Shown here: positions 1 to 64,000 of the stretch, one piece after another
How the letters are laid out: each line of letters starts with the position of its first letter
How positions within the stretch are numbered: position 1 is the stretch's first letter
Source: an uncultured Gammaproteobacteria bacterium
GTDB lineage: Bacteria; Patescibacteriota; Patescibacteriia; SG8-24
Assembly: GCA_964486995.1 (NCBI GenBank)
Contig: CAZAOV010000007.1
Location: 699-64,698 of the forward strand
DNA: 64,000 nt
Direction of reading: 5' to 3'
Notes under the pieces: generated by a model
Told to the model about the DNA's origin: nothing
What the model saw: only the letters and a program-made list of their open reading frames with translations
Database searches by the model: none
Program-made: the position numbers and the translations under genes

Positions 1-17
1 TAATCGCACAAATAGAA

Positions 18-48
18 GCCGACTTGGCCAAGAGTCGGTTTTTGCTTT
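18..48 (+). terminator. Rho-independent terminator-like hairpin (GCCGACTTGGCCAAGAGTCGG plus T-run) for a gene upstream of the window
   Basis: GC-rich inverted repeat followed by TTTTTGCTTTTT, read directly from sequence. Confidence 0.4.
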
Positions 49-142
49 TTCTGCTAGATTTTCTTGCGCATATATTAAAGAGCAAGAGCACGAGAATAAG
101 GATGCGTCCTACGGGGTATATGGATAGCTTTTTTCATTTATA

Positions 143-181
143 GAACATTGCTTTTTAAAAAGAGAACCTTTCGGTTCTCTG
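143..181 (-). terminator. Terminator for minus-strand gene 187..843 (AGAGAACCGAAAGGTTCTCT plus T-run on the minus strand)
   Basis: Inverted repeat AGAGAACC/GGTTCTCT with a flanking A-run on the plus strand (a T-run on the minus strand), immediately downstream of the stop. Confidence 0.5.
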
Positions 182-186
182 TTGCT

Positions 187-810
187 TCACGGTAAGGGCG
201 GCGTGTACTTTGTCACCTCACCCATACGGCGCCCGATGGCACGAATTAGTTGGCTCATCATGTACACCGGCACGTCGAGGTAGGCGGTCTGCGGATGGTT
301 GAACATTTGCGACGCCTGCTTTCCCAGCATGAAATCGTGGCCATTCGATACGTTTATAATCAGGTCAATCAGATCGTCCAGATCAGCTTCGCGAATGCTT
401 TCGTACACCTCGTCTTCCTTGTCGTTAAGGAAGTGGTCGGCAATTAGCTGGTCTGCTTCACGTCGTTCGTGTGGCGTGGAGCCTTTGAACGACACTTCCT
501 CCAGTCGGTCGCTCATCAACACGAATAGATTGGCCAGATGTTCGATGACGTAGTCTGTGAAAATTAGGTCCACCGGATTCGGCGGTTTGCGCCCGCTGTT
601 TGCGAGCCTACTCATTCCGCTGGCCAGTAAATCCACTAGCCGCATCACTTCGTCAGACGACATGCTCGACTGCAGAAATCTGCCGACCAGTTTTTTGGCT
701 GCATCGATTCGTTCATTTTCAGGATTCGCCAGGTTGGTTGCCGTGCTGACAAGAATTGGAATCAGGTTCTGATAGTTGTATCCCACAGTATCTCCTGCGC
801 TAAAGAGCAT
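187..810 (-). CDS. Hypothetical cytoplasmic protein, paralog 1 of a tandem pair (shares a ...L(A/S)GM..L......P..P.D..FTD... core and a C-terminal G(H/R)R(L/M)G(D/E)(L/V)TKY motif with 1013..1609)
   Basis: ORF track 187..843. Alignment to the paralog suggests the real start is the ATG at ~810 (MLFSAG...) rather than the TTG at 843. No recognisable domain. Confidence 0.45.
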   Translation of the reverse strand: MLFSAGDTVGYNYQNLIPILVSTATNLANPENERIDAAKKLVGRFLQSSMSSDEVMRLVDLLASGMSRLANSGRKPPNPVDLIFTDYVIEHLANLFVLMSDRLEEVSFKGSTPHERREADQLIADHFLNDKEDEVYESIREADLDDLIDLIINVSNGHDFMLGKQASQMFNHPQTAYLDVPVYMMSQLIRAIGRRMGEVTKYTPPLP

Positions 811-1012
811 ATTTAGATTAGGGTCAGGTGGGGGTGGTGTCAATGTTTGAAGTGCGGGAGTTCGGGGATTCGGATAAACGAGGGATAAACGAATGGGTCA
901 TGTCCAACGAACAATAGTCCGCTCTCCTGCTTCCATACCTGGCATGTTATATCTCAGAGTCGAAGACTCTGTCCGCTCTAAAAAAAGAGAACCAGAAGTC
1001 CTCGCTTGTTAT

Positions 1013-1609
1013 CTAGTCGAATACTTTGCAGTACTTTGTCAGATCACCAAGTCGGTGACCCGCCGCGAAGTAGAACTGCGCCACGATTGCCATCGGGATG
1101 TCGAGCAGTGTGCTCTGGCCTTGCACCAGGTCATCGTCCGCTTCGTGCAGGTTTTCCGCGCTTTCGGCGAGCTTATCGATGAACCCGCTCATGGCCTTGA
1201 GGTCATGGTTCTTTATGTCGTTGATGAGATCCCGGCGGAAGTCGTCGATGCCCTGCTGGCGACGAAAATCCGCGATGATATCGCGGTCCTGCCGGGTCGC
1301 GCTGTGATCGGCGATTTTCTCGATGCGCTCGCCGATGGCGGTAAACACCGTCGCCACGCGCACCAACGGCTCGTCCGTGAATACGAAATCGTTCGGTCGA
1401 ACTGGTAGTCGCTTTTCATTTTTGAGCATCTTCATGCCCAGTGCCAGAGAATCGGTGATAACTGCGATGTCCGCGAAGTCAACGTAATCGCTCTGGATTT
1501 CCCGGGTCAACTTGTCGCCGGCAGCGACCCTCCGTGTCTCATCGAGCCGCGGGTCAAGCAGTTCCATAACCAAATCAGACATTCGTTCAGCAAACAGAGT
1601 AAACTGCAT
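1013..1609 (-). CDS. Hypothetical cytoplasmic protein, paralog 2 of the tandem pair
   Basis: 198 aa ORF with SD AGGAGTG upstream of the ATG. Clear similarity to 187..843, for example LALGMKMLKNEKRLPVRPNDFVFTDEPL vs LASGMSRLANSGRKPPNPVDLIFTDYVIEHL, and both end in ...LTKY/VTKY. Confidence 0.5.
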   Translation of the reverse strand: MQFTLFAERMSDLVMELLDPRLDETRRVAAGDKLTREIQSDYVDFADIAVITDSLALGMKMLKNEKRLPVRPNDFVFTDEPLVRVATVFTAIGERIEKIADHSATRQDRDIIADFRRQQGIDDFRRDLINDIKNHDLKAMSGFIDKLAESAENLHEADDDLVQGQSTLLDIPMAIVAQFYFAAGHRLGDLTKYCKVFD

Positions 1610-1917
1610 TTAGCACTCCTTTCTCTCTGAAATGAACAAGACAGCTTATTCTTAGTTTAGGCGGGACTTAGTGTCAATGTCTAAAGCAGATAATTGCAGA
1701 TTAGCGTTGAGCGTCTAGCGGAGAAGCGCAAGGGCAAAGCGGTATGCTCCAAGTGTTCTCTGTTGTTTTTTAGCTTACCTGCGCTCCTGTATTGCATCCT
1801 CGTTTTTATTGCGGTAATTGCCTTTTCATCTCTTCACACTTCACCGCTTTCGTGTTACTCTAGGTACGCTTTAGTAATGGCGGAATACACTTCTGCCGCT
1901 TCCAGTTTATATAATAT

Positions 1918-2574
1918 ATGAACATCACTTGGTACGGATATTCATGTTTCAAGATGGAATTCGGTGTGCGCAGCAGCGATAAAGTTTCGTTAGTGACCGA
2001 TCCATTCGAGAAAGAGGGAAGGAACGGTATGCCGCGTACGTTGTCGGCCGATATTGTCACGGTCAGTCATGACCATAAGCGACATAATAACGTCAAGGAC
2101 ATTGTTGGTGATCCGTTCATTATCGAAGGTCCGGGCGAATACGAGGTTAAAGACGTCATGGTGACCGGAGTTAAGGCTTGTCACGACGACAAGGATTGCA
2201 CGGTGCTGGGACCTAACACCATCTACTACATCATCGCCGATGGTTTGCATGTCGTGCACTTGGGTGACCTGAACCACAAGCTCAGCGAGAGCCAGTTCGC
2301 CCATATTCATAATACCGACATACTTTTCGTGCCGATTGGGGGGAAGGACACGCTCGATGCCAAGGCAGCGGTCGAGGTAATTGGCCAGTTCGAGCCGCGC
2401 ATCATCGTGCCAATGCACTACAAGTCCGGTCGGTGGGGCGCGGGCATGGATGGCCTAGATCCTTTCCTTAAGGTGTTGGGGGCGGCCACACCCGAGGTCG
2501 TAAATCGTCTCAAAATTACATCGCGTGACCTGCCACAAGAAGAGACCAAGATAGTCATAATCGAACCACAATGA
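1918..2574 (+). CDS. Metallo-beta-lactamase-fold metal-dependent hydrolase (UPF0173-like)
   Basis: N-terminus MNITWYGYSCFKME and an H/D-rich motif (VSHDHKRH, HLGDLNH, VPMHY) typical of MBL-fold hydrolases. Confidence 0.7.
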   Translation: MNITWYGYSCFKMEFGVRSSDKVSLVTDPFEKEGRNGMPRTLSADIVTVSHDHKRHNNVKDIVGDPFIIEGPGEYEVKDVMVTGVKACHDDKDCTVLGPNTIYYIIADGLHVVHLGDLNHKLSESQFAHIHNTDILFVPIGGKDTLDAKAAVEVIGQFEPRIIVPMHYKSGRWGAGMDGLDPFLKVLGAATPEVVNRLKITSRDLPQEETKIVIIEPQ

Positions 2575-2990
2575 CGAATCCAATGCCCTTACCAAATCCT
2601 GATAAAAATCCAGAGCGGTCGGATGAAGACAAGCGACGCAAGCAAGCCACATTGGCCATTGCGGTCATTACTGCTACGTCGTTTATAGTGGTGGCCTGGA
2701 TAATGTTTCTGCCGTTCCAGCTACAGAAGTTTAGTGTGCTAAGCGACGAGGAGATGGCGCGATGGCAAGAAATTCGCGAAGAAGCGAAGGGTAATGAAGG
2801 GGCTTCACTGCGCGAAGCCATGGATGGTTTGCGTGATTCGTATGACTCACTTGAGGGGCGGTATCAGGAAAGCAACAATATTGATTACGAAGCAGGGCGG
2901 GTCTCAGATGAGACCAGGGAAAAACTTAGACAAGCGATTGAGAAGTACCAGTCGCAAGGAGATACCGGCACAATTGCCGAAGAAGAATAG
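2571..2990 (+). CDS. Hypothetical single-pass membrane protein with an acidic coiled C-terminus
   Basis: ORF overlaps the upstream stop (ATGA). One TM segment (AIAVITATSFIVVAWIMFLPF). No recognisable domain. Confidence 0.4.
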   Translation: MTNPMPLPNPDKNPERSDEDKRRKQATLAIAVITATSFIVVAWIMFLPFQLQKFSVLSDEEMARWQEIREEAKGNEGASLREAMDGLRDSYDSLEGRYQESNNIDYEAGRVSDETREKLRQAIEKYQSQGDTGTIAEEE

Positions 2991-2999
2991 TGTATTGAT

Positions 3000-5648
3000 T
3001 TGAAACACATGCCAGCTAAGAAGGATAAAAAGGCTAAGAGGGGCAAGAAGCCTGATAAACCCAATAAGAAGACGCCAGCCAAGAAGGCTGGTGATTCGGC
3101 TAAGAAAGCTGATAATAAGGCCAAAGGCTCAGAAGTTCGGAAGACCGGAAAGGCAGAGAGTGCTCCGGCTCCGCGTAAAGAGACTCAGACAGCTTTGGCG
3201 ATTGATGGTCCGGTGGCGAGCAAGGTATTGGATCGGTCGATTAGTGCGGAGATGCAGGAGTCTTATTTGGATTATGCGATGACCGTGATTGTGAGTCGTG
3301 CTTTGCCGGATGTTCGTGATGGTCTGAAGCCGGTGCATCGCCGTATTCTATATGCGATGTGGAAGATTGGCCTCAAGCCGAGCGCCAAGTTCCGTAAGTC
3401 CGCGACCGTGGTTGGTGAAGTGCTTGGTAAGTATCATCCGCACGGTGACCAGGCGGTGTACGATTCGTTGGTGCGCATGGCACAGGATTTCAGCATGCGT
3501 CACATGCTGGTGCGCGGCCAAGGAAACTTTGGTTCCATGGACGGCGACTCAGCCGCGGCCATGCGTTATACCGAGTGCAAGCTGGCTGGCATTTCCGAGG
3601 AGGTTTTAACTGATATCGAAAAAGGTACCGTCGATTTTATTCCGAATTACGACGGTGAGCATAAGGAACCGACCGTGTTACCGGCCAAATTGCCGAACCT
3701 GTTGCTGAACGGAACGGTTGGTATCGCGGTGGGTATGGCGACCAGCATTCCGCCGCATAATCTCGAAGAATTATGCGATGCAATTTTGCATTTACTGGAC
3801 GACGGCGACGCTACAGTGCAGGACTTGATGAAATACGTGAAAGGTCCGGACTTCCCGACCGGCGGAATTATATATGACAGGCAGGCGATCGAGACTGCAT
3901 ATACCACCGGGCGGGGTGGTATCGTGGTGCGCGCCAAAACTGAAATCGTTGAACAGAAGGCCGGCAAGTATCGCATCGTAGTGAATGAGATTCCGTACAT
4001 GGTAAACAAGGCAACGCTACTCGAGAAAATCGCCACGCTCGTACAAACTAAAAAGATTGACGGCATCAAGGACCTGCGCGACGAGTCTTCTAAGGAAGGC
4101 GTGCGCGTCGTGATCGATCTGAAGAAAGATGCTTATCCAAAGAAGGTGCTGAACCGACTGTTCCAGATGACCTCGTTGCAGGATACCTTCCATGTTAATC
4201 TGATGTCTTTGGTGGACGGTATTCAGCCGCGCGTGCTGAACCTGAAGTTGGCGTTGGAGCAGTTTATTATTCATCGCAAGGAAGTTATTCGCCGTCGCAC
4301 TGAGTTTGATTTAGCCAAGGCTGAAGCTCGAGCACACGTGTTGGAAGGCTTGAAGATCGCTCTCAACATGCTGGATGCGGTCATTAAGACTATTCGTGCC
4401 TCGTATGATCGTGAGGAAGCCAAGGCGAACTTGATTAAGAAGTTCAAGCTGTCCGAGATCCAGGCCGACGCGATTCTGGATATGCGCCTGCAATCGCTTG
4501 CTAACTTGGAACGCAAGAAAGTCGAGGATGAGCTGAAGGAGAAGATGAAACTGATTAAGGATCTGCAGGCAATTCTCAAATCTCCGAACAAGGTCATTAA
4601 TATCATCAAGGACGAGACCGAAGAGTTACGCAAGAAATATGGCGAGCCGCGTCGTACGGCGGTGGTGCCGCATGGCGTCAAGGATTTTGCGGCCGAGGAT
4701 TTGATTCCGAATGAACCGACCATCGTGATTATCACCAAAGATGGTTACATAAAGCGCTTGCCTCCGGATACGTTCCGTACGCAGACTCGTGGAGGAAAAG
4801 GCATCGCTGGCCTGAAGACTAAGGAGGAAGACATCGTTTCCGAGCTGTTCTCGACCACTACGCATTCAGATATGTTTTTCTTCACGACGCGCGGCAGAGT
4901 ATTCAAGCTCAAGGCGTATGACGTGCCGCAGACCACGCGCACCTCGAAGGGTCAGGCCATGGTTAACTTTCTTCAGCTGTCGCCAAACGAATGGGTGACG
5001 GCGGTGCTGTCGAGCGAGAGTTTCGGCGACGAAAAATACCTGTTTATGGCGACCGAGAAGGGAAGGGTCAAGAAAACCGAAATTTCCGAGTTTAAGAATA
5101 TTCGCAGTAACGGTTTGATTGCTATCAATTTGAACGAGAATGACCGATTACGGTGGGTTAAGGCCACGACCGGCGAGGAGCATGTGATGATTATCACCAA
5201 GAAAGGCCAGGCGATTCGGTTCTCAGAAAAAGACGTGCGATCGATGGGTCGTGTTGCGGCCGGCGTGCGCGGCATTAAGTTCAAGGGAGATGATGTGGCG
5301 GTTGGTATGGACGTTATTCCGCCGAAACTGGCTGACGGTAAGTTGGACGTTTTGGTGGTTATGTCCAAAGGATACGGTAAGCGAACCGATGTCAACGATT
5401 ACCGCCTGCAGGGTCGCGGCGGTAGCGGCATTCGCACGGCTCGCGCCACCACCAAGACCGGCGATATCATCCGAGGCATGGTGGTGAACAGTGCCGATGA
5501 TTCGGACTTGATGTGCGTTTCGACCAAGGGGCAGATTATTCGCTTGCCACTTAACACGGTCAGCCGACTCGGACGCGACACGCAGGGCGTGAAGGTGATG
5601 ACGTTCAAGGAGACGGGGGATAGCGTGTCGTCGGTGACGCTCGTGTAA
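3000..5648 (+). CDS. gyrA: DNA gyrase subunit A, with a ~60 aa N-terminal lysine-rich (histone H1-like) extension
   Basis: [29 protein letters not shown] active-site region, catalytic Tyr context, and GyrA box QTRGGKG in the C-terminal beta-pinwheel. N-terminus is [43 protein letters not shown]. Confidence 0.95.
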
Positions 5649-5685
5649 TTATTATTCTGCGGCTATTGCCAAGCACTTAATTTAG

Positions 5686-6501
5686 ATGTCAGCAAAAGGA
5701 CGTTTCACAACTTTCTTCCGCACGCTCGCCAAGAGCTGCTATGACATGGAATTCTATCGAGAAGTCCGAACCAGGCCGTGGTCTGATGCTTTCAAGTACG
5801 CCGCGGTCTTTTTCGTTCTGATTACGTTCGCCATCGTACTGTCGGCGGCACCGGGTTCGTTTATGTTTTTGTCCGACGCGAAGAGCGAAATCCGAGATAA
5901 TATGCCAGACGGCACAGCGTTCGAGATAAAAAATAACATCTTTTCGACCACTCTGGAGCCAGCCACTGAGTTTGGTGGCGATGAATTTATTTTGATTATC
6001 GACGATACAATTTCCGGAAAGGATTTTCCGAAAGCGTTTGAGGACCGTATCGGTATTTTTATCGGACGCGACGCGGTATTTACTCAAGAGCCCGATAATA
6101 CGCGCGAAATCATGACATTTGAGGATGCGCCTGAGTTCGAGTTGACCAAACAGCAGATGTTGCAGTGGCTCAGTCGGTATGGCGCGCCAGTAATTGTGTT
6201 GATGCTGTGGCTAGTATGGCTATTCAGTTATTTTTTCTCGTTGCTGAGTGCATTGGTATCCATATTATTTATGTCGGTGATTTCATTGCTGGCTGGTCGG
6301 GCCTGGAAAGTTAACCTGAACTATAAACAGTGGCTGGCGGTAGGGTTTCATGCGATTACGTTGCCAACCATTTTGGATTTTCTGTTCACTTCATTTGGGT
6401 TGGATGTGCCGTTCCTGATGCCGGTGGTATTCTTTATGTTCATTTTTGCGGTGCTGTCGGATGAGCGGGCGCGACCGGTCAAACCAGAACCCGCCAAGTA
6501 A
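5686..6501 (+). CDS. Hypothetical polytopic membrane protein (DUF1189-like architecture)
   Basis: 271 aa, 4-5 predicted TM helices. Start uncertain because there is no SD (alternative ATG ~5746). Confidence 0.45.
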   Translation: MSAKGRFTTFFRTLAKSCYDMEFYREVRTRPWSDAFKYAAVFFVLITFAIVLSAAPGSFMFLSDAKSEIRDNMPDGTAFEIKNNIFSTTLEPATEFGGDEFILIIDDTISGKDFPKAFEDRIGIFIGRDAVFTQEPDNTREIMTFEDAPEFELTKQQMLQWLSRYGAPVIVLMLWLVWLFSYFFSLLSALVSILFMSVISLLAGRAWKVNLNYKQWLAVGFHAITLPTILDFLFTSFGLDVPFLMPVVFFMFIFAVLSDERARPVKPEPAK

Positions 6502-6510
6502 AGGAGGTGC

Positions 6511-6600
6511 CATCACGAAAAACCGCCAGACTTGTTTTAAGGGAGCAGCCTCGCTGTTGTCTAAAACAAGTCTGGCGGTTTTTGCGCAAGCTCGTGATGG
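6511..6600. repeat. Long hairpin, also a bidirectional terminator; copy 1 of hairpin family 1 (core CAGACTTGTTTTAAGG)
   Basis: AAAAACCGCCAGACTTGTTTTAAGG...CTAAAACAAGTCTGGCGGTTTTTG with outer arms CCATCACGA/TCGTGATGG. The same core recurs at 33197..33262 and partly at ~35780. Confidence 0.6.
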
Positions 6601-6678
6601 GCGGACGCCTCAAAGCGCACATAAAAAAGAGCCGCGACATAGTCACGGCTCTTCGCGATGATCGACACGCCGGCCGGA

Positions 6679-6960
6679 TCAGACAGCCGAAGCGAACGGC
6701 CAGCGTATGCGCTTGCATCGACGGCGTTCTAGTGCCGCCTTCGCCCGGGTCAGCTGATCGGCGTTCGGACAGATGACGTGCACCTGCACCGGTTTTGGCG
6801 CGTCGCTGGCTCTGCTCGCACGGACGCTGATTTTTATGCCCCGCGGCATCGTCAGATCGACGTTGTCCTCGTCGGGATGACCGAACATTGCGGCGAGAGA
6901 GCGGATTCGCCCTGTCGCCTCCTCGCGGCTTTCACAAAGAACGTACAATTCGTATGCCAT
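6679..6960 (-). CDS. Hypothetical small protein (93 aa)
   Basis: ATG start (MAYELYV...) preceded by a strong SD AAAGGAGGAGAG. No recognisable domain. Confidence 0.45.
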   Translation of the reverse strand: MAYELYVLCESREEATGRIRSLAAMFGHPDEDNVDLTMPRGIKISVRASRASDAPKPVQVHVICPNADQLTRAKAALERRRCKRIRWPFASAV

Positions 6961-7139
6961 GTCTCTCCTCCTTTTTGCTAGACAGACATTGCACAATAGC
7001 ATAAGTTAACTTCGTTGTCAAGCCTTCTAAGCTTTAAATTAGCCAAAATTAGACTTATGTGGGCTGTTGACAGTTCAGGTAAATAAGGATAATGTATGCG
7101 ACTGGTTCTTTGACCTCGGGTGTTAGAGAGGGGAGTAAG

Positions 7140-8225
7140 ATGGCTCAACTGCATATGAGAATTGCGGTCGTTGCGAGCCCAAATACGGGCTCGTTTCCAG
7201 TTTTTGAAAGGCAAATCGCGCCACTTCTGATGGGGCGGCCGGACACCAGGATTTCTCTTACTTCGAACGCCAGAGAGCTCGTCCAAGCCATGGATGACAT
7301 CTTTGAGTGGCAGCCAGATATCATTATCATCTGTGGTGGTGACGGTGCCATGCACGTTTGCCTGTCCGCGGTCGCGGATCGGTACCAAGGTGCACAGCGG
7401 GAGATTCCGCTGATTCTGATGCTGGCACTAGGCACCATGAACGACGGTGCCACCGCGCTCGGTGTGGCGCGCAATCCGGTTGGTTTGCTCCACCGCGTGC
7501 TCAAGAAGATTGATCAGGGCAAGGGTCTGAAGACACGCCTGTTCCGGCCGATGACCGTAAATGGCATGTGCGCGTTCCTGTACGGTTCCGGTTTGCCGGT
7601 GGCGTTTTTGCAACGCTACTATCGGGACAAGCCACCCGGCGCAATTGGTGGTCCGATCGGCAGTGGCATGACCGTCGGCACTGTTATTTGGTCCGAGATT
7701 CTTCTTGCGCTCGGTCTGGCTACGTCTGAAGGCTGGTTTCATCGCCTGCTCGAGATCGTCGGGCTACGCGAAGCCACGGGTCCGGTCAACCGCCTGCTCG
7801 AGGAATTTGGTCAGCTTGATGCGCGGGAATGGGGTGACAAGGACGTCACTATCAAAGTGGCTTCGCCGTACCATCCCGATGGCGCGGAGTTCGAGCGCTA
7901 CACGGGTTTGATGGCTACGGTCATCGATCAGGTCGGTATGGGCCTACGCGCGTTTCGAGATGCCATGAAGCACTCCGGCAGTTTCACGCTCCGCATCACC
8001 GATCTCGGCCTGGCCGAGATTCTGGCCGTGGCTCCCGCTATCCTCACCGGCATGCCGGTCGATGGTATCGAGGACCATGTTCTCAAGGAGGCCATCGTTC
8101 AATATAGCCGCCCGACCGTGCGCATGATTGATGGGGATCTTAAGGATCCGGCCAATGACTCTTCGCTTCATCCGACACGCGATGTATTGGGGATGGGACC
8201 TACGCTGGAAATTATCACCGGTTAA
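7140..8225 (+). CDS. Lipid kinase of the diacylglycerol-kinase catalytic-domain family (YegS/BmrU-like)
   Basis: DIIIICGGDGAMH motif resembling the DAGK_cat GGDG loop. Start chosen at MAQLHM with SD GAGAGGGGAG; the ORF track begins at 7092 inside the promoter. Confidence 0.55.
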   Translation: MAQLHMRIAVVASPNTGSFPVFERQIAPLLMGRPDTRISLTSNARELVQAMDDIFEWQPDIIIICGGDGAMHVCLSAVADRYQGAQREIPLILMLALGTMNDGATALGVARNPVGLLHRVLKKIDQGKGLKTRLFRPMTVNGMCAFLYGSGLPVAFLQRYYRDKPPGAIGGPIGSGMTVGTVIWSEILLALGLATSEGWFHRLLEIVGLREATGPVNRLLEEFGQLDAREWGDKDVTIKVASPYHPDGAEFERYTGLMATVIDQVGMGLRAFRDAMKHSGSFTLRITDLGLAEILAVAPAILTGMPVDGIEDHVLKEAIVQYSRPTVRMIDGDLKDPANDSSLHPTRDVLGMGPTLEIITG

Positions 8226-8246
8226 GGCGGCTGCGAACTATCGACC

Positions 8247-8272
8247 GCCCTCGTAAAGAGGGCAGTTTTTTT
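8247..8272 (+). terminator. Rho-independent terminator (GCCCTCGTAAAGAGGGC plus T7)
   Basis: Read from sequence downstream of the 7140..8225 stop. Confidence 0.6.
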
Positions 8273-8345
8273 GTCCCAGGAAACCTCGGGTGGAGCCTCA
8301 GCGGAATGCGTGGAGAGGGTCATTCCCATCTTCTATCCTCTACGC

Positions 8346-8374
8346 TTGACAGCGCAACCAATTTTAGTTATATT
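8346..8374 (+). promoter_or_regulatory. Sigma70-like promoter TTGACA-N17-TATATT upstream of rpmF
   Basis: Consensus -35 and near-consensus -10 with 17 bp spacing. Confidence 0.45.
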
Positions 8375-8426
8375 GAACCCGCTTTAGAGTCGAAACAGAT
8401 ACGATTCAGCCTTAAAAATGGTATAT

Positions 8427-8642
8427 ATGTCAGTCCCAGCACGACGACAAACTGCTTCAAAGAGAAAGCGCCGGAACTCACATTCTGGGCTTAAAAAAGC
8501 AAATTTGGCCGCTTGCCCCAAGTGCAAGCAGCCCAAGTTGCAGCACAAGGCCTGCGCCAACTGTGGCACATACTCCGGTCGCCAGGTTCTGCAACTAGAT
8601 AATCCGCTCGATAAGAAGGGTGGTAAATCAGGCAAGAAATAG
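8427..8642 (+). CDS. rpmF: 50S ribosomal protein L32
   Basis: MSVPARRQTASKRKRRNSH...CPKCKQPKLQHKACANCGTYSGRQV matches the zinc-ribbon L32 family. ORF track starts 9 nt earlier at 8418. Confidence 0.85.
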   Translation: MSVPARRQTASKRKRRNSHSGLKKANLAACPKCKQPKLQHKACANCGTYSGRQVLQLDNPLDKKGGKSGKK

Positions 8643-8877
8643 CATGAACGGCGCGTATTCATCCACGCGCCGCTTTGCATTGAGTGTCAAGAAACAATCC
8701 AAGTAGATGAGCATGCAAGTCTAGTAGTGCAGGGACACGTAAGATCTGAGCATAGAAGGCTAGCGTACTCGCACGCAGTGATTGATACGAATCAGGAGGT
8801 ATTCCTCGCCACTGCATTTCATGGGTAAAAGTACATATAAATGTATAATATAATCATAGACCTTTGGGCTAAACATT

Positions 8878-9411
8878 ATGTCAAATAGACATCTCGCTCG
8901 GACCATTTCCATGCAGACCCTGTATCAGTGGGATTTTAATGGTCAAAAAACTAAAAAAATTCCGGAGTATGTCAATTCCAATCTGAAGGATTTTGCGCCG
9001 GATTTTGACGACAAGGGATTTATCGCCGAACTGGTGGAGAACGTGGTGTCCAAGATTGAGGAAATCGACACCATCATCACCAAGTACGCACCAGACTGGC
9101 CGATTGACCAGATTACAAATGTTGATCGCAATATTTTGCGAATCGGCGTTTACGAGCTTAAGTTCTCCGACACAATTCCTTCCAAGGTGGCGATAAACGA
9201 AGCTATTGAATTAGCCAAGACGTTTGGGGGCGAATCGTCCGGTCGTTTCGTAAATGGCGTGCTCGGCGCGATTTACAAGGACATAATTGCCTCGGATGAG
9301 ATTAAAGAAGTCGATAAAGTTGAGAAACCGACCCGAAAAGAAAAAGAAGATACTGCCAAAGAAGAAGGGGAGAAGAAAGAAGCTACGTTGCCAGAGAAGA
9401 AAGAAGAATAA
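8878..9411 (+). CDS. nusB: Transcription antitermination factor NusB with a C-terminal K/E-rich tail
   Basis: [15 protein letters not shown]...[14 protein letters not shown]...[14 protein letters not shown] are hallmark NusB motifs. Confidence 0.85.
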
Positions 9412-9597
9412 ATTAACCATAAAGTTGAAAGCAGTGAAGAATAAGTCTTTAAATCTTTTAACCTTATAACCTCAATAATAATACTGCCCCGGCGGCCATG
9501 GCTGACGGCGAATCTTTAATCGCGATTCGCCATGAGCGATGGTTGTCCAAATTTCGTCGGGACGCTAGCGTATGGTCACTAGGCTGGCCATAAAGAT

Positions 9598-10296
9598 ATG
9601 GACAACATAAAAGATTTTTCGCCACTCGAGGAACGAGTCGGCATCAAGTTTGATAATCGCGAAGTTCTAACTCAAGCGTTTGTTCACCGTTCGTACCTGA
9701 ATGAGCATCCGGGATTTGAAATTGGGCATAACGAGCGTCTGGAGTTTCTGGGTGATGCAGTGTTAGAGCTCGCGGTTACGGAATATCTCTACGAAAAATA
9801 TCCTAATCCCGAAGGCGAGCTCACCAATTGGAGAGCCGCTTTAGTTAACGCCAAGTCGTTGGCTAAGGTGGCCGCCGAAGTGGGGCTTGAAGATTATTTG
9901 TATCTGTCGCACGGCGAAGCCAGAGACTCGGGCAGTAAAGCGCGCAACTATATTTTAGCTAACGCCATGGAAGCGTTTATTGGTGCCATATATATAGATA
10001 AAGGAATGGAGGTGGCCGCCGAATTCATAAATAAATACATCATCTCGATGCTGGCAGAGATTCTGGAGAAGAAGCTATACATCGATCCCAAGAGTCGATT
10101 CCAGGAGAGTGCGCAAGAGTTGGTTGGCGTTACTCCGAGTTATCGGGTAATCAAGGAAATTGGACCGGATCACGCCAAGGAATTTACGGTTGGAGTTTAC
10201 TTGAACGACGAGCTGGTGGCCGAGGGACTGGGCACTTCTAAGCAAGAGGCGCAGATCGCTGCCGCCGAAAATGCACTCAACGCTAAAAAATGGTAG
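9598..10296 (+). CDS. rnc: Ribonuclease III
   Basis: RNase III signature ERLEFLGDAVLELAVTEYLY plus a C-terminal dsRBD. Confidence 0.9.
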   Translation: MDNIKDFSPLEERVGIKFDNREVLTQAFVHRSYLNEHPGFEIGHNERLEFLGDAVLELAVTEYLYEKYPNPEGELTNWRAALVNAKSLAKVAAEVGLEDYLYLSHGEARDSGSKARNYILANAMEAFIGAIYIDKGMEVAAEFINKYIISMLAEILEKKLYIDPKSRFQESAQELVGVTPSYRVIKEIGPDHAKEFTVGVYLNDELVAEGLGTSKQEAQIAAAENALNAKKW

Positions 10297-11405
10297 AATG
10301 GGGACGTATGGAAACTCCCTTCAAGCCAAAGGCGCGTGAAGTCATAGATCGGCTGTTCGGAATCGCCGTTGATCAAGGCGCCTCTGACCTTCATCTGGTG
10401 GTTAACAGGCCGCCGATTTTGCGTATAGGTGGACAGCTCACGCCAGTTAATGGCGCAGCCGTATTGAATGCAGAGAACGTTAAGCAGTTATGTTTTTCAA
10501 TTTTGACGGATGTTGAGCGCGAACGTTTTATTACCGAAAAAGAATTAGATGTCGCGCATCAAATTCCGTCCGGCAAGCGCTTCCGAATTAATTTGCATTG
10601 GGAAAGGGAGCATGTTGCAATGGCGGCTCGAACTATTCCGTCAGACATTCCGTCCATGAAAGATTTGGATCTGCCGCCGGTGGCGCACCAAATGGTTAAT
10701 TATCCGCATGGCTTGGTGCTGGTAACCGGACCGACCGGCGCCGGTAAGTCCACGACATTGGCGTCCATGATCGACAGCATCATAGATACTAAACCGGTTA
10801 ATGTGATTACCCTAGAAGATCCGATAGAGTTTTTGTTCGAATCTAAGACCGCAGTGGTTCGTCAGCGTCAGTTTGGTCAGGATTTTATAAGTTTTGAGGA
10901 AGGCCTGAAGCATATTTTACGCCAGGATCCGGATGTGGTGATGGTTGGTGAAATGCGTGACATGTCAACGATTTCCACCACGCTTACTATTGCCGAAACC
11001 GGTCACCTGGTATTCGCCACGTTGCACACCTACAGTGCGGCACAGACTATCGATCGTATTATCGACGCCTTTCCGGCGCATCAGCAGAATCAGATCAGAA
11101 CCCAGTTAGCGTTAACATTACGGGCGATTATCTCACAGCAGATGTTGCCTCAGACGGGCGGTGGTCGCGTAGCCTCGCGCGAGATTCTGGTGAATAACTA
11201 TGCCATTGCAAATCTGATACGTGACGGTAAGGTACAGCAGATTAATAACGTACTGCAGACATCCGTCGCCGATGGCATGACCACTCTCAGGCAGGATCTG
11301 AAACGTTTGGTTGAAATGAATCTGATTTCCGAGAAGACTGCTAGTGAGCATATTATCGGTGAAGCGAAATTGAATGAGGATGAAGAAGACGGTAAGAAAA
11401 AGTAG
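10290..11405 (+). CDS. pilT: Type IV pilus retraction ATPase PilT
   Basis: N-terminal ASDLHL...PPILRIGGQL, Walker A GPTGAGKSTT, Asp/His boxes; ~370 aa is the typical PilT size. Confidence 0.9.
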   Translation: MVEWGRMETPFKPKAREVIDRLFGIAVDQGASDLHLVVNRPPILRIGGQLTPVNGAAVLNAENVKQLCFSILTDVERERFITEKELDVAHQIPSGKRFRINLHWEREHVAMAARTIPSDIPSMKDLDLPPVAHQMVNYPHGLVLVTGPTGAGKSTTLASMIDSIIDTKPVNVITLEDPIEFLFESKTAVVRQRQFGQDFISFEEGLKHILRQDPDVVMVGEMRDMSTISTTLTIAETGHLVFATLHTYSAAQTIDRIIDAFPAHQQNQIRTQLALTLRAIISQQMLPQTGGGRVASREILVNNYAIANLIRDGKVQQINNVLQTSVADGMTTLRQDLKRLVEMNLISEKTASEHIIGEAKLNEDEEDGKKK

Positions 11406-11614
11406 ATATTTAGGTAATTGACAAATAGCCTTAAATGGGCTATTTTTGGTTAGGTGTTAGCGCTTCCGATATGGGGCAAGCTGCACCGCGTCGCAAGAAA
11501 TCATTTGCTCACCGTACTTATCGGTACGGCTCGCTGCATGATTCCTTGCGCCACGGCACATCTTACCCCATCTCGAAACCGCTTCACGTACTCGGCAAGA
11601 GGTTTACATATTAA

Positions 11615-11688
11615 GCGGGCGTAGTTCAACGGATAGAACGGCGGTTACGGAACCGTTAACGGGGGTTCGATTCCGTCTCGGGCGCTTC
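11615..11688 (+). pseudogene. Degenerate tRNA-Arg copy (6-nt anticodon loop, unpaired 3' acceptor strand)
   Basis: Identical to the tRNA-Arg at 11837 except loop TACGGA (6 nt) and 3' end CCGTCTCGGGCG, which cannot pair with the 5' GCGGGCG. Confidence 0.5.
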
Positions 11689-11836
11689 CGATATGGGGCA
11701 AGCTGCACCGCGTCGCAAGAAATCATTTGCTCACCGTACTTATCGGTACGGCTCGCTGCATGATTCCTTGCGCCACGGCACATCTTACCCCATCTCGAAA
11801 CCGCTTCACGTACTCGGCAAGAGGTTTACATATTAA

Positions 11837-11911
11837 GCGGGCGTAGTTCAACGGATAGAACGGCGGTCTTCGGAACCGTTAATGGGGGTTCGATTCCCTC
11901 CGCCCGCACCA
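11837..11911 (+). tRNA. tRNA-Arg (anticodon TCG) with encoded CCA
   Basis: Manual cloverleaf: acceptor GCGGGCG/CGCCCGC, D-arm GTTC-AACGGATA-GAAC, anticodon stem GCGGT/ACCGT with loop CTTCGGA, T-arm GGGGG-TTCGATT-CCCTC, discriminator A, CCA; followed by terminator AAAAAACCAACCATTCGGTTGGTTTTTT. Confidence 0.85.
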
Positions 11912-12216
11912 TGAAAAAACCAACCATTCGGTTGGTTTTTTCATGCGCTGCCAGCATGCTTGAGCAAGAAGGAGGCTCTTTTATGAAGGTACGACCATAA
12001 ATCACTTCTACGAAAAGCTGTTTTTGCTCCGCGACCTGATGAATACGCAGACAGCGAAGGATGTTGCCAAGCAACGCCATGAATACACGGATTATTTCGT
12101 CAGCCAGTTTATGATTGAATCGTATGGCATGGAATAGGGCCAACCGCGACCGTACAGGTCGTATTTTTTATCCCAAACCTCTTTACAAGATTCAAAATAT
12201 ATGCTATAAATTGTTC

Positions 12217-12291
12217 GGGTCGGTAGCTCAACGGTAGAGCAAATGGCTCTTAACCATTAGGTTCAGGGTTCGAGTCCCTGTCGACCCACCA
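12217..12291 (+). tRNA. tRNA-Lys (anticodon CTT) with encoded CCA
   Basis: Acceptor GGGTCGG/TCGACCC, D-arm GCTC-AACGGTA-GAGC, anticodon stem AATGG/CCATT with loop CTCTTAA, T-arm CAGGG-TTCGAGT-CCCTG, CCA; followed by terminator GCCCCAGCCGAATAGGCTGGGGC-TTT. Confidence 0.85.
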
Positions 12292-12428
12292 GATATGGTG
12301 GCCCCAGCCGAATAGGCTGGGGCTTTCCGCTATTTAAGGGTCAACAGGGATGAGAAGGGCGGCGAGAGAATGCGTGCTGGTGAGCATTTGGTGCGTAGCT
12401 GCCCCAGTACCCGAGTCGGAGCGAGGGG

Positions 12429-12446
12429 GAGTCCCTGTCGACCCAC
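12429..12446 (+). repeat. 18 bp direct repeat of the tRNA-Lys 3' end (GAGTCCCTGTCGACCCAC), att-like, followed by a terminator hairpin
   Basis: Exact copy of tRNA-Lys positions 12272..12289, located ~140 bp downstream and followed by CAGCCCTACAGGCTG-T6. Confidence 0.55.
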
Positions 12447-12882
12447 AATATGCGAAAAACAGCCCTACAGGCTGTTTTTTCTTGTTTTCCAGAACGGGCG
12501 TCGCCTGTTTGATAGGCGAAATGCGCCACACTGGAGCGGTCTATCTCCCCACCGAACTCAACCAATATACCTTACTGTATGATCGAAATGCGCTGGCTGC
12601 TTGGCACATTTCATTCCGGCAGACGACCGCTTGACCTTGCAGATAGCAATTGTCAGGCGTGATTTGCATTATCAACGGAAAAAAAATGCCTTCGCGACGG
12701 AATTTATTGACGTCGAATATTTTATAAGCCTATAAATTAGGTCAATAATGACTTTATTTCGCAAGCGAAATCGCTAATATGATATAGAAAAGCGTTTCAA
12801 GAATGTTTTCACACTTAATTTAAGCTAAAAATCATGGTATAATATATATGTAATACATATCCCGATTAACAGGAGGGGGGAT

Positions 12883-15384
12883 ATGAGAATTTTCATCCAA
12901 TTTAGCTTCTTATTTGCCGAAATATTGCTCGCGGTCGTTGAGCTTGTCGTAGGTGCGTTGATTTTGCGCGAATTTTTGCGCAGGAGAAATCAACCGCACC
13001 TTTTTTATATGGCTATCAGTCTCATATTAATGGGGCTGGGGAATGTTAGCGGATTTACGGGCGACTTCTTATATTCATACGGCGCGGAGAATTATGCTCT
13101 TATTTTTACCGCAATCTTTTCTAATATAATTTTGTTGGGTTCGTTCTTTTTTGCGTGTGGCATCGTAAATCTCTATGCCACCAGAAAGAAGTTGTGGTAT
13201 GCGCTGACGGCAATACTCGCCGTGGCGTTTTTACTGTTTGGCAGAGTGGGGGTAGGGGAGGCTTTTGGCCAGATTATTCCGGCAGAATCCGTGAGTCAGT
13301 TCATGTCCGCCTATGGCTACTGGATTTTGGTGCATTTTGTTGCTTCGATGGTGATTTTTAAGGCATATGCAAAGAGTCGCCATAATAAACAACCGTGCGG
13401 GGAAGCTGATCGCATGTTGTTCATAGGAAGCGGCATGTCTATGTTTTCTGCAATTATCGCGATAGGTTTTCTATCTGTGCAGGCAACTCAATTTACTGCC
13501 CTGGTGTATTTAGTTTTAATAATCGGTTCGGCGTACAAATATCTCGGTGCAGTAGCAATTAAACATCCAGATAAGCAGATTCAGACAAAGCCTGGTCAAG
13601 CAGTAAGCGGATTCATGACGGCGAAGGTGCTAATAGCCTGCGGTCTATTCTTTGTTATTTTTTCCTTTGCCTTGGTGGCTACCGTAACGCAGTACTTCGT
13701 TCGAGGGTCAATTGATAAGCAACACAAATTTATTAAGCACACACTACAGCATGCGGCCGCCGAACAAATAAGGCAACAGCAGACTCTGCGCACAGTATCT
13801 GAGATGCTCGCATCTCACCATGGGAGCCTACAAGCGCTAAACGGAGATGGGTCTGCTTTGATCGAGCTAATCAGTTTTGTTCGTGAGGATAAAAATGTCG
13901 ATATTGATTTGGTAGACGAGAATGGGAGTGTAATCGCAAGCTCATACAGCAGAGATATTGGCGAGAATTTTTACGCTCGTGATATCGCAGTGGTTGCGAG
14001 TGCCCTTGAAGGAAAAACTAGCGTCAGCATCGATATGTTGCGGGGGCCAAATATGTGGTCAAATATCTCCGCCAGCCCCATTTTTGATGATTCAAGTCAG
14101 GTTAGGGGGGCGCTGGTCATATCTCAGCAACTAATCGCAAGAAATTTTACTCAATGCTTAAGTGAATTCGGGGCGGAAATTAGTGGGTGCGGGTTAATCT
14201 CGTCGCGGGACGAGCAGATTTATTCGTCAGGCCAATCGGTGGATGCATTAGCCATTAATCGATTCAGAAAATTAATTCAGATTGGCGGCAGTTTTGGAGA
14301 AGCTGACGACGATGAGCTTGGAAAATACTTTGTTAGTTCTTACGGCGATGATTTGGGGGAGGACGAGTTCTATTATGCGTTTACAGCAGATGAAGATCGA
14401 GATGCGGTCTTGTTGCGGATTATGTCAACTGTTGTATTGATTACGTTTCTATTTTTTGCGGCGTTTTCGTTCTTGCTGATTTTCGGCACAAGCCTGTTCC
14501 TCAAGCCGATAATGATATTGCGGCAGGCGGCTGTGCGGCTGTCTCGGGGAGAATTCGACCAAGTTCTAGAAAGATCTTCTGCGGATGAGATTGGTCAGTT
14601 GACGCAGGCCTTTAACGACATGACTGCGACCATACGGAAGCAAACTCGAAGCCTAAACGAAAAAATTCGCGAGCAACGGGATGCCTTGTCCCATACGGCG
14701 CATGAGATTCGAATACCGCTGAACATATTTCGTTGGTCATTAGAGATGCTTCGCTTCGGTGAGGTTGGGCCACTCAACAATGAGCAGATGGAGTTGGTGG
14801 AACAGATGAGCCAGACCAATAATCGAATCAGGAAGCTAGTCAACGAGCTGCTGGAAGTTTCGCGTCTCGAGCAGGGTGGGGTGAGTTTAGAATTGGCCGA
14901 TGTGCAGATAGAAAATCTAATCGATGAAACGGCGGGCAGTTTCTCGGTTCTTTTCCGCCAGAAAAAAATAGATTTTTATTGGCACCGACCGGATAATCAG
15001 CTTCCGCCGGTAAGGATTGACCGCGAGCGCATTATTCAGGTTTTGAATAATCTATTTAGTAACGCTGCCAAATTTACCAATGAAGAGGGGCATGTAGAAA
15101 TTTCCGTCAAGGAACAGCCCGTGTCTGGTCCAAGTGGTCAGAAAGGCAGGTTCATTCGGGTAACCGTCAAGGACAACGGTCAGGGAATTCCGAAGAACGA
15201 GCAAAAAAATATCTTCAGCAAATTTTATCGAGCCGCCAACGTCGTCAAAGCGGAGATACAGGGTACCGGGTTGGGTCTTTATCTATCAAAGAAATATGTT
15301 GAGATGCATGGCGGGGAAATATGGTTTGAGTCCAAAGAGAGTGAGGGGACGTCATTCCATATAACTCTTCCTGTGTCAGATTAA
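12883..15384 (+). CDS. Sensor histidine kinase: N-terminal ~7TM domain, extracytoplasmic sensor region, HAMP, HisKA, HATPase
   Basis: SD AGGAGGGGGG. Multiple TM helices in the first 270 aa, HAMP (LRQAAVRLSRGEFDQ), H-box HTAHEIRIPLN, G-boxes DNGQGIP / GTGLGLYLSKKYVEMHGGEIW. Confidence 0.9.
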   Translation: MRIFIQFSFLFAEILLAVVELVVGALILREFLRRRNQPHLFYMAISLILMGLGNVSGFTGDFLYSYGAENYALIFTAIFSNIILLGSFFFACGIVNLYATRKKLWYALTAILAVAFLLFGRVGVGEAFGQIIPAESVSQFMSAYGYWILVHFVASMVIFKAYAKSRHNKQPCGEADRMLFIGSGMSMFSAIIAIGFLSVQATQFTALVYLVLIIGSAYKYLGAVAIKHPDKQIQTKPGQAVSGFMTAKVLIACGLFFVIFSFALVATVTQYFVRGSIDKQHKFIKHTLQHAAAEQIRQQQTLRTVSEMLASHHGSLQALNGDGSALIELISFVREDKNVDIDLVDENGSVIASSYSRDIGENFYARDIAVVASALEGKTSVSIDMLRGPNMWSNISASPIFDDSSQVRGALVISQQLIARNFTQCLSEFGAEISGCGLISSRDEQIYSSGQSVDALAINRFRKLIQIGGSFGEADDDELGKYFVSSYGDDLGEDEFYYAFTADEDRDAVLLRIMSTVVLITFLFFAAFSFLLIFGTSLFLKPIMILRQAAVRLSRGEFDQVLERSSADEIGQLTQAFNDMTATIRKQTRSLNEKIREQRDALSHTAHEIRIPLNIFRWSLEMLRFGEVGPLNNEQMELVEQMSQTNNRIRKLVNELLEVSRLEQGGVSLELADVQIENLIDETAGSFSVLFRQKKIDFYWHRPDNQLPPVRIDRERIIQVLNNLFSNAAKFTNEEGHVEISVKEQPVSGPSGQKGRFIRVTVKDNGQGIPKNEQKNIFSKFYRAANVVKAEIQGTGLGLYLSKKYVEMHGGEIWFESKESEGTSFHITLPVSD

Positions 15385-15408
15385 TCGAATCAGATTTCAC
15401 GACTATCT

Positions 15409-15798
15409 ATGGCAGAAAGAACATCTAAACTTAAAAAAGTTTTAATCATAGAGGACGAGCCCGCTCTTCGAGATATTTATGCTACTAAATTGGAGGGTGA
15501 CGGATTTGAGGTTATTCAGGCCAGTGACGGGTCTCAGGGCTTGAACGCGGCGATTCAATATTTACCGGATATCATTTTGTTGGATGTAATTATGCCAGTA
15601 AAGGACGGCTTTGAGACATTGCAAGATTTAAAGCTTAACCCAACGACAAAAGACATTCCGGTCGTTATTTTATCCAATCTCGGTCAAAGCTATGAGGTTA
15701 AGCGCGGTATGGATTTGGGTGCGGAAGATTTTCTGACCAAAGCGAATTTGATTCCGGCGAAGATCGCCGAGAAAGTTAAAGCCATCCTTGAAAAATAA
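15409..15798 (+). CDS. Single-domain (receiver-only) response regulator, CheY/PilH-like
   Basis: KVLIIEDEP...DIILLDVIMPVKDGFE...KA; 129 aa with no output domain. Confidence 0.85.
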   Translation: MAERTSKLKKVLIIEDEPALRDIYATKLEGDGFEVIQASDGSQGLNAAIQYLPDIILLDVIMPVKDGFETLQDLKLNPTTKDIPVVILSNLGQSYEVKRGMDLGAEDFLTKANLIPAKIAEKVKAILEK

Positions 15799-15810
15799 AA
15801 TTTTTTTGAT

Positions 15811-16206
15811 ATGCCAGAAGGCGACGGAAAAATTGAGGTAATGATTGTCGAGGACGATATGTTCCTACGAAAGATTTTGGCGAATAAATTCGGTAGGGAG
15901 GGCTTTGAGGTGCGTACCGCAGCTAACGGTGAGGAAGCCATAAATATGTTACGCAAACAAATTCCGTCTTTGCTGGTGTTGGACTTGATAATGCCAAAGA
16001 TGAGCGGTTTTGATGTTTTGGCAGAGGTGCGGGCAGATTCGAAGATGGCAGATCTTCCGGTCGTTGTGCTTTCCAACCTCAGCCAGGAAGAGGACATAGC
16101 TCGAGTCAAGGAAATGGGGGCGCTGAGCTTCCTGTCCAAGGCCGATAATTCCATCAATTATATCGTGTCTCAAATAAAGGAAGAGTACGCCAAGATAGCT
16201 AAATAG
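15811..16206 (+). CDS. Single-domain (receiver-only) response regulator, CheY/PilG-like
   Basis: VMIVEDDMFLR...LLVLDLIMPKMSGFDVL...K; 131 aa with no output domain. Confidence 0.85.
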   Translation: MPEGDGKIEVMIVEDDMFLRKILANKFGREGFEVRTAANGEEAINMLRKQIPSLLVLDLIMPKMSGFDVLAEVRADSKMADLPVVVLSNLSQEEDIARVKEMGALSFLSKADNSINYIVSQIKEEYAKIAK

Positions 16207-17919
16207 ATGAATATCTCTGACGAACAACTAAAGAGTTTATTGCTAAGCTCGGGGGTCATCGAAGAGTCAGATTTTAAGGTTGCCGAAGAGGTGGTCAAGA
16301 AAACCGGTCTCCCGATTGAACAGGTGCTGATATCCAAGCGCCTGATTCCTGATGCGTATTTGGGTGAGTTGGTTGCCGAAAAGTTGGGGTTAAAATTTGT
16401 CGATTTGAAATCAATCGAAATACCGAACCACGTGTTACGCCTGATTCCTGAGCGAACCGCAAAAAGGAAGCGAGCCATTGCCTTCGGCGCCAGTCTTTCG
16501 AGTGGTTTGAAGTTGGCCATGGCTGATCCGAGCGATTTGGAATTCATTAGGAACATGGAGAAAAAAACCGGCTTGCGCGCTCAGGCTTATTTTGCTACTA
16601 AGGCCGGAATTAACCACGGGCTGGAGTCGTACACTAAGGATTTGGAAAGCGCGATTCGTAGCCTTGAGGAAAAATATGCCGCATTGACGACCGGTCGGCG
16701 GAAGGGCGGCGGCGCCGAAGAAGAAAGTAAGATTGTCAGCGTCGTTGATTTGATTATGGATTATGCGTATCAGAACGACGCCTCCGACGTTCACATCGAG
16801 CCACGCGAAGATTCAGTGATGGTTCGTTATCGTGTTGACGGCATTTTGCATGACGTAGCCATACTACCGCGGGAGTACCTGTCTGCCGTCGTCACTCGTA
16901 TCAAAATTCTGTCTCGGTTGCGTACGGACGAACACTTTGCCGCGCAGGACGGAAAATTTCAGGAGCGGGTAAACGGCAATCGTATCGATGTCCGTGTATC
17001 TATTATTCCAATTGTCGAGGGAGAAAAGGTGGTTATGCGCCTGCTGTCGGAAAGGGGAAAGACCTATGAGCTAGAAAGTCTGGGACTGACGGAGGGCGAG
17101 ATAAAGGTGATCCGCAAACACTCGCGTAAATCTTTCGGCATGATTTTGTCGACTGGTCCGACTGGCTCCGGTAAGACCACATCCCTGTACGCAATTTTAA
17201 ATGAGCTGAATACTCGTCACGTAAATATTGCCACCATCGAGGATCCAATTGAGTACGCCATGGAAGGAGCAAATCAAATCCAGGTCAATCCGAAGGCTGG
17301 TCTGACTTTCGCCTCCGGCCTGCGTTCTATCGTGCGTCAGGATCCGGATATCGTGATGGTAGGAGAGATTCGTGATCCAGAGACTGCAAGCATCGCGGTG
17401 AATGCCGCCATGACTGGGCACTTGGTGCTTTCAACTCTGCACACCAACGATGCGGCGACTGCCTTGCCGCGCTTTCGAGAAATGGAAATTGAACCGTTTT
17501 TGATCGCCTCAACGATTAACGTAATCGTTGCCCAGCGGTTGGTGCGACGTCTTTGTCCGAGATGCGTAATGAGCGAGGTGGTTCCAACGAGTGAATTGAG
17601 GAATCTTATTTCTGAAGACGTCATCAAGAAGTTTTTTGCGGGTAGCGACGGCAAGATTAGAAAAAGTGCCAACCTGTATCGCGGCAAAGGATGCGACAGC
17701 TGTAACCATTCCGGCTATAGCGGACGAATCGGCATATTTGAAATTCTGGAAATGTCCGAACCGATACGGCAACTGGTGATGGGGAACGCAAATTCGCAGA
17801 CCATACAGAATCAAGCGAAAGCCGATGGAATGGTTACCATGCTCGAGAACGGCATTCAAAAGGCGCTAGAAGGTGTGACCACTATCGACGAGGTGTTGCG
17901 TGTTACCGGCGAAACCTAA
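16207..17919 (+). CDS. pilB: Type IV pilus assembly ATPase PilB (GspE family) with an N-terminal GSPII domain
   Basis: Walker A STGPTGSGKTTSLY, Asp/His boxes, tetracysteine CPRC...CDSC zinc motif; 570 aa. Confidence 0.92.
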   Translation: MNISDEQLKSLLLSSGVIEESDFKVAEEVVKKTGLPIEQVLISKRLIPDAYLGELVAEKLGLKFVDLKSIEIPNHVLRLIPERTAKRKRAIAFGASLSSGLKLAMADPSDLEFIRNMEKKTGLRAQAYFATKAGINHGLESYTKDLESAIRSLEEKYAALTTGRRKGGGAEEESKIVSVVDLIMDYAYQNDASDVHIEPREDSVMVRYRVDGILHDVAILPREYLSAVVTRIKILSRLRTDEHFAAQDGKFQERVNGNRIDVRVSIIPIVEGEKVVMRLLSERGKTYELESLGLTEGEIKVIRKHSRKSFGMILSTGPTGSGKTTSLYAILNELNTRHVNIATIEDPIEYAMEGANQIQVNPKAGLTFASGLRSIVRQDPDIVMVGEIRDPETASIAVNAAMTGHLVLSTLHTNDAATALPRFREMEIEPFLIASTINVIVAQRLVRRLCPRCVMSEVVPTSELRNLISEDVIKKFFAGSDGKIRKSANLYRGKGCDSCNHSGYSGRIGIFEILEMSEPIRQLVMGNANSQTIQNQAKADGMVTMLENGIQKALEGVTTIDEVLRVTGET

Positions 17920-17945
17920 AGGCTAGAGACATAAATTCAGGAGGA

Positions 17946-19169
17946 ATGTCATTTAAATACACTGCCGCAAACAGAGAGGGCGAGGTTCTTCATGGGGAAT
18001 CTGATTTAGGTTCGCGCGATGCGGTTTTGGGACAAATCGAATCTCAGGGTTTGATTGCTATTTCGGTCGATGAAATTGCTGACAGGAAAGAAAAGAAAAA
18101 ATTGAGTGAAATTGGTTTTGGTCGCATCAGAAACGTTGACATACTGCTGTTCACCAAGCATCTGTCGGTGATGCTCAAGGCGGGCTTAACGCTATCCGGT
18201 GCGCTAAGGGCTCTGGTCGATCAGACCAAATCACCGAAGTTCAAAAAAGTTTTGGATAACGTTCGAGCGAGGGTTGAACGGGGTGAAGGTTTTTCTAATG
18301 CGTTAGAGAAGCACCATAAAGTATTTTCCCCGTTCTATGTGCATGTGGTTCGAGCCGGTGAGATATCCGGAACCCTGGAGGAAAATTTAGAGCATCTGGC
18401 CGGTCAGTACGTCAAGGATTACAACCTGCGCAAGCGTGTCCAATCTGCCATGCTGTACCCGGGAATTGTTTTTGGGGCAGCACTACTGATCGGTTTTTTC
18501 TTCGCCTCGTATGTCTTGCCGCAGGTGAATAGCATTTTCTCCGGATTGGGTGATATCGATTTGCCGTGGGTGACCGAATTGCTAATGGCCGTCTCTAATT
18601 TCATGAGTGATAATACGTTGATTTCATTCTTAATAATGGTTGGCGCGGTCGCATTCTTCTGGTGGCTATTGCACCAGAAGTTTATCCGTCCGACTACGCA
18701 CTGGCTGACTCTGCACTTGCCGATTGTCGGCGGAATTGCGAAGGAAGTGAATTTGGCGCGGTTTTCGTTGATTTTAGGGACCTTGCTTAAAAGCGGCAAC
18801 GATATCGTTCGTGCCCTCGAGATTACACGAGAAGTATTGGACAACATGTACTACAAGCGAGTTATTGCCGAAGCGCATCTAGAAATGCAGCGCGGAATAA
18901 ATCTTCGTGAAAGCCTTAAAAAAAACGAGGATCTGTTCCCGTCGGTGGTGACGCATATGATTGACGTTGGTGAGCAGTCTGGGGAGCTGGAGGAGGTGCT
19001 GAAGTATCTCGCCGAATTCTACGAACTGGAAATCGAATCAACGATGAAAAATTTATCATCCGTTTTGGAGCCGGTACTATTGCTTTTTATTGGTTTAGTG
19101 GCCATGGGGCTAGCCTATGCGATTCTCATTCCGATTTATAACTACATTTCGGCGATTAGTAGTATCTAA
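17946..19169 (+). CDS. pilC: Type IV pilus inner-membrane platform protein PilC (GspF family)
   Basis: SD AGGAGG. Two GspF repeats and 3 TM segments; 407 aa. Confidence 0.9.
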   Translation: MSFKYTAANREGEVLHGESDLGSRDAVLGQIESQGLIAISVDEIADRKEKKKLSEIGFGRIRNVDILLFTKHLSVMLKAGLTLSGALRALVDQTKSPKFKKVLDNVRARVERGEGFSNALEKHHKVFSPFYVHVVRAGEISGTLEENLEHLAGQYVKDYNLRKRVQSAMLYPGIVFGAALLIGFFFASYVLPQVNSIFSGLGDIDLPWVTELLMAVSNFMSDNTLISFLIMVGAVAFFWWLLHQKFIRPTTHWLTLHLPIVGGIAKEVNLARFSLILGTLLKSGNDIVRALEITREVLDNMYYKRVIAEAHLEMQRGINLRESLKKNEDLFPSVVTHMIDVGEQSGELEEVLKYLAEFYELEIESTMKNLSSVLEPVLLLFIGLVAMGLAYAILIPIYNYISAISSI

Positions 19170-19253
19170 AGTCGTGGGAGCATAGGAGAGTAGGAATGTC
19201 CTTAGGTTTAGATACATCAGTTTGCAGACCCGCAACAATAGGTAGCCGCACCT

Positions 19254-19769
19254 TTGGACGCTCATACGCTTCAACGCTCACATGTTTTTATGTTCAATCA
19301 GGTTTCAAAAAACGGCAAGCAATATTTTGGCTTCACGGTCATCGAGGTCATAATAGCTGTTGCTCTATTGTTGAGCGCAGCGGCTTTGTCGGTTCCGTTT
19401 ATGTCCAGCACCCTATCGAGGAATGAACTGGATGTGGCATTACAGCGGGCTGTTGACATGCTAAACGAGGCCCGTTCATCCGCCTTCAATGGACTCGGCG
19501 GCGGTGAATTTGGGGTGCGTTTTGAGTCTGGGGCAGTGGTCTTTTTTTCCGGCGACACTTATTCAGCGGTTGATCCAGATAACGTTGATTTTATCTTGCC
19601 TGGATTTGTGAGCATTACCGACATAAGCATCAGCGGCGGCGGATCCGAGATTGTTTTCGAGAGCGTTTCCGGCGCGCCGACACAAACCGGCTCCGTCGAA
19701 TTCACTGATTCTTCCGGCGAGACAAAAACCGTGTCGGTAAACACTCACGGCACGGTGAATTTGGAATAA
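19254..19769 (+). CDS. Prepilin-type (class III signal peptide) pseudopilin/minor pilin
   Basis: Leader ...KNGKQYFG followed by FTVIEVIIAVALLL (G-1, E+5, hydrophobic helix). The real start is probably the internal ATG (MFNQ..., ~19296). Confidence 0.7.
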   Translation: MDAHTLQRSHVFMFNQVSKNGKQYFGFTVIEVIIAVALLLSAAALSVPFMSSTLSRNELDVALQRAVDMLNEARSSAFNGLGGGEFGVRFESGAVVFFSGDTYSAVDPDNVDFILPGFVSITDISISGGGSEIVFESVSGAPTQTGSVEFTDSSGETKTVSVNTHGTVNLE

Positions 19770-19771
19770 CC

Positions 19772-22732
19772 ATGTTTGTTCACAGAAATAAAATTTCTGC
19801 ACGTTTCGCTCGTTCCGGCATTTCGGTAATCGAGGTGCTTTTGGCGATAGCGATTTTTGGGGTGTTGGCCGCAAGCCTGATGATTTTGGTATGGGAGCCT
19901 TTGGTGTCTTCGAGCAGTGCGGCTCAGCGCGTGCAGGCCGTATTGTTGGCCGAAGAGGGGTTAGACGCCGCACGCTCGATTCGTAATGCGGACTGGTTGG
20001 CGCTCATTGACGGCGATCACGGAATAGATATTACCGGTGGGACTTGGGTCTTTTCTGGTACCAGCGACACGGACGGAACTTACATTCGGGTGGTCACCGT
20101 TGAGCCGGTTAGCCGAGACGTCTCTGGAGACATAACCGACACGGGCGGCACGCTGGATGCGAGAACAAAAAAAGTGACTTCGACGGTCAGCTGGGATTCG
20201 CCGTTCGGTGGCGATAAGTCGTTGTCATTCTCTACTTTTTTCACTAACTGGAACGTCATTGATTGGACGCAGGAAACTGACACGGACTTTGCCGGCGGCA
20301 TCAATAACGGCACTATCGTTACCGGCTTCGGAGACGCTGCCTATATCGAACTAGGTGCCGGCGGAGGTTCTGGTACATGGGACGTTTGGACCAGCTCATC
20401 CGTCACCCACACCACAGATGGAGATTTTTCGGCCGGAACACCGACCGACGTTACCGTGACCGGTGACGGAATTGAATTGAGTTCCGGCGGAATCGGTTCA
20501 TGGTCGGATTACGGTCTCGGTCCGGTAAGCGGGTCGTTGTACGGCATCGACATGGTTAGTTCATCAGACGGTTGGGTGTGCGGAGCGGGAGGGGCAATGA
20601 TTTCTTGGGACGGCAGCAGTTGGTCTGGATCAGAAAGCGTGGCCGGAACTAACACATATGCCGTTGATATGGTGTCTTCGACCAATGGCCATGCCGCTGG
20701 CGAGTGGAGCCTGCTTTATTCTTACAACGGGTCTTCTTGGTCATACGAGGGTTTTGATGTCCTGCAGAATATTACGGCTATCGGCATGGTCGATGGCAGT
20801 GACGGCTGGGCGGGCAGCAGTGGCGGTCGCGTCTTGCGGTGGGACGGGGCAGATTGGAATTTCTTCACCGATATTGGCGCAGAAGAAGTCGGGGACATTT
20901 ATATGCTTAGCACCAGCGACGGTTGGTTGGTTGCGCAGAACGGGCGAATTGAACGGTGGGACGGCTCCTCTTGGTCCGCATTTACTTCACCTACCTCGTC
21001 CTATCTGCGGGCAATCGACATGATTGATGCCAATGACGGCTGGGTGGTGGGTGATTCAGGCACTATTATTCGTTGGAATGGTTCCAGCTGGTCATCAGTT
21101 TCGTCTCCGACTTCTGATGACCTTTATGGCATATCGGTCGTAGCGTCAGATGACGTGTGGGCAGTGGGCGAAAGCGGCCGCATAATCCACTGGGACGGCT
21201 CTAGTTGGTCGAGTGTTTCTTCACCGACCAGCGAAAATCTTTACGACATTGCCATGGTTTCAAATGCAGACGGCTGGGCCGTTGGAGCCAACGGGACCAT
21301 TTTACGATTCGAACTTTCGTACGCTTCACCGGGCATACTAGAATCATCCGTCATCAATAGCGGTAAAACCGGAACCAGCTGGAGCCAGGTTTCCTGGACC
21401 GAGTCTTTACCTGCCGGAACCGATGTTACGGTGGCGTTTCGTTCTGGTGATACGGCAACACCGGACGGTAGTTGGTCGTCTTGGGGTTCGGAGGTCACGA
21501 ATGAAACCGGCAGCGCCGTCACCTCGTCCAGCTCTCAATATCTGCAATACCGTGTCACCATGACCACCAGTTCAATCGACACTCCGCGACTGGAGGACAT
21601 TACGGTTACGTATGACGAAGTGACCAGTAGCGATTTGTACGGTGTTGGCGGCAGCGCGGTGGATGACGTGTGGACAGTGGGTGAGTCCGGAACCTTATTG
21701 AACTATGACGGTTCGTCCTGGTCCAGCTTCAGTTCGCCGACCGGAAACGACATAAATGCCGTGGACGTACTGGCGTTCAATGACGCTTGGGCGGCGGCGG
21801 ACAGTGAGCAGTTCTTGAATTGGGACGGTTCCGCCTGGACCATAGTCAGCGATATCGGCAGCGGAACACTGAACGATATTGACTTGATTACGTCTTCGTC
21901 CGGTTGGGCAGTCGGTTCGGGCGAGGAATTCTTTGAATATGATGGCTCGTCATGGTCCGAGCTGTTCGATTTGGGCGAAGATACGCCCCAAGCCGTGTTT
22001 ATGCTTTCCGCCGTCGAGGGCTGGGCAGCCGGATCAAGCGAAAAATTTTATCGGTATGATGGTTTGTCATGGGCCGATTTTTCTGATTTGGGCGGCGAAA
22101 CCATTTACGACATTTACATGATTAGTTCGTCCGAGGGCTGGGCAGTCGGTTCGGGCGGCAAGTTTTACCGCTGGAACGGAACCGCCTGGTTCGAGTATGT
22201 GGACGTCGGCGGGGCTACGCTATACGGAGTGATAATGATTTCTGCGGTCGAGGGCTGGGCAGTCGGTTCGGGCGGCGCCCTGTACGAATGGGACGGCAAC
22301 TCATGGTCGTCTGTCGTTTCCGGAGTGACTGAAGATCTATATGACGTGTCCATTGTTTCGACGTCGCCGACGATTGCCTGGGCGGTGGGTGCGAACGGAA
22401 CTCTATTGAGTTTAACTGCCGGAGGTTCAGGAACCAGCGGCACTTACGAATCCAGTATTCTGGATACGGACAGCACCGATTCAATTTGGGAAACCATGTA
22501 TTTCGATGTCGTGCTGCCCAACGATTCCACCGCTACTGTTGCCTTGCGTTCCGGCGATACGCCAACACCGGACGGTAGCTGGGCGTCATGGAGTTCAGAG
22601 ATTTCAGTCACCTCTGGCACAGCGGTTCCGGTTTCCGGCGCTCGGTACCTGCAGTACCGCGTTACTCTAGAGAAAAATACCAGCCCCGATTCCCCGGAAT
22701 TTCACGGCATCACCATTACCTATACGCAATGA
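19772..22732 (+). CDS. Giant pilin-like protein (986 aa): prepilin N-terminus, ~12 beta-propeller-like WDGSSW repeats, and a twice-repeated ~110 aa C-terminal module
   Basis: N-terminus RSG/ISVIEVLLAIAIFGVLAASLMIL. Repeated ...DGWAVG..G.I..WDGSSWS... units of ~50 aa. Duplicated module (L/F)RSGDT.TPDGSW.SW.....G......YLQYRV at aa ~520-640 and ~870-986. Overlaps the next gene (ATGA). Confidence 0.8.
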   Translation: MFVHRNKISARFARSGISVIEVLLAIAIFGVLAASLMILVWEPLVSSSSAAQRVQAVLLAEEGLDAARSIRNADWLALIDGDHGIDITGGTWVFSGTSDTDGTYIRVVTVEPVSRDVSGDITDTGGTLDARTKKVTSTVSWDSPFGGDKSLSFSTFFTNWNVIDWTQETDTDFAGGINNGTIVTGFGDAAYIELGAGGGSGTWDVWTSSSVTHTTDGDFSAGTPTDVTVTGDGIELSSGGIGSWSDYGLGPVSGSLYGIDMVSSSDGWVCGAGGAMISWDGSSWSGSESVAGTNTYAVDMVSSTNGHAAGEWSLLYSYNGSSWSYEGFDVLQNITAIGMVDGSDGWAGSSGGRVLRWDGADWNFFTDIGAEEVGDIYMLSTSDGWLVAQNGRIERWDGSSWSAFTSPTSSYLRAIDMIDANDGWVVGDSGTIIRWNGSSWSSVSSPTSDDLYGISVVASDDVWAVGESGRIIHWDGSSWSSVSSPTSENLYDIAMVSNADGWAVGANGTILRFELSYASPGILESSVINSGKTGTSWSQVSWTESLPAGTDVTVAFRSGDTATPDGSWSSWGSEVTNETGSAVTSSSSQYLQYRVTMTTSSIDTPRLEDITVTYDEVTSSDLYGVGGSAVDDVWTVGESGTLLNYDGSSWSSFSSPTGNDINAVDVLAFNDAWAAADSEQFLNWDGSAWTIVSDIGSGTLNDIDLITSSSGWAVGSGEEFFEYDGSSWSELFDLGEDTPQAVFMLSAVEGWAAGSSEKFYRYDGLSWADFSDLGGETIYDIYMISSSEGWAVGSGGKFYRWNGTAWFEYVDVGGATLYGVIMISAVEGWAVGSGGALYEWDGNSWSSVVSGVTEDLYDVSIVSTSPTIAWAVGANGTLLSLTAGGSGTSGTYESSILDTDSTDSIWETMYFDVVLPNDSTATVALRSGDTPTPDGSWASWSSEISVTSGTAVPVSGARYLQYRVTLEKNTSPDSPEFHGITITYTQ

Positions 22733-25700
22733 AGCGAGCCAAACAAAATAATAATCGCGGTATCGCCTTGCTGGAATTGATTATCTATCTGGGTCTGCTT
22801 GGCTTTGTACTTTCGGCAATGGTCATGTTTTCGGTCGAGTTTGCGGCCACCCACGCCAAGTCCGCGGCACTGGCCGAATCGGCGCGCAATACCAAGTTTG
22901 CAGTGACGAGAATCGCGTATGAGGTGCGTCGGGCCGAGTCCATCGACTACGACAACTCAACTCTCGATACCAGTCCGTCTGTCCTGACGCTTGAAACTTC
23001 CAATCCGTCCACCAATCCAACCGTTATTTCAGTGGTCGAAAATCAGCTGATGATGAGTCAGGGTGGGGGAGCGGATATTCCGCTCACGCCATCGCAAGTC
23101 GAGGTGGAGGATTTTACGATTATAAACGTGGCCGACACGACTCGCAGTCGGTCGATTCGGGTTGCGCTCACGTTGGGTATTGTCGAGTCGGGCAGCTTGG
23201 AAGAGTTTTCGGGAGTAACTTCCTACATGACTACGGTGCGGGTTTGGAAAGACGATGGCTATAACACCGAGGGCACACCACCGACTCCGACACCGACCTA
23301 TGGCCAGTCGGCATATCGCTTCTTTGCCAACGACGATTCCACTGATGTCGGCGCTCCGTTGGCGGCTCAAGATTCAGCCGCCGCACTTTCTTCCGATGGC
23401 AATCCGTTCCGTTTGCGTATGATGGTGGATGTTGATACCGCAACGGTGGCGACCAGCGCAGCCTCGTTCAAGCTGCAATTCGCGGAGAAGTCTGGCGCTT
23501 GCGATACCTATTTTGTTGGCGAGTCCTACGAAGACGTAACCGCGATTTCCGATATCGCCTATAACGACAACTCTCCCTCAGATGGCGTGGCGCTAAATGC
23601 CAACGCTAATGATCCGGTGCGAGCCGGCCGAACGTCCGTTGCGCAAACGTATGAGGAAGCCAATAATCTGACCAACTCGAATCAGATTTTGGCTGGTCAG
23701 ACCGGATTATGGGACTTTGCGCTAATTGACAACGACGGCACGGACGAAAAAGAATATTGTTTCCGTTTGGTGCACTCCAGCGATTCTCAGCTTAATGACT
23801 ATTCGGTCGTGCCGGAAATTTCCACGGCCGCTGGTTCCACCACCGATGTTTTCCGCGTCACCGAATATTACATTACCGCCGGAGAGTTTAGCGGGGACAC
23901 CTATGACCTTACGCTGGACCAGGCTTTGGCTTCCAACTATTTTACGATTATTCGCGGCAGCGACGGTAGCGGCACGGGCGGCGGCAATCGTGGCCCTGAT
24001 GAAAATTATGTTTCTTTGACCGCTGACCCGTTCGGAACGGGGGAACTGGTACCGTCTTCCGGTTCGGATGTACTGCAACTCACTCGCCATAATTCGGTTG
24101 ACGGTTGGCAGGGAGTGGTAACGGTAGCGGAGTGCCTAGGCAACTGTTCGACTTCCGGATTTGAATTACTGGACGTGCGTCGCGTGGTACATTCCGGCAC
24201 CTCTACCGGCGGCACAGAGACAGCAGGAGCCAGCTGGTCAGATATTGATCAAGTTATGCTGCTTGGCGGCTACAATGGCGCGGGCTGTGACAGTATCGAG
24301 ACCGATTCAGGCAGCCATCACAGCTGTCACGTTCGTCTTTGGCCGTCAGGCAGCAACCAAATATTTTGGACCAGAAATAGTTTGGGCGGTTTGATGACCG
24401 CAACTTCTACGGTACAGGTGCTGGAGTGGGGGAGCGACTGGACGGTGCAAAGACGCACGGTGACCGGAAGCTCCGGCGGCGACGGTGCCGATCAGTTGAC
24501 CGAGTATGATCGTACGGCCATCAGTTCGGTAAATCGTGACGCCACTTGGGTGTGGGGCACTGGGCATACGAGCGAAAGCGGAACTGGTGACAGCGCCGAA
24601 GCGTCGCTGATTACATTGGGTGACGGAGTTAACCTGAACTCGTCCGAATCTTGGGTGTCCGTCGGTCAAGAGGTCGATTGGGCAAACAAAGAATTCGAGG
24701 TGTATGCGCTGACTCATCCGAGCTTGATGGTTGATTACCGCTTCAAGCCGGACGGAAACGAGAGTGACCTGACCTATGATCAGGCGGTTAATTCGGCTAC
24801 GGCCGGCCTGCGGATGTCAGTGGCTTACAACGGGTCTGACGGTTCCGGCTCGCAGTACCCGCGGCCCATCTTCTCGACTCGGTATGCTTCCGATACATCT
24901 GTTCGTATGGAGCGCCGGCGTGTCGGCGCAGAATTCCCAGCTTGGATTCAGGGTATAGACTTTTCCAATATTATGGCTGGAGGTGGTCCGCCACCGAGTG
25001 CCACGTTGACTCAGTCGGCCTATCGTATATTCGATAACGACGATTCTACCGATGTGGGTGCACCCTTGGCAGCGCAAGATACAGCCGCCACCCTAACCGC
25101 AAATGAAAGTGAGTTTAGGCTTCGCTATTTGCTGGGTATCGACACGTTCGGGCTATCGATGTCAGGGGAGAGCCTTAAACTTCAGTACGCCACCAAGTCG
25201 GGTACGTGCGATACCGCATTTGCGGATGAAAGTTATGCTGACGTGACTGGCGCCACAGCCATTGCCTTCGCCGATAACTCGCCGTCCGATGGTGTCGCGC
25301 TGACCGAAAACGCGAACGACCCGGTGAGCGGTGGCCGAACAACGATCGCTCAAACATATGAAGAGAATAATAATCACACTAACACGACGGCTATCGCCAA
25401 CGGTGAGGCCGGGTTGTGGGATTTCGCCCTGGTTGACAACGACGGATTAAACGCCGCCGACTATTGTCTGCGTGTGGTGCGTTCTGACGGCAGTCTGCTC
25501 GACACCTATTCGGTTATCCCAGAAGTCTCAACGGTCTCCGGATGCGGAGTGATTTTTAGCGACGATTTCGAAGACGGCGATGCTTCTGACTGGGTACATA
25601 CTTGGGATAGCGGTGTCGATTGGAACGTGGTTGATGTCGGCGGAAACAATGTCTATGAAAACACCAGCTCAACCTACTCGCAGACCCAAGCCCCTTCATT

Positions 25701-28395
25701 TGGCGATGATGATTACGTTTATACGGGGCAGTTTACGATCAGCAATTATGGTATCCACGGATTTATTTTCCGTTATCAGGATGACAGTAATTTTTGGCGT
25801 CTAGTGTTTGAGTTTGGTCAGGTTCTGATTCGCGGTCAGGTGGGTGGGTCCTGGACAAATGCGGCCGGGCAGTCGGTAATCAATTGGTCTCCGACCGTCG
25901 GCACGACGTATAACATCAAGGTCAAAGCTGAAGGCAGTCAACTGGACGGAAAGTGGTGGGAAGACGGGACCGCCGAACCGGGTTCGTGGATGATTTCTGC
26001 CAATGACAGTCAGATATTGACTGGCTATGCGGGCGTGAGCAATCGTGACGGCACGCAGTTCGATAGTCTGTCCGTCACTACCTGCCTGACCGATCCGGTG
26101 ACTGGGTCGGTCACCGTAATTGACCCGAACGGCAATGATTCACTTATTGCTGGTTCGAACTATGAAATCCTGTGGAGCTCGTCGGACACTTCTGGCAATG
26201 TCGATATTGAATATTCGACCGACAATTTCGTTGCCGACATTAATTCGATTGCCAACAGCACGGCAGATGACGGAAGCTACTTTTGGACCGTTCCAAGCCT
26301 GGACAGTTCAACGGTGCGCGTGCGCATCAGCGACTCGGCCGATGCTGGCGTGACCGACACAAGCGACGCGGACTTCGAGATTTCCATGCCGCCGAGCGTC
26401 ACCGTAACCGACCCGAACGGCGGCGAGTCGCTCACTTCCGGTGACAGTTTTAATATCACCTGGATATCCATTAATTCCTCCGGATTCGTAGATATCGAGT
26501 ATTCAACCGACAATTTTGTTACCGATATAAATACGATAGTTGCCGGAACAGCCGATGACGGAATCCATGCCTGGAACGTGCCTGCTCTGGACAGTTCCAC
26601 CGTGCGCGTGCGCGTAACCGATGCGTTCTACGCCGGAATTGCAGATACGAGCGACGCGGACTTCAGCATCGCCACGCCGAGCACTGTCACGGTGACCGAC
26701 CCGAACGGCGGCGAGTCGCTCACTTCCGGTGACAGCTTTAATACCACCTGGACCTCCAACAACACCTCGGGCACGGTTGATATCGAATACTCCACCGACA
26801 ACTTTGTGTCCGATATCAATTCGATAGTTGTCGGAACCCTCGATGACGGTCTTTATGGCTGGACCGTTCCGAGTTTGGACAGCTCGACCGTACGCGTACG
26901 CGTTACCGACTCGGCCGATCCCGGCGTGACCGACACCAGCGACGCGGACTTCAGCATCGCCACGCCGAGCACTGTCACCGTGACCGACCCGAACGGCGGC
27001 GAGTCGTTAAACTCACAAGATTCATTCGACGTTACCTGGACCTCCAACAACACCTCGGGCACGGTTGATATCGAATACTCCACCGACAACTTTGTGTCCG
27101 ATATCAATTCGATAGTTGTCGGAACCCTCGATGACGGTCTTTATGGCTGGACCGTTCCGAGTTTGGACAGCTCGACCGTACGCGTACGCGTTACCGACTC
27201 GGCCGATCCCGGCGTGACCGACACCAGCGACGCGGACTTCAGCATCTCTACACAACCTACGTTCCGGGTAACCGAATACTACGTCACCAACAGTCAATTC
27301 AATCAGCAATCATACACCCTAACGCTCGACCAGGACTTAGAATCAAATTATTTTGTTATCGTCCGCGGCAGTGACGGTGACGGCAGCGGCAATGGCCATC
27401 GTGGTCCGGACGAGAACTACGCGGCATTGGCGGCTGACCCGTTTGGTACCGGTGATTTGAGCGATTCCGGTGCGTCAAACCAGATTGATCTTACCAGGCG
27501 GGGTGACACAGATGGCTGGCAGGGGGTAGTCACCGTAGTTGAATGCTTGGGCGACTGCGACTCGTCTGGCTTCGAACTGATTGGAGTCGAAGAGGTTACA
27601 CATTCTGGCAGTAGTACCGGCGGACAAGATACGTCCTCAGTTTCCTGGACCGACATCAATCAAATCATGCTGGTCGGCGGATTTTATGGCGCTGGCTGCA
27701 ACACCGATGAAAGCGACCATGTAGATCATGTCAGTTGCTTCGCCAAGATTTGGCCGGGCGGAACCAATGAAATTAATTGGTCCAGAGATGTCGGCGGCAA
27801 TAGTTCCCTGAGCACGGCCACCAGCACGGTCATGGTCATGGAGTGGGGGAGCGAATGGAACGTCCAGCGAGTTGATGTTGTCGGCAATAACGGCGGCAAC
27901 GGCGCGGACAGCACCGGCGAATACGACACGGCCAGCATCTCACCGGTGGCTCGGGTCAACACCTGGGTTTGGGGAACCGGTCACGTGGACGATGACGGTA
28001 TCGGCGATTCGGCCGAGGGGTCATTGGTTACGCTGGGCAACGGCGTGAACCAAAACGCCACCGAGTCGCAAGTAGCCGTAGGCAGTGAATACGGTGACGA
28101 CAAGGACTATGTGGTATATGCGCTAACGCACCCAGGCCTAGCGGTAGATTATTTCTTCAAGACCGACGGTCAAAGAGGCGATTTAACCAATGACGCGTCG
28201 GTTGATTCGGCGCCGGCCGGCAGTCGTATGGCGTTGGCCTATAACGGCTGTAACGGCACGGGACATGCTTATCCGAGGCCGATATTCTCGGCGCGATATT
28301 TATCGGACACGTTTATCCGCATGGAGCGGCTTCGGTCCGGTCAGGCATTTCCAGCTTGGATTCAGGGCATCGACTTTAGCGAGATAAAACATTAG
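22729..28395 (+). CDS. Giant pilin-like protein (~1888 aa): prepilin N-terminus; domains A-B, then A', a LamG/ConA-like domain, 4 tandem ~96 aa Ig-like repeats, and B'
   Basis: Start MKRAKQNNNRG/IALLELIIYLGLLGFV (class III signal). ORF track begins further upstream at 22588 inside the previous gene. Internal duplication of a ~190 aa domain (YRFFANDDSTDVGAPLAAQD... x2) and a ~370 aa domain (FRVTEYY...AWIQGIDFS x2). WRLVFEFGQVLIRG region consistent with a LamG-like fold. Confidence 0.8.
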   Translation: MKRAKQNNNRGIALLELIIYLGLLGFVLSAMVMFSVEFAATHAKSAALAESARNTKFAVTRIAYEVRRAESIDYDNSTLDTSPSVLTLETSNPSTNPTVISVVENQLMMSQGGGADIPLTPSQVEVEDFTIINVADTTRSRSIRVALTLGIVESGSLEEFSGVTSYMTTVRVWKDDGYNTEGTPPTPTPTYGQSAYRFFANDDSTDVGAPLAAQDSAAALSSDGNPFRLRMMVDVDTATVATSAASFKLQFAEKSGACDTYFVGESYEDVTAISDIAYNDNSPSDGVALNANANDPVRAGRTSVAQTYEEANNLTNSNQILAGQTGLWDFALIDNDGTDEKEYCFRLVHSSDSQLNDYSVVPEISTAAGSTTDVFRVTEYYITAGEFSGDTYDLTLDQALASNYFTIIRGSDGSGTGGGNRGPDENYVSLTADPFGTGELVPSSGSDVLQLTRHNSVDGWQGVVTVAECLGNCSTSGFELLDVRRVVHSGTSTGGTETAGASWSDIDQVMLLGGYNGAGCDSIETDSGSHHSCHVRLWPSGSNQIFWTRNSLGGLMTATSTVQVLEWGSDWTVQRRTVTGSSGGDGADQLTEYDRTAISSVNRDATWVWGTGHTSESGTGDSAEASLITLGDGVNLNSSESWVSVGQEVDWANKEFEVYALTHPSLMVDYRFKPDGNESDLTYDQAVNSATAGLRMSVAYNGSDGSGSQYPRPIFSTRYASDTSVRMERRRVGAEFPAWIQGIDFSNIMAGGGPPPSATLTQSAYRIFDNDDSTDVGAPLAAQDTAATLTANESEFRLRYLLGIDTFGLSMSGESLKLQYATKSGTCDTAFADESYADVTGATAIAFADNSPSDGVALTENANDPVSGGRTTIAQTYEENNNHTNTTAIANGEAGLWDFALVDNDGLNAADYCLRVVRSDGSLLDTYSVIPEVSTVSGCGVIFSDDFEDGDASDWVHTWDSGVDWNVVDVGGNNVYENTSSTYSQTQAPSFGDDDYVYTGQFTISNYGIHGFIFRYQDDSNFWRLVFEFGQVLIRGQVGGSWTNAAGQSVINWSPTVGTTYNIKVKAEGSQLDGKWWEDGTAEPGSWMISANDSQILTGYAGVSNRDGTQFDSLSVTTCLTDPVTGSVTVIDPNGNDSLIAGSNYEILWSSSDTSGNVDIEYSTDNFVADINSIANSTADDGSYFWTVPSLDSSTVRVRISDSADAGVTDTSDADFEISMPPSVTVTDPNGGESLTSGDSFNITWISINSSGFVDIEYSTDNFVTDINTIVAGTADDGIHAWNVPALDSSTVRVRVTDAFYAGIADTSDADFSIATPSTVTVTDPNGGESLTSGDSFNTTWTSNNTSGTVDIEYSTDNFVSDINSIVVGTLDDGLYGWTVPSLDSSTVRVRVTDSADPGVTDTSDADFSIATPSTVTVTDPNGGESLNSQDSFDVTWTSNNTSGTVDIEYSTDNFVSDINSIVVGTLDDGLYGWTVPSLDSSTVRVRVTDSADPGVTDTSDADFSISTQPTFRVTEYYVTNSQFNQQSYTLTLDQDLESNYFVIVRGSDGDGSGNGHRGPDENYAALAADPFGTGDLSDSGASNQIDLTRRGDTDGWQGVVTVVECLGDCDSSGFELIGVEEVTHSGSSTGGQDTSSVSWTDINQIMLVGGFYGAGCNTDESDHVDHVSCFAKIWPGGTNEINWSRDVGGNSSLSTATSTVMVMEWGSEWNVQRVDVVGNNGGNGADSTGEYDTASISPVARVNTWVWGTGHVDDDGIGDSAEGSLVTLGNGVNQNATESQVAVGSEYGDDKDYVVYALTHPGLAVDYFFKTDGQRGDLTNDASVDSAPAGSRMALAYNGCNGTGHAYPRPIFSARYLSDTFIRMERLRSGQAFPAWIQGIDFSEIKH
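26746..27240 (+). repeat. Near-identical ~288 bp tandem repeat inside the giant pilin (Ig-like repeats 3 and 4), ~210 bp of perfect nucleotide identity
   Basis: acctggacctccaacaacacctcgggcacggttgatatcgaatactccaccgac...gacttcagcatc occurs twice, 288 bp apart. Repeats 1-2 (26390..26690) are more diverged. Confidence 0.8.
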
Positions 28396-28397
28396 AT

Positions 28398-28820
28398 ATG
28401 ATAATTATCAAACCAGCGCAAAATACTGATAGGGGAGCCGTCGCTTTGATTACGGTAATTGTTTTAGGCTCGTTACTGCTTATACTCGGTCTGTCCGCTT
28501 CTTACGTTGGGCAGACAGAAATAATTATCGCCGGCCAGATGGACCGGGGTCAGCATGCTCGCACTCTAGCCGCTACATGTATTGAGGAAGCGCTGCATCG
28601 TCTCAAACTAGATGATGCATATGCAGGAGGAACGATTGATATTGATTCCGATTCTTGCGCAGTTACGATTATCGGCGCCGGTTCATCACGTACTATCACC
28701 AGCACGGCCATCTCGGGGGATTTTACCAAGAACATCGAAGTCATCGCTTCCCTAAGGCAAAATGCCGATACCGATGCCTCGGCATGGAACATAGATTCGT
28801 GGACTGAGTTAGACCCGTAA
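28398..28820 (+). CDS. PilX-N-like minor pilin
   Basis: N-terminus ...TDRGAVALITVIVLGSLLLILGLSASY resembles the PilX_N family (RGxALxxxLLLLxxLxxLG); 140 aa. Confidence 0.55.
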   Translation: MIIIKPAQNTDRGAVALITVIVLGSLLLILGLSASYVGQTEIIIAGQMDRGQHARTLAATCIEEALHRLKLDDAYAGGTIDIDSDSCAVTIIGAGSSRTITSTAISGDFTKNIEVIASLRQNADTDASAWNIDSWTELDP

Positions 28821-29086
28821 ATAGAAGATAAAAATGTCGTTTATCTCCCAAATCACCTGAGAGGCACAGAAGCGCAAAATAAAGACATTATAAAGCAGAG
28901 GGATGGTGGGGCGCGAGTTCACACACATAAGCTCTATCGCCTCTTTGCCCTCTGACCCTCAGGCTATTTTTTGCCAAGCTAAGCTATTACCGGTATCTAC
29001 ATACACACAGTTTATTTTAAATATGTTACTATAGTAGTGGCGAGCTATTTGATGCCAGTTTTTGGCACATAACGCCTTCATATTTT

Positions 29087-31732
29087 ATGTCCGGCAAGGC
29101 AGTTGGAATTGATATATCAGATCGCTCAATTGAGATGGTTTCCATGCGGGAAAAAAGCGCTGGAACCATTGATGGTGTGACACGAGCCGAACTACCTGCG
29201 GGGATAATTTCGCGAGGTAAGATTGAGGATTACGATGAGCTGTTGAAGCGAGTCAAGAGTCTTCTAGATGATTTATTTGGTGCTCGTCGTGGCAAGATTG
29301 ATGTGGGCATGGCCATGACAGAAACGATGGTCTATTCCAAAATATTCAGAATGCCGCAGGGGTTGGGCTACGATCATTATGCGAAAGCGCTGGAAATAGA
29401 GGCAATAGAGGAATTTCCGTATGACTTAACTTCGCAAGTGATTTCGAATTTTGTGCTGGTTCGGTCTGGAGAGAAAGAACGGGAATTTTTGTATGCCACC
29501 GTGGATGCGGATAAGGCTAAAGAATACGAACGCCTGCTGAACGAAGCTGGAGCTAACCCCGTTTTCTTTGAGCCTGAATCATCGGCTCTAGCCAGAGCGG
29601 CGGTGTCGCCAGAGCTATCATCGGACGCGCTTTTAGCTGATATCGGAGCGCGCACCACGATGCTGGTTGCCCTAGGAGTTAAAGGCGAGCCGGTGCTGAG
29701 TTCAGCAGTTCCTGTAGGTGGTGACATTTTGACTACAGAGATTGAGAAAAGACTCAACGTTACACTCGCGGAAGCGGAGGCAGTAAAGAGACGCAGTGGA
29801 TTTGACGCCAGCGTGGATGATGGGCGCGTCATGTTGATTCTGCAGAACCCGTTCGATGAAATAGCTAAAGAGATTAAGATAACCATCAATTATTATCACG
29901 AAAAGACTGGACGCGACATTAATAAGATAGTCTTGGCTGGCGGCACGTCGCTACTGCCCAAGGTTATGGATTACATGTCATCGCGCTTTGCGGACGTAGA
30001 AGTTTCTCGAGCCGATCCGCTAAAGAGGTTTGCGGTTAAACCGAACATAAAGCTACCACCAAAATTCAAACAAGAGGCCGTCTTATATTCGACGGCAGTC
30101 GGACTGGCAGTTCGTGCGGCGGGCTCGCGCGACCGTCCCGGTCCTAACTTACTACCGTCCGCTCGCGGCCACGGTCGCAAAAGCGGAGGGTTCATAAATT
30201 TCATTCGTTCTCTATTTAAAAAGCCCCTTCGTCCTATGTCACCAACCAAAAAGTCACCAAGAAAAAAAGCTTCACCCAAGAAGTCAATTAAGAAAAAGAC
30301 AGCTACCAAGAAGAAATCTTCTAAGCCCTCCTCGTCCAAGAAGGCTGCTATCGATTTTGATGCCAAAAAGGAGGAAATAAAAGAAGAGGAGGAGGTGGTT
30401 GAGACCACGGCCACGCAAGAGCCTGAAGAGGCGAAGGGCGATGCCGCGTCTGGTTTGAATGCAATCGTTGAGGCTGAAGATTCGGTCGATGCCGATGAGG
30501 GTATCGTTCCAGAACGAGATTTTGGTATGGGAGTTGGTGATATTTTGTCCGGTTCGTCAGAGAAAAAGGATGCCGACGAACAACTCGAGAGTGACGAGGC
30601 AGTAGATAAGGTTTCGATAGAATCGATTCTGCAGGGTCGGTCTAGTGGGGGAGCTGATGGCGTCTATGAGGACGATGAATATGGAACCGTTGAAGAGGAT
30701 CCACACCCGAAAAAGAGAAAGATTCGCTGGAGCGTAGCGATTCCGTTGGTGGTGTTCGTACTGGCCATCTTACTGGTCGCGGAAGGGGCTGGTTTGTTCG
30801 GTCGGGGCGGTTCGTCAAAGCTGTTCTCTGCAATTACGCCTTTCTTCGGAGGAGATGGAGGAAAGGAGCAAACGACTGAACCGGCTGAAACCGGACCGGT
30901 CGTTCCTTCGTTAATTTCCATGAACGTATTAATTTCCTCGGTCGAGGATGAGGAAGAAGTAGCAGTTTCGGTCGTTCCTTCGCGTATCATCGAAACTGAT
31001 GTGACCGCAACTGATTCTTTCCAGGCTACCGGCGAGGCTCCGGCTGAAGAGGCGCGTGCTGTGGGCACGATAACTGTGGTCAACGAAACATCGAACGACT
31101 ATCGCTTCGTCGCGACCACGCGCTTTTTGTCCACGGACGGCATATTGTTCCGCCTCAAGGAAGAGTCAGATATTCCGGCCAACAGCACGGCCGATGTTGA
31201 GGTGTATGCGGATGAAGTTGGTGCTTCCGGTGACATTGGTCCGTCCAGGTTCACTATTCCAGGTTTGGGCGGAGATTTGGAGCAGTACGTCTATGGACGA
31301 AGTCGAACCGCCATGACCGGTGGTAGCGGCACCGTGGCTGCAGTTAAGGAAGACGATATTGAAACCGCCCGCGCTACGCTGTTAGACCGTTTGTTTGATG
31401 AAGCGCGCGAAAATTTTAGGTCCATGATTTCGGCTGGGGAAATAGTACTTGATGATCTGATTACCTCTAATGAGTTGGACTCCACCCTGCCGGATATCGG
31501 GCAGGAAGGTACTGCGTTCGACGTGGCGCTCACAGTTCAGTTCAGCACCCTAGTGGTGCCAGAAGCGGATTTGCTGGCAAAACTAGGCGAGAAGCTTCTC
31601 GAAGAATTGCCAGAAAATGTAGTGCCGACCGACTATGAGCTGGGTGCGATGCTGTACACCGTCGAGGCATTCGACACTACCAGCGGTCGAGCAGAAATTC
31701 GCGCAGAAGCACCGGTCCAACGCATTCAATAA
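29087..31732 (+). CDS. pilM: PilM-PilN(-PilO-like) fusion: N-terminal actin-like PilM, K-rich linker, TM anchor, large extracytoplasmic C-terminal domain
   Basis: AVGIDISDRSIEMVS (PilM N-terminus), K-rich segment PTKKSPRKKASPKKSIKKK..., TM RWSVAIPLVVFVLAILLVAEGAGLFG, then a ~330 aa periplasmic-type domain. Confidence 0.8.
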   Translation: MSGKAVGIDISDRSIEMVSMREKSAGTIDGVTRAELPAGIISRGKIEDYDELLKRVKSLLDDLFGARRGKIDVGMAMTETMVYSKIFRMPQGLGYDHYAKALEIEAIEEFPYDLTSQVISNFVLVRSGEKEREFLYATVDADKAKEYERLLNEAGANPVFFEPESSALARAAVSPELSSDALLADIGARTTMLVALGVKGEPVLSSAVPVGGDILTTEIEKRLNVTLAEAEAVKRRSGFDASVDDGRVMLILQNPFDEIAKEIKITINYYHEKTGRDINKIVLAGGTSLLPKVMDYMSSRFADVEVSRADPLKRFAVKPNIKLPPKFKQEAVLYSTAVGLAVRAAGSRDRPGPNLLPSARGHGRKSGGFINFIRSLFKKPLRPMSPTKKSPRKKASPKKSIKKKTATKKKSSKPSSSKKAAIDFDAKKEEIKEEEEVVETTATQEPEEAKGDAASGLNAIVEAEDSVDADEGIVPERDFGMGVGDILSGSSEKKDADEQLESDEAVDKVSIESILQGRSSGGADGVYEDDEYGTVEEDPHPKKRKIRWSVAIPLVVFVLAILLVAEGAGLFGRGGSSKLFSAITPFFGGDGGKEQTTEPAETGPVVPSLISMNVLISSVEDEEEVAVSVVPSRIIETDVTATDSFQATGEAPAEEARAVGTITVVNETSNDYRFVATTRFLSTDGILFRLKEESDIPANSTADVEVYADEVGASGDIGPSRFTIPGLGGDLEQYVYGRSRTAMTGGSGTVAAVKEDDIETARATLLDRLFDEARENFRSMISAGEIVLDDLITSNELDSTLPDIGQEGTAFDVALTVQFSTLVVPEADLLAKLGEKLLEELPENVVPTDYELGAMLYTVEAFDTTSGRAEIRAEAPVQRIQ

Positions 31733-31809
31733 AACATAGATTATTAACTATCCATTAAGCAATTAATCGGGCATATAATTGTCCTGATGCTATAAATTAA
31801 ACAGTAAAT

Positions 31810-32400
31810 ATGAAGCGCAATAACAAAGGTTTTACCCTAGTCGAGCTCCTAATCGTCATCGGCATCATCGGTTTTCTGGCCGCAGCCATCTTGGTGGCGG
31901 TCGACCCGGTCAAGCGTATCCAGGACTCACGCAACTCCCAGCGCTGGTCAGAGGTCAACTCAATCCTGAACGCGGTGCTGAAGAAGCAGGTTGATGATCG
32001 GGCTCTGTATAACGGCGACTCAGCGGCACCCATCATCACCAGTGCCGACTATGCTCAGGTCATTGTCGAGGATGCAACCGATATAGTTTGTAATGTCGAG
32101 AGTACTCGACCCGGTTGCGATACAGCTTTGGATGTAAGCGCGGCGGACGCCGACTGCGTGGCGCAGCTTTTCGAAAATACTTCTCCGGGCACAGAACATC
32201 TTAATCCGACCTACTTGGCTGAAATGCCAACCGATCCCGGTGATGCCACCTGTCTGGATAGCGGAGACTGCACAGCGTTTGGTGACATTGTCATTGGTGA
32301 TTCGAATAGCGGTTATTATATCAAGCGAAGCACCGGCAACCGAATCGAGATTGGCGCATGTCAGCCGGAGCAGGGCGCTACCATCAGCGTCAAGCGATAG
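31810..32400 (+). CDS. pilA: Type IV major pilin (PilA-like), copy 1
   Basis: MKRNNKG/FTLVELLIVIGIIGFLAAAILVAV class III signal; 196 aa with 4 Cys in the C-terminal D-region; followed by terminator ATCCCGCTCCGTCTGAGCGGGAT-T5. Confidence 0.85.
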   Translation: MKRNNKGFTLVELLIVIGIIGFLAAAILVAVDPVKRIQDSRNSQRWSEVNSILNAVLKKQVDDRALYNGDSAAPIITSADYAQVIVEDATDIVCNVESTRPGCDTALDVSAADADCVAQLFENTSPGTEHLNPTYLAEMPTDPGDATCLDSGDCTAFGDIVIGDSNSGYYIKRSTGNRIEIGACQPEQGATISVKR

Positions 32401-32424
32401 CAATCAAATAGCGTGAATAAAAAA

Positions 32425-32453
32425 ATCCCGCTCCGTCTGAGCGGGATTTTTGT
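32425..32453 (+). terminator. Rho-independent terminator after pilin copy 1
   Basis: ATCCCGCTC-CGTCT-GAGCGGGAT followed by TTTTTGTTT. Confidence 0.65.
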
Positions 32454-32531
32454 TTACTTATGGTGTCGGACTGAAATAGATGCTAAAATATGAATACACC
32501 ATAAAGAAATCTCTCTAAACAAGATTTAAAT

Positions 32532-33137
32532 ATGAAGCGCAATAACAAAGGTTTTACCCTAGTCGAGCTCCTAATCGTCATCGGCATCATCGGTTTTCTG
32601 GCCGCAGCCATCTTGGTGGCGGTCGACCCGGTCAAGCGTATCCAGGACTCACGCAACTCCCAGCGCTGGTCAGAGGTCAACTCAATCCTGAACGCGGTGC
32701 TGAAGAAGCAGGTTGATGATCGGGCTCTGTATAATGGTGATACCGATGTCGCACCTGGCGATGGAGCCCAAATCATTACTCACGCCTCTAATGTGCAAGT
32801 CATCGTTTCGGACGTGACAGGTATAAGCTGTGACGCACCAGCAAATCGACCAGGCTGCAATCAGACAATGGATACCACGGCGGGAAGGAATTGCGTTGCT
32901 AAACTCTTTGATCCGGACACGGCCGATCAAGATGATGAGCATTTGAATCCGAACTATATGGCCGAGATGCCGCTCGATCCGGCCGAAAATGCCTGCGCCA
33001 GCGGCTGTACAACTCTTGGTAACTTAGCTATCGGAGATACCAACAGCGGCTACTACATTCACCGTACCACCGGCAACCGAATCGAGATTGGCGCCTGTCA
33101 GCCGGAGCAGTCGGCAACCATATCCGTGAAGCGCTAA
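32532..33137 (+). CDS. pilA: Type IV major pilin (PilA-like), copy 2: 5' 203 bp identical to copy 1, conserved 3' block, divergent middle
   Basis: Nucleotides 32532..32734 identical to 31810..32012. Shared 3' accggcaaccgaatcgagattggcgcNtgtcagccggagcag. Central ~120 codons homologous but highly diverged. Terminator CCCCGCCCTCACTGGGCGGGG-T4 at 33163..33188. Confidence 0.85.
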   Translation: MKRNNKGFTLVELLIVIGIIGFLAAAILVAVDPVKRIQDSRNSQRWSEVNSILNAVLKKQVDDRALYNGDTDVAPGDGAQIITHASNVQVIVSDVTGISCDAPANRPGCNQTMDTTAGRNCVAKLFDPDTADQDDEHLNPNYMAEMPLDPAENACASGCTTLGNLAIGDTNSGYYIHRTTGNRIEIGACQPEQSATISVKR

Positions 33138-33196
33138 GGCTGAACATCAAGCGGTAAACAAACCCCGCCCTCACTGGGCGGGGTTTTGTCTCGTTT

Positions 33197-33262
33197 AAAA
33201 ACTGTCAGACTTGTTTTAAGGCGGACGCGGAGCCGTCCCTTAAAACAAGTCTGACAGTTTTT
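33197..33262. repeat. Hairpin family 1, copy 2 (AAAACTGTCAGACTTGTTTTAAGGCGGAC ... GTCCCTTAAAACAAGTCTGACAGTTTTT)
   Basis: ~27 bp stem sharing the core CAGACTTGTTTTAAGG with the 6511..6600 hairpin. Confidence 0.6.
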
Positions 33263-33287
33263 CGGGCGTCTCTTTGCAGGCGTGCGC

Positions 33288-33548
33288 TTATTCCTCCCCC
33301 CTCAAGTCATCGCGCTCTTCCTGCAGTTGATTCAACCAAAATTCGTATTGTATGCCGACCTGATCTTGTCGCGCACGCAGTTCTTCAAATTCTTTGCGCA
33401 GCTGGACTTGTTCATCCAAAATCAGCCATGACCATCTCGCCACGCCGATTGAAATTGTTATGCTTATAACGGCGACTACTATCGCAATCATCGCAGAGTT
33501 AGAAAAACTTACTCGGTATTCATCATTATTTTTGTCGAATGGCCACAT
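33288..33548 (-). CDS. Small membrane-anchored coiled-coil protein (FtsB/DivIC-like architecture)
   Basis: One TM (IAIVVAVISITISIGVA) followed by a predicted coiled coil (LRKEFEELRARQDQ...). Identification by architecture only. Confidence 0.3.
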   Translation of the reverse strand: MWPFDKNNDEYRVSFSNSAMIAIVVAVISITISIGVARWSWLILDEQVQLRKEFEELRARQDQVGIQYEFWLNQLQEERDDLRGEE

Positions 33549-33687
33549 AGAAGTATTCAGTTATTTTCATAATCAAGTTTATTGGGAGAGAGCAGTTTTG
33601 GCAATGACGCCGTTGGTATCTGGACAAGGCCTGTCTTTACCGTATGGATAATCTGTAGTAACCTGCCCCATATAACGAAGCAAGATT

Positions 33688-35169
33688 ATGTCTGACAAAA
33701 AAGTAAATATCGCCAAGCGGTCGGAGGATTATTCCCGATGGTATCTAGACGTGGTTCGGGAGGCTGACTTGGCGGAGCATTCCGCCGTTAAGGGTTGTAT
33801 GATCATCAGACCGCATGGATATGCGCTTTGGGAGAATATGCAGGCGGTTTTGGATCGTCGTTTTAAGGAAACCGGTCATCAAAACGCATACTTTCCATTG
33901 TTTGTTCCGAAATCATTCCTGAGCCGAGAAGCATCACACGTGGAAGGTTTCGCCAAAGAGTGCGCCGTGGTTACCCATCATCGCCTGATTGATAATCCGG
34001 ACGGTGAGGGTGTAGTAGTTGATCCAAAATCCAAGCTAGAAGAAGAAGTCATAGTGCGCCCCACTTCGGAGACCATCATGTATGATGCCTATTCTCGTTG
34101 GGTGAATTCGTGGCGTGACCTGCCCATTCTGATTAATCAATGGGCCAATGTGGTGCGGTGGGAGTTGCGAACTAGGCTGTTTCTACGCACGACAGAGTTT
34201 TTGTGGCAGGAGGGACATACGGCTCACGCCACACATGACGAAGCCACCGAAGAAGCGTTGAAGATGCTTGATATCTATCGTGAATTTGCCGAAGAGTGGA
34301 TGGCCATGCCGGTCATCACAGGCAGTAAACCAGAACACGATAAGTTTCCCGGTGCTGTGGTTACGTATTGCATTGAGGCTATGATGCAAGACAGGAAAGC
34401 GTTGCAGGCCGGCACATCGCATGATTTAGGACAGAACTTTGCCAAGGCGTTTGACGTGAAGTTCACCGACCAAGATGGCGAGGAGAAATTCGTTTGGCAA
34501 ACTAGTTGGGGGGTCAGCACGCGCCTAATTGGCGGTTTGATTATGGCGCACAGTGACGATAAGGGTCTGCTTCTGCCGCCGAAACTTGCACCGATTAAAA
34601 TAGTGATTGTACCGATTGGTAAGGATGAGGAAATGAAGCCGGTCATGGATGTGGTCAATAAGATTAGTGCTCAATTGAACGAAAAGATTCAAGGCATAAA
34701 AGTTGACGATCGTGACAACTACGGTCCTGGTTTCAAGTTTACTGAATGGGAACGTAAGGGCGTGCCGGTACGTATTGAAATCGGTCCAAAGGATGTGGAG
34801 AAGGGGACGGCGGTTTTCGTGCGACGTGACACAGGTGAAAAAAGTTTTGTGAATCTGGATAAAATCATCGCAACGGCAGAAATAATGCTGTCCGACATAC
34901 AGTCCGACATGTTGGAACGTTCCCGCGAGTTCTTGTCAGACAATAGTCGTGATATTGACACCTATGACAAGTTCAAGGATTTTTTCTCCGGTGATGGCGG
35001 TTTCGCGCGCAGTCACTGGTGTGGTCGGGCTGAGTGCGACAAAAAAGCCCAGCAAGATACTAAGGCCAGCATCCGTTGTATTCCGTTCGACCAAAAAAAG
35101 GAGTCCGGAAAGTGCGTGGTATGCGGCGGCGAGTCCGAAGGTCGAGTAGTGTTTGCGAAGGCCTACTAA
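33688..35169 (+). CDS. proS: Prolyl-tRNA synthetase, archaeal/eukaryotic-type (class II, C-terminal zinc-binding domain)
   Basis: RSEDYSRWYLDVVREADL...GCMIIRPHGYALWE, class II motifs, C-terminal CGRAECDK...CVVCGG...FAKAY. Confidence 0.9.
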   Translation: MSDKKVNIAKRSEDYSRWYLDVVREADLAEHSAVKGCMIIRPHGYALWENMQAVLDRRFKETGHQNAYFPLFVPKSFLSREASHVEGFAKECAVVTHHRLIDNPDGEGVVVDPKSKLEEEVIVRPTSETIMYDAYSRWVNSWRDLPILINQWANVVRWELRTRLFLRTTEFLWQEGHTAHATHDEATEEALKMLDIYREFAEEWMAMPVITGSKPEHDKFPGAVVTYCIEAMMQDRKALQAGTSHDLGQNFAKAFDVKFTDQDGEEKFVWQTSWGVSTRLIGGLIMAHSDDKGLLLPPKLAPIKIVIVPIGKDEEMKPVMDVVNKISAQLNEKIQGIKVDDRDNYGPGFKFTEWERKGVPVRIEIGPKDVEKGTAVFVRRDTGEKSFVNLDKIIATAEIMLSDIQSDMLERSREFLSDNSRDIDTYDKFKDFFSGDGGFARSHWCGRAECDKKAQQDTKASIRCIPFDQKKESGKCVVCGGESEGRVVFAKAY

Positions 35170-35178
35170 GAGGATACA

Positions 35179-35205
35179 AAAAACCGTCCCAAGAGGGTCG
35201 GTTTT
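35179..35205. terminator. Bidirectional terminator between convergent proS and 35213..35707
   Basis: AAAACCGTCCCAAGAGGGTCGGTTTTT, with A/T runs on both sides. Confidence 0.55.
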
Positions 35206-35212
35206 TGAATAT

Positions 35213-35707
35213 TTAAGCGTATGATTCTAGACATTCATCGATTTCTCTGCGCAGTTCAGGGGAATCAAGTCTTGTGTCTAGCACCGCCTCTTTGATTCGC
35301 CAGTCGCGTTGAATCTGCGAGTGGCAATACAGCAATATCATGTCGATAACGTCTTGCCGTCGAATGGTGGGTGAGCGGGCGATGATTTGTCGCAGTGTTT
35401 CTTGTTTTAGTACATGGCCGGTTCGCCGCAGATGCGTCTGGTGGCTGAGCATTTCGGAGAGCGCGAATAGTTCACGATAGCTGAAATATTCATTTTTCAT
35501 TCGCCGCTTCAGTTCGGTCAGCGACATATGGTGTTGTTCGACCAACGCCAGATACGCGATTGCCAAATTGCTAATTATTGGCAGAAACAGCCGAATCATT
35601 CGGTTCGGCCAAGAGCGAACATGTGGAGGTGAATTTTTCGGCGGAATAAGCGGACGGACTTGGTTGACGTCCAGTTTGTCCTTGTCGGATAGCGGTTGAA
35701 TGTACAA
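35213..35707 (-). CDS. Hypothetical protein
   Basis: 164 aa ORF, no recognisable domain. Confidence 0.35.
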   Translation of the reverse strand: MYIQPLSDKDKLDVNQVRPLIPPKNSPPHVRSWPNRMIRLFLPIISNLAIAYLALVEQHHMSLTELKRRMKNEYFSYRELFALSEMLSHQTHLRRTGHVLKQETLRQIIARSPTIRRQDVIDMILLYCHSQIQRDWRIKEAVLDTRLDSPELRREIDECLESYA

Positions 35708-35852
35708 GTAATCCTCCTTGAAAGAACACCGACCATACTAGCGGAATTTTAATTTGCAATCAAGGGGTATTTAAGATGAAAAACTGTCAGACTTGTGAAA
35801 TAACAATCCAACCAAAAAGCCGAGCGGGCAAACTCGGCTATTTTCAGCTCAA

Positions 35853-36143
35853 TTACGCTTTACCTTTCAGTGCATCCTTCAATGCCTTACCAGCCTTGAA
35901 CTTTGGAACAGTAACTGGCGGAATTTGGATTTTTTCGCTCGGATTTTGCGGGTTCACACCCATGCGGCCTGCGCGTTGCTTCGCGGAAAAAGCGCCGAAA
36001 CCGGCAATGGTGACTTCGCCGCCTGCGACCAATGTTTCGGTGACGGTCTTGGTGAAGGCCTCGATGACTTCCTCAGCTTGCTTTTTGGAGATACCGACTT
36101 TCTCGGCGAGCACACTTACGAGCTCAGCTTTATTCATTTTCAT
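35853..36143 (-). CDS. hup: HU-family DNA-binding protein
   Basis: MNKAELVSVLAEKVGISKKQAEEVIEAF...GFGAFSAKQRAGRMGVNPQN...IPPVTVPKFKAGKALKDA, with terminator AGCCGAGTTTGCCCGCTCGGCT-T5 downstream on the minus strand. Confidence 0.85.
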   Translation of the reverse strand: MKMNKAELVSVLAEKVGISKKQAEEVIEAFTKTVTETLVAGGEVTIAGFGAFSAKQRAGRMGVNPQNPSEKIQIPPVTVPKFKAGKALKDALKGKA

Positions 36144-36155
36144 GTATATAGTTCT

Positions 36156-36956
36156 TTAAATTGTAACTTGTTTAGTTAAATGTTCGATCGCACTGCATTT
36201 TCCGTTTGAATCGATCTCGAGTATTAGCGCATTCACCACCGCCTCTCCAGACGTGGGCAACTCGTGCCGCACGGGAAGCTGGCTCATGAAATGACGCAAT
36301 ATAGGCTCACGATCAACGCCGATTACTCCATCGCTGAATCCACACATTCCAACATCCGTGATGTAGCCGGTGCCGTCGGGAAGAATACAGTCGTCGCGGG
36401 TAGCGACGTGGGTATGCGTTCCCCAAACGGCGGACGCCCGACCGTCAGCGTGCCAGCCGAAAGCTATTTTTTCGGATGTGGCTTCACCGTGGAAATCCAC
36501 CAGGATAACTGATGGGTTGCGATGCATGTTTTCCGCGAGGATTTTATCGAACAGACGGAATGGGTCTTCAGTGTGGATATCACTGAACACCCGTCCCAAA
36601 AAGTTTACCACAAGGACTGATTTTGCGCCAACGGTAAGCAATTTATAGCCCTCACCAGGAACACTTTTTGGGTAGTTGGCCGGTCGAATAATAATGTCGC
36701 GATATTTGGCGTCTGACAAAATTTCGTAGACCTCTTTGCGTCGCCAGATATGGTTGCCCGAGGTGAAGAATTCGATGCCCGCCTCGACCATCTCGTCGAT
36801 GGTGCGTGCGGAAACGCCTTTGCCTTGTGCTAGATTTTCGCAATTGCCAATTATTAAATCCGGCGAATGCTCAGAACGAAAGTCGGGAAGCGTCGCTTTG
36901 ACTGCTTCCCGACCGATTCGTCCTACTATGTCTGCAAAAAATAGGATTTTCATCAC
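36156..36956 (-). CDS. ymdB: YmdB-family metallophosphoesterase (2',3'-cyclic-nucleotide phosphodiesterase, TIGR00282-like)
   Basis: MKILFFADIVGRIGREAV...GNCENLAQGKG...FTSGNHIW...DFHGEATSEK; sits immediately downstream of rny as in Bacillus. Confidence 0.8.
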   Translation of the reverse strand: MMKILFFADIVGRIGREAVKATLPDFRSEHSPDLIIGNCENLAQGKGVSARTIDEMVEAGIEFFTSGNHIWRRKEVYEILSDAKYRDIIIRPANYPKSVPGEGYKLLTVGAKSVLVVNFLGRVFSDIHTEDPFRLFDKILAENMHRNPSVILVDFHGEATSEKIAFGWHADGRASAVWGTHTHVATRDDCILPDGTGYITDVGMCGFSDGVIGVDREPILRHFMSQLPVRHELPTSGEAVVNALILEIDSNGKCSAIEHLTKQVTI

Positions 36957-37073
36957 GTAGTTATAAGTGTGCCGTCTGCGTAGAGAATGACTGCAGATTT
37001 TGTCCTGGTCTCTCGCTTCAAGCGGTCGTTTGGTGATGTGTGGAGGTAGTGGTAAGCCTCGTGATTACAGTGT

Positions 37074-38606
37074 TTATCTGGCGTATTCAACCACTCGAGT
37101 TTCGCGAATCACGTTCACCTTAACCTCACCCGGATACGTCAGCTCGGATTCAATCTTAGCGGCGATGTCCTTGGCCAAGCGATATGCGGCAAAGTCATCC
37201 ACTGCTTTCGGTTCAACAAACACGCGAACCTCGCGACCGGCTTGAATGGCGTAGCTCTTCTCGACACCCGGAAAAGCAGATGCGGTTTTTTCGAGCTCTT
37301 CTAATCGCTGGATATAGTGTTCGTAAGTAGTTTTTCGAGCGCCCGGACGAGCACCGGAAATCGCATCGGCGGTCTTAACCAGAATGGCTTCCAGAGTATT
37401 AGGATTATCCTCGTGATGACCAAGCGACTGATAACAAAGTTCTTCCGGAAGATTGAATTTCTTCATGATGTTATATCCGATCTCTGGATGCGCACCTTGA
37501 ACATCGTGATCAACCGCCTTACCGATATCGTGCAAGACACCGCCGCGCTTGCAAATCGTTACGTCAGCACCTATTTCTTGCGCGAGCAGGGTGGCAATTT
37601 GTGCGACTTCTATCGAGTGCCGCAACACGTTTTGGCCATAGCTGGTGCGGTACTTTAGGCGCCCCAGAATCTGTATGAGCTTCGGATCAAACGCCGTCAG
37701 CGGGATGCCCAGTTCGTACAGAGCATCCTCACCGGCCTTCTTTATGTCTTTGGCCAGATGTTTCTTGGCGTGCTCTACGGCATCTTCAATCTTAGTTGGA
37801 TGAATGCGGCCGTCTTCAATCAGTCGCTCCAGCGCGAGCTTGGCAACTTGGCGTCGAATCGGCGAAAAGCCGGAAACCGTAATAGATTCAGGAGTATCAT
37901 CGACGATAATTTCCGTACCGGTTAGATTCTCCAAAGCCTTAATATTACGACCCTCCTTACCGATGATGCGGCCCTTCATGTCATCGTTCGGGAGCACTAC
38001 GCTTGTAGTGGTGGTATCAACGCAGTGCGATGACGCTACGCGCTGAATCACCATGGACAGCATATGCCGCGCTTTTTCTTCCAGTTCATCATTGTGGGTG
38101 CGCGACAATTTGTGCATGCGGCTGACGAACGATTCACTCATTATGTTTTCGGCGTTCTTCAGCACCACGCTCTTGGCTTCTTCCAAGGACAGTCCGGCGA
38201 TTTGTTCCAGCTTGGCGATTTGCTCTTCACGCTTCCGGATCAGGTCCTTTTTGATTTCTTCAATTTTTTCGTTCTTGGAGAATAGTTCATCCTGCCGCTT
38301 CTGCAGTTCGCCCATGCGGCGTTGATAATCGTTTTCGCCCTTCTCCAGTTTGGCTTGAATCGTCCGTAATTCCTTACGGCGATTTTCGTCTTCGCGCTTC
38401 GATTCCTCGATTAGCTTTAGGGCCTTTTCTTTGCCCTCGATGACTTTTTGCTGGTGTTTGGTTTCAGCATCTTTAATTATTTTCTCTGCTTGCGCCTCGG
38501 CGGAATCAACCTGTCCGAGCGCAATTTTTTTGCGGAGCACATAGCCGATGCCTGCACCGATGGCTAGGCCGACTGCACCTCCGTATAGCGCTACTAGTAA
38601 CCACAT
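37074..38606 (-). CDS. rny: Ribonuclease Y
   Basis: N-terminal TM (LLVALYGGAVGLAIGAGIGY), long coiled coil, KH domain (GRIIGKEGRNIKALE), HD domain (LRHSIEVAQIA...HDIGKA). Confidence 0.9.
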   Translation of the reverse strand: MWLLVALYGGAVGLAIGAGIGYVLRKKIALGQVDSAEAQAEKIIKDAETKHQQKVIEGKEKALKLIEESKREDENRRKELRTIQAKLEKGENDYQRRMGELQKRQDELFSKNEKIEEIKKDLIRKREEQIAKLEQIAGLSLEEAKSVVLKNAENIMSESFVSRMHKLSRTHNDELEEKARHMLSMVIQRVASSHCVDTTTTSVVLPNDDMKGRIIGKEGRNIKALENLTGTEIIVDDTPESITVSGFSPIRRQVAKLALERLIEDGRIHPTKIEDAVEHAKKHLAKDIKKAGEDALYELGIPLTAFDPKLIQILGRLKYRTSYGQNVLRHSIEVAQIATLLAQEIGADVTICKRGGVLHDIGKAVDHDVQGAHPEIGYNIMKKFNLPEELCYQSLGHHEDNPNTLEAILVKTADAISGARPGARKTTYEHYIQRLEELEKTASAFPGVEKSYAIQAGREVRVFVEPKAVDDFAAYRLAKDIAAKIESELTYPGEVKVNVIRETRVVEYAR

Positions 38607-39087
38607 AAAAACCTCGTCAAACCTACGAGGTCGGATTCTATGCGAACTGGTTTTTACAGCAAAATGTCGACGCAGAGCGTCGTCTTAGCGCATCAAATCT
38701 GAATTTGCGCTTAATAGCATCGTTTTTTCAGTCGCCTACAGCGACCGTTGCTAGTTGAGACCGACCTTAGTCGGTGCTCGGCTGTTTATACCAAATGGCC
38801 ATCAAAGAGTGACTCGAGTCCGATCTTCCGAATACCAGTATTGTTCAGTAATTATCCCCGGTCTTGAAGTCATCTGCCTTGCCGTCGGCCGTCGCACTAA
38901 ATCCCACCCGTAGGCGGTTATTGATTCGTGGCTTTAGAATATCACATTCATTCGCAGTTGGCAAGATATATATATGTATATGCAGGGCGGTTTGGTAATA
39001 TTTTGGCGCGGAAGTTTGGGAGACGCATTAATGTGCCCCACTAATCGGACGTTCTGAATATATGAAAAGCGGTAGTTTCAGGAATTT

Positions 39088-39816
39088 CTATGTCAGATTG
39101 TCGGTCCAATTGTTTGAATCCAAATCGTCCAGCGATACCGCATTCTTCACCCTTAAATCACCGATTTTAGTCCGGCGTAATTCGGTCAGGTAAGCTCCGC
39201 AACCCAAAGCATGACCGATATCATGCGCCAGCGTGCGGACGTATGTGCCCGAGCCGCAATGCACTTTAAATTGAGCGCGGGAAACCCGGTTTTCTTGAGG
39301 CCAGGTTTCCATCAGCTCCAGAGAGTGAATCGAAATTAGCACGGGCTCGCGCTCTACCTCTTCACCCTTTCGCGCCAACTCGTATAATTTCTTGCCTTTG
39401 ATTTTTTTAGCTGAATACATCGGCGGCACCTGCTTAATCTGTCCGACAAAAGCCTTCATTGCTTTGGCCAGTTGTTCGCGAGAAGGCAGGGTAACATCCG
39501 GCATCTCGGTAATTACCCCGTCCTTGTCTTGAGAATCCGATACCGCGCCAAGTCGCATCATCGCCTCATATTCTTTATCTTTACCGATAAATTCACCCAG
39601 CTGCTTAGTCGCATTACGCCCCACCGCAACCACCAGAAGACCCGTAGCGAACGGATCCAGGGTCCCGCCATGCCCGACTTTCCGAATGCCGGTCGCGCGC
39701 CGCACCGCATCCACCACGTCATGTGAAGTGATGCCAGCAGGCTTATCGATTAACAGAAAACCAGACTCCATAATAATTAACTGCTCATCTTCAATTAGTT
39801 GTCTGAGCCTAAGCAT
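39088..39816 (-). CDS. truB: tRNA pseudouridine(55) synthase TruB
   Basis: LLIDKPAGITSHDVVDAVRR...GHGGTLDPFATGLLVVAVG catalytic-Asp motif. Confidence 0.9.
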   Translation of the reverse strand: MLRLRQLIEDEQLIIMESGFLLIDKPAGITSHDVVDAVRRATGIRKVGHGGTLDPFATGLLVVAVGRNATKQLGEFIGKDKEYEAMMRLGAVSDSQDKDGVITEMPDVTLPSREQLAKAMKAFVGQIKQVPPMYSAKKIKGKKLYELARKGEEVEREPVLISIHSLELMETWPQENRVSRAQFKVHCGSGTYVRTLAHDIGHALGCGAYLTELRRTKIGDLRVKNAVSLDDLDSNNWTDNLT

Positions 39817-40046
39817 ACCCTAAAGTAACTGTCACTATCCACTATAATGTCGTGTTTTAGCTAAAAGCAATGGCAAAGACTGCCTGACTCCGCTCCGCAT
39901 AGACATTCTTTGCGTGGGTTATGTATTGACGTGCTTGCCGAGCCTTGGGGCGCGCGGTGGTTCGGACACGCTGAACGCCGCTATTCGCTTGACTGCTTAT
40001 TATCGAGTTGATAATTTATCTCCTCGGCAGAATTTAGGGGAAGCAA

Positions 40047-40670
40047 ATGGCACAATGCAAAACCTGCTGCAATAAAGGCTATATCGGACTTAAGGCACAT
40101 GAGTGCTTAGGTGGGATGCCGTCGAATGATCGACCGTGTCCGGATTGCTCGGGCTCCGCGTGCGGTGATGCCTCGGACAAATACCGACTGGTGAAGCTGG
40201 GGGGCTATAGGACATCAATCGATCTGCGCACACAGCTCAACCGTGCACATTGCAAAATGAATTTTATGGCTCAGGACGTGTTAGGCAACAATGTTACGGT
40301 TGATATAGCTCCGCGCATCATAGATGTTCATCTGAATTTTCTTTCGTTGGCTGACCTCGGCATGTCCGGTAACTGTAAATACAACAATATCAATGATGTG
40401 ATATTGGCCGGACGCGAAAAGGGATCGCGATTTTTGCCACATGAAGTGGTGCCGCAGTTTCGGCTGAAGCATCGCCAACCTATCCCGTGGCGCTGGCTCA
40501 TTTTCGGCACCCCGACGTTTAGATATAATGGGAATCTCTGCGTGTTCATCATCACGAACAATGCCGAGGGGTACTCCCTGCGGGTGGTACAAGCTAGCTC
40601 GTTCTTGCTGAGTCGATATTCGCCGAACAACCATTCACCGAACGAGGTGATGACGGCATGGCGAAATTAA
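40047..40670 (+). CDS. Cys-rich protein, paralog 1: N-terminal CxxCCxKGYIGLKxHE...DRPCPDCSG zinc-knuckle (DnaJ CR-like CxxCxGxG x2) plus a unique ~165 aa C-terminal domain
   Basis: SD AGGGGAAG. N-terminus MAQCKTCCNKGYIGLKAHECLGGMPSNDRPCPDCSGSACG. No known family recognised. Confidence 0.5.
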   Translation: MAQCKTCCNKGYIGLKAHECLGGMPSNDRPCPDCSGSACGDASDKYRLVKLGGYRTSIDLRTQLNRAHCKMNFMAQDVLGNNVTVDIAPRIIDVHLNFLSLADLGMSGNCKYNNINDVILAGREKGSRFLPHEVVPQFRLKHRQPIPWRWLIFGTPTFRYNGNLCVFIITNNAEGYSLRVVQASSFLLSRYSPNNHSPNEVMTAWRN

Positions 40671-40839
40671 AGCACTAAAACCGCACCCTAGATGTGCGGT
40701 TTTTATATTTCTGGAAACTCCATGGGCTACAGCTGAATCCATGAAGGAGATTATTTAATTCGGTCGCATTGACAGCGGTATAATTTTAGTATAAATTAAC
40801 GAGTTATCCGTTTGTCCTTTTTTTGAGGTGGAGAGTGAA

Positions 40840-41448
40840 ATGTCTGCATGTGAAAGATGTTGTGGTAAGGGCTATATTGGACTGAAGCGGCATGAGACCG
40901 TCTTTGGTCCCCCGACCGACCGGCCATGTCCGGATTGCTCCGGAATCGCTAGCAGTCAAGCGGAGTCATGGTTCCCTCGCTGGAAAACGGTCATAATGTT
41001 TCGGCGATGCGATACCGAACTGCTGTACGATGATCTGGTGCGGTTGACCGGTTGCTACGTTTCGCCCAACGCACGGCGGTGGCTGCAGTCGTTGTCGTTA
41101 ACGCCCTATATGAATTCGATAAATGCGGTTCGGGTGACATCGGCTGAGCTCGGTTTTAACACCCGCTTCGTCACCACCGAAATGATTTACGACCGTGCCC
41201 GAGAGCTGGGGCTGGAGCTGTGCGATGGAGACCTGGCGGCCGAACTGCGGCTCGACTATGATGACCAGCCCACCGGAGAAACACTGCTGATTGCCATGAC
41301 ACCGATGGTTTTGCTCGCTACCGATTCGTTCGTTCTGGCTCTGCGAAACCATTCGGGCGAGCTGCAGCTAAGCTCCGACACGTGTTCGATGTCGTCCGTC
41401 TGGACACTCGATACGGAATGGGTGTTCGTGAAGCCTGGGAATAAGTAA
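40840..41448 (+). CDS. Cys-rich protein, paralog 2: same N-terminal zinc-knuckle module, unrelated C-terminal domain
   Basis: SD GAGGTGGAGAG before the ATG at 40840 (ORF track starts at a GTG at 40828). N-terminus MSACERCCGKGYIGLKRHETVFGPPTDRPCPDCSGIAS. Confidence 0.5.
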   Translation: MSACERCCGKGYIGLKRHETVFGPPTDRPCPDCSGIASSQAESWFPRWKTVIMFRRCDTELLYDDLVRLTGCYVSPNARRWLQSLSLTPYMNSINAVRVTSAELGFNTRFVTTEMIYDRARELGLELCDGDLAAELRLDYDDQPTGETLLIAMTPMVLLATDSFVLALRNHSGELQLSSDTCSMSSVWTLDTEWVFVKPGNK

Positions 41449-41533
41449 CAGTTAATGCTCGCGTAGTTACGCGAGCTTTTTCATTCCCCGAAAATTGACG
41501 TTTTAACGCGCATGCGCTATCATCCGCAGTGCT

Positions 41534-43525
41534 ATGAATATTACCGAGTTAGCTAGAAGAGTCCGCACCAACCCAGACGAGTTGAGGGAAAAACTCCCCC
41601 AGCTCGGCTTTGATATTGGCGCTAAGGCAATCAAGGTGGACGATCGGTTGGTCGGTAAGATCATCTACAAGTGGAACGAGATGAAAAAGCTCGAGCGCTT
41701 GAATGCCAAGTATCGCAAAGAGGAGAAGATTAAGGCTGAGGCGGTGGAGAAGGTTAAGGAGGTGTCTTTGCCGTCTGCGATTACAGTGCGGGATTTCGCC
41801 ACTAGGCTGGGTCTGCCGGTGAATATCGTGATTCAGGAGTTGATGAAAAACGGCATTCTGGCATCGCTCAATCAGCAGATTGATTTTGATACGGCCATGA
41901 TTTTGGCTGAGGATTTAGGATACAACGTGATGCGAGAGGATACAGAGGTTGAAGAAGGTAAGATGACCGCGGAAGAAATGAAAGAACTGCTTAGCGAGGA
42001 AGATGAGGGTAAGTTGGAGCCGCGTCCGCCTGTGGTTGTGGTGATGGGTCATGTTGATCACGGTAAGACTGCGCTTCTGGACGCGATTCGTCGAACTAAT
42101 GTTATTGAAGGCGAGGCCGGTGGTATCACACAGCATGTCGGTGCCTATCAGGCGGAACGCATGGGGCGGCAGATTACGTGTATCGATACTCCGGGACATG
42201 AAGCATTTACCGTCATGCGTTCGCGCGGTGCTCGTGTGGCTGATATCGCGATATTAGTCGTGGCGGCGGACGACGGCGTGCAGCCGCAGACCGACGAGGT
42301 GATTGAAATTATTCGTGCAGCCAAACTGCCATTTATCGTGGCGGTCAATAAGATAGACAAACCAGAGGCCGACGTACAGAAAACTTTGACTCAACTGTCC
42401 GAGCGCAAGATTATTCCAGAGGCTTGGGGTGGAGATGTTGTAGTGGCGGAGATTTCAGCCAAGCACAATCAGGGCATTGATGAGTTGCTGGAAATGGTAT
42501 TGCTGGTGGCTGACATGAATAAAGACAAGATTTCCGCCAATCCCAACCGTAACGCCATAGGTACGGTAATCGAATCGCATGTCGATAAGGGCGAAGGTCC
42601 GGTAGCGACTGTTTTGGTACAGTCCGGCACGCTCAAGACCAACCAGAAGCTCTGCATGAACAACGAAATGTACGGCAGTGTGCGTGCCATGAAGAACTGG
42701 AAGGGTGAAGCGGTTAAAGAGGCCCCTCCTGGAACTCCAGTTAGGATTCTCGGTTTTAAAGTCGCTCCATCGGTTGGTGACATAGTTCAGGTTCCGAGCA
42801 GGAGCTGTGACATAAAGAAGGTCAAGAAACAATATGCCATGGAACGTCGCGGTACGGTATCGCAGAGTTCGGGCACAGAGGAAGAGGAAGTTGAAGGCAT
42901 CAAGAAGCTCAATGTCGTGCTCCGTGCCGATGTGTTGGGCTCACTCGAAGCTATCGCCGGTTCGCTCGAAAAGATGCGCACTCCGGAAGTGATGGTTGAG
43001 ATTGTCTCGCGTGGTTTAGGAAACGTAACCGAATCTGATGTCGTGCAGGCTGAAGCGACCGATGCGGTGGTACTGGCATTTAACGTTCATCCGACAAAAG
43101 AAGCCAATGCATCGGCACGGGACAAAAACGTGGAAGTCGTGGAAGAGAAAGTCATTTACCACATGTTTGATAACATCAAGGAGCGGTTGCAGGCAATGTT
43201 TCCGCCCGAAATTATTCGCACTGATGTTGGTAAGGCCGATATTTTGAAGGTTTTTCGCGCAGATAAAGCCGGTCAGATTGTTGGCGCGCGCATAACAGAG
43301 GGGTACGTCAACGTTGGCATAAATGTGGTATTATACCGAGGCGAGCAGCCAATTGATGAGGGTAAGGTAGTCATGCTGCAATCTGGCAAAAACGAAGTAA
43401 AAGAGTGCAAGCAAGGACAGGAGTTCGGTATCAAGATTACGTGCAAGACCACTGTTTTGGCCGGCGACCGCATGGAGTTCTTTACGGAGGAAAGGAAAGA
43501 AAGAAAGCTGCGACTGCCGAGTTAA
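41534..43525 (+). CDS. infB: Translation initiation factor IF-2
   Basis: G-domain [19 protein letters not shown]...DTPGHEAF...NKID, and a C-terminal beta-barrel domain. Confidence 0.95.
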
Positions 43526-43823
43526 TCATATTCAGTTCCACGCCATCCGGCGCGGGTCGCGGCAGCATATCAAGGGGAGGGGAGACAAGAGTCTATCTGC
43601 AACCCAAAATTTATTGGAAGATTTATTTTTTGTTTGATATCGCCTTATCTGTTGTCGGGGCAGATTGCCACCCCTTTCGACAGTTTCAGCAATTTCACAT
43701 AAATAGAGCTTTTCTGATAAATGTTGGGTCACAAACGGACTCTTAGTAAGTGGTAAGACCACGGTTTCAGGATTCGTTAGGATCGCGAAGTCCGGCTTTA
43801 TCACTTTTTGTATCGCTAAATAT

Positions 43824-44150
43824 ATGGCTATCACATTCACCGCCGAAAATTTTAAAAAAGAGGTTCTTGAATCTGAAGGTCCGGTCTTGGTCGATTTTTG
43901 GGCACCGTGGTGTGGTCCGTGCCGAATGATGAGTCCGATTATCGATGAGCTCGCAGAGGAATTCAAGGATAGGGGTGTGACAATCGGTAAGCTTAACGTG
44001 GACGAGGGTCAAGCCGTGGCTTCTCAGTTCGACATAATGAGCATTCCTACTTTAATCCTGTTTAATAACGGCGCTGCCGTTGAACAGATGGTCGGCATGC
44101 AGTCCAAGGATGCCCTAAAAGCCAAGCTTACAAAACTTATAGAAGCTTAG
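43824..44150 (+). CDS. trxA: Thioredoxin
   Basis: WAPWCGPCRMMSPI active site; 108 aa. Confidence 0.9.
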   Translation: MAITFTAENFKKEVLESEGPVLVDFWAPWCGPCRMMSPIIDELAEEFKDRGVTIGKLNVDEGQAVASQFDIMSIPTLILFNNGAAVEQMVGMQSKDALKAKLTKLIEA

Positions 44151-44154
44151 TCAT

Positions 44155-45081
44155 ATGCGAAAGGTAATCATTATTGGCTCAGGTTGCGCCGGGTATCCAG
44201 CGGCCATTTATACTGCCCGAGCTGGTCTTGAGCCTCTGGTATTGACCGGTGAAAGAATTGGCGGCTGGTTGGCCACATCCAATGAAGTCGAAAATTACCC
44301 CGGCTTTCCAGAAGATAACATAGACGGCCCGACCATCATGGAAAAAATGAAGGAGCAGGCCGAAAAGTTTGGTGCCGAGGTGCGAATTGACCGAGTTGCC
44401 GAGGTGGACTTGTCGTCCCGGCCGTTTAAAATTACGGTCGGTGATGAGGTGCTGGAAACAGAATCCCTTATAGTCTCTACCGGCACGTCAGCCCGCCGCT
44501 TGGGTGTTTCGGGTGAGGACCGGCTTTGGTCCAGGGGTGTGCATGTCTGCGCCACCTGCGATGCGCCTTTTTACCGGGATAAGGATATTGTGGTTGTTGG
44601 CGGAGGTGATACGGCCATGGAGGAGGCCCTATTCCTGTCAAAGTTCGCCCGAAGGATTCGTATTTTGGCGCGCAATAATGAAGGAGGGCTGAAAGCGTCT
44701 AAACCTTTATTGGATCGGGCAATCAAAGAAGAAAAAATTGATATTCTCTACAATACAGAAGTGACTGAAATTCTAGGCGAGAACAAGATTTCCGGTATAA
44801 AATTGATTAACAATAAGACAAATGAGGAACGGGAAGAAAAGATTGAAGGTCTTTTTTTGGCGGCTGGTCACATACCGAATACCGATATTTTCAAAGGCAA
44901 GCTCGATTTGAATGAGCAGGGATATATTTTAACCGAGCCGGACTCTACCAAAACTAGCGTGGAGGGTGTATTTGCTGCCGGTGACGTGATGGACTGGCGA
45001 TATCGACAAGCCGTAACCGCCGCTGGGTTTGGCTGTATGGCGGCACTAGAGGCGCAACGATATTTAGAAGAAAAAGAATAG
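44155..45081 (+). CDS. trxB: Thioredoxin-disulfide reductase
   Basis: GSGCAGYPAAIY FAD motif, redox-active CATCD, NADPH motif GGGDTAMEEA. Confidence 0.9.
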   Translation: MRKVIIIGSGCAGYPAAIYTARAGLEPLVLTGERIGGWLATSNEVENYPGFPEDNIDGPTIMEKMKEQAEKFGAEVRIDRVAEVDLSSRPFKITVGDEVLETESLIVSTGTSARRLGVSGEDRLWSRGVHVCATCDAPFYRDKDIVVVGGGDTAMEEALFLSKFARRIRILARNNEGGLKASKPLLDRAIKEEKIDILYNTEVTEILGENKISGIKLINNKTNEEREEKIEGLFLAAGHIPNTDIFKGKLDLNEQGYILTEPDSTKTSVEGVFAAGDVMDWRYRQAVTAAGFGCMAALEAQRYLEEKE

Positions 45082-45187
45082 ACAAGGCAAAAATATAAAA
45101 AACAGGCATACCGTTCCGGCATTATCATTTGATTATTACGCCCCTAATGCGGGGCGTTTTAAGTTGCAGTCGCGGCGGAAAGGTGTA

Positions 45188-46456
45188 ATGTTTAGAAACT
45201 ACAGAATTAATCGATATCTTATGTCAGTTTTTCAAAACGCATTGAAGCAGTTAGAGGTGGCAGCCGCAGTGGCGGCGCCGGATGGGGCGACCGTGGAGGC
45301 GTTGCGTCAACCCAAGAGATTGTTCGAGGTGTCGTTTCCGGTTCGTATGGACGATGGTTCGACGCGTATTTTTACCGGGTATCGCGTGCAACATGATGAT
45401 TCGCGCGGGCCGTTTAAGGGAGGGATCCGTTTTCATTCGCAGACCGATCTCGACGAAGTGAAAGCTCTCGCATTCTGGATGGCGATTAAATGCGCGGTGG
45501 TTGGTGTGCCATTTGGCGGGGCAAAAGGCGGTGTAACCGTTGACCCGAAGCATCTTTCGGAAGGGGAGTTGGAGCGGTTGTCGCGTGGGTACTTCCGAGC
45601 AATTGCGCCGTTCATTGGGCTGGACGTGGATGTACCGGCACCGGACGTAAACACTAATCCGAAGACCATGGCGTGGTTCATGGATGAATATGCACGATTT
45701 GTCGGGAAGCAGGTGCCGGGTATTGTGACCGGCAAGCCACTTGCAGTCGGTGGTTCGCGCGGGCGCATGTCTGCGACCGGCCAGGGCGGCCTGTTCGTTC
45801 TGGATGAACACTTGAAGAAAGAGGATCGCAAGGCGGCGACCACCTCGGTGACCATTCAGGGATTCGGCAACGCCGGTCAGCACTTCGCGCGGCTCGCGTC
45901 TGAGAGGGGATACAAGATAGTGGCGGTATCTGATTCGCGGGGGGCGATAGTGAACACCGACGGGCTCGACGTGCAGGCGCTTATCGAACACAAGCATAAG
46001 AGCGGTGGTGTGGCTGGTTTCGCCGGCGGTCAGCAGGCCGAACCGGCGCGAATTCTGGAGACCGAGTGCGACGTGATTGTACCGGCTGCGCTCGAGAATC
46101 AGCTCACCGTTGATAACGCCTCGAAGATTCAGGCGACCATTGTGCTGGAGCTCGCCAACGGTCCGACCACGCCGGAAGCGGATACGATTTTCGCCGAGCG
46201 CGGTGTGGTGGTGATTCCGGACGTGCTGGCGAACGCCGGCGGTGTGGCGGTGTCGTATTTCGAGTGGGTGCAGAATCGCGAAGGTCATTATTGGTCCTAC
46301 GGTGACGTGCATGCACAGTTGGAGAAGCGTATGACCGAGGCATATGCCGATGTGCGTGGTGAGGTAGATGCACTTGGTGTCACTTTGCGCCAAGCAGCGT
46401 TTATAATGGCGATCAGACGGATTGCTGAGGCCAAGGAAGCACGGGGTTGGCAATAG
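45188..46456 (+). CDS. gdhA: Glutamate dehydrogenase (Glu/Leu/Phe/Val dehydrogenase family)
   Basis: KGGIRFH...VPFGGAKGG catalytic-lysine region, Rossmann GFGNAGQ. Start chosen at MFRNY, which has an SD-like GGAAAGGTG upstream; the ORF track starts at 45164 and 45221 is an alternative. Confidence 0.85.
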   Translation: MFRNYRINRYLMSVFQNALKQLEVAAAVAAPDGATVEALRQPKRLFEVSFPVRMDDGSTRIFTGYRVQHDDSRGPFKGGIRFHSQTDLDEVKALAFWMAIKCAVVGVPFGGAKGGVTVDPKHLSEGELERLSRGYFRAIAPFIGLDVDVPAPDVNTNPKTMAWFMDEYARFVGKQVPGIVTGKPLAVGGSRGRMSATGQGGLFVLDEHLKKEDRKAATTSVTIQGFGNAGQHFARLASERGYKIVAVSDSRGAIVNTDGLDVQALIEHKHKSGGVAGFAGGQQAEPARILETECDVIVPAALENQLTVDNASKIQATIVLELANGPTTPEADTIFAERGVVVIPDVLANAGGVAVSYFEWVQNREGHYWSYGDVHAQLEKRMTEAYADVRGEVDALGVTLRQAAFIMAIRRIAEAKEARGWQ

Positions 46457-46513
46457 GGAAATTAAAAAGACCTTCTGATGGGGGTCTTTTTTTTGTTTGG
46501 TTGTGTTTGTTAG

Positions 46514-46554
46514 CACTGCCTGTCTGTACTTGAGAAAGTACAGACAGGCAGTGC
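46514..46554. repeat. Hairpin family 2, copy 1: perfect 18 bp stem GCACTGCCTGTCTGTACT-TGAGAA-AGTACAGACAGGCAGTGC
   Basis: Shares the core GCCTGTCT(G/A)TACTT with the 60428..60471 hairpin and, in degenerate form, with 53451..53485. Confidence 0.6.
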
Positions 46555-46637
46555 GAAACTTGTTGTTTTATTCCGAAGACGTTAGTTGTCAAGGTTAAAT
46601 AATAAAAATACACCAGCATTACGCTAGTGTTTTTTTG

Positions 46638-47060
46638 TTACGCGTTGATTTCGGCTTTCAGACCGGCTTCGGTCATTAGACGATGCAGCTCGATGGACGC
46701 ATCTGTGACAGATTTCTCCTGGTTTTGTCGCCGCATTTCTGGGTTGGTGACGACCAGAAAATGCGAATCGACACCAGCTTTCCAGAGGAAACACAGAGTG
46801 TGCCAGCACTGCTCGTCGGAGAAAGTGACGGTGGCGAAACTACCTGGCCCGAATTTTACCTCGTAGTTCTTGTGGTTCGTTCCGAAGCCCTCGCACTGAA
46901 TTCGCAGCGTGTCCCCGGTTGCTTCAGCCGCAATGATTTCGCATTGCCAGCGAGGCATATCCATGAACATCCGCTGAACGGTCCAGCCCTTGTTTCGGAG
47001 CAGGGCTGCGAGTTCCATCGCCAGATCCGCCTCTAGTTCATGTGTGATTTCTCTGGGCAT
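46638..47060 (-). CDS. Hypothetical protein
   Basis: 140 aa ORF with SD AGGAGA; no recognisable domain. Confidence 0.4.
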   Translation of the reverse strand: MPREITHELEADLAMELAALLRNKGWTVQRMFMDMPRWQCEIIAAEATGDTLRIQCEGFGTNHKNYEVKFGPGSFATVTFSDEQCWHTLCFLWKAGVDSHFLVVTNPEMRRQNQEKSVTDASIELHRLMTEAGLKAEINA

Positions 47061-47263
47061 GATTATCTCCTGTGGTTGTAGTCGTGTCGCCCAAATGATT
47101 TGCTAGATTAGCATGCCAGCACAGACGAGTCAAGCATGGCAAATGTGGCGGAAACTCGAGGGGCAGGCTCTGCAGTCATACTTATATTTAGCCGCAATGA
47201 AGACAAAAAGACCTCAATAAATTGAGGTCTGGCTTGCTTCCGGTATGCGGGGGCGATGCGTCA

Positions 47264-48166
47264 TCATCTAGACCGTCGGGTACGACGGCGTGGCGGGGGG
47301 TTCCAGGTATAGCGCGGATGCGGACTAAGTGGCATCACCACACCGAATCGGCTCATTAACAGCCATTCATGCTTGTCGATGCCGAGCGGAGCGGCGGCGA
47401 TTCGCGCCTCCAGTCGGAATCCAGCGCCCAGTTCCACATCCAAACCCAAGGTAAAGAAAACCGTCCGTATCGTGAGGTCGTATTCAGAACTGGGCATAGC
47501 ATCGGCGAGCCGGAGCAAAGCTTCAATGCCCGGATCGGTAATTCCGATATGCAGTGCGCGTGGCAGGTGCACGTAGCGAAGCGACATCAACGGTCTCCAG
47601 CGACCCAACAACCCGCGTAACGTGAGACCAACATCGACACGATGCCACTCGTCCGTTAGGTTAACCGCCGCATTGGCCTCGTCGAGGGGAATGCCGATAT
47701 CAGCCGCAATACCGTCAAATTGGAGCGAGGCGATTTCCGGCTCGTCCGAACCGAACGGCAGTGTGACTTCGGCATAAATCGAAAAGTCTAAATAGCGCCG
47801 TTTCAGCAGCAGCACCGTAGTTCGCGCTTCAAAATATCCTCGCCACGGCATCTCAATCGTCGCGTAGAACTGCGCGTCGCGCGGCGTGAACAAATCCATG
47901 GTGGTGCGTGACAGCCCGAGCCCCATATCGATGGTGAGCCTAGAGCGCACCGACAACCGCAGCAACCACGATAGTCGCAGCTGCGTCAGGTCGATGTCGT
48001 CCGAGCCACCCAGAGTCAAATCAACTTCTTCGAGTAGCCACAGGTGCGGGCGCTGGCCCCACTCCTGAACGATTTCCGGCGTATCCGAGTCGGATGCTTC
48101 CTGAGCTTGTGCCGCACCCGCGCTCATTAATATGGTCGCCAGACTTACAGCGGCCAAACAACGCAT
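47264..48166 (-). CDS. Secreted hypothetical protein, paralog 1 of a tandem pair (signal peptide, beta-rich, possible barrel)
   Basis: SD AGGAGG. Signal peptide MRCLAAVSLATILMSAGAAQA. Shares WRG, (V/L)T(V/L)RG(F/L)(I/L)GRWRP(F/L) and YVH(M/L)P motifs with 48311..49221. Minus-strand terminator at 47202..47226. Confidence 0.55.
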   Translation of the reverse strand: MRCLAAVSLATILMSAGAAQAQEASDSDTPEIVQEWGQRPHLWLLEEVDLTLGGSDDIDLTQLRLSWLLRLSVRSRLTIDMGLGLSRTTMDLFTPRDAQFYATIEMPWRGYFEARTTVLLLKRRYLDFSIYAEVTLPFGSDEPEIASLQFDGIAADIGIPLDEANAAVNLTDEWHRVDVGLTLRGLLGRWRPLMSLRYVHLPRALHIGITDPGIEALLRLADAMPSSEYDLTIRTVFFTLGLDVELGAGFRLEARIAAAPLGIDKHEWLLMSRFGVVMPLSPHPRYTWNPPPRRRTRRSR

Positions 48167-48310
48167 AGTTCCTCCTGCTGAAAGAGCAAATTAACTTATC
48201 AATTTAGTCGGGCAGAGTCAATGAGGGGGGGTTGCAAGTTGCAGGTCACGGGTGCTTTTTCTTGTTTTTTAGTTTAAAAAAGCCGCTGACAAAAATCGGC
48301 GGCTGTTGTT

Positions 48311-49221
48311 TTACCTGCGGCCAATCTCCGGCGGGTCAATCCAGTTGTGGCGTGCCTGTGCGGTGAGCGGGATTTCGAGTACCATTCGGCCGACGAACAC
48401 CCATCCGCCATCGAGAGTTGGTGTGGCAGCCACGCGGAGTTCGATTTCGAAACCGTAGCCCAGTTCCACCTCGAAACCGATGGCGTAGTACGGATACATG
48501 AAGCTGGCATCAAACGAGCCGTTGAGTTCCGGCGCGAGCAAATCCACGAAAGACTGCAGGGTGGGGTCGAGGTTCAGCTCCAGGCGTCCGGGCATATGCA
48601 CGTACTTAATGTCGATGAATGGTCGCCAGCGACCGATGAAGCCGCGAACGGTCACACCGAATTCGGCACGATACCAACGATGGCGGACATCTACCCAGCT
48701 GCGGATGTCCTCGATGTCCATCAGACCGAGCAGTGACATCTCGTCGAAGAACTCAGCTGACTGCAGATTGGCCTCGCCGCTGCCAATCGGGAAATAAATT
48801 TCGCTGAACAGCGAAATGTCCCAATGCGGCCAGCGATACAGCACCATGCGCGCGCCACCTCCGACAATACCGCGCCACGGCACCTCGAGTTCGGCGTTTA
48901 GCGCCGCGCCTTCAGGCTCGAACAGGTGAATCTCATGGTGAATTACACCCAAAGCGAGATCGATGGTCAGACGATCGAAGAATGTGGCCCGCAATCGACC
49001 GGTCAAACCGATGTCGTAATAGTTGCAGTTTGCGTCCTCGCTCATGGTGGAATCTAACTGCAGCGCCATCGAAAGATTGAGTCGCTGTGCGCGCCAGTCC
49101 TCATCGGTATCGCCGCACGCAGTTGATTCGACTACGCAATCTATGGTGTCAGCATCTTCGGCCAGCGCTGAACCGGCCTGCAGAAAAACGAAAATTGCAC
49201 CCAGGATCGCAAGACGGTGCA
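48311..49221 (-). CDS. Secreted hypothetical protein, paralog 2 of the tandem pair
   Basis: SD AAGGAGG before MHRLAILGAIFVFLQAGSALA. ORF track extends to 49267. Minus-strand terminator AGCCGCCGATTTTTGTCAGCGGCT-T6 at ~48262..48292. Confidence 0.55.
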
Positions 49222-49618
49222 TTTGCGAACCTCCTTTATAAGGCCAATTCGCACCAACGAACCCCAATGCTACCTAACTTGATGTTTCAAAGGGCGTCAA
49301 GTGCTAAGGGATAAAGACGACATTCTGGACCGGCTGCACCACGCAGGCTGTTTCAGGTGGTCGCATATTAAATAGCGAAGCTGTGGCTTTCCTGCCGGTA
49401 CGCGGGCTGCGTTTACGTCAGGCAGGAACTTGGTGTCGCAACCGAACCGTGAATTTTGGGAGGGGTGGAACTGTAAAGAGTCAGCCTGAAGTTACTCATA
49501 AGTTTCATAAATGCATGAAGGACATTTAATGCAGGCTCCGCCTTTTAGACCAATTTAACAAACACTCTTCAAAATACCTCACCTAATCGTTATAATTGAA
49601 TCGTAATTAAGCCAGTTT

Positions 49619-50059
49619 ATGCTCAACCCCATGCGTCCTTGGCGTTATCTCATCAATCTGTTAAGGTCAGTGTTCGCAGTAGGCATTTTAGCCGGGGCGA
49701 TTCTTTTTTCTGCGGCTTATCCGTTTTCTGACGCCACGCCAGAACATTTAGCGCTAGCGGCGTTGTTGATTGGTACGGTAGCTGCACTGACGGCGATTCT
49801 GAAGAAAGTGCGCTTGACGATTTGGATGTCGCTGACATTTATCGCGTATATTGCTGGCATGGTTTACGCATTGGATTTGCTATACACGCCGGATGTGACT
49901 GACGGTTATGGTGCTGCTGTGATGACCGTGACGGTATTCGTTATACACGGTTTCGTAGTTGGTGCATTTATCGAGTTGGTGACCTGGATTCATCGAGTGA
50001 CCGGGCGTCTCATCGAAAAAATTAAAGAGAGAACAGCGCTTAAGCTAGAAGAAGAATGA
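49619..50059 (+). CDS. Hypothetical polytopic membrane protein
   Basis: 146 aa, 4 predicted TM segments; overlaps the leuS start (ATGA). Confidence 0.4.
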   Translation: MLNPMRPWRYLINLLRSVFAVGILAGAILFSAAYPFSDATPEHLALAALLIGTVAALTAILKKVRLTIWMSLTFIAYIAGMVYALDLLYTPDVTDGYGAAVMTVTVFVIHGFVVGAFIELVTWIHRVTGRLIEKIKERTALKLEEE

Positions 50060-52491
50060 GTAAGTACGATTTCAAGTCCATCGAACGCAAATGGCAGGAC
50101 GAGTGGGCCAAACAAAATCTTTATGGCACGGAAGAAAATTCTTCAAAGAAGAATTTTTACGTTTTAGACATGTTTCCATACCCGTCGGGTAATGGGCTGC
50201 ATGTCGGACATGTCGAAGGCTACACTGCGACCGATATTTTGGCGCGCAAGCGGCGGATGGATGGTTATAACGTTCTGCATCCCATGGGGTGGGACGCGTT
50301 TGGTTTGCCGGCCGAGAACTATGCGATTAAGACCGGCGTGCATCCGCGCGAGAGCACCGAGGGAAATATTGATAATTATAGGCGCCAGCTGAAGTCGTGT
50401 GGCTTTTCTTACGATTGGACACGCGAGATTTCTACCGCCGACCCGGCCTATTATCGCTGGACACAGTGGTTGTTTTTGTTTTTTTACAAGAAGGGTTTGG
50501 CGTACAAGGGCAAGGCGCCAGTGAACTGGTGCGATTCTTGTGCGACGGTTTTGGCGAACGAACAGGTTGAGAATGACGGCACCTGCGAGCGTTGCGGTAC
50601 CGAAGTGGTGCAGAAAGACCTGGAGCAGTGGTTTTTGCGTGTGACTGACTATGCCGACCGTCTGCTTGAGGATTTGGATGGGTTGGACTGGCCGGAGAAG
50701 ATCAAACATATGCAGGTGAATTGGATTGGGCGATCCGAGGGGGTTGAAATTGTTTTTGAGGGGACAGGAGGGCAGGGCGGTAAAGAAGCAAAGAAATTTT
50801 GTGTCCCGGTTTTTACCACTCGAGCGGACACGCTTTTTGGGGTGTCGTGTGTGGTTTTGGCACCGGAGCATAGTTTGGTGCGAGAAATTACGACCGAAGA
50901 ACGGCGCGCCGAGGTGGAGGCATATATAAAGAAGGCGCAAGGCAAGTCCGAGCTGGAGCGTACCGGCACCAACCTCGATAAGTCTGGCGTACCGACCGGA
51001 GCTTTTGTGAGGCATCCGTTTACCGGTGATGACGTGCCGGTTTGGATTGCGGATTATGCGCTGGTGAACTACGGCACTGGAGCAGTAATGTGCGTCCCGG
51101 CGCATGATCAGCGCGATTTTGAGTTTGCAAAAAAGTTTGAGTTGCCAATTACCGAGGTGGTACGACCAGAGAACGGTGAGCCCGAAGCAGGTGCGGCATT
51201 TACAGAGAAGGGGAGACTGCTTAAATCCGGAGAATTCACCGGCTTGCATTCTACTGAGGCAATAAATCGGATAGCTGAGGAATTAGAAAAGAAAGATCTG
51301 GGTAAGAAGACAGTTAATTATCATTTGCGTGATTGGTTGATTTCTCGGCAGAGATTCTGGGGGGCGCCGATTCCGATTGTTTATTGCGACAAGTGCGGCG
51401 AGCAGCCGGTACCAGAGGAGCATTTACCGGTGCTGTTGCCGGACGATGTTGATTTTCGTCCGACTGGCGAGTCACCGTTGGCGCTGTCCGAGTCCTTTCA
51501 TGAGGTGAAATGTCCAAAGTGCGGCGGTGCGGCACGGCGCGAGTCCGATACCATGGATACGTTCGTTGATTCGAGCTGGTATTTTTTGCGCTTTTGTTCG
51601 CCGCATGACGGCGAGCGCGCTTTTTCTTCGCATGGCGTGGCGCGGTGGTGTCCGATTGATCTATATGTTGGTGGCGCCGAGCATGCAGTATTGCATCTGC
51701 TGTACGCACGATTTTTTATCAAGGTGCTGTTCGACGAGGGGTTGCTTGGGTTCGGGGAACCGTTCACTAAGTTGATTAATCCGGGAATCGTTCTCGGTTA
51801 TAACAGCGAGAAGATGTCCAAGTCCAAGGGCAACGTGGTGAATCCAGATGATGTGGTCGAGGAATGGGGTGCGGACGTACTGCGGCTGTATGAAATGTTC
51901 ATGGGCGAATTTACGGACGTAAAGCCATGGGATCCGAAGGGAATCAAGGGCGTGGCGCGTTTCTTGGATCGGGTATGGCTGCAGGTGCATGATGTGGTTC
52001 ACGCCGAAGATCGCGCCGAGGCCGATGAAGATTTGACGCGACTGCTGCACAAGACCATCAAGAAAGTCGGCGATGACATTGATGCGTTTAAATTTAATAC
52101 CGCCATTTCGCAACTCATGATTCTGCTTAATGAATGGAGCAAAAGCGCCACAGGTGGACGTGACATGGCCGATAAGTTTGTCACTCTGCTCGCACCGTTT
52201 GCGCCGCACTTGACCGAGGACTTATGGCACACGCTCGGACATGATACAAGTGTACATTTGGAGCTGTGGCCCGAAGCGCAAGCCAGCTTGATGAAAGACG
52301 ATGAGGTCGAAGTGGTTGTTCAGGTGAACGGCAAGGTCCGTGATCACATCACCGCGGTAGCAGACATCGAAACTGAGGAGCTAAAGATGATGGCTCTGCA
52401 GTCCGATGCGGTTCGCCGGAACTTAGAGGGGATGGAGGTGAAGAAGGTGATTGTGGTGAAGGGGAAGTTGGTTAATATAGTCGCGGAGTAA
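50056..52491 (+). CDS. leuS: Leucyl-tRNA synthetase
   Basis: PYPSGNGLHVGHVEGY HIGH motif, KMSKS, CP1 editing domain, zinc cysteines. Confidence 0.95.
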   Translation: MSKYDFKSIERKWQDEWAKQNLYGTEENSSKKNFYVLDMFPYPSGNGLHVGHVEGYTATDILARKRRMDGYNVLHPMGWDAFGLPAENYAIKTGVHPRESTEGNIDNYRRQLKSCGFSYDWTREISTADPAYYRWTQWLFLFFYKKGLAYKGKAPVNWCDSCATVLANEQVENDGTCERCGTEVVQKDLEQWFLRVTDYADRLLEDLDGLDWPEKIKHMQVNWIGRSEGVEIVFEGTGGQGGKEAKKFCVPVFTTRADTLFGVSCVVLAPEHSLVREITTEERRAEVEAYIKKAQGKSELERTGTNLDKSGVPTGAFVRHPFTGDDVPVWIADYALVNYGTGAVMCVPAHDQRDFEFAKKFELPITEVVRPENGEPEAGAAFTEKGRLLKSGEFTGLHSTEAINRIAEELEKKDLGKKTVNYHLRDWLISRQRFWGAPIPIVYCDKCGEQPVPEEHLPVLLPDDVDFRPTGESPLALSESFHEVKCPKCGGAARRESDTMDTFVDSSWYFLRFCSPHDGERAFSSHGVARWCPIDLYVGGAEHAVLHLLYARFFIKVLFDEGLLGFGEPFTKLINPGIVLGYNSEKMSKSKGNVVNPDDVVEEWGADVLRLYEMFMGEFTDVKPWDPKGIKGVARFLDRVWLQVHDVVHAEDRAEADEDLTRLLHKTIKKVGDDIDAFKFNTAISQLMILLNEWSKSATGGRDMADKFVTLLAPFAPHLTEDLWHTLGHDTSVHLELWPEAQASLMKDDEVEVVVQVNGKVRDHITAVADIETEELKMMALQSDAVRRNLEGMEVKKVIVVKGKLVNIVAE

Positions 52492-52512
52492 GTGATAGTA
52501 TAGTTTTTTGGG

Positions 52513-52583
52513 TGCCGAAGTGTGGAGGTATAGAAGTGTAGTAGGACGGTCACTTAGGGTGGGCGACCTACTACACTTCTATA
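52513..52583. repeat. Very long hairpin (24 bp stem GTGGAGGTATAGAAGTGTAGTAGG / CCTACTACACTTCTATACTTCCAC, 18 nt loop) downstream of leuS
   Basis: Read directly; one G-U position in the stem. Lies between leuS and the 52612 gene. Confidence 0.6.
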
Positions 52584-52611
52584 CTTCCACGCATCTACAC
52601 TAGATAAATAT

Positions 52612-53325
52612 ATGGCTGAAAGATGCAATAATTTTCTAAATGCCTTTGATGGCTGGACACTGGATTGGAACACGGTGTTCGGTTTAGGTTTCGAAAGCGC
52701 ACCCAAGGATTGGGTGACCGTTTATCGCGAGTGTTCAATCGATGAACTGGCGCGTATCGCCCGCGAAGGTTTGCGTGTGCCCGAGGCAGATCAGCGACAT
52801 CCGGATAATCGTCAAGAGATGGAATTGCTCGACAAGTTTCGTCCGAAGCATTTGGAGAAAACCGGCATAAGTAGGCTAAAGGCGATTTATGCAGTGCCTA
52901 CACCGGAGACGCCGCGGTTCGCGTATAAACGGGAGCGGGCGATATTGGAAATGAAAGTCGATGCGAACGATGGATATGTCGGCGACATGGATTTTATAAC
53001 TGCGCTGATTCCATTTATCAATGCGCACGGTCGCGGGGTGGAACAGTACCACGGTGCGTTTCGTCGCTACTGGGATTCGGTGATTCCTCTCAAGATGTTT
53101 TACCAGAATTATGGCTTTCTCGAGACCGACGGCGGCGCTAACTGGGTCCGCAAGCGCGGCGCGCCGACACGCTTACCAGAATCATATTTCATGCCCGAGA
53201 TAATGCTCATGACACCGGTCGTCAGCAAACAGCATGTGCGAATAATTCGTTGGGAACCGGGTGCGGACGATTTTAAATCCCGCGAATGGTGGAATGACAG
53301 CGAAGAGGTTTGGGGAGAAGTATAG
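52612..53325 (+). CDS. Hypothetical protein (237 aa, W/Y-rich, no TM)
   Basis: ORF followed by terminator AGACGCCGGTCAGCGTCT-T6; no recognisable domain. Confidence 0.4.
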   Translation: MAERCNNFLNAFDGWTLDWNTVFGLGFESAPKDWVTVYRECSIDELARIAREGLRVPEADQRHPDNRQEMELLDKFRPKHLEKTGISRLKAIYAVPTPETPRFAYKRERAILEMKVDANDGYVGDMDFITALIPFINAHGRGVEQYHGAFRRYWDSVIPLKMFYQNYGFLETDGGANWVRKRGAPTRLPESYFMPEIMLMTPVVSKQHVRIIRWEPGADDFKSREWWNDSEEVWGEV

Positions 53326-53536
53326 TGAAAAAGACGCCGGTCAGCGTCTTTTTTGTATTGGGTTGAAATTGGGCCACGTCTTTTATCTTATATTTTTAAG
53401 GCGGAAAAACCGGTCGGGTCTTTAGCTTAATCTGTCGTCATGTCTTAAACGCCTGTACTTTTTGCCCCCTAGTACAGACAGTCTATTTTTTGTGTGGTTG
53501 CGTGATTTGGTGTGGTTGTGGTAAGAGAGGGGCGCT

Positions 53537-55087
53537 ATGTGGGAGTGGCTGCTCGAAAAATTGGGGCAGCTAGCGCAGTCTCGTTCGCGGACGTTCTTGG
53601 TGTGGTTGGTGGCTTTTTTGGCGGGCGTGGCGGTGCATGCTTTTTATGAACGTCCGATGGGCGGCGTCGCGGTTATGACGGCGGTCGTTGTCGGTGCGGC
53701 GGTCTTTAGTTTGATTGCCCGTCTAGATAGGCGGGTAGTTTTAATTTGTACAGCTATAGCTTTGGCGGCGATAGGTTGTTGGCGCTACGACACGGTTTGG
53801 CGTTCTTCAGCCTATGCGACTCCGCCGCCGACAGTAGTCGGCGAGCATTTTGAAGGAATAATAATCGGTTACGTGCGCGAGCGGGAACGGAATACCCTGC
53901 TTACAGTTCAAACTGAATTTGGTTTAGCACGGTTGTATGTACGCACGCCCCTTACATATAAATATGGCGATCAAATTCGTTGGGGGTGTCGTCCGAGGCT
54001 GGTTTCTGCGGATGACGATGGCTGGCATGATCGGTTGCTGCTGGATGGGGTGCGGTGGACTTGCAGTGTTTATGATAGCCCGGTGCTGATTAAGACCCCC
54101 CTCTCCCAGGGGGTAAGGCCGGGGTGGGAGGACTCAGATTCAAGCGCGAACCCCAATACCATAAGGAGTAACGGGTTAAAAGACGTGATTTACCGATTGA
54201 AACGCGGGGTAGTCGCTTCGGTCCAGCGCATTCTCCCCGAACCAGAAGCGTCATTCTTGCTCGGCCTGCTCATCGGCGTTAAAGACGGTCTGCCCGAAGA
54301 GTTGACCGAGTCATTCCGCAATACCGGCACTACACATATCCTCGCGGTGTCCGGCTATAACGTGACTCAACTCATCAACGTCGGCGTGCTCCTGCTGGCG
54401 TTGATTCTGGTACCGCGCCGGAAATCCGCCGCTGTCATGGCGGTCGCGGTAATAATATTCGCCTGTGTGGTCGGTGGCGACGCTTCGGTGATTCGTGCCG
54501 CCGTCATGGGGTGTGTCGGCATTCTCGCCACGTTGTACCGGCGACGCTACAGTGGGGCGCGCGCTCTACTCGCCGCCGCCGCTTTGATGCTAGCGGTGAA
54601 TCCGCTCGTGCTGAAACATGACGTCGGATTTCAGCTGTCGTTCGTGGCGGTGTGGGGTCTGCATGCTTTGGCGCCGGGTCTACTTGGCTTGTTTCCGTCC
54701 CGTTGGCGCAACGTGGCGGTACGTATCTTGTGCGAAACCGGCTCGGCTACGCTCGCCACCGCACCAGTCATATTGTATTCGTTCGGTCGATTGCCTGCGG
54801 TTGGCTTGCTCGCCAACCTGCTGATACTGCCTCTCATCCCCTGGGCCATGCTGTTCGGTGCGCTGGCCGCAACCATCGGTTTGGTCAGCGTGTCGTTAGC
54901 TTTGGTGCCCGCGCTAATCGCGGCGTGGATTATGCTTGCGGTGGAGTTTGTCGCCATTTCGCTTGCGCGGCACGTTCCGCTCGCACTCGAAGTTCAGGTC
55001 GGGGCGGTCACGGTGGGGTTGTTGTATGTCTGGCTGATAATACTGGCGTTCGCTTTAGCGCGACGGGGATATGAAAAAAAGTCGTAA
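53537..55087 (+). CDS. comEC: ComEC/Rec2 DNA-uptake channel, membrane (DUF4131 plus competence) domains
   Basis: Polytopic membrane protein with THILAVSGYNV (the ComEC AISGLHV-type motif). Confidence 0.8.
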   Translation: MWEWLLEKLGQLAQSRSRTFLVWLVAFLAGVAVHAFYERPMGGVAVMTAVVVGAAVFSLIARLDRRVVLICTAIALAAIGCWRYDTVWRSSAYATPPPTVVGEHFEGIIIGYVRERERNTLLTVQTEFGLARLYVRTPLTYKYGDQIRWGCRPRLVSADDDGWHDRLLLDGVRWTCSVYDSPVLIKTPLSQGVRPGWEDSDSSANPNTIRSNGLKDVIYRLKRGVVASVQRILPEPEASFLLGLLIGVKDGLPEELTESFRNTGTTHILAVSGYNVTQLINVGVLLLALILVPRRKSAAVMAVAVIIFACVVGGDASVIRAAVMGCVGILATLYRRRYSGARALLAAAALMLAVNPLVLKHDVGFQLSFVAVWGLHALAPGLLGLFPSRWRNVAVRILCETGSATLATAPVILYSFGRLPAVGLLANLLILPLIPWAMLFGALAATIGLVSVSLALVPALIAAWIMLAVEFVAISLARHVPLALEVQVGAVTVGLLYVWLIILAFALARRGYEKKS

Positions 55088-56006
55088 AGGCAAAGGTTCA
55101 AGGGGGCAGGGGCTTTCGCTGTGTTTACGTTCGGTGTTTAGGCTTAGGCCTCTGCTGATCGGAGCGGTGTTTTTGTCGATGGTGTTTTTACCGGCGACTT
55201 GGGCCTGGCCGGAGACGCATGGTGCGGATTCCACTCTGCATTTTTTCGCCGTCGGTCAGGGCGATTCTTCGCTGGTGCAATGCGGGCGTACGCAGGCGCT
55301 GATCGATGGCGGACCGAATCGCGCGGTAATGCGGAAACTCGGGCGCTCCATGCCGTTTACCGATCGCCGTATCGAGTATGTCATTCTTTCGCATCCGGAC
55401 AACGATCATATTTTCGGACTGTTCGAAGTGTTGGAGCGCTATGAAATCGGGCATTTAATCATGTCCGAGTTTGCGGTCGAGCATGAAGTCGGCCGACAGT
55501 TGATGGACCTGGCTCAGGGACGCGGTACCGAGGTGTTGCTCGTAGAAACCGGCGACACTATTCAACTCGGGCAGTGCGGTGAATTCGAGGTGCTGTGGCC
55601 GGACCGCAACAGCGAGCATCTGGCGCTCAACGGCCGTGGTTATGTTAATGATTTGTCCCTGGTGCTGGAGTTTCATGCCAACGACGATCGACCGCTTGCC
55701 CTGTTTACCGGCGACATAAACGCCGAGGTCGAGGAGACGCTAGTCGCCGACTGCGCACTGCAGGAAGTGCAGATTCTAAAAATACCGCACCACGGCAGTT
55801 CGCATTCTTCTCATTATCGGTTTCTCCGAACGCTCAATCCAGAACATGCCGTGATTCAGGTCGGTGAAAACAATTATGGCCAGCCATCCAAGACCGTCTT
55901 GTTCCGTCTTGAGAAGATTGGCGCACAAGTCAGCCGCAACGACACAGACGGAGATATAGTATTTTCTGTTCAGTCTGACGGTTCGTTTGCGCTTATTTCG
56001 AATTGA
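55071..56006 (+). CDS. comEC: ComEC C-terminal metallo-beta-lactamase domain, encoded as a separate ORF that overlaps the upstream ORF in a different frame
   Basis: FFAVGQGDSSLV...HPDNDHIFGL...KIPHHGSSHS MBL motifs; 17-nt overlap with 53537..55087. Confidence 0.75.
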   Translation: MKKSRKGKGSRGQGLSLCLRSVFRLRPLLIGAVFLSMVFLPATWAWPETHGADSTLHFFAVGQGDSSLVQCGRTQALIDGGPNRAVMRKLGRSMPFTDRRIEYVILSHPDNDHIFGLFEVLERYEIGHLIMSEFAVEHEVGRQLMDLAQGRGTEVLLVETGDTIQLGQCGEFEVLWPDRNSEHLALNGRGYVNDLSLVLEFHANDDRPLALFTGDINAEVEETLVADCALQEVQILKIPHHGSSHSSHYRFLRTLNPEHAVIQVGENNYGQPSKTVLFRLEKIGAQVSRNDTDGDIVFSVQSDGSFALISN

Positions 56007-56465
56007 CAAATAAATAATACCTTTCTGATTCAGGCTGGCTCACCGCTCATTTTATAGAGGAATTTGACATGGCGACGACGGAAACAGAAAACCACGTGCG
56101 GAATCTGAGGTTCCGGAGATTCAGATTTTCTGAGCGCCTGCAGTGCGAGTTCACGTTCGGTTTGGCATGTCGATGCATACTTCACTGCCTCATCAAATGA
56201 AGCGGGTCAACGAACCTGGACTGGGCATTATCGCCATGGGCGACGGGTCAGAACGGACGGTTCATTATTGAGCTGTTTTCACGGAGTGTGAGAGCCTACT
56301 CAGCCCAAGGGGGTGTATTAGTCTTGATATAATACGCCAGACGTTATACTATTTCGGCACAAATGGGTGGGGCATTGCAAGAACGCCAATACCTAACCCA
56401 TGCGAGGGATTCCTGCTTAGGCAGGGGTCCGAGCCACCTATTTTTAAACTTAAAAACTATCTCAT

Positions 56466-56963
56466 ATGATAGAACGAACACTCGTTCTGCTTAAACCGGA
56501 TTCCCTGGATCGCGGCATCGTCGGAGAAATCATCACTCGTTTTGAGCGTGTCGGCGCTAATATCGTCGGTCTTAAATTGTTGGTTTCAGAGAAAGACACC
56601 GCTGGTCAGCATTACACCGACGATTTGGCTCGGCGCCGCGGCGAGAACGTACGTAAAATGATGATTAACATGCTTACCTCTGGTCCGATTGTGGCCATGT
56701 GTGTGGAGGGCGTAGAGATTATCGAGCAGGTGCGCAAGATGGTCGGTGCGACTGAACCCAAGTCCGCCGCGCCGGGGACCATTCGCGGTGATTATGCGCA
56801 CGTTTCCTATAGTCATGCCGACGAAAAGGAAATCGCAGTGTTCAACCTGATTCATGCGTCCGATGCGCCTGAGTCCGCCGAAACCGAAATTGCGGTCTGG
56901 TTCAAACCGGAAGAACTCTGGAATCGGGAATCATCCTATACCAAGTTCACCATTGAGAAATAG
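56466..56963 (+). CDS. ndk: Nucleoside diphosphate kinase
   Basis: ERTLVLLKPDSLDRGIVGEII...NLIHASDAPESAETEIAVWF (catalytic His); terminator AGAGGGGCC-CGAT-GGCCTCTCT-T4 follows. Confidence 0.9.
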   Translation: MIERTLVLLKPDSLDRGIVGEIITRFERVGANIVGLKLLVSEKDTAGQHYTDDLARRRGENVRKMMINMLTSGPIVAMCVEGVEIIEQVRKMVGATEPKSAAPGTIRGDYAHVSYSHADEKEIAVFNLIHASDAPESAETEIAVWFKPEELWNRESSYTKFTIEK

Positions 56964-57143
56964 ATTATAGAACGAAAGAGGGGCCCGATGGCCTCTCTTT
57001 TAATTACTTGCAAGCCTCTCGGCGTCAGCCCGGGGATATTTATCGGTTACCGTTATCCTTTCCGTCCTGGGTGATGATATCCTGCTTGCCAAGCAGGTAT
57101 TGTGATGATAATGTTCCGTTTGGTCTTTTCAAAGGAGATAACC

Positions 57144-57584
57144 ATGATTCGACTGGCGGTCCTGGCTGTACTGATGCTATTTGCATTCTCCTGCAACTGG
57201 TTCATGCCTGAGGGGCAAGTGATTAACGATGCCGAGGAATCACTTTCCTGTTCACAGCAGCCTGAGCAGGGTTGCGTTCGGTATATGTTCGTGCCGACCG
57301 AAACTGATTCGCGTGAACGACTGGCGCGCTGCTTGAGCTCGCGTGGCGTCATCCTCTATACCACCAGCTGGTGCCCGGCTTGCGACCGGCAGAAGGCTCT
57401 GTTCGGCCGACATGTCGAGCATCTCAATGAGGTGGATTGCGGTGAGCAAGGACGGCGTTGTGAAGATGCTCAGATTCGCAGTGTCCCCACTTGGACTTTT
57501 CGGGACGGTCAACGTCATGTGGGGCTGCTGTCCTTGCGGCAACTGGCTCGGCGTGCCGGTTGCTCAATCCGTGGTTTGAGGTAG
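57144..57584 (+). CDS. Exported thioredoxin-fold CxxC protein (VKOR-partner Trx-like type), paralog 1; possible lipoprotein
   Basis: SD AAGGAG. Signal MIRLAVLAVLMLFAFSC, active site TSWCPACDRQK, conserved C-terminal C...C...SVPTWTF.DG. Confidence 0.7.
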   Translation: MIRLAVLAVLMLFAFSCNWFMPEGQVINDAEESLSCSQQPEQGCVRYMFVPTETDSRERLARCLSSRGVILYTTSWCPACDRQKALFGRHVEHLNEVDCGEQGRRCEDAQIRSVPTWTFRDGQRHVGLLSLRQLARRAGCSIRGLR

Positions 57585-58018
57585 TAAAAACTCCGCTCTT
57601 CACTGGGGCGGTTTTTTGGTTCAAATTATTTATGTCGCTCGGCGATTAACAAATAACACCGGCCCTCCGGGCGATGGTGGGCATTATCCACACAGCTCGC
57701 TTGCTCGCTCATGGGGGCGGTGTTAACGTCATTAAAGCTTGTCGTGAGCGTGAACAGTTACGCACAGGTGTCCCGTGTCAGTACAACTTGAACCAGCAGC
57801 ACCGGTGGTCGGGGCAATACCCATCCGGTGCTTTTTATTTTTTTGGTAGAAGTGTATAAGAGTAAAAGACTTGAAGAAGGGCAGTAGGGCACACGCAGGC
57901 AACCGCAAACTAACCCGCCTACAATCCTGCTCCCATGCTATAGGAATTTTATTAATGTTATCGACCCGAAAATATTACTGGGGTAAACTAAATAAGCGAG
58001 AACAATCGTTAAGAATAT

Positions 58019-58492
58019 ATGAATAGCAAACGCAAGCCGAATCAGCAGCCGATTATGTTTCGAACATATCTCATTGCTGTTTTGATAGTTGTGTCCGGGG
58101 TATATGGAGCGTATCGGCTGGCGGTCAAAGATGAGGCAGAACCGGCACCAGTCGATGACGTGGCTAAGCTCGCAGACTGCCTAACAGAAAGCGGCGCCAA
58201 ACTGTACGGTACTTTTTGGTGTCCTCACTGCAATGATCAAAAGGACGCGTTTGGCGCAAACATCGGTCGGGTGACCTACATTGAATGTACTGTTGATGGT
58301 CAACGTAACGTCATGTCTGAGGAGTGCAAAGAGGCTCAAATCAGGGGCTTTCCGACTTGGATTTTCGGTGACGGAACTCAGGTGAGTGGCAAACAGCCAT
58401 TCAGGGAGCTGGCTGCTCGTAGTGGATGTGATTGGAAGCCAGGTGAAACCGAATTCAAACCGACGGTTGACGTTGTTGAAGTGGACATATAA
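58019..58492 (+). CDS. Exported thioredoxin-fold CxxC protein, paralog 2 (signal-anchor TM)
   Basis: TM FRTYLIAVLIVVSGVYGAY; GTFWCPHCNDQK; ...ECKEAQIRGFPTWIFGDG. Confidence 0.7.
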   Translation: MNSKRKPNQQPIMFRTYLIAVLIVVSGVYGAYRLAVKDEAEPAPVDDVAKLADCLTESGAKLYGTFWCPHCNDQKDAFGANIGRVTYIECTVDGQRNVMSEECKEAQIRGFPTWIFGDGTQVSGKQPFRELAARSGCDWKPGETEFKPTVDVVEVDI

Positions 58493-58561
58493 GGTAATAA
58501 ACCGCTCTAAATTTTATCGTTTAAACCGAGTGAGTGCTCGGTTTTTGCATGGAGGTGTTCA

Positions 58562-59116
58562 GTGCGGTATTTGATGATGTTTTTTCTGTTTCTTTCTGTC
58601 TCGGCTTGCGAGCCCGGTGCCGAAGATTCGGCTGTAGATGCGGGTTTTGATGGCAATGCTGAAGCTGATGTGCTGGATGACGGAGATGTCGAGCCAGATG
58701 CCGTCGAGGATTTGGATGCGGACACGGAAGAAGATACCGCACCGAATTGCGAGGCTCTCGATCAGGATTCTGAGGATGTGCATGTGCTGGCCTGCTGCCT
58801 GGCTGATCGAGGCGCGGTACTCTACCACACGTCTTGGTGCTCGTTTTGCTACATCCAGCAGCGTATGTTCGGGGAGTATTTTGAACTGCTGAATCATGTC
58901 GATTGCTGGGATGAGCACGGCGAGATACCTGAGTGTACCGAAATGGGCGTTGAAGCGTATCCGTCTTGGACGTTCGTGGTGTACGACGAGCAGACCGGCG
59001 AAGCCACTGACGACTTTTTCTTGGTGTCCGGGTTGTTGCATTTTTCCGTGCTGGCTGATTATTCCGGCTGCTACTGGCCAGAGACGGAAAGGGAACATAA
59101 TTCAGGAAAAGAGTAA
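58562..59116 (+). CDS. Exported thioredoxin-fold CxxC protein, paralog 3; lipoprotein with an acidic N-terminal linker
   Basis: GTG start after GGAGGTG. Lipobox LSVSAC. D/E-rich region. HTSWCSFCYIQQ; ...ECTEMGVEAYPSWTF. Confidence 0.65.
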   Translation: MRYLMMFFLFLSVSACEPGAEDSAVDAGFDGNAEADVLDDGDVEPDAVEDLDADTEEDTAPNCEALDQDSEDVHVLACCLADRGAVLYHTSWCSFCYIQQRMFGEYFELLNHVDCWDEHGEIPECTEMGVEAYPSWTFVVYDEQTGEATDDFFLVSGLLHFSVLADYSGCYWPETEREHNSGKE

Positions 59117-59226
59117 TCATAAAACCGAGCAATTTTGCTCGGTTTTTCTGTGTCTGGATTTTTTTATCCACAAGTCGAACCTGTTATCGTCTGTGGATAT
59201 AATTTCTGTCTGTTTATACTGAATAC

Positions 59227-59937
59227 ATGACCGATAACATAGGAAAAATCGTCCTTCTGCAGACTCGGGATTCTCTTGAATCATCTGAACGCGAGGTGCG
59301 GGCGGTGCTGAATACCACCTGCCTGGCGCCGGACAGGCTGCGGGCGGTTAATATTCTCCGGGGCGACCATACCGTCACACCTTTGGTTGGTGCTGCCGCT
59401 CTAATAATAGGCGGCTCCGGCTATTCAGTTTTTGAGGATATGCCCAAGCTCGACGAGCTGGTCGAAGTGGTGGTTGAGGCGCGCGAACGCGGCGTGCCCA
59501 TGTTCGGTATTTGTTTCGGCATTCAGTTAATCGCTCATGCATTTGGTGGGCACGTGGTTCGCGATTACGGCAATCGTGAACGCGGCACGTTTGATATCGA
59601 GCTCACTGATAAGGGAAAGCTGGATCCGTTGTTCTGCTCTTTGCCTATGCGTTTTCCGACACAGCAATCGCATCAAGACAAAGTCGTTTTGTTGCCGGAA
59701 GACGCGCGCTTGCTTGCTTCGTCCGAACGTTGCGCAGTGCAAGCGTTTGCAATGCCCGGCCGGATTTATGGCGTACAGTTTCATCCGGAGCGCACCAAGG
59801 AGGAAATGGAAGCGATCTTCACTCATCGCACTCACGAAATGGCGAACACTGTGGATGTAGTCTCGCCAGGCGGCGTGCCATTCCGCGAATCACCACACGC
59901 CTCGTCGATACTACGACGCTTTGTCGAAACGCTCTAG
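59227..59937 (+). CDS. Class I glutamine amidotransferase-like protein
   Basis: GICFGIQLIAHAFGG (nucleophile Cys elbow) ... VQFHPE catalytic His/Glu. Confidence 0.65.
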   Translation: MTDNIGKIVLLQTRDSLESSEREVRAVLNTTCLAPDRLRAVNILRGDHTVTPLVGAAALIIGGSGYSVFEDMPKLDELVEVVVEARERGVPMFGICFGIQLIAHAFGGHVVRDYGNRERGTFDIELTDKGKLDPLFCSLPMRFPTQQSHQDKVVLLPEDARLLASSERCAVQAFAMPGRIYGVQFHPERTKEEMEAIFTHRTHEMANTVDVVSPGGVPFRESPHASSILRRFVETL

Positions 59938-60308
59938 CTTCAGGCGTACAGGGTTATGGTTCCGGGATAGAGTCAAAATTATAACCCTTTTTATGGAGCG
60001 GCACTGACAATAGAATTGTGATCCCCTACTCACAATGATATACTCCAAATGCCCCTCGCAGCGGAAAAGTTTTGGGACAAATTTTTGGCTAGGGAACCTT
60101 TATTCTCTTATCCTGTGGGGTAGGGGAGCGGGTTCCAGCGGTCGAGCCGATTCGGCGGCCGAAGTGCGGAGTGCAAGCTCTGCGCCCGAGGCTGCCGAGG
60201 CGGCAAACAGTCACCCCAACGGGTGCTGTACGGCCCGACTGGGTAATAGCCAAAACTTGCCTGCTCGTGGGGCAACCAAAAACGCCGGCATTCGCTGGCG
60301 TTTTTGCA

Positions 60309-60382
60309 TGGTCGGGCTGGAGAGAATCGAACTCTCGACTCACGCACCCCATGCGCGTGTATTACCATTATACTACAGCCCG
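60309..60382 (-). tRNA. tRNA-Pro (anticodon GGG) with encoded CCA
   Basis: Manual fold of the reverse complement: acceptor CGGGCTG/CAGCCCG, D-arm GTAT-AATGGTA-ATAC, anticodon stem CGCGC/GCGTG with loop ATGGGGT, T-arm GAGAG-TTCGATT-CTCTC, discriminator A, CCA. Confidence 0.8.
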
Positions 60383-60427
60383 GCTTAGCAGTGATTAAAC
60401 ACTTTCAGCCTAAATAAATCAAGGTGG

Positions 60428-60471
60428 TTTTTTGCCTGTCTATACTTTTCCAAGTATAGACAGGCAAAAAA
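60428..60471. repeat. Hairpin family 2, copy 2: perfect 20 bp stem TTTTTTGCCTGTCTATACTT-TTCC-AAGTATAGACAGGCAAAAAA
   Basis: Shares the core with 46514..46554; lies between tRNA-Pro and the rpmB terminator. Confidence 0.6.
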
Positions 60472-60508
60472 CCGCCCTAGCTAGCGGCGGTTTTTGTTGA
60501 TTCATTCC

Positions 60509-60706
60509 TTAGGCCGTCTGCGGCACCTTTTGCTCCTGCTTCTTGGTTAGTGTCTTTAGGCAACGGGTGCAAACCTTCGCCTTAACACCTTCAATTCGCT
60601 TGGTCTGGAGATTAACGTGCTGCTCACGCTTGGTGGCAACATTGGAATGACTGCGGTTGTTCGCGCGGTTGGAGCCGCGGCCGCAAGCATCACAAATTCG
60701 CGACAT
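60509..60706 (-). CDS. rpmB: 50S ribosomal protein L28
   Basis: MSRICDACGRGSNRANNRSHSNVATKREQHVNLQ... matches L28. The ORF track extends upstream to 60880, but the L28 start is the internal Met. Terminator AAAAACCGCC-GCTAGCTAG-GGCGGTTTTTT on the minus strand. Confidence 0.85.
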   Translation of the reverse strand: MSRICDACGRGSNRANNRSHSNVATKREQHVNLQTKRIEGVKAKVCTRCLKTLTKKQEQKVPQTA

Positions 60707-60788
60707 AATTTCAGGGTTTTTCATTAACGGCGGTAGAATAGCACGCCTGCCTATTTTTGGCAAGAACCGCACCTTAAACCGTTGACAT

Positions 60789-61505
60789 TTGACTCTCGAC
60801 ACGCGATGTATTAAATGTAACAATGTTTTTACTGCTGAAACCGTAATTAATAGATTTGTGGACTTCACTTTCATCATCATTTCATTGCTCGCCTTATACG
60901 TATCACTTACGGTACATGAGTTTAGTCATGCGCTTTTGGCGTTCGTACAAGGCGATACTACAGCACAGCGAATGGGGCGGCTCACGCTCAACCCACTCTC
61001 GCACATCGATCCAATCGGTACAGTACTGGTGCCGCTACTGGGCGCGATGTCCGGTTTTCCGCTTATCGGTTGGGCTAAGCCGGTGCCGTTTAATCCTTAC
61101 AACCTGAGTAAGGGCGGCAAGTGGGGTTCGGTTTATGTGGCGCTCGCCGGTCCAATTTCCAATTTTATCATGGCACTGGTGTTTCTGGTGCTGTTGCGCA
61201 TCATGGTGTCGGTACTGCACATGAGTTTTGACAATCTGTTCGTGATGTTCCTCACCTTGCTCGTGATGATTAATGTCGTGTTGGGGATCTTCAATTTGAT
61301 TCCGGTGCCGCCGCTAGACGGCAGCAAATTAATGCACGCCCTACTCGATGACCCGAAATATCGCAATTTTCTCATCACTATGGAGACGCGCGGACCGATG
61401 ATTCTGATGGTGCTCATCTTGGTTGATTTCATGTTGCCGGTTTCCATTTTGGGTACAGTGTTTCACACAGCGCTTAGCGTGGTGTTCAGGTTGGGTGGAC
61501 TTTAA
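60789..61505 (+). CDS. M50-family (site-2 protease-like) intramembrane zinc metalloprotease
   Basis: HEFSHAL HExxH motif within a TM helix, plus further TM helices. The real start is probably the in-frame GTG near 60858 (VDFTFIIISLLAL...). Confidence 0.6.
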   Translation: MTLDTRCIKCNNVFTAETVINRFVDFTFIIISLLALYVSLTVHEFSHALLAFVQGDTTAQRMGRLTLNPLSHIDPIGTVLVPLLGAMSGFPLIGWAKPVPFNPYNLSKGGKWGSVYVALAGPISNFIMALVFLVLLRIMVSVLHMSFDNLFVMFLTLLVMINVVLGIFNLIPVPPLDGSKLMHALLDDPKYRNFLITMETRGPMILMVLILVDFMLPVSILGTVFHTALSVVFRLGGL

Positions 61506-61539
61506 AAAATTGTAGGGGCAGAGCCTGTCTCTGCCCGGT

Positions 61540-61941
61540 TTGGCAAGCGCGTACTTCCATGGGCAGAGGCGGGCCCTGCCGCCCCCCTGCATTGGAGGAA
61601 ATATGAACTGCGATGGACGGTCACTGGGTCGGCATATTCGTTCTCTAATCAAAGAGGCACAGGAAGTATTCCTCTGGAATCATCTTGCGCTCGGCGTGAC
61701 CGTGCGTGCAGACGATAAGGACGGCGAATTAATTTCGGTTCGTTTTGCCGGCAAAACTCGTCAGGAAATGCGCGCCGAATTACTCGACGCCATGGTTGAG
61801 CTCATGGATCGGCATCCAGCAGAGAATTTTAGTTTCCGAGTTGATATCGACTATGGCGATTTCGGCAACACACTTCTCGGCACCTGGTCGCAGGCCATGT
61901 ATTATTCCGTTAAGCCTTGGTGGGCGCACTCGAACCGTTAA
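61540..61941 (+). CDS. Hypothetical protein (likely start MNCDGRSL ~61603)
   Basis: ORF followed by terminator CACCT-ATTACG-AGGTG-GTTTTCTTTTT. Confidence 0.4.
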   Translation: MASAYFHGQRRALPPPCIGGNMNCDGRSLGRHIRSLIKEAQEVFLWNHLALGVTVRADDKDGELISVRFAGKTRQEMRAELLDAMVELMDRHPAENFSFRVDIDYGDFGNTLLGTWSQAMYYSVKPWWAHSNR

Positions 61942-62033
61942 CGCACATACCACCTATTACGAGGTGGTTTTCTTTTTGCCGATTTAGATGATAACGTCCG
62001 AAAGACAATCGCACTTTCAAAAAGGAGTCTCGA

Positions 62034-63347
62034 ATGCAGTTTCCGATACCGAAGGTAGCGACGCTGTCGAACGGTATCCGCGTCGTGCTGATGTGCAGTA
62101 CCGACACCGCAGCGGTTAAGGTGAAGGCGCAATACGTCGTGGGTTCGCGGCATGAGCCGGATACCCACTCTGGTATCTCGCATTTTATCGAGCATATGGT
62201 TTGGAGGGGGTGCGCCAAGTGGCCTGAGGGCCAGGACTTGTACCGTGCGCTCGACGCGCTCGGTGCGGAATCTAACGCATATACCGACCGCGAGGATACG
62301 GCGTACTGGATAAAACTGCTCGGTGATCAATTGCCGTTTGCGATTGAAGTGCTGGCCGATATATTAATTCGGCCACGTTTCAATGCGCAGCATATGGAAA
62401 CCGAACGCTCGGTCATTCTGTCCGAGGCTCAAGGCCGGCGTGATGACAAGACCATTCGGTGCTATGACTTGATGTATAACAGCATGTACCCGATGAGTGG
62501 GCTCGGCGGGAATATCATCGGCTCTGACGAAACGATTAACTCGATTGACAGACGCATATTGCGGAGCTATTGGAGACAGCATTACGTCGCCGACAACATG
62601 ATAATGGTGTTGAGCGGTCGATTCGACGAGAGTCAGGCTGTTCAGTTGTTTGAAAGTCATTTCGGCGGACAGGCAGTGCGACAGTCGGGTCGGCCTATGT
62701 TGGCGAATGATTCTGCCTCGCAACGACCGCCAGTTTCGCTCGCTGGACCGCATTTCGCGATGCTGAGACAAGAAGAAGCTCAACAGGCGTATATATCAAT
62801 CGGTTTCGAGTCGTTTGGTCGTGAACATCAGCTGGCTCCAGCGATGATGGTGCTCAGCAATATCATGGGCGACACCATGAGTTCGCGGCTTTGCATTCGT
62901 GTTCGCGATGACGCGGGAATGGCTTACTCGATCTATTCGTATCCGAGCCTGCATCGCGGCACGGGGCAGTTCGTTATCGAGGCTGGGTTGGACATGGGGC
63001 GGTTGCACGAAGCGGTTGAATTGATTCTGACCGAATTGGCTGATGTGCGGCAAAACGGCGTTACCGGGGCGGAGCTCGATGCGGCGAAGGCTAATTTACG
63101 CGGCAGTATGGCCCTCGGCTACGAAAGCGCACATGACGTGGCGGATCATTATGCCGAAGAGCTGCTGCTGTCTGACAGGCCGGAGACTCTGAACGATGAG
63201 CTGTCCAATTTCGAGGCCGTGACCGAGGAAGACGTTCAGCAAGTTGCGGATCAACTGTTCCGCGCGAGTCGTTTGCATGCCGGAGTGGTTAGTCCGTTTG
63301 ATGATTCGACGCGATTGAATGAGTTGAGCAGGATTCTCGGCAGCTAA
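62034..63347 (+). CDS. M16-family (pitrilysin/insulinase-like) zinc peptidase
   Basis: SD AAGGAG. Inverted zinc motif HFIEHMVWRG (HxxEH); 437 aa with two M16 halves. Confidence 0.8.
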   Translation: MQFPIPKVATLSNGIRVVLMCSTDTAAVKVKAQYVVGSRHEPDTHSGISHFIEHMVWRGCAKWPEGQDLYRALDALGAESNAYTDREDTAYWIKLLGDQLPFAIEVLADILIRPRFNAQHMETERSVILSEAQGRRDDKTIRCYDLMYNSMYPMSGLGGNIIGSDETINSIDRRILRSYWRQHYVADNMIMVLSGRFDESQAVQLFESHFGGQAVRQSGRPMLANDSASQRPPVSLAGPHFAMLRQEEAQQAYISIGFESFGREHQLAPAMMVLSNIMGDTMSSRLCIRVRDDAGMAYSIYSYPSLHRGTGQFVIEAGLDMGRLHEAVELILTELADVRQNGVTGAELDAAKANLRGSMALGYESAHDVADHYAEELLLSDRPETLNDELSNFEAVTEEDVQQVADQLFRASRLHAGVVSPFDDSTRLNELSRILGS

Positions 63348-63474
63348 AATTAGCGGTCTTTATGGCCGTTTTTTGTCTGTGCACACCAAGGAGCGCTTTG
63401 GGATTTTGCGTCCGGACATCGACGACGAGTGAATTAAAAACGGCCTCTATGCGAGGTCGTTTTTTACCCATCGA

Positions 63475-64000
63475 TTATTGAAATTTCACCGGAATAGTCA
63501 GCACGTCATCGTTCTCCGGAAATCCCGATGGATTGTCGCGCAGCAAACGGAGGTCACCGGTGTCGGTTGTCGGTTGCGCAAATTCGAGTTCGGCCACAAA
63601 CGGCACGAACTCCTCGGTCATCCATTCGTCCTGCGCATACGCAGTGCCGGTTGCCAGCTCATTTCCGTCCGCGTCAAGTAATCGTACCGGAAAGTCTGCC
63701 TCGAAGAACCAATACCCGCGAGCTTCACCTTCGATAAGCAGTGGACTTCGCACCACAGCGTTCGGTCGCGGGAAGTCGCAGCGGATTAATTCGATTTTAT
63801 TCATCTCGTTACCGATGTCTTCGGTGAACGTCCGGCCGTCCGTTGAACGACATCGGCGCGGATAGCTTTCCATTACCAAATTACCGGCGGCAACGCATGA
63901 CGTGAAGTCGGTAATTTTTTCTGCGGTTGGTGTTCCCCTCGGTTCAGCTTGCCGCAAAAATAAAAACGAACCGACCGCCACGACGACCAGGATTACGGTA
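63475..64000 (-). CDS. Gmad2 immunoglobulin-like domain protein, N-terminus truncated by the window edge
   Basis: C-terminal region PLLIEGEARGYWFFEADFPVRLLDADGNELATGTAYAQDEWMTEEFVPF fits the Gmad2 Ig-like domain. The reading frame stays open with a hydrophobic TM-like segment up to position 64000. Confidence 0.55.
   Translation of the reverse strand, partial: TVILVVVAVGSFLFLRQAEPRGTPTAEKITDFTSCVAAGNLVMESYPRRCRSTDGRTFTEDIGNEMNKIELIRCDFPRPNAVVRSPLLIEGEARGYWFFEADFPVRLLDADGNELATGTAYAQDEWMTEEFVPFVAELEFAQPTTDTGDLRLLRDNPSGFPENDDVLTIPVKFQ

Follow-up and report, generated by a model that had tools for sequence, protein, structure and literature searches.

A low-copy 66-bp palindromic repeat in terminator position between convergent genes of a Patescibacteria genome

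Bacterial MITEs with terminal inverted repeats include, for example, the Correia/NEMIS, RUP and ERIC elements, and attC sites are defined by R''/R' core sites (RYYYAAC and GTTRRRY), extrahelical bases and a nearby integron integrase. For REP elements, we took as criteria that every repeat unit is itself an imperfect palindrome of 20-40 bp and that tens to hundreds of extragenic copies occur per genome; a cognate RAYT (Y1/HUH) gene, as a rule with the repeats on either side of it, is also expected. A further criterion is an unpaired GTAG or CGTC tag at one end of the palindromic unit (PMC3733652), and REPINs show a pattern of doublets with variable spacers together with singlet remnants (PMC3116915). 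REP and REPIN elements can terminate transcription and stabilise mRNA, with experimental support in E. coli (bioRxiv 10.64898/2026.03.23.713779). Flanks of A-tract and T-tract are the signature of bidirectional terminators, and DNA uptake signals of ~9-11 nt usually number at least 1,000 per genome and fall inside genes as well (PMC1852404). No report linking RAYT or REPIN with Patescibacteria was found in the literature searched.

The window analysed here, that is, the whole 64-kb stretch of DNA, contains a family of long palindromes (family 1) made up of two 66-nt palindromes and one half-copy ("2.5 copies"). It is a small dispersed intergenic palindrome of a known kind in terminator position, and it lies outside REP and REPIN as these are defined. 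We hold with about even confidence that family 1 is a recently gained, low-copy, MITE/REPIN-like repeat which terminates transcription intrinsically in both directions and stabilises 3' ends. Few repeats of this sort are on record for the phylum, to which it adds a small palindromic repeat/terminator family. The window is a contig of a Patescibacteria (CPR) MAG. Among its other genes are those for the type IV pilus, ComEC, gyrA, RNase Y and HU; the nearest other matches to its ProRS are Patescibacteria proteins of at most 85% identity.

Two palindromes and a half-site with a common arm

The initial annotation had reported two long hairpins whose arms share a motif. Both are present, with perfect arms of 22 and 25 bp, and both exceeded chance in comparisons with shuffled sequences and in folding. 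Copy 1 is a 66-nt palindrome at 6518..6583 on the plus strand, with arms at 6518-6539 and 6562-6583. By sequence reading and by a repeat finder, these arms are 22 nt long, 100% complementary and separated by 22 nt. The left arm reaches 6542 (AAAAACCGCCAGACTTGTTTTAAGG), the right arm at 6562-6583 is TAAAACAAGTCTGGCGGTTTTT, and the centre forms a short GC-rich stem-loop of its own. The interval 6511-6600 first assigned to this hairpin was too wide for the 66-nt unit, as it takes in an outer inverted repeat, although the hairpin itself is real. In the extended hairpin (6510..6600, plus strand), the flanks also pair in the fold through an 8-bp inverted repeat, CCATCACG (6510-6517) and CGTGATGG (6593-6600), which is set off from the right arm by a 9-nt bulge (6584-6592).

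Copy 2 is likewise a 66-nt palindrome and lies at 33197..33262 on the minus strand. Its arms (33197-33221 and 33238-33262) consist of AAAAACTGTCAGACTTGTTTTAAGG and the exact complement; they are 25 nt long, 100% complementary and separated by 16 nt. Outer inverted-repeat flanks of the copy-1 kind are missing from copy 2. The hairpin loops and outer flanks had been noted to differ; the outer 8-bp inverted repeat is present in copy 1 alone, and the 16-nt centres are of the same length but unrelated in sequence.

The common arm of family 1 reads AAAAAC[C/T]G[C/T]CAGACTTGTTTTA(AGG). The best match between the copies was obtained with copy 1 in plus and copy 2 in minus orientation, as a 29-nt run, CGAAAAAC..AAGGGA, with 2 mismatches. 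Both copies have a unit length of exactly 66 nt and a core-to-core distance of 35 nt. Between them, 23/25 positions of the left arm and 20/25 of the right arm are identical, but only 4-7/16 of the centre, depending on orientation. The right arm of hairpin 1 is without the complement of AAGG, having GTCT where hairpin 2 has CCTT. As the arms are alike but the centres unlike, the arms are constrained or recently homogenised and the centre is not; the unrelated centres are also contrary to a simple copy-and-paste of a 66-nt unit.

Two arm differences between the copies (C>T at positions 7 and 9; CCGCC vs CTGTC) are both mirrored in the partner arm, so that each copy stays perfectly paired. When these mirrored differences were subjected to a covariation test, 117/500 shuffles attained the observed value, the formal test being powerless with n=2 sequences. 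The perfect symmetry can be explained in three ways: by selection for pairing, by intrastrand template switching between the arms or, for the outermost 9 nt, by descent from older terminator stems with a shorter core inserted in the loop. The symmetric arm changes could accordingly stem from template switching and not from selection on RNA structure. An origin of the outermost 9 nt in pre-existing stems is weakened because the half-site, which is described below, has the outer part in common with copy 2.

A scan of the window located the 16-mer core CAGACTTGTTTTAAGG exactly at 6527(+), 33206(+) and 33238(-), and with 3 mismatches at 6559(-). Shuffled sequences gave a mean of 0.33 matches, and 4 matches were attained in 0/100 shuffles. 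The outer motif AAAACYGYCAGACTTGT occurs 5 times, in the four arms and in the half-site at 35780, against an expectation of 0.44, and 5 occurrences were likewise attained in 0/100 shuffles. The hairpins fold at -57 and -68 kcal/mol in their windows (z = -8.4 to -10), with 0/200 shuffles as stable; over both strands the energies range from -50 to -68 kcal/mol, and copy 1 folds at -56.8 kcal/mol (z = -9.6). When the whole window was folded as ~6,400 sliding segments of 90 nt, hairpin 1 ranked third and hairpin 2 sixth. The arms have a GC content of 32-40%. A chance origin of family 1 is excluded by the shuffle counts for CAGACTTGTTTTAAGG and AAAACYGYCAGACTTGT together with the fold shuffles. No more diverged family-1 copies were found by fuzzy matching or short-word blastn in the window or in ~72 kb of relatives' contigs. 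The 10-mer CGCCAGACTT of the copy-1 arm is also found at 23488, 48137 and 50980, inside coding regions, where the flanks have no further similarity.

Gene 3' ends and the orthologous spacers of relatives

The palindromes had been described as dispersed in intergenic terminator positions, and both full copies indeed lie between convergent genes, 16 and 25 nt past stop codons and in the same orientation relative to the gene they follow. Copy 1 follows a DUF1189 gene (5686..6501, plus strand; PF06691, E = 1e-31; the database protein starts at Met21 and has 251 aa). It starts 16 nt past the TAA stop and is the sole terminator-like structure downstream of this gene. The 107-aa gene convergent to DUF1189 (6679-7002, minus strand) has its own ordinary terminator (6626..6654, minus strand), which is conserved in the relative L016. 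Copy 2 lies 25 nt past the stop of an 86-aa membrane-like conserved gene (33288..33548, minus strand; orthologues called in L013, L018, L019 and L022) and is the first hairpin with a T-run downstream of that gene. It adjoins an ordinary bidirectional pilin terminator, AAACCCCGCCCtcactGGGCGGGGTTTT (33163..33190, plus strand), which is of good quality, so that termination there does not need copy 2. The pilin genes of this region are tandem paralogues (31810-32400 and 32532-33137) with identical N-terminal and C-terminal parts, and L013 and L022 have one pilin gene here.

In their common orientation, both copies are preceded by A5 and followed by T5. Other terminators of the window are also of the form AAAAA-stem-TTTTT, some with AAAAACCGCC stems. 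Each copy thus has what defines an intrinsic bidirectional terminator, namely a stable hairpin with a U-tract and an opposite A-tract, located 16 or 25 nt after the stop. That the hairpins are longer and more conserved than ordinary terminators was borne out, as the ordinary terminators of this genome have stems of 8-13 bp. When transcribed, family 1 would form a 25-30-bp hairpin flanked by A5 and U5, and the folded RNA would serve as a bidirectional factor-independent terminator and as a 3'-end protecting stem for the preceding gene. Against these proposed activities, the stems are much longer and more AT-rich than those of typical intrinsic terminators, and copy 2 is redundant with its neighbour terminator.

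Syntenic contigs of relatives were reached via ProRS, DUF1189 and a 164-aa protein encoded next to the half-site. In L013/L015 (ProRS 85% identical) and L022 (75%), the copy-2 spacer holds a single ordinary bidirectional terminator and nothing more, which indicates that copy 2 is an addition in the window's lineage. Synteny around the copy-1 spacer is conserved in L016 (DUF1189 75% identical) and L017, and the minus-strand terminator beside copy 1 is almost identical between the window and L016. Where the window has the copy-1 segment, L016 and L017 have an unrelated GTAG-type doublet, and in L016 an ordinary terminator stands before this doublet. Family 1 is therefore absent from both of the compared spacers (that of copy 2 in L013/L015 and L022, that of copy 1 in L016 and L017), which is the presence/absence pattern of a MITE and is as expected of a recently gained repeat. 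Neither family 1 nor the GTAG family was found in the 20 kb of L013. The gene order gyrA-DUF1189-sORF-DAGK-(L32)-nusB-rnc is conserved in L016 and L017, and we therefore dropped the idea that a GC-rich island (6.6-8.3 kb) is bounded by copy 1.

Family 1 is also absent from the public collections that were searched. The 21-mer AAAACNGNCAGACTTGTTTTA had 6 single matches in 185,579 GTDB species-representative genomes and the same number in JGI metagenomes, which is no more than chance would give. The matching taxa are unrelated, and a partner arm was found in no case. No family-1 hairpin copies were detected in the species-representative genomes, the JGI metagenomes or IMG/VR (0 pattern matches), and BLAST against phages and plasmids gave nothing relevant. 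Rfam gave no match at gathering score, the sub-threshold matches being to generic hairpins, e.g. miRNA precursors.

Taken as a low-copy, lineage-specific intergenic palindrome of 66 bp, with 25-bp inverted arms around a 16-nt variable centre, family 1 was probably acquired in this Patescibacteria lineage when it was copied into permissive spacers at the 3' ends of genes. Its spread would have been MITE- or REPIN-like, by a trans-acting or recombinational route.

The alternative that survives best, which we consider unlikely though credible, is that the copies are plain host terminators without any mobile family. They would be unusually long and bidirectional, and would share sequence through rare ectopic duplication or gene conversion, or through insertion of a CAGACTTGTTTTAAGG... 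core in AAAAAC..GTTTTT terminator loops. Position, orientation and the A5/T5 flanks all suit a terminator, and the outer stem of copy 1, AAAAACCGCC/GGCGGTTTTT, is the stem of window terminators at 57607 and 60467-60496. In addition, CACGAAAAA(A/C)CGCCAG is also an arm of an ordinary L017 terminator, a likeness that alone is not significant, and there are very few copies in 64 kb and none in the public collections scanned. Three sites in 30 kb with near-identity over 18-29 nt, however, need a copying mechanism anyway, and copy 2 is superfluous beside an ordinary terminator. The half-site has the outer part AAAAACTGTC in common with copy 2, yet it lies in a promoter-proximal, non-terminator place, which argues that the whole arm was copied as a unit at least once more.

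The half-site and the adjacent 164-aa protein gene

A half-copy had been noted at ~35780. It is 18 nt long and consists of a single arm, AAAAACTGTCAGACTTGT, at 35779..35796 on the plus strand, identical to the arm variant of copy 2; compared with hairpin 2 in minus orientation, the match extends to 19 nt. The half-site has no partner arm and no fold of its own (z = -0.2 and -2.0 vs shuffles). It is flanked by the HU terminator on one side and, on the other, by the promoter of the 164-aa protein gene (window 35213-35707, minus strand). This promoter reads TTGATT-17-TAGTAT, and on the minus strand the half-site ends 15 nt before its -35 hexamer. We interpret the half-site as a probable truncated, non-functional remnant of a third family-1 copy.

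The 164-aa protein family has 18 representatives among 1.84 billion cluster representatives, and its gene always lies between HU and proS. The AF2 model is confident (pLDDT 92.9) and all-alpha. Searches of Pfam, PHROG and NCBIfam assigned the protein to no family, and the PDB gave nothing below E = 0.1 by sequence or below E = 1 by fold. In the 85% relative (L013), proS and HU are directly adjacent, and this prompted the idea that the half-site marks the edge of an inserted gene. We rejected this idea because L018-L021 encode homologues of the 164-aa protein at the same HU/proS position; the gene is thus ancestral, with a loss in the L013 lineage.

The constancy of the arms could also reflect protein binding, a proposal to which we give little credence. 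A regulator, an architectural protein or a recombinase would then bind two inverted sites of 13-25 bp a fixed distance apart, with the half-site regulating the 164-aa gene. Such a role is consistent with arms far better conserved than the centre, with a core-to-core spacing of strictly 35 nt and with the location of the half-site at about -50 to -68 of a good promoter. The full copies, however, lie at convergent 3' ends, away from promoters, and the adjacent 164-aa protein has no DNA-binding or recombinase match. Moreover, the 164-aa gene is ancestral at the locus while relatives carry different repeats upstream of it, and the motif is entirely absent from relatives with the same genes. The suggestion in the initial annotation of a conserved protein- or RNA-binding site gained no positive evidence.

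GTAG-tagged doublets and comparison with known systems

The initial annotation had also suggested a REP- or MITE-like mobile element, and this stood in part. In its favour, the hairpins are absent from the relatives' orthologous spacers, their perfect arms of 22-25 bp have the form of MITE terminal inverted repeats, and two doublets with one singlet reproduce the REPIN pattern. The REP assignment did not stand. The arms begin with (C)GAAAAAC and end with AAGG(GA), with no GTAG or CGTC tag at either end. The lone arm at 35779-35796 folds no better than shuffles, the family-1 arm being palindromic solely in the outer AAAAC/GTTTT. The 64-kb contig contains 2.5 copies. With respect to MITEs, no clear target-site duplication was seen: there is none at copy 1, and the direct repeat at copy 2, GTCTC(G)TTT, is imperfect and offset by 5 nt on one side. 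Nor is there a shared interior, as the centres are only 4-7/16 identical, and there is no IS in the window and no match in public collections.

An association with transposase or RAYT-like genes had been proposed as a check, and no transposase or RAYT gene was found in the 64-kb window. The otherwise unassigned ORFs of the window contain no transposase, integrase, RAYT or Y1/HUH domain. The small number of visible copies (2.5 in the 64-kb window), the lack of an evident target-site duplication and the lack of a mobilising enzyme in the window all count against a MITE/REPIN-like repeat, which would presumably have been mobilised in trans. An attC site was rejected, as the ends are GAAAAAC and GTTTTTG/GTTTTTC, the stems are perfect and unbulged, and the window is without an integrase.

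A genuinely REP-like family is represented by the doublets of the relatives and not by family 1. The unit of this GTAG family, GTAGCGGCAGGGCTTGCCCCTGC, consists of a GTAG tag followed by a palindrome with a 6-bp stem, is arranged in inverted doublets and is unrelated to family 1; it fits the published definitions of GTAG-tagged REP (PMC3733652) and of the REPIN-type dimer (PMC3116915). Three doublets occur in 6.6 kb of L016 (482-561, 1442-1540 and 6292-6391), and GTAG units are present in L017 (6863-6931) and L018 (1038-1100 and 3952-end), which belong to the same MAG (GCA_043804985.1). The only one in the window is a decayed doublet at 61512-61585. Homology of the family-1 arm to the GTAG arm was considered on the basis of a shared CAG..CTTG, ~10/23 positions with one gap, aligned by eye, and was rejected as not convincing.

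Each of the three family-1 sites corresponds to a GTAG site in L016, L017 or L018, the sites being the spacers DUF1189/sORF, 86-aa gene/pilin and HU/164-aa gene. The probability of this overlap was estimated as P ~0.02-0.03, given ~17 orthologous spacers compared and 5-6 with GTAG elements. It rises to P ~0.18 if only ~8 spacers are permissive, and as significance is then lost, the overlap of landing sites is a lead only. In an improbable scenario, the CPR clade hosts REPIN-like replicators, and family 1 would be a later family that succeeded them by homing to resident REP/terminator hairpins or by taking their place. If this were true, palindromic replicators would turn over at fixed 'landing pads' in ultra-small genomes.

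We think it very unlikely that family 1 is itself a true REPIN, whose REP doublets would be moved by a RAYT (Y1/HUH) transposase with its gene elsewhere in the genome. The inverted doublet, variable spacer and singlet remnant recall the published pattern (PMC3116915), and the GTAG-tagged REP doublets in the same spacers of relatives indicate that the clade does, or did, support REP-type elements. The single arm, however, is neither tagged with GTAG/CGTC nor a palindromic unit, a RAYT gene is missing from the window, and the copy density is far below that of typical REPs. The least probable alternative, a pair of DNA uptake sequences co-opted into terminators in the Neisseria/Pasteurellaceae style, is close to refuted and was rejected on k-mer counts and density: although ComEC (53537-56006) and pilus genes are in the window and uptake sequences often form terminator hairpins (PMC1852404), the 5 arm copies in 64 kb all lie in three sites with none inside genes, and arm k-mers are near expectation outside these sites, barring a weak excess of CGCCAGACTT (3 vs 0.15 expected).

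Several other hairpins and repeats were recorded in the window. A second palindrome family of the same style (family 2), at 46510-46557 and 60423-60476, has arms TGCCTGTCT[G/A]TACTT with one mirrored G:C/A:T difference; its 4-nt loop differs between the copies, and the outer flanks are unrelated but complementary. One copy of family 2 is found after the GDH terminator; the other, which overlaps a AAAAAACCGCC terminator, immediately precedes tRNA-Pro. An imperfect hairpin at 52512-52600, with 42-nt arms (81% complementary), lies just upstream of a gene at 52612 and contains CTATACTT as does family 2; it is the most stable 90-nt fold of the window (-58 kcal/mol). Between pilT and tRNA-Arg there is a 222-bp tandem duplication (11460-11681 and 11682-11903; 200/222 identical), with a long imperfect hairpin in each copy. 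The second copy contains tRNA-Arg(TCG), and the first a tRNA-like remnant that is not called by ARAGORN or Rfam; at the corresponding place L016 has a GTAG doublet. The RNase III gene is preceded in the window (9496-9542), L016 (4294-4342) and L017 (10611-10653) by a conserved hairpin, CCATGGCTGACGGCGAATC / GATTCGCCATGAGCGATGG, which may be an rnc leader or autoregulatory stem. GC-rich structured segments next to tRNA-Pro and tRNA-Lys (60141-60230 and 12271-12360; -56 and -52 kcal/mol per 90 nt) had no Rfam match. Within the ORF at 22588-28395 (1,935 aa), 288-bp in-frame tandem repeats in at least 4 copies occupy 26122-27229.

In related ultra-small genomes, a few permissive spacers are occupied time and again by long palindromes that differ, GTAG REP doublets in some lineages and families 1 and 2 in the window. 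Because the same spacers hold different palindromes in related genomes, this suggests that hairpin elements at gene 3' ends turn over rapidly in streamlined CPR genomes. The compared spacers are concrete loci at which to ask whether such palindromes are selfish elements or recruited terminators and mRNA stabilisers.

Among described systems, the uptake-sequence pairs of Neisseria and Pasteurellaceae resemble family 1 in having a conserved motif on both arms of a terminator hairpin in a host with competence genes. Family 1 differs from them in a density that is orders of magnitude lower, in having no intragenic copies and in a much longer motif. REPINs and GTAG REP doublets, like family 1, are inverted doublets that form long hairpins with a less conserved spacer, leave singlet remnants, lie downstream of genes and often between convergent ORFs, and have species-specific sequences; a possible terminator or stabiliser role is also common to REPINs and family 1. 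In contrast, REPINs are GC-rich, dense and built of tagged palindromic units, whereas family 1 has AT-rich, untagged arms that are not palindromic, at very low density in the 64-kb window.

MITEs are likewise short non-coding elements with ~25-bp inverted repeats that are intergenic and lineage-specific and may have terminator activity. At 66 bp, family 1 is at the very small end of their size range, and it is unlike them in lacking a demonstrable target-site duplication, a shared interior and a known parent IS. Bidirectional intrinsic terminators match family 1 in their hairpins flanked by A-tract and T-tract, located between convergent genes and tens of nt past the stop. They usually have a GC-rich stem of 5-14 bp, whereas the stems of family 1 are 25-30 bp long with 32-40% GC, and family 1 stands apart from them in that the same sequence recurs at unrelated loci.

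Follow-up and report, generated by a model that had tools for sequence, protein, structure and literature searches.

A 64 kb stretch of DNA, hereafter the window, carries a genuine and apparently complete type IV pilus cluster. The cluster belongs to an ultra-small bacterium of the Patescibacteria (CPR) whose envelope is of the monoderm type, and it is probably the main type IVa-like pilus locus of that bacterium, in which giant pilins would sit at the fibre tip and a histidine kinase with receiver proteins would control the motor. Domains were assigned with HMMs (Pfam, NCBIfam/TIGR), transmembrane (TM) segments from hydropathy and structures with AF2, followed by fold searches that included Foldseek. 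The pilT, pilB, pilC, PilM-domain, two pilA, kinase and two receiver genes listed in a preliminary description of this DNA were all recovered by HMMs, and a motif scan found exactly five G-1/E+5 prepilin motifs in the window, all five inside the locus. Its features, all on the forward strand (+), are as follows.

10290..11405, +, pilT retraction ATPase (T2SSE, E 1.6e-41)
11837..12291, +, tRNA-Arg(TCG), 11837-11911, and tRNA-Lys(CTT), 12217-12291 (ARAGORN, Rfam)
12883..15384, +, sensor histidine kinase, 833 aa (Pfam HAMP, HisKA, HATPase_c; Cache_WalK, E 0.0034)
15409..15798, +, receiver-only response regulator RR1, 129 aa (Response_reg, E 1.2e-21)
15811..16206, +, receiver-only response regulator RR2, 131 aa (Response_reg, E 2.6e-23)
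16207..17919, +, pilB extension ATPase, 570 aa (T2SSE, E 2e-126; MshEN N-domain, E 4e-12)
17946..19169, +, pilC platform protein, 407 aa (T2SSF, E 4e-57)
19290..19769, +, minor pilin 'H', 159 aa (prepilin motif; GspH, E 0.0027, and N_methyl, E 0.0034, both below cut-off)
19772..22732, +, giant minor pilin 'I', 986 aa (prepilin motif; PSII_BNR, E 5e-9; AF2; Foldseek)
22729..28395, +, giant minor pilin 'J', 1,888 aa (self-BLAST, AF2, HMM, homology of the N-domain)
28398..28820, +, minor pilin 'K', 140 aa (position, G-1 leader, conservation)
29087..31732, +, PilM-domain fusion, 881 aa (PilM_2, E 4e-30)
31810-32400, +, pilA1, 196 aa (N_methyl, E 4e-9)
32421-32451, +, pilA1 intrinsic terminator, 13-bp stem
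32532-33137, +, pilA2, 201 aa (N_methyl, E 4e-9)
33160-33186, +, pilA2 intrinsic terminator, 11-bp stem

The core genes, originally described as sitting together, do so from pilB to pilA2, but pilT stands apart, 1.5 kb upstream of the main block. It is grouped with nusB-rnc, overlapping or abutting rnc; the overlap of the ORF with the rnc stop is 7 nt, and the ATG at 10308 may be the true start. The two tRNA genes, which form a boundary and are no part of the pilus system, set pilT apart from the kinase and the main block. The nusB-rnc-pilT order, followed by the same two tRNAs, is kept in the related locus L012, and in another, L014, pilT lies upstream of the kinase. The protein scores 414 bits against TIGR01420 (pilT_fam), above the cut-off of 319. 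For pilB the best NCBIfam match is type_IV_pilB, at 524 bits, under the equivalog cut-off, and PilC matches T2SSF in two stretches, corresponding to two such domains. As previously stated, no prepilin peptidase gene (pilD; Peptidase_A24) was detected by HMM search among the window ORFs of at least 150 aa.

The PilM-domain protein had been read as a PilM-PilN fusion. Its PilM part stands (TIGR01175 scores 112 bits, below cut-off), but no PilN HMM match was found in the protein, in which the PilN call comes down to a PilN-like NLLP motif followed by a linker, a TM helix and an ectodomain:

aa 1-344, +, PilM actin-like domain, the sole recognised pilus domain in the protein
near aa 352, +, PilN-like motif 'GPNLLPS' (motif conservation)
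between this motif and the TM helix, +, K/E-rich linker (linker conservation)
aa 544-574, +, TM helix (hydropathy)
aa 575-881, +, ectodomain, with a weak Baseplate_J-like stretch (E 0.0029)

The ectodomain family, with 220 matches that are mostly stand-alone Patescibacteria proteins of ~380 aa, is Patescibacteria-specific. Downstream lie the two major pilin genes, each with its own terminator; pilA1 has the leader MKRNNKG|FTLVE, and pilA2 is 69% identical to it, with residues 1-70 identical.

Between pilC and the PilM-domain gene, four genes form a tightly and translationally coupled block in an H-I-J-K-like order, with intergenic distances of 2 nt (H-I), -4 nt (I-J) and 2 nt (J-K); the letters H to K follow position together with weak HMM matches (E 1e-3 to 1e-4) below their cut-offs. 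The pseudopilin reported at H is upheld, albeit by weak GspH and N_methyl matches: it has the leader ...KQYFG|FTVIE, and homologues of 150-177 aa occupy the equivalent position in L008-L011 and L014-L016. The gene at K, labelled PilX-like, obtained no HMM match, and its assignment stands on its position, its conservation and its leader, ...NTDRG|AVALI, which lacks Glu at +5. Leaders that have G-1 but no E+5 are typical of capping pseudopilins of the GspK/PilX type. K also has two conserved Cys, and alignment places homologues of 124-196 aa at the equivalent position in all related loci.

The adhesin-like proteins of 986 and 1,888 residues appear to be enlarged versions of two of these four minor pilins, which would be the tip subunits. 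In I, the beta-propeller-like repeats noted earlier resolve into two 7-bladed propellers:

aa 1-167 (19772-20272), +, pilin module (AF2)
aa 170-246, +, small beta domain (AF2)
aa 256-516 (20537-21319), +, first 7-bladed propeller (AF2, Foldseek)
aa 521-614 (21332-21613), +, first beta-sandwich (AF2)
aa 622-883 (21635-22420), +, second 7-bladed propeller (AF2, Foldseek)
aa 889-985 (22436-22726), +, second beta-sandwich (AF2)

The protein is a modular pilin: its leader, ...FARSG|ISVIE, is of class III (G-1/E+5), and the model (pLDDT 85.4) gives residues 18-73 with confidence as an alpha1 helix of 56 residues, along with the pilin beta-sheet. Foldseek retrieved proteins with propellers in tandem, among them BT4663 and PorZ, and the N-domain gave weak PilV and GspI matches. 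Its homologues number 888, many of them 950-1,460 aa long at 96-100% coverage, and E+5 is conserved in at least 90% of 31 family members.

The start codon of J overlaps the stop of gene I by 4 nt, and its extension beyond the pilin module spans ~1,700 aa:

aa 1-181 (22729-23271), +, pilin module (homology to whole small minor pilins)
aa 182-369 (23272-23835), +, module A1 (self-BLAST, AF2)
aa 370-750 (23836-24978), +, module B1 (self-BLAST, AF2)
aa 751-938 (24979-25542), +, module A2 (self-BLAST)
aa 939-1126 (25543-26106), +, CBM66/DUF1080-like lectin module (CBM66 profile match, E 7e-4)
aa 1127-1510 (26107-27258), +, four Ig-like repeats (Kre9_KNH, E 3.9e-5)
aa 1511-1888 (27259-28392), +, module B2 (self-BLAST)

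Its leader, MKRAKQNNNRG|IALLE, is likewise of class III with G-1/E+5, and AF2 places a helix at residues 2-68 in a pilin module of low confidence (pLDDT 35-60). The N-domain is homologous to minor pilins: the first 180 residues align end-to-end with complete 176-194-aa minor pilins of L009-L011, and the best PDB profile matches are pilin N-termini. Modules A and B, unassigned beta-sandwiches, are all-beta, with pLDDT >90, and fold searches with them returned just generic beta-sandwich adhesin-type matches. The Ig-like repeats anticipated from the letters comprise four Kre9-type units of 96 aa each, visible in the DNA as a 288-bp tandem repeat at 26299-27246. No LamG HMM matched J, so the LamG-like label does not hold as a family assignment and applies at best at superfamily level, CBM66 having a concanavalin-like lectin fold; the homologue profile of the lectin module reaches solely the CBM66 module of levanase.

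Modular pilins, and a Patescibacteria type IV pilus with a propeller-bearing minor pilin, have already been published (PMC8179133, PMC12206443). Modular pilins have precedents as tip adhesins (PMC8179133, PMC9934059), the propeller-bearing PilX2 of TM7x is required for host binding (PMC12206443), and the largest InterPro-defined modular pilin as of 2021 measured 860 aa (PMC8179133). The suggestion that the giant pilins are tip or fibre adhesins is plausible because I and J occupy slots in the coupled minor-pilin block and carry propeller, lectin-like and Ig-like modules; gene order and analogy would place them at the tip. All prepilins would be cleaved by an unlinked PilD, and H, I, J and K may form a priming complex on PilC and PilM that ends up at the filament tip, where it would display a multivalent adhesin of very large size, one that probably binds glycans and would recognise the host or a surface. 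Extension by PilB and retraction by PilT would then tether and pull the cell. This adhesin would take the part that PilY1 has in diderms, except that here the modules are fused directly to pilins.

It is unlikely that the giants are instead surface adhesins outside the fibre, anchored by a cleaved or uncleaved prepilin helix and at most forming a basal priming scaffold, with the fibre made of PilA1/2 and the small minor pilins. Their sizes, far above those of the pilins that experiments have demonstrated in fibres, and the poorly modelled pilin module of J would suit such an arrangement, but both have canonical motifs with short basic leaders and conserved positions within the coupled block, the retention of E+5 in the family is to be expected only of a helix that packs in a filament, and in a monoderm envelope no secretin limits tip size. 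That the locus serves mainly for DNA uptake, as a competence pilus, or for secretion, as a pseudopilus, rather than as an adhesive or motile T4aP, is more improbable still. In its favour, ComEC is encoded in the same window ~20 kb downstream (Competence and MBL domains in two ORFs, 53537-56006), GspE and GspF models score PilB and PilC almost equally well, and Patescibacteria type IV pili have been proposed to import DNA. The system is nevertheless T4aP-like rather than a T2SS or Com pseudopilus, because PilT, PilB, PilC, PilM and class III pilins are present and neither a secretin nor GspC/L/M was found at the locus. T2SS and ComG systems are without PilT, no ComGA-type short ATPase was found (the 242 bits reached with the ComGA model fall short of its cut-off of 300), the two major pilin genes are flanked by terminators, and the propeller, lectin-like and Ig-like modules, ~2,500 residues in all, suggest that surfaces are bound. 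The same fibre might still take up DNA as a second function.

The signalling genes lead directly into pilB, with gaps of 24 nt (kinase-RR1), 12 nt (RR1-RR2), 0 nt (RR2-pilB) and 26 nt (pilB-pilC). The kinase, correctly described as a 7TM sensor, has ~7 N-terminal TM segments, one further TM, a ~230-aa, weakly Cache-like extracytoplasmic domain and another TM before its HAMP-HisKA-HATPase region (hydropathy and sequence reading). Response_reg is the sole domain of each regulator, in agreement with their description as CheY-like single-domain proteins; RR1 by inspection retains the acidic pocket, phospho-acceptor Asp, Ser and Lys. The two are 38% identical and represent separate conserved orthologue lines, RR1 corresponding to the first regulator in L008 (59%) and L009 (52%) and RR2 to the second (61% and 55%). 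PilG and PilH control PilB polarisation (PMC11656802), but the likeness drawn to them does not hold as membership: the kinase here is a classical HisKA kinase, not a CheA. Through its 7TM and extracytoplasmic domains it may sense a cue from the envelope or from outside the cell, and it would phosphorylate both CheY-like proteins. As these lack output domains, they would act by contacting PilB, PilT or PilM, or one of them might serve as a phosphate sink; in both cases the step gated would be extension versus retraction, not transcription.

Signal-controlled extension and retraction, as first suggested, gains weight from synteny. Giant-pilin homologues retrieved seven independent related loci from uncultured bacteria (L008-L011, L014-L016), the kinase and receivers never being part of the query, and in all seven the order pilB-pilC-H-I-J-K is preserved and receiver-only signalling genes adjoin pilB. 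The arrangement there is kinase-regulator-regulator in L008, L009 and L014, with full-length relatives of the kinase at the equivalent position, several kinase/regulator sets in L010 and L011, and a Che-like cluster in L015; in L016 a short, soluble kinase and a regulator lie between pilB and pilC. That the kinase type varies by lineage (classical, PAS-containing, CheA-type, short soluble) while receiver genes stay by pilB is the pattern expected if the link to the motor is the conserved part. It is doubtful, therefore, that the kinase and receivers are mere neighbours regulating something else, or pilin transcription via an unlinked DNA-binding partner. Receiver-only proteins are often phosphate sinks or shuttles to other regulators, co-regulation through an unseen partner could account for their placement by pilB, and an Uhrbacteria locus found through PilC (L003) has pilT and pilB with no upstream kinase; control of the motor is favoured by the recurrence in seven of seven loci and by the RR2 stop codon, which directly abuts the start of pilB.

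The genes of the pilus locus are given below. Every one of them lies on the + strand of the window; the four consecutive minor-pilin genes between pilC and the PilM fusion are named H, I, J and K by slot, and RR1 and RR2 are the regulators just upstream of pilB.

Genes of the pilus locus
10290-11405, +, pilT: T2SSE domain; TIGR01420 414 bits against a cut-off of 319
12883-15384, +, sensor kinase (HK), 833 aa: HAMP-HisKA-HATPase (Pfam)
15409-15798, +, RR1: receiver domain alone (Response_reg)
15811-16206, +, RR2: receiver domain alone (Response_reg)
16207-17919, +, pilB: MshEN and T2SSE domains
17946-19169, +, pilC: two T2SSF domains
19290-19769, +, H: minor pilin, 159 aa
19772-22732, +, I: minor pilin, 986 aa
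22729-28395, +, J: minor pilin, 1,888 aa
28398-28820, +, K: minor pilin, 140 aa
29087-31732, +, PilM fusion, 881 aa: residues 1-344 are PilM
31810-32400, +, pilA1: N_methyl E 4e-9, TIGR02532 above cut-off; leader MKRNNKG/FTLVE (slash marks cleavage)
32532-33137, +, pilA2: N_methyl E 4e-9, TIGR02532 above cut-off; leader MKRNNKG/FTLVE

This inventory bears out the core of the preliminary description, in that pilT, pilB, pilC, the PilM domain and the two pilA genes are all backed by Pfam or NCBIfam models and Response_reg is the sole domain in each of the two regulators described as receiver-only. When all six frames of the 64 kb were scanned for G-1...E+5 prepilin N-termini, exactly five genes had one, each of them in the pilus locus: H (19290), I (19772), J (22729), pilA1 and pilA2; K (28398) has a similar leader ending in Gly, but Ile at +5. 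Both pilA products possess the short leader, G-1, F+1 and E+5 of major pilins. PilB and PilC score below the NCBIfam equivalog cut-offs for type IV pilus (T4P) and type II secretion system (T2SS) models alike, and the ComG models also fall below their cut-offs (ComGA 242 bits against 300, ComGB 148 against 240). Within the window no Pfam match to PilN, PilO, PilP or the PilQ secretin was found, as is expected of the monoderm-type Patescibacteria envelope, nor were the GspD secretin and GspC, GspL and GspM components of T2SS detected. The combination of PilT, PilB, PilC, PilM, two major and four minor pilins, without a secretin or GspC/L/M, rules out the T2SS and the ComG competence pseudopilus that had been named as alternative identities, and these genes define a predicted T4aP-like machine of a monoderm-type cell. 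The prepilin peptidase PilD is, as had been noted, missing from the window, with no Peptidase_A24 match (Pfam) among ORFs of at least 150 aa.

Intergenic gaps are 24 nt between the kinase gene and RR1, 12 nt between RR1 and RR2, 0 nt between RR2 and pilB and 26 nt between pilB and pilC; the four genes after pilC are coupled, with gaps of +2, -4 and +2 nt, and a strong hairpin-plus-T terminator follows each pilA gene. The start of pilT overlaps the rnc stop codon, or lies 11 nt past it if the second ATG is used, and pilT is not contiguous with the other pilus genes, as had been supposed: tRNA-Arg and tRNA-Lys genes separate it from the kinase, about 1.5 kb lying between pilT and the pilus block. 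The locus is flanked by housekeeping genes (gyrA, nusB, rnc, proS, RNase Y, ymdB, infB and leuS) and is chromosomal DNA rather than a mobile element. A promoter scan of the sequence gave a site count not above that of shuffled sequence and was set aside.

A search with the I protein found 888 homologues. Many are full-length (950-1,460 aa) and come from Uhrbacteria, Buchananbacteria and unclassified MAGs within Patescibacteria; several carry a prepilin-type name in their source records. Glu+5 is at least 90% conserved in a 31-sequence alignment of the family. In an AlphaFold2 model built on this alignment (mean pLDDT 85.4), a 56-residue helix (residues 18-73) packs on a beta-sheet (81-167) in what is predicted to be a pilin fold, followed by a small beta domain, a propeller (256-516), a beta-sandwich (521-614), a second propeller (622-883) and a second beta-sandwich (889-985), with seven four-stranded blades in each propeller as counted from the model's strand list. 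The propellers are Ycf48/BNR-like (Pfam PSII_BNR, E 5e-9), and the N-terminal module has weak matches to PilV and GspI (E about 3e-4). Foldseek searches of the PDB returned tandem-propeller proteins, among them PorZ and the periplasmic glycan-sensing domains of the Bacteroides hybrid two-component systems BT4663 and BT4673. The class III motif, modelled helix and two seven-bladed propellers agree with the earlier reading of I as a pilin-type protein carrying a beta-propeller. There is no match to PilY1 (PF05567/IPR008707) on I, which is itself a prepilin; it may act like PilY1 without being a member of that family.

The whole J protein has no Pfam match at E up to 0.01, but self-comparison resolved it into a pilin module (residues 1-181), module A (182-369), module B (370-750), a second A (751-938), a 190-aa module (939-1126), four 96-aa repeats (1127-1510), corresponding to a 288-bp tandem repeat at the DNA level, and a second B (1511-1888). 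In three related loci the J slot is occupied by a complete minor pilin of 176-194 aa; these small pilins match J residues 26-178 (tblastn E 1e-12 to 1e-19) and end exactly at the start of module A, with G-1 and E+5 invariant. The best PDB matches of a five-sequence profile of the module are pilin N-termini, and, judged from these comparisons, the pilin module of J is real. An AlphaFold2 model of residues 1-750, based on an alignment with anchoring A+B rows, has a helix at 2-68, but with pLDDT of 35-60 across the pilin module, where the alignment is two sequences deep; modules A and B are modelled as all-beta with pLDDT >90. Both giants had been described as having a prepilin N-terminus, and G-1, E+5 and a modelled N-terminal helix were found in each, the helix of J being at low pLDDT. 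Both also have the arrangement of modular pilins, an N-terminal class III signal and pilin module being followed by extra C-terminal modules.

When scanned alone, a single J repeat matched the Kre9/KNH Ig-like domain (E 3.9e-5, just at the cut-off), in line with the Ig-like repeats previously proposed, here in four 96-aa copies. The LamG-like repeats proposed alongside them were not recovered: J residues 931-1130 match none of the Laminin G families PF02210, PF00054 and PF13385, nor any other Pfam family even at E up to 5, and a single-sequence PDB search with them was empty. The closest homologue (P0003) is labelled LamG, but was rejected as a route to this assignment because its Laminin_G_3 domain, at 517-675, falls outside the part homologous to J. 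A HMMER search found 525 relatives of the module, one short member of which has a weak match to DUF1080/3-keto-disaccharide hydrolase (E 7.6e-4), and a 31-member profile reached instead the carbohydrate-binding module of Bacillus levanase (4azz, 4b1l and 4b1m; E 7e-4), which is CBM66, a concanavalin-like beta-sandwich. Residues 939-1126 probably form a lectin-type jelly roll, of the same broad superfamily as LamG, although none of these searches identifies them as a LamG domain.

In fold searches with the J model, modules A and B had no specific match, the structures returned being generic beta-sandwiches of Ig-like or CARDB-like type. Large surface proteins of Patescibacteria commonly contain module A, which is also found in Betaproteobacteria DUF6701 proteins, presumably the MshQ-type proteins of MSHA pilus loci. 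Module B (23836-24978 and 27259-28392), 380 aa long and without a Pfam family, has 50-65% identity to 2,500-3,100-aa C25-peptidase proteins of Acidobacteriota/Thermoanaerobaculales; for proteins of different phyla this is an unusually high value, suggestive of recent exchange of the module. An exact-protein look-up found no exact copy of J on record, and an exact copy of PilB on one 4.9-kb Logan contig only.

The H-I-J-K series resembles GspH-I-J-K and FimU-PilV-W-X, consisting of a weakly GspH-like pilin, a weakly GspI/PilV-like pilin, a third pilin and a last without E+5. Such sets form the priming and tip complex (PMC7541494, PMC8179133), and share with the window four consecutive minor (pseudo)pilins, the last lacking Glu+5, as well as, in the diderm T4aP set, an associated seven-bladed propeller adhesin. 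By contrast, the subunit family matches in the window are weak (E 1e-3 to 1e-4), and its propeller is fused to the I pilin rather than carried by a separate, non-pilin PilY1, without PF05567 homology. As the J profile reaches only generic pilin N-termini in the PDB and that of K has no match there, the GspJ and GspK labels stay positional. If the assignment of H-I-J-K as a tip/priming set, made by position and weak HMM matches, holds, the pilus tip would carry two propellers, four Ig-like domains, a lectin-like module and at least four unassigned beta-sandwich modules, and I and J would have there the role of PilY1 in diderms and of PilB and PilC in S. sanguinis.

The modular pilins of S. sanguinis, PilB with a vWA module and PilC with a concanavalin-like lectin module (Raynaud 2021, PMC8179133; Shahin 2023, PMC9934059), are like the window giants in having a class III signal, a small pilin module with grafted adhesin modules and a monoderm host; the lectin module of PilC resembles the lectin-type module of J, a tip location being predicted in both cases. 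However, two of the four minor pilins in the window are modular, with six to seven extra domains each and lengths of 986 and 1,888 aa against about 450-490 aa, and their modules are propellers, A and B, a CBM66-like module and Kre9-type Ig domains, with no vWA. Within Patescibacteria, TM7x (Nanosynbacter lyticus) has a minor pilin with a hepta-bladed RCC1 propeller, PilX2, and a jelly roll minor pilin, PilX1 (Grossman 2025, PMC12206443), and the propeller-bearing pilin is needed for host binding (PMC12206443). Its T4aP-like system shares with the window pilB, pilC, pilT, pilM, several minor and two major pilins, and a minor pilin with a seven-bladed propeller, which in TM7x is C-terminal and implicated in host binding. 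The systems differ in that both window giants have the canonical G-1/E+5 and the window propeller is Ycf48/BNR-like and duplicated, whereas separate pilN and pilO genes and an in-locus pilD are features of TM7x.

The PilM HMM match is confined to residues 1-344 of the fusion. Directly after the PilM domain stands GPNLLPS, similar to the INLLP site at which PilN binds PilM and partly kept in two related loci (GLNLHPA in L008, EINFLLT in L009); then follow a K/E-rich linker of about 190 aa, one TM helix (544-574) and a conserved 300-aa ectodomain. The ectodomain has no match to PilN (PF05137), an empty single-sequence PDB search and a weak match to Baseplate_J (E 0.0029). The search for its family detected 220 members, most of which are Patescibacteria proteins that stand alone, measure about 380 aa and begin with a TM helix; PF04865 is present in some. 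One stand-alone copy adjoins a PilB-like ATPase on a 984-kb Magasanikbacteria contig, and the family profile reached only phage gp47 (E 1.7). GspL and PilM-PilN likewise combine a cytoplasmic actin-like domain, one TM helix and an extracytoplasmic domain, with an NLLP-like motif after PilM; they differ from the fusion in that its ectodomain, with a stretch resembling Baseplate_J, is of a Patescibacteria family, its linker is long, K/E-rich and disordered, and PilO is absent. In predicted topology the fusion matches GspL, or PilM and PilN combined, but with a different, lineage-specific outer domain. What survives of the PilM-PilN fusion originally described is the PilM domain, the NLLP-like motif and the TM helix; in place of a PilN half, for which there is no HMM match, stands another ectodomain family. 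Among the domain families the preliminary description had listed for HMM searches, PilM, T2SSE, T2SSF, a BNR-type propeller and an Ig-like repeat were recovered, but not LamG, PilN or PilO.

Hydropathy and inspection of the kinase sequence indicate about seven N-terminal TM helices, one further TM helix, a 230-aa extracytoplasmic domain (Cache_WalK, E 0.0034, below the cut-off), another TM helix and HAMP. There is no Pfam match to HisKA_7TM or 7TMR-DISM on the kinase, but a hydropathy profile compatible with 7+1+1 TM helices makes '7TM' a fair label. RR1 and RR2 retain the phospho-acceptor set (acidic pair, Asp, Ser and Lys) on sequence inspection. They are only 38% identical, and L008 and L009 each contain, in matching positions, a separate orthologue of RR1 and of RR2, evidence in favour of two distinct roles. 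Two distinct receiver-only regulators genetically tied to T4P, PilG and PilH, are also found in the Pil-Chp system of P. aeruginosa (PMC11656802), which differs in having CheA (ChpA) with an MCP (PilJ) where the window has a membrane HAMP-HisKA sensor. The 'PilG/PilH-like' description is consequently apt for the single receivers with their phospho-acceptor residues, but not for the kinase.

The receivers have no output domain and adjoin pilB. The simplest mechanism would be direct action on the motor, as has been proposed for PilG and PilH (PMC11656802), or a phosphate-sink pair, and we infer one or the other; control of motor ATPase activity or localisation by RR1 and RR2, as by PilG and PilH, is plausible. 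The TM7x paper (PMC12206443) never mentions a kinase or response regulator (0 occurrences), and an incomplete search of the literature found no kinase or receiver link to T4P in CPR/Patescibacteria.

Synteny was compared across seven loci, obtained through exact-protein look-ups of giant-pilin homologues, with the kinase and receivers never used as queries; a PilC scan of genome contigs was rejected as a source, as it gave only distant relatives (at most 38% identity).

Related loci: signalling genes, J-slot pilin and gene after K
L008, Patescibacteria, GCA_034716415.1: HK-RR-RR beside pilB; J 1,473 aa; PilM fusion, 925 aa
L009, Uhrbacteria, GCA_016929435.1: HK-RR-RR beside pilB; J 182 aa; PilM fusion, 883 aa
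L010, JGI metagenome: several HK/RR sets beside pilB; J 176 aa; 457-aa LytR_C protein
L011, JGI metagenome: several HK/RR sets, one kinase HisKA_7TM (PF16927); J 194 aa; 459-aa LytR_C protein
L014, ENA metagenome: HK-RR-RR, pilT just upstream as in the window; J 183 aa; unrelated genes
L015, ENA metagenome: Che-like cluster (receivers, CheB, CheA, CheC, CheD); J 179 aa; PilM-domain protein, 654 aa
L016, GCA_964653715.1: short HK and RR between pilB and pilC; J 169 aa; 568-aa SH3_3 protein

All seven have pilB, pilC, an H pilin of 150-177 aa, an I-type propeller pilin of 978-1,461 aa, a K pilin of 124-196 aa and, between these, a J pilin, and downstream pilin genes are present in six (the exception being L014). 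Receiver-only signalling genes lie beside pilB in every case. A counter-example is provided by L003, an Uhrbacteria locus found through PilC, in which pilT and pilB occur without an upstream kinase, such that the link between signalling and pilus is common but not universal. Among the related loci, only L015 has a CheA-type cluster (CheA/CheB/CheC/CheD) at the kinase position.

Patescibacteria are abundant, mostly uncultured epibionts, whose host recognition is poorly understood, and T4P are the one attachment system with experimentally shown importance among them, in TM7x. A possible, though rather doubtful, reading is that this locus type, found in several Patescibacteria lineages, represents a signal-gated host-capture device, in which interchangeable sensors (the 7TM kinase, PAS kinases or Che-like arrays) would feed CheY-like receivers acting directly on a PilB/PilT/PilM motor to fire or retract the pilus and the tip pilins would carry host recognition, the I double propeller being the conserved core and J a hypervariable, lineage-specific cassette setting host range by trading modules with the giant surface proteins found in other phyla. 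The double-propeller prepilin, a family of at least 888 proteins, may be the conserved adhesin outside Saccharibacteria; the apparent growth of J to 1,888 aa by accreting modules, which also occur in Acidobacteriota C25-peptidase giants and DUF6701 proteins, makes this pilin a candidate determinant of host range. A further testable idea is that, small as these genomes are, their pilus motors consistently retain a phosphorelay of their own whose outputs are receiver-only.

Patescibacteria T4P with accessory-domain minor pilins have already been described (PMC12206443), and modular pilins are a well-known concept: Raynaud et al. listed >1,200, of which the longest at that time, at 860 aa, belonged to a Patescibacteria lineage (PMC8179133). 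A conserved core formed by the I-type double-propeller prepilin family, expansion of the J pilin to 1,473-1,888 aa, fusion of PilM to a Baseplate_J-like ectodomain and a consistent receiver-only signalling link were not found in the literature searched, although that search was incomplete and earlier notice is possible. The known size range of modular pilins is extended, but current T4P models are not overturned; the finding is well-founded and useful for Patescibacteria biology, but is not expected to surprise a pilus specialist.

A number of further features were observed at or near these loci. The Che-like cluster of L015 (positions 1-5390 of ENA ERZ27249449 k141_1003206) lies directly upstream of pilB, in the slot of the kinase and receivers, and includes several receivers and a CheA with Hpt and CheW domains. 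In L010 (13945-15318) and L011 (14771-16150), the PilM-fusion slot encodes a protein with a TM helix and C-terminal LytR_C, with no PilM HMM match, which is possibly a very divergent PilM-like domain on a different ectodomain. L012 (GCA_043825985.1, JBDRRB010000025.1) has approximately 70-75% nucleotide identity to window 3939-36632 and keeps the order gyrA...nusB-rnc-pilT-tRNA-Arg-(glyoxalase)-tRNA-Lys; directly past tRNA-Lys comes a PilM-fusion gene truncated at its 5' end, with 520 aa left from within the linker onwards, and then a single pilA, HU and ymdB. L012 thus lacks proS, the PilM domain and everything from the kinase gene through RR-RR, pilB and pilC to the minor pilins, for which a deletion beside the tRNA genes, a move of the block to another place or mis-assembly could account. 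About 155 nt after tRNA-Lys (window 12292-12480, +) are 79% conserved with L012, in a 236-nt match that includes the tRNA. This stretch has no Rfam match, ends near a terminator-like hairpin (12454-12480) and overlaps a 94-aa ORF (12350-12634) that was rejected as a gene on the basis of having no HMM match, odd composition and an internal terminator-like hairpin.

The pilA1 and pilA2 products (31810-33137) are identical at residues 1-70 and near-identical over the last 35, with a central exposed part that diverges with indels, a pattern that would fit gene conversion or surface variation; paired pilA genes are also present in L008, L010, L011 and L015. ComEC is encoded in two overlapping + strand ORFs, the Competence (channel) domain at 53537-55087 and the metallo-beta-lactamase domain at 55071-56006, an arrangement that may be genuine or may stem from a frameshift or an error of assembly. 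With ComEC 20 kb downstream, DNA uptake is a possible second function of the pilus. Finally, a 421-aa ORF lies antisense across the full length of the glutamate dehydrogenase gene (window 45164-46456 + / 45251-46516 -), and is most likely a chance shadow ORF.

Follow-up and report, generated by a model that had tools for sequence, protein, structure and literature searches.

A tRNA island between pilT and a histidine kinase gene

The stretch of DNA analysed here (the window, 64,000 nucleotides in all) comes from a Patescibacteria (CPR) genome, and the region of interest separates pilT (10290..11405, plus strand) from a histidine kinase gene (12883..15384, plus strand). The pilT gene (PF00437) served as the anchor for synteny and taxonomy; it is 91% identical to P0001 and 80% identical to a Patescibacteria MAG, with identities of 65-77% to Parcubacteria/Uhrbacteria MAGs. 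In relatives, an RNase III gene lies directly 5' of pilT. The kinase was recognized as an open reading frame whose orthologues in the related loci L121 and L122 have HAMP, HisKA and HATPase_c domains. Ten mid-size ORFs elsewhere in the window are housekeeping genes, with no recombinase among them.

Between these two anchors lie a tRNA-Arg gene, a tRNA-Lys gene and, separating the two, a small ORF (11964..12137, plus strand) whose translation (...TTINHFYEKLFLLRDLMNT...) identifies it as the frameshifted C-terminal remnant of an HD-domain hydrolase. A Pfam search of this remnant gave no match, and its identity came instead from an intact homologue in L007 (5429-6124; ...TTINHFHEKLLLLKDRMNT...) that occupies the same place between tRNA-Arg and tRNA-Lys. 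The surrounding order is unstable among relatives: tRNA-Lys is inverted in L122, relocated to a place behind the kinase gene in L121, and surrounded in L146 by inversions and a duplicated kinase gene, while pieces of a pseudo-tRNA-Arg are present in both L146 and L121. Together with the truncated hydrolase, these shifts bear out the suggestion, made in a preliminary description of this DNA, that the interval is a likely recombination hotspot. We regard it as an even call whether the interval as a whole is a rearrangement-prone tRNA island in which a tRNA-Arg duplication, a hydrolase tail and an insertion element or mobile RNA gene at tRNA-Lys lie side by side.

Duplication and palindrome in the tRNA-Arg leader

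The functional tRNA-Arg(TCG) occupies 11837..11911 on the plus strand (ARAGORN; Rfam 68.9 bits) and would be transcribed from a conserved promoter just 3' of pilT. The promoter-like element, TTGACA-17 nt-TATTTT (11418..11446, plus strand; 10 of 12 consensus positions matched), has a small hairpin as its spacer, and TTGACR-N17-TATTTT is also found 3' of pilT in L001-L004 and L120-L122. With a promoter at this position, both copies of the palindrome described below, and the pseudo-tRNA as well, would fall within the 5' leader in the plus sense. The gene is followed by a terminator hairpin, GAAAAAACCAACC-ATTC-GGTTGGTTTTTTC (11913..11942, plus strand), which was read from the sequence and is conserved in position in L120-L122.

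The leader and part of the tRNA are repeated head to tail. This tandem duplication had been noted before and is real, although its period is 222 bp and not the 225 bp first given (TRF: 2.0 copies, 98% matches over 11460-11897). Unit 1 (11460..11681, plus strand) consists of palindrome, spacer and pseudo-tRNA-Arg, and unit 2 (11682..11903, plus strand) was recovered by TRF, alignment and repeat search; each combines an imperfect palindrome of ~124 nt with the first ~60 nt of the tRNA. The segments 11460-11645 and 11682-11867 are 100% identical across 186 nt, and in the alignment all differences between the units lie from the anticodon loop onward. The sequence at the duplication junction has a homologue in the L121 leader, a match equalled by none of 500 shuffles.

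The pseudo-tRNA-Arg (11615..11681, plus strand) is identical to the real gene over nucleotides 1-31 and keeps the T-arm. Its anticodon loop has 6 nt (TACGGA, 11646-11651) where the canonical loop has 7, and its 3' acceptor strand has been replaced by the leader sequence GTCTCGG (11675-11681); the 3' strand, TCGGGCG, lacks complementarity to GCGGGCG, and the canonical 7-bp acceptor stem is absent. The preliminary description had only the second copy folding properly, and only that copy is called by ARAGORN and Rfam: the first (11615-~11677) scores 22.3 bits against an Rfam gathering score of 29 and is passed over by ARAGORN. We treat it as a pseudo-copy, a dead fragment of the gene.

We suggest that the tRNA-Arg leader first acquired the palindrome and that head-to-tail duplication followed, in a 222-bp block comprising leader and roughly the initial 60 nt of the tRNA, probably by unequal recombination between the T-arm of the tRNA and a T-arm-like remnant in the leader. 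This account has to reconcile 186 identical nucleotides with three changes clustered within 16 nt, and so needs an additional assumption, either gene conversion or counter-selection of a tRNA that is only half functional. The copy number of the 222-bp unit may also be an assembly artefact. Partial tRNA genes left by mobile elements are a general phenomenon (van der Gulik et al. 2023, PMC9897764), and both the Arg copy and the 18-nt tail of tRNA-Lys considered below resemble them as non-canonical fragments beside intact genes. The Arg fragment differs in being the 5' part of a gene, derived from a local 222-bp tandem duplication, rather than a 3' att remnant. Palindrome, duplication and pseudo-tRNA amount to ordinary genome wear, and are a useful caution for tRNA annotation.

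The palindrome itself (copy 1, 11460..11583; copy 2, 11682..11805, identical to it) folds with a stem of ~50 bp. The self-complementarity attributed earlier to the ~155-bp leader, with its outer arms and CCGTAC/GTACGG inner hairpin, is present: for the 155 nt 5' of tRNA-Arg, the plus strand folds with -57.2 kcal/mol (z -5.2) and the minus strand with -84.2 kcal/mol (z -10.2), values that 0 of 200 shuffles matched on either strand. What fell away was the idea of a conserved structured leader, since the hairpin is missing from the orthologous tRNA-Arg leaders of L121, L122, L001 and L002 and an Rfam search was without match. In the closest relative, L120, a different palindrome occupies the same slot and recurs three times in 6.5 kb. 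We considered whether the two belong to one repeat family and rejected this, as they have only a 9-mer in common, which is not above the level of shuffles.

It is unlikely, in our judgement, that the hairpin has a function as a structured leader or as a small RNA, perhaps antisense, with a selected duplication, rather than a selfish palindrome. The very stable fold on both strands would suit such a function, as would the perfect identity of the two copies, and the RNase III gene near pilT in relatives suggests that a long leader duplex could be a substrate. As a minus-strand RNA the palindrome would contain seven G.U pairs, against one as a plus-strand RNA, but this difference is only weakly significant (about p 0.07), and no minus-strand promoter or terminator was predicted for the hairpin. 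The lack of a homologue in the leaders of relatives and in Rfam, and the unrelated dispersed palindrome in the same slot of L120, also speak against a functional leader. A selfish palindrome of the REP/REPIN/MITE kind agrees with an intergenic, leader-borne imperfect palindrome of ~120 nt that is absent at orthologous sites, with the inverted repeat that spans its whole length (stem ~50 bp, z -10.2), and with the clearly dispersed palindromic family in L120. It differs from such repeats in having no sequence similarity to the L120 family and neither a clear target-site duplication nor a known transposase, and in occurring within the 64 kb solely as two tandem copies, the only matches to a 23-mer from the palindrome arm (shuffles gave none). 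Two matches to a palindrome 20-mer in IMG/VR were both chance, inside a phage protein gene.

A folded element behind tRNA-Lys

tRNA-Lys(CTT) (12217..12291, plus strand; ARAGORN, Rfam) is preceded by a promoter-like TTTACA-17 nt-TATAAA (12182..12210, plus strand), likewise read from the sequence and conserved in L122, L146, L121 and L001. Nucleotides 12272-12289 of the gene (GAGTCCCTGTCGACCCAC; T-loop G57 to C74) recur exactly at 12429-12446, so that the two 18-bp repeats are 157 nt apart from start to start with 139 bp between them. The preliminary description had correctly reported this copy of the tRNA 3' end and the terminator behind it (12454..12480, plus strand), and had read them as the scar left by integration and excision of a tRNA-targeting island. 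The first half of that reading survives: the repeat is best taken as marking an insertion at the tRNA-Lys 3' end, and in L122 the site is empty. The second half does not, because the 157-bp insertion is still present and is itself the element, without coding capacity and with a core of ~83 nt that is conserved with covariation.

Within the inserted block, a terminator hairpin, CCCCAGCC-GAATA-GGCTGGGG-CTTTCC (12302..12329, plus strand), precedes a structured element of 109 nt (12338-12446). The 5' arm of the element, GGGTCAACAGGGA (12338..12350, plus strand), was defined by fold, covariation and duplex energies, and is the reverse complement (12 of 13 positions) of tRNA-Lys nt 60-72, the 3' strands of the T-stem and acceptor stem. 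The 3' arm (12429..12446, plus strand) is the exact direct copy of G57-C74, a geometry that is repeated at other loci of the family described below. In the window the two arms form a closing stem of 13 bp with one mismatch, and CCA is not encoded. The arms enclose the conserved core (12349..12432, plus strand; covariance model R1 and covariation), whose three plus-strand helices are P1 (12357-12363 with 12398-12404), P2 (12368-12373 with 12384-12389) and P3 (12410-12415 with 12422-12427), the last including a tandem G.A. The core end reads ...GCGAGGGG. Scanned with R1, the element scores 93.8 bits (E 5e-16) and is the sole significant match in the window; promoter prediction gave no convincing promoter of its own.

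Three other readings of this segment were set aside. Two ORFs overlap the element (12350-12634 and 12370-12582), but a coding element was rejected on the grounds that member lengths vary, no frame is common to them and the helices covary. The likeness of the P2 stem to the anticodon stem of tRNA-Lys is not seen in other members and was judged a coincidence. The same verdict was reached for GGTGCGCA, which matches the XerC arm of E. coli dif; a dif-site reading was dropped because no partner resembling the XerD arm accompanies it.

The element belongs to a family. A metagenome scan and the covariance model, which was built from 14 members, yielded 18 copies on 16 distinct contigs at 75-109 bits, with one more at 48 bits. 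The tRNA genes 5' of these copies are Lys-CTT, Lys-TTT, Ala, Asn, Ser, Gln and Arg, and the arms match the local tRNA at every locus where they were examined. The region 3' of tRNA-Lys is conserved in L004, L010 and L003. The family is characterised by a conserved three-helix core and by a closing stem whose two strands repeat the 3' part of the local tRNA (from T-loop G57 to the 3' end), one inverted and the other direct. Such a family of folded elements behind tRNA genes of the tiny-genome CPR bacteria is apparently undescribed: a literature search found nothing relevant, and Rfam 15, searched at gathering and permissive thresholds with the window and three related loci, returned tRNAs and hairpin-type false positives alone; no credible match appeared over 11300-12700 with the limit at E<=10, or in L004, L007 and L146 with the limit at E<=1.

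Covariation supports both parts of the fold. Of the core cells, 97.8% pair (shuffles: 90.3%); compensatory changes are seen at six pairs, an indel in P1 is paired, and G.U pairs are confined to the plus sense. In the closing stem (16 members), double changes are found at 11 of 13 pairs; none of 500 shuffles attains the score, and every slid control falls below it; cognate arm duplexes average -17.7 kcal/mol, compared with -11.5 for non-cognate ones. Pairing of the inner 7 bp of the stem holds in 69-100% of members, that of the outer positions in ~50%. Most members encode CCA 3' of the arm. At the 17 loci read, identity between 3' arm and tRNA starts at G57, except for two where it starts at C56; of the T-loop only G57-N60 is kept, the core replacing the rest, and no intact GTTCRA remains. 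In L004 and L136 the 3' arm deviates from the tRNA while the 5' arm complements the tRNA version, the pattern to be expected of a 3' arm that is the native end, displaced and now decaying. L003, L130 and L148 contain additional copies that are truncated or decayed. Core sequences cluster by tRNA type across genomes, and copies at the same tRNA are alike between genomes (for example L142/L149b and L141/L167). A terminator stands 3' of every copy, often different from the tRNA's own, and by eye many members have an AT-rich, -10-like box 5' of the 5' arm.

Among close relatives the element is patchy, being present in the window and L146 and absent from L121 and L122. The block is 87% identical between the window and L146, and pilT DNA 71.5%. 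Its internal terminator hairpin is kept in L146 and missing at the empty site of L122, where tRNA-Lys is followed directly by a homologue of the terminator that stands behind the element in the window. The score of this terminator match, 28, is reached by 0 of 1000 shuffles, although it rests on compositionally easy A-run/T-run hairpins. The tRNA-Lys site of L121 is also empty. The L122 site does not prove a recent gain, since a deletion between the 18-bp repeats would recreate an "empty" site. The preliminary description had allowed that relatives might show the same arrangement with no element ever present; the arrangement does recur in relatives, and the small conserved element is what is present there.

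Origin of the element

Our best reading is that the element is a small non-autonomous insertion element targeting tRNA genes or, equally, a mobile RNA gene. We infer that it enters tRNA genes at the T-loop, immediately 3' of the universal GTTC, and supplies a replacement for the tRNA 3' end, so that the displaced native end stays behind as the downstream arm. Behind tRNA-Lys it would have arrived as a 157-bp block carrying its own terminator, and its RNA would be made in the sense of the tRNA. Short copies of tRNA 3' ends are routinely interpreted as traces of genomic islands, whereas those in the CPR genomes studied here mark a compact, conserved, folded element. The element also offers a concrete marker for recombination at CPR tRNA genes.

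The conventional explanation, that the 18-bp repeat is an attL/attR-type scar of an integrase island or prophage at tRNA-Lys, since excised or decayed, seems to us very unlikely. A direct repeat from the T-loop to the tRNA 3' end is the known geometry of integrase sites in tRNA genes (PMC5704250), and the element shares with integrase-mediated tRNA integration at att sites of the T-loop class, and with CIMEs, which are att-flanked remnants lacking an integrase, the bounding repeat beside an intact tRNA, the empty sites in relatives, and tandem decayed units that resemble accretion at att sites. The differences lie in what the repeat encloses. The 139 bp between the repeats contain no ORF remnant, and across the family the inserts measure 140-190 bp, hold no gene or gene remnant, and have a conserved folded core. 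They carry an inverted copy of the tRNA segment, which has no place in a normal att site, and the arms change with the tRNA. The insert covaries as a folded molecule at 18 loci and behind seven tRNA species, which random decay of different islands would not produce. No parent element was found from which a CIME could have decayed, and the conserved covarying core argues for a constrained unit rather than random decay. No integrase lies nearby, and around 15 copies no common neighbouring protein (integrase, reverse transcriptase, HNH) emerged beyond local synteny. Nor did viral sequences supply an integrase-bearing parent. By BLAST the element had no match among GenBank phages. Of 37 matches to a core 16-mer in IMG/VR, all were chance except a weak one of 29 bits beside a tRNA in L110, and two further core patterns yielded no family member; these three pattern scans followed by the covariance model gave best scores of 29 and 23.6 bits, with exact patterns limiting the sensitivity.

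A more serious alternative, which we hold to be possible though doubtful, is vertical inheritance: the element would be a small RNA gene whose ends resemble those of a tRNA, and its arms would be kept matched by gene conversion and hairpin correction instead of transposition. The closing stem would imitate the stacked T-stem and acceptor stem, RNase P, RNase Z and the CCA-adding enzyme could mature or stabilise the RNA, and the conserved core would bind a conserved partner. Covariation of core and stem with plus-sense G.U pairs, the terminator 3' of each copy, the CCA that most members encode, the -10-like boxes and the clustering of cores by tRNA type all accord with an RNA gene. The likeness of same-tRNA copies fits long vertical inheritance as well as it fits insertion, and the insertion account has to do without a recombinase, reverse transcriptase or other common gene beside the copies. 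On the other side stand the patchy distribution, the truncated and decayed copies, the uncompensated 3'-arm mutations in L004 and L136, the outer half of the stem pairing in only about half of the members, and the destroyed T-loop. A jump between tRNA types would need simultaneous replacement of both arms. The missing clear promoter in the window weighs against both accounts. Comparison with tRNA-like mimics (the tmRNA domain, viral 3' structures, mascRNA-type signals) points both ways: the closing stem reproduces the stacked 3' strand of T- and acceptor stems and usually ends in a discriminator base and CCA, but a core of ~83 nt stands in for the T-loop, there is no equivalent of the D-arm or anticodon arm, the outer stem is often imperfect, and no match to the Rfam tRNA clan covers the element.

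For an insertion element, the main difficulty is that a cut-and-paste or integrase model leaves unexplained why the two arms fit every new tRNA. It is conceivable, though improbable, that the core itself drives a mobile element of a protein-free or RNA-guided kind, as a small ribozyme or a guide RNA that recognises the universal T-loop and T-stem. The tRNA-complementary 5' arm would then recognise tRNA genes or transcripts, and the element might insert itself, for instance by reverse splicing or by template switching with DNA copying, or might steer a host recombinase. Insertion of this kind would explain why both arms are rewritten at each new tRNA.

As a mobile element it would be a very small one that targets tRNA genes and copies its target in two orientations by an unexplained route. 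As an RNA gene it would be a new mimic of the tRNA tail, in bacteria about whose RNA biology almost nothing is known. In both cases it is a candidate new RNA family for which a covariance model is at hand.

Rolling-circle transposons of the IS91 family offer a further, tentative comparison. They have ends flanked by GTTC and CTTG and an HUH (Rep-like) transposase, and they give rise to one-ended products. The variable ends of the present element do not coincide with GTTC or CTTG. Its inner junction lies right 3' of the T-loop GTTC, and the variable outer end, with 1.1-1.55 tandem units, recalls the one-ended products of rolling-circle transposition.

A structured element behind tRNA-Lys

The preliminary description had reported an 18-nt copy of the tRNA-Lys 3' end with a terminator beyond it, and both were recovered: positions 12272-12289 recur exactly at 12429-12446, and the terminator occupies 12454-12480. 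BLAST comparison revealed that the ~155 nt 3' of tRNA-Lys, including this repeat, are conserved in three related contigs, L004 (79% over 236 nt), L010 and L003, whose PilT proteins are merely 65-71% identical to that of the window. These loci share a common plan. After the tRNA come a terminator and a short spacer, then a 5' arm in which the T-stem and the acceptor 3' strand of the tRNA appear as their reverse complement. Next is a GC-rich conserved core composed of GAGAAGGGCG(G)CGAGAG, a hairpin and CGGTGCGCAGC(C)GCCCC…CCCGAG(T)CGGAGCGAGGGG, and the plan closes with the tRNA segment between the T-loop and the 3' end, repeated in direct orientation. In the window, this element spans 12338-12446.

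Scanning metagenome contigs with a single exact pattern yielded 45 stretches, of which thirty are chance matches in coding DNA and the remainder full elements; the family found by way of this one pattern stands at 18 copies. A covariance model of the core, built from 14 members, gives a single significant hit in the window (12349-12432, 93.8 bits) and recovers the known locus copies together with a second copy in L149 and a decayed second copy in L130. Its E-values are rough, the model being short-calibrated, and bit scores of 75-109 lie far above background (11.6 bits for the runner-up in the window). An Arg-linked copy in L007 is matched at 48 bits, and a longer, more divergent Arg-type relative of equal plan is also present in L004 and L146. 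The genes upstream of the copies represent seven tRNA species, Lys(CTT), Lys(TTT), Ala(GGC), Asn(GTT), Ser(GCT), Gln(CTG) and Arg(TCG); two loci have only a degenerate upstream tRNA or none.

The core folds into three helices, with standard pairs in 97.8% of cells as against 90.3% in shuffles. Changes on both sides occur at six pairs, the covariation score is reached by 0/500 shuffles, and all slid controls collapse. P1 is invariant save for one G-C pair that members either have on both sides or lack on both, P2 changes freely in sequence while keeping its pairing, and P3 shows two compensatory changes and a tandem G.A, with an extra hairpin accepted in the loop of the L146 copy. The arms, aligned in register, form a closing stem with double changes at 11/13 pairs; 74% of cells pair versus 60% in shuffles, 0/500 of which reach the observed score or percentage, and slid controls are all lower. 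Pairing is almost constant in its inner ~7 bp (T-loop nt 59-60 and T-stem) and extends to the outer acceptor part in about half of the members. Mean arm duplex energy is -17.7 kcal/mol for cognate arms versus -11.5 with arms of other tRNA types. Since the G.U pairs are in the + sense, the folded strand has the polarity of the tRNA, and a coding reading is ruled out because member lengths differ.

Two details of the core can be set apart. The palindrome CACGTCGTTCG(A/C)GAACGACGTG occurs twice in L146, in the P3 loop of the Lys-type element (6840-6866, +) and in the Arg-type element (10255-10282, -). The motif GGTGCGCA (window 12391-12398), invariant in all members, is identical to the 8 nt with which the XerC arm of E. 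coli dif begins; with no XerD-arm-like sequence nearby, this is probably a coincidence.

Junctions, empty sites and origin of the element

The junction is constant across the 17 loci read: identity between 3' arm and tRNA starts at T-loop nucleotide G57 (C56 in two), directly past the universal GTTC. The outer end of the tRNA copy is variable, from nt 74 in the window to about 100 nt; it can extend over the terminator, the spacer and the 5' arm into a second core, of which 8-12 nt are then included, giving 1.1-1.55 tandem units. In L122, a contig with an 83% identical PilT, AAAAAAACAGCCAACCGCTGTTTTTTT lies directly 3' of tRNA-Lys and matches the post-element terminator of the window (score 28, reached in 0/1000 shuffles, between low-complexity hairpins); the window terminator immediately 3' of the tRNA has no match to the L122 post-tRNA sequence. 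Because the L122 tRNA-Lys thus adjoins a homologue of the post-element terminator, the window carries an extra 157-bp block with an 18-bp direct repeat, an occupied/empty pair whose empty-site definition rests on low-complexity terminator hairpins. The L121 site is likewise empty.

We regard it as a non-autonomous insertion element of small size or, with equal weight, as a mobile RNA gene; in either case it would enter tRNA genes at the T-loop and restore the tRNA 3' end. The family, its fold, the constant junction, the link to seven tRNA species and one occupied/empty pair are established; its mobility, its transcription and the choice of which repeat copy is native are what we infer. Divergence of the 3' arm from the tRNA is seen in L004 and L136; there the 5' arm still complements the tRNA version at 3/3 informative positions, as would be expected of a 3' arm that is a displaced native tRNA end in decay. 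Between the window and L146, the element block shares 87% identity and pilT DNA 71.5%, and the sequence past the 3' arm is unrelated. The main rival explanation, still a plausible one, is that of a vertically inherited small RNA mimicking the tRNA tail, kept in step with the neighbouring tRNA by gene conversion. The scar of an excised island, as proposed in the preliminary description, is the least supported reading, given the conserved covarying core, the lack of a recurrent protein family adjoining the copies (local synteny aside) and the finding of no family member in pattern scans of IMG/VR contigs or among GenBank phages. A weak 29-bit core-model match on L110 (7721-7811, -), an IMG/VR contig classed as viral, where a tRNA gene is followed 9 nt on by GAGAAGGGCGCGAGAG…, may point to a distant relative or be fortuitous.

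No Rfam family matches the element, and literature searches, raw motif strings included, found no description of it. The nearest known frame is tRNA 3'-end integration with direct repeats and att-flanked remnants, or CIMEs (PMC5704250), and partial tRNA genes left behind by mobile elements are well known (PMC9897764); unlike the element, which has all three, neither includes a target copy in inverted orientation, a covarying core this large or arms that vary with the target.

Elsewhere, tRNA genes are followed by (near-)perfect inverted copies of their own T-loop-to-acceptor segment, in L007 (7861-7936, -; 19 nt), L003 (9413-9446, +; 16 nt, just 13 nt past CCA), L004 (11248-11328) and L002 (~11400). 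In some of them, a GC-rich core is present in divergent form and the 3' arm is absent. The loci are matched as long hairpins by Rfam miRNA models, and we discounted these matches.

The tRNA-Arg duplication and its leader

The pilT gene (10290-11405) served as context and taxonomic anchor. Its product is 80% identical to that of one Patescibacteria MAG, 65-77% to those of Parcubacteria and Uhrbacteria MAGs, and 91%, 85% and 83% to proteins encoded on metagenome contigs L120, L121 and L122; ten further window ORFs are housekeeping genes, with no recombinase among them. Because pilT in L120-L122 is followed by tRNA-Arg(TCG) and then usually tRNA-Lys(CTT), this order is ancestral for the clade. 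Between the two tRNAs, the window retains part of an HD-domain phosphohydrolase gene (11964-12137, +), namely its C-terminal end with a frameshift, and a short MKVRP* start in another frame (11983-12000); the intact homologue lies between tRNA-Arg and tRNA-Lys in L007 (5429-6124).

The tandem duplication noted at tRNA-Arg stands, with a period of 222 rather than 225 bp: the single array reported by TRF covers 11460-11897, in two copies that match at 98%. Over their first 186 nt (11460-11645 and 11682-11867) the units are 100% identical, and they differ only from the anticodon loop onward. As described, only the second tRNA-Arg is sound (11837-11911, called by ARAGORN, 68.9 bits with Rfam, over threshold); the upstream copy scores 22.3 bits against a threshold of 29 and has a 6-nt anticodon loop and a non-complementary 3' acceptor strand. 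The repeat junction TCCGTCTCGG-GCGCTTCCGAT is homologous to a single contiguous stretch of the L121 leader (score reached in 0/500 shuffles), so that the "wrong acceptor strand" is old leader sequence. Because this stretch also resembles a T-arm (GCTTCAATCC against GGTTCGATTCC), we suggest that the unit arose by unequal recombination between the tRNA T-arm and a T-arm-like leader remnant. Against 186 nt of identity between units (copy number as assembled), three changes fall close together in the anticodon and variable loops.

Upstream of its functional tRNA-Arg, L146 has a separate pseudo-tRNA-Arg 5' half (nt 1-36; 10420-10515, -), and such fragments therefore recur at this locus. It is of the window's sequence type and is broken after the anticodon by two GC-rich mini-palindromes totalling 42 nt. 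The functional gene is of a different sequence type, which suggests gene replacement by incoming DNA.

A promoter-like TTGACA-17-TATTTT motif (11418-11446, +) precedes both units, and TTGACR-17 nt-TATTTT lies directly 3' of pilT in every relative read (L001-L004 and L120-L122). Given this conserved motif, the tRNA-Arg transcript probably has both hairpin copies and the pseudo-tRNA in its + sense 5' leader. The 17-nt spacer is a small conserved hairpin (ATAGCC…GGCTAT), a pilT terminator at first sight but within the promoter.

The ~155 nt preceding tRNA-Arg are strongly structured, as proposed, when judged against shuffles on both strands (+ strand -57.2 kcal/mol, z -5.2; - strand -84.2, z -10.2). 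Conservation of that structure in the leader was not borne out. The window palindrome (11460-11583 and 11682-11805) was not found in the 40-110-nt leaders of L001-L004, L121 and L122, and in L120, the closest relative, this slot is occupied by a distinct palindrome of ~105 nt that shows no significant similarity to that of the window. Since the arms of the L120 palindrome (GTAGCGGCAGGGCTTGCCCCTGC, conserved around variable centres) recur twice more within 6.5 kb (copies at 482-561, 1452-1529 and 6291-6393), it is a dispersed repeat in that genome, of REP/REPIN-like character. With six relatives free of the palindrome and L120 carrying a dissimilar dispersed one, we read the window hairpin as a lineage-specific insertion of a kind that the leader appears to tolerate. 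Its stem has 7 G.U pairs as minus-strand RNA versus one as plus-strand RNA, an excess that could stem from mutation bias or antisense RNA.

Other repeats in the window

A 25-bp perfect-stem hairpin (GGTGGTTTTTTGCCTGTCTATACTT / AAGTATAGACAGGCAAAAAACCGCC; 60423-60476) adjoins tRNA-Pro (60309-60382, -) and has no core-model match. Downstream of pilus genes are four tandem 288-nt repeats in a 1935-aa ORF (26110-27273) and 117-nt repeats in a 986-aa ORF (21668-22308), and two adjacent ~200-aa paralogous ORFs share a 99% identical 214-nt stretch (31805-32018 and 32527-32740). Two 66-nt bidirectional terminator-like palindromes (AAAAACCGCCAGACTTGTTTTAAGG…; 6518-6583 and 33197-33262), 76% identical and 26.7 kb apart, may represent a repeated terminator or a palindrome family.
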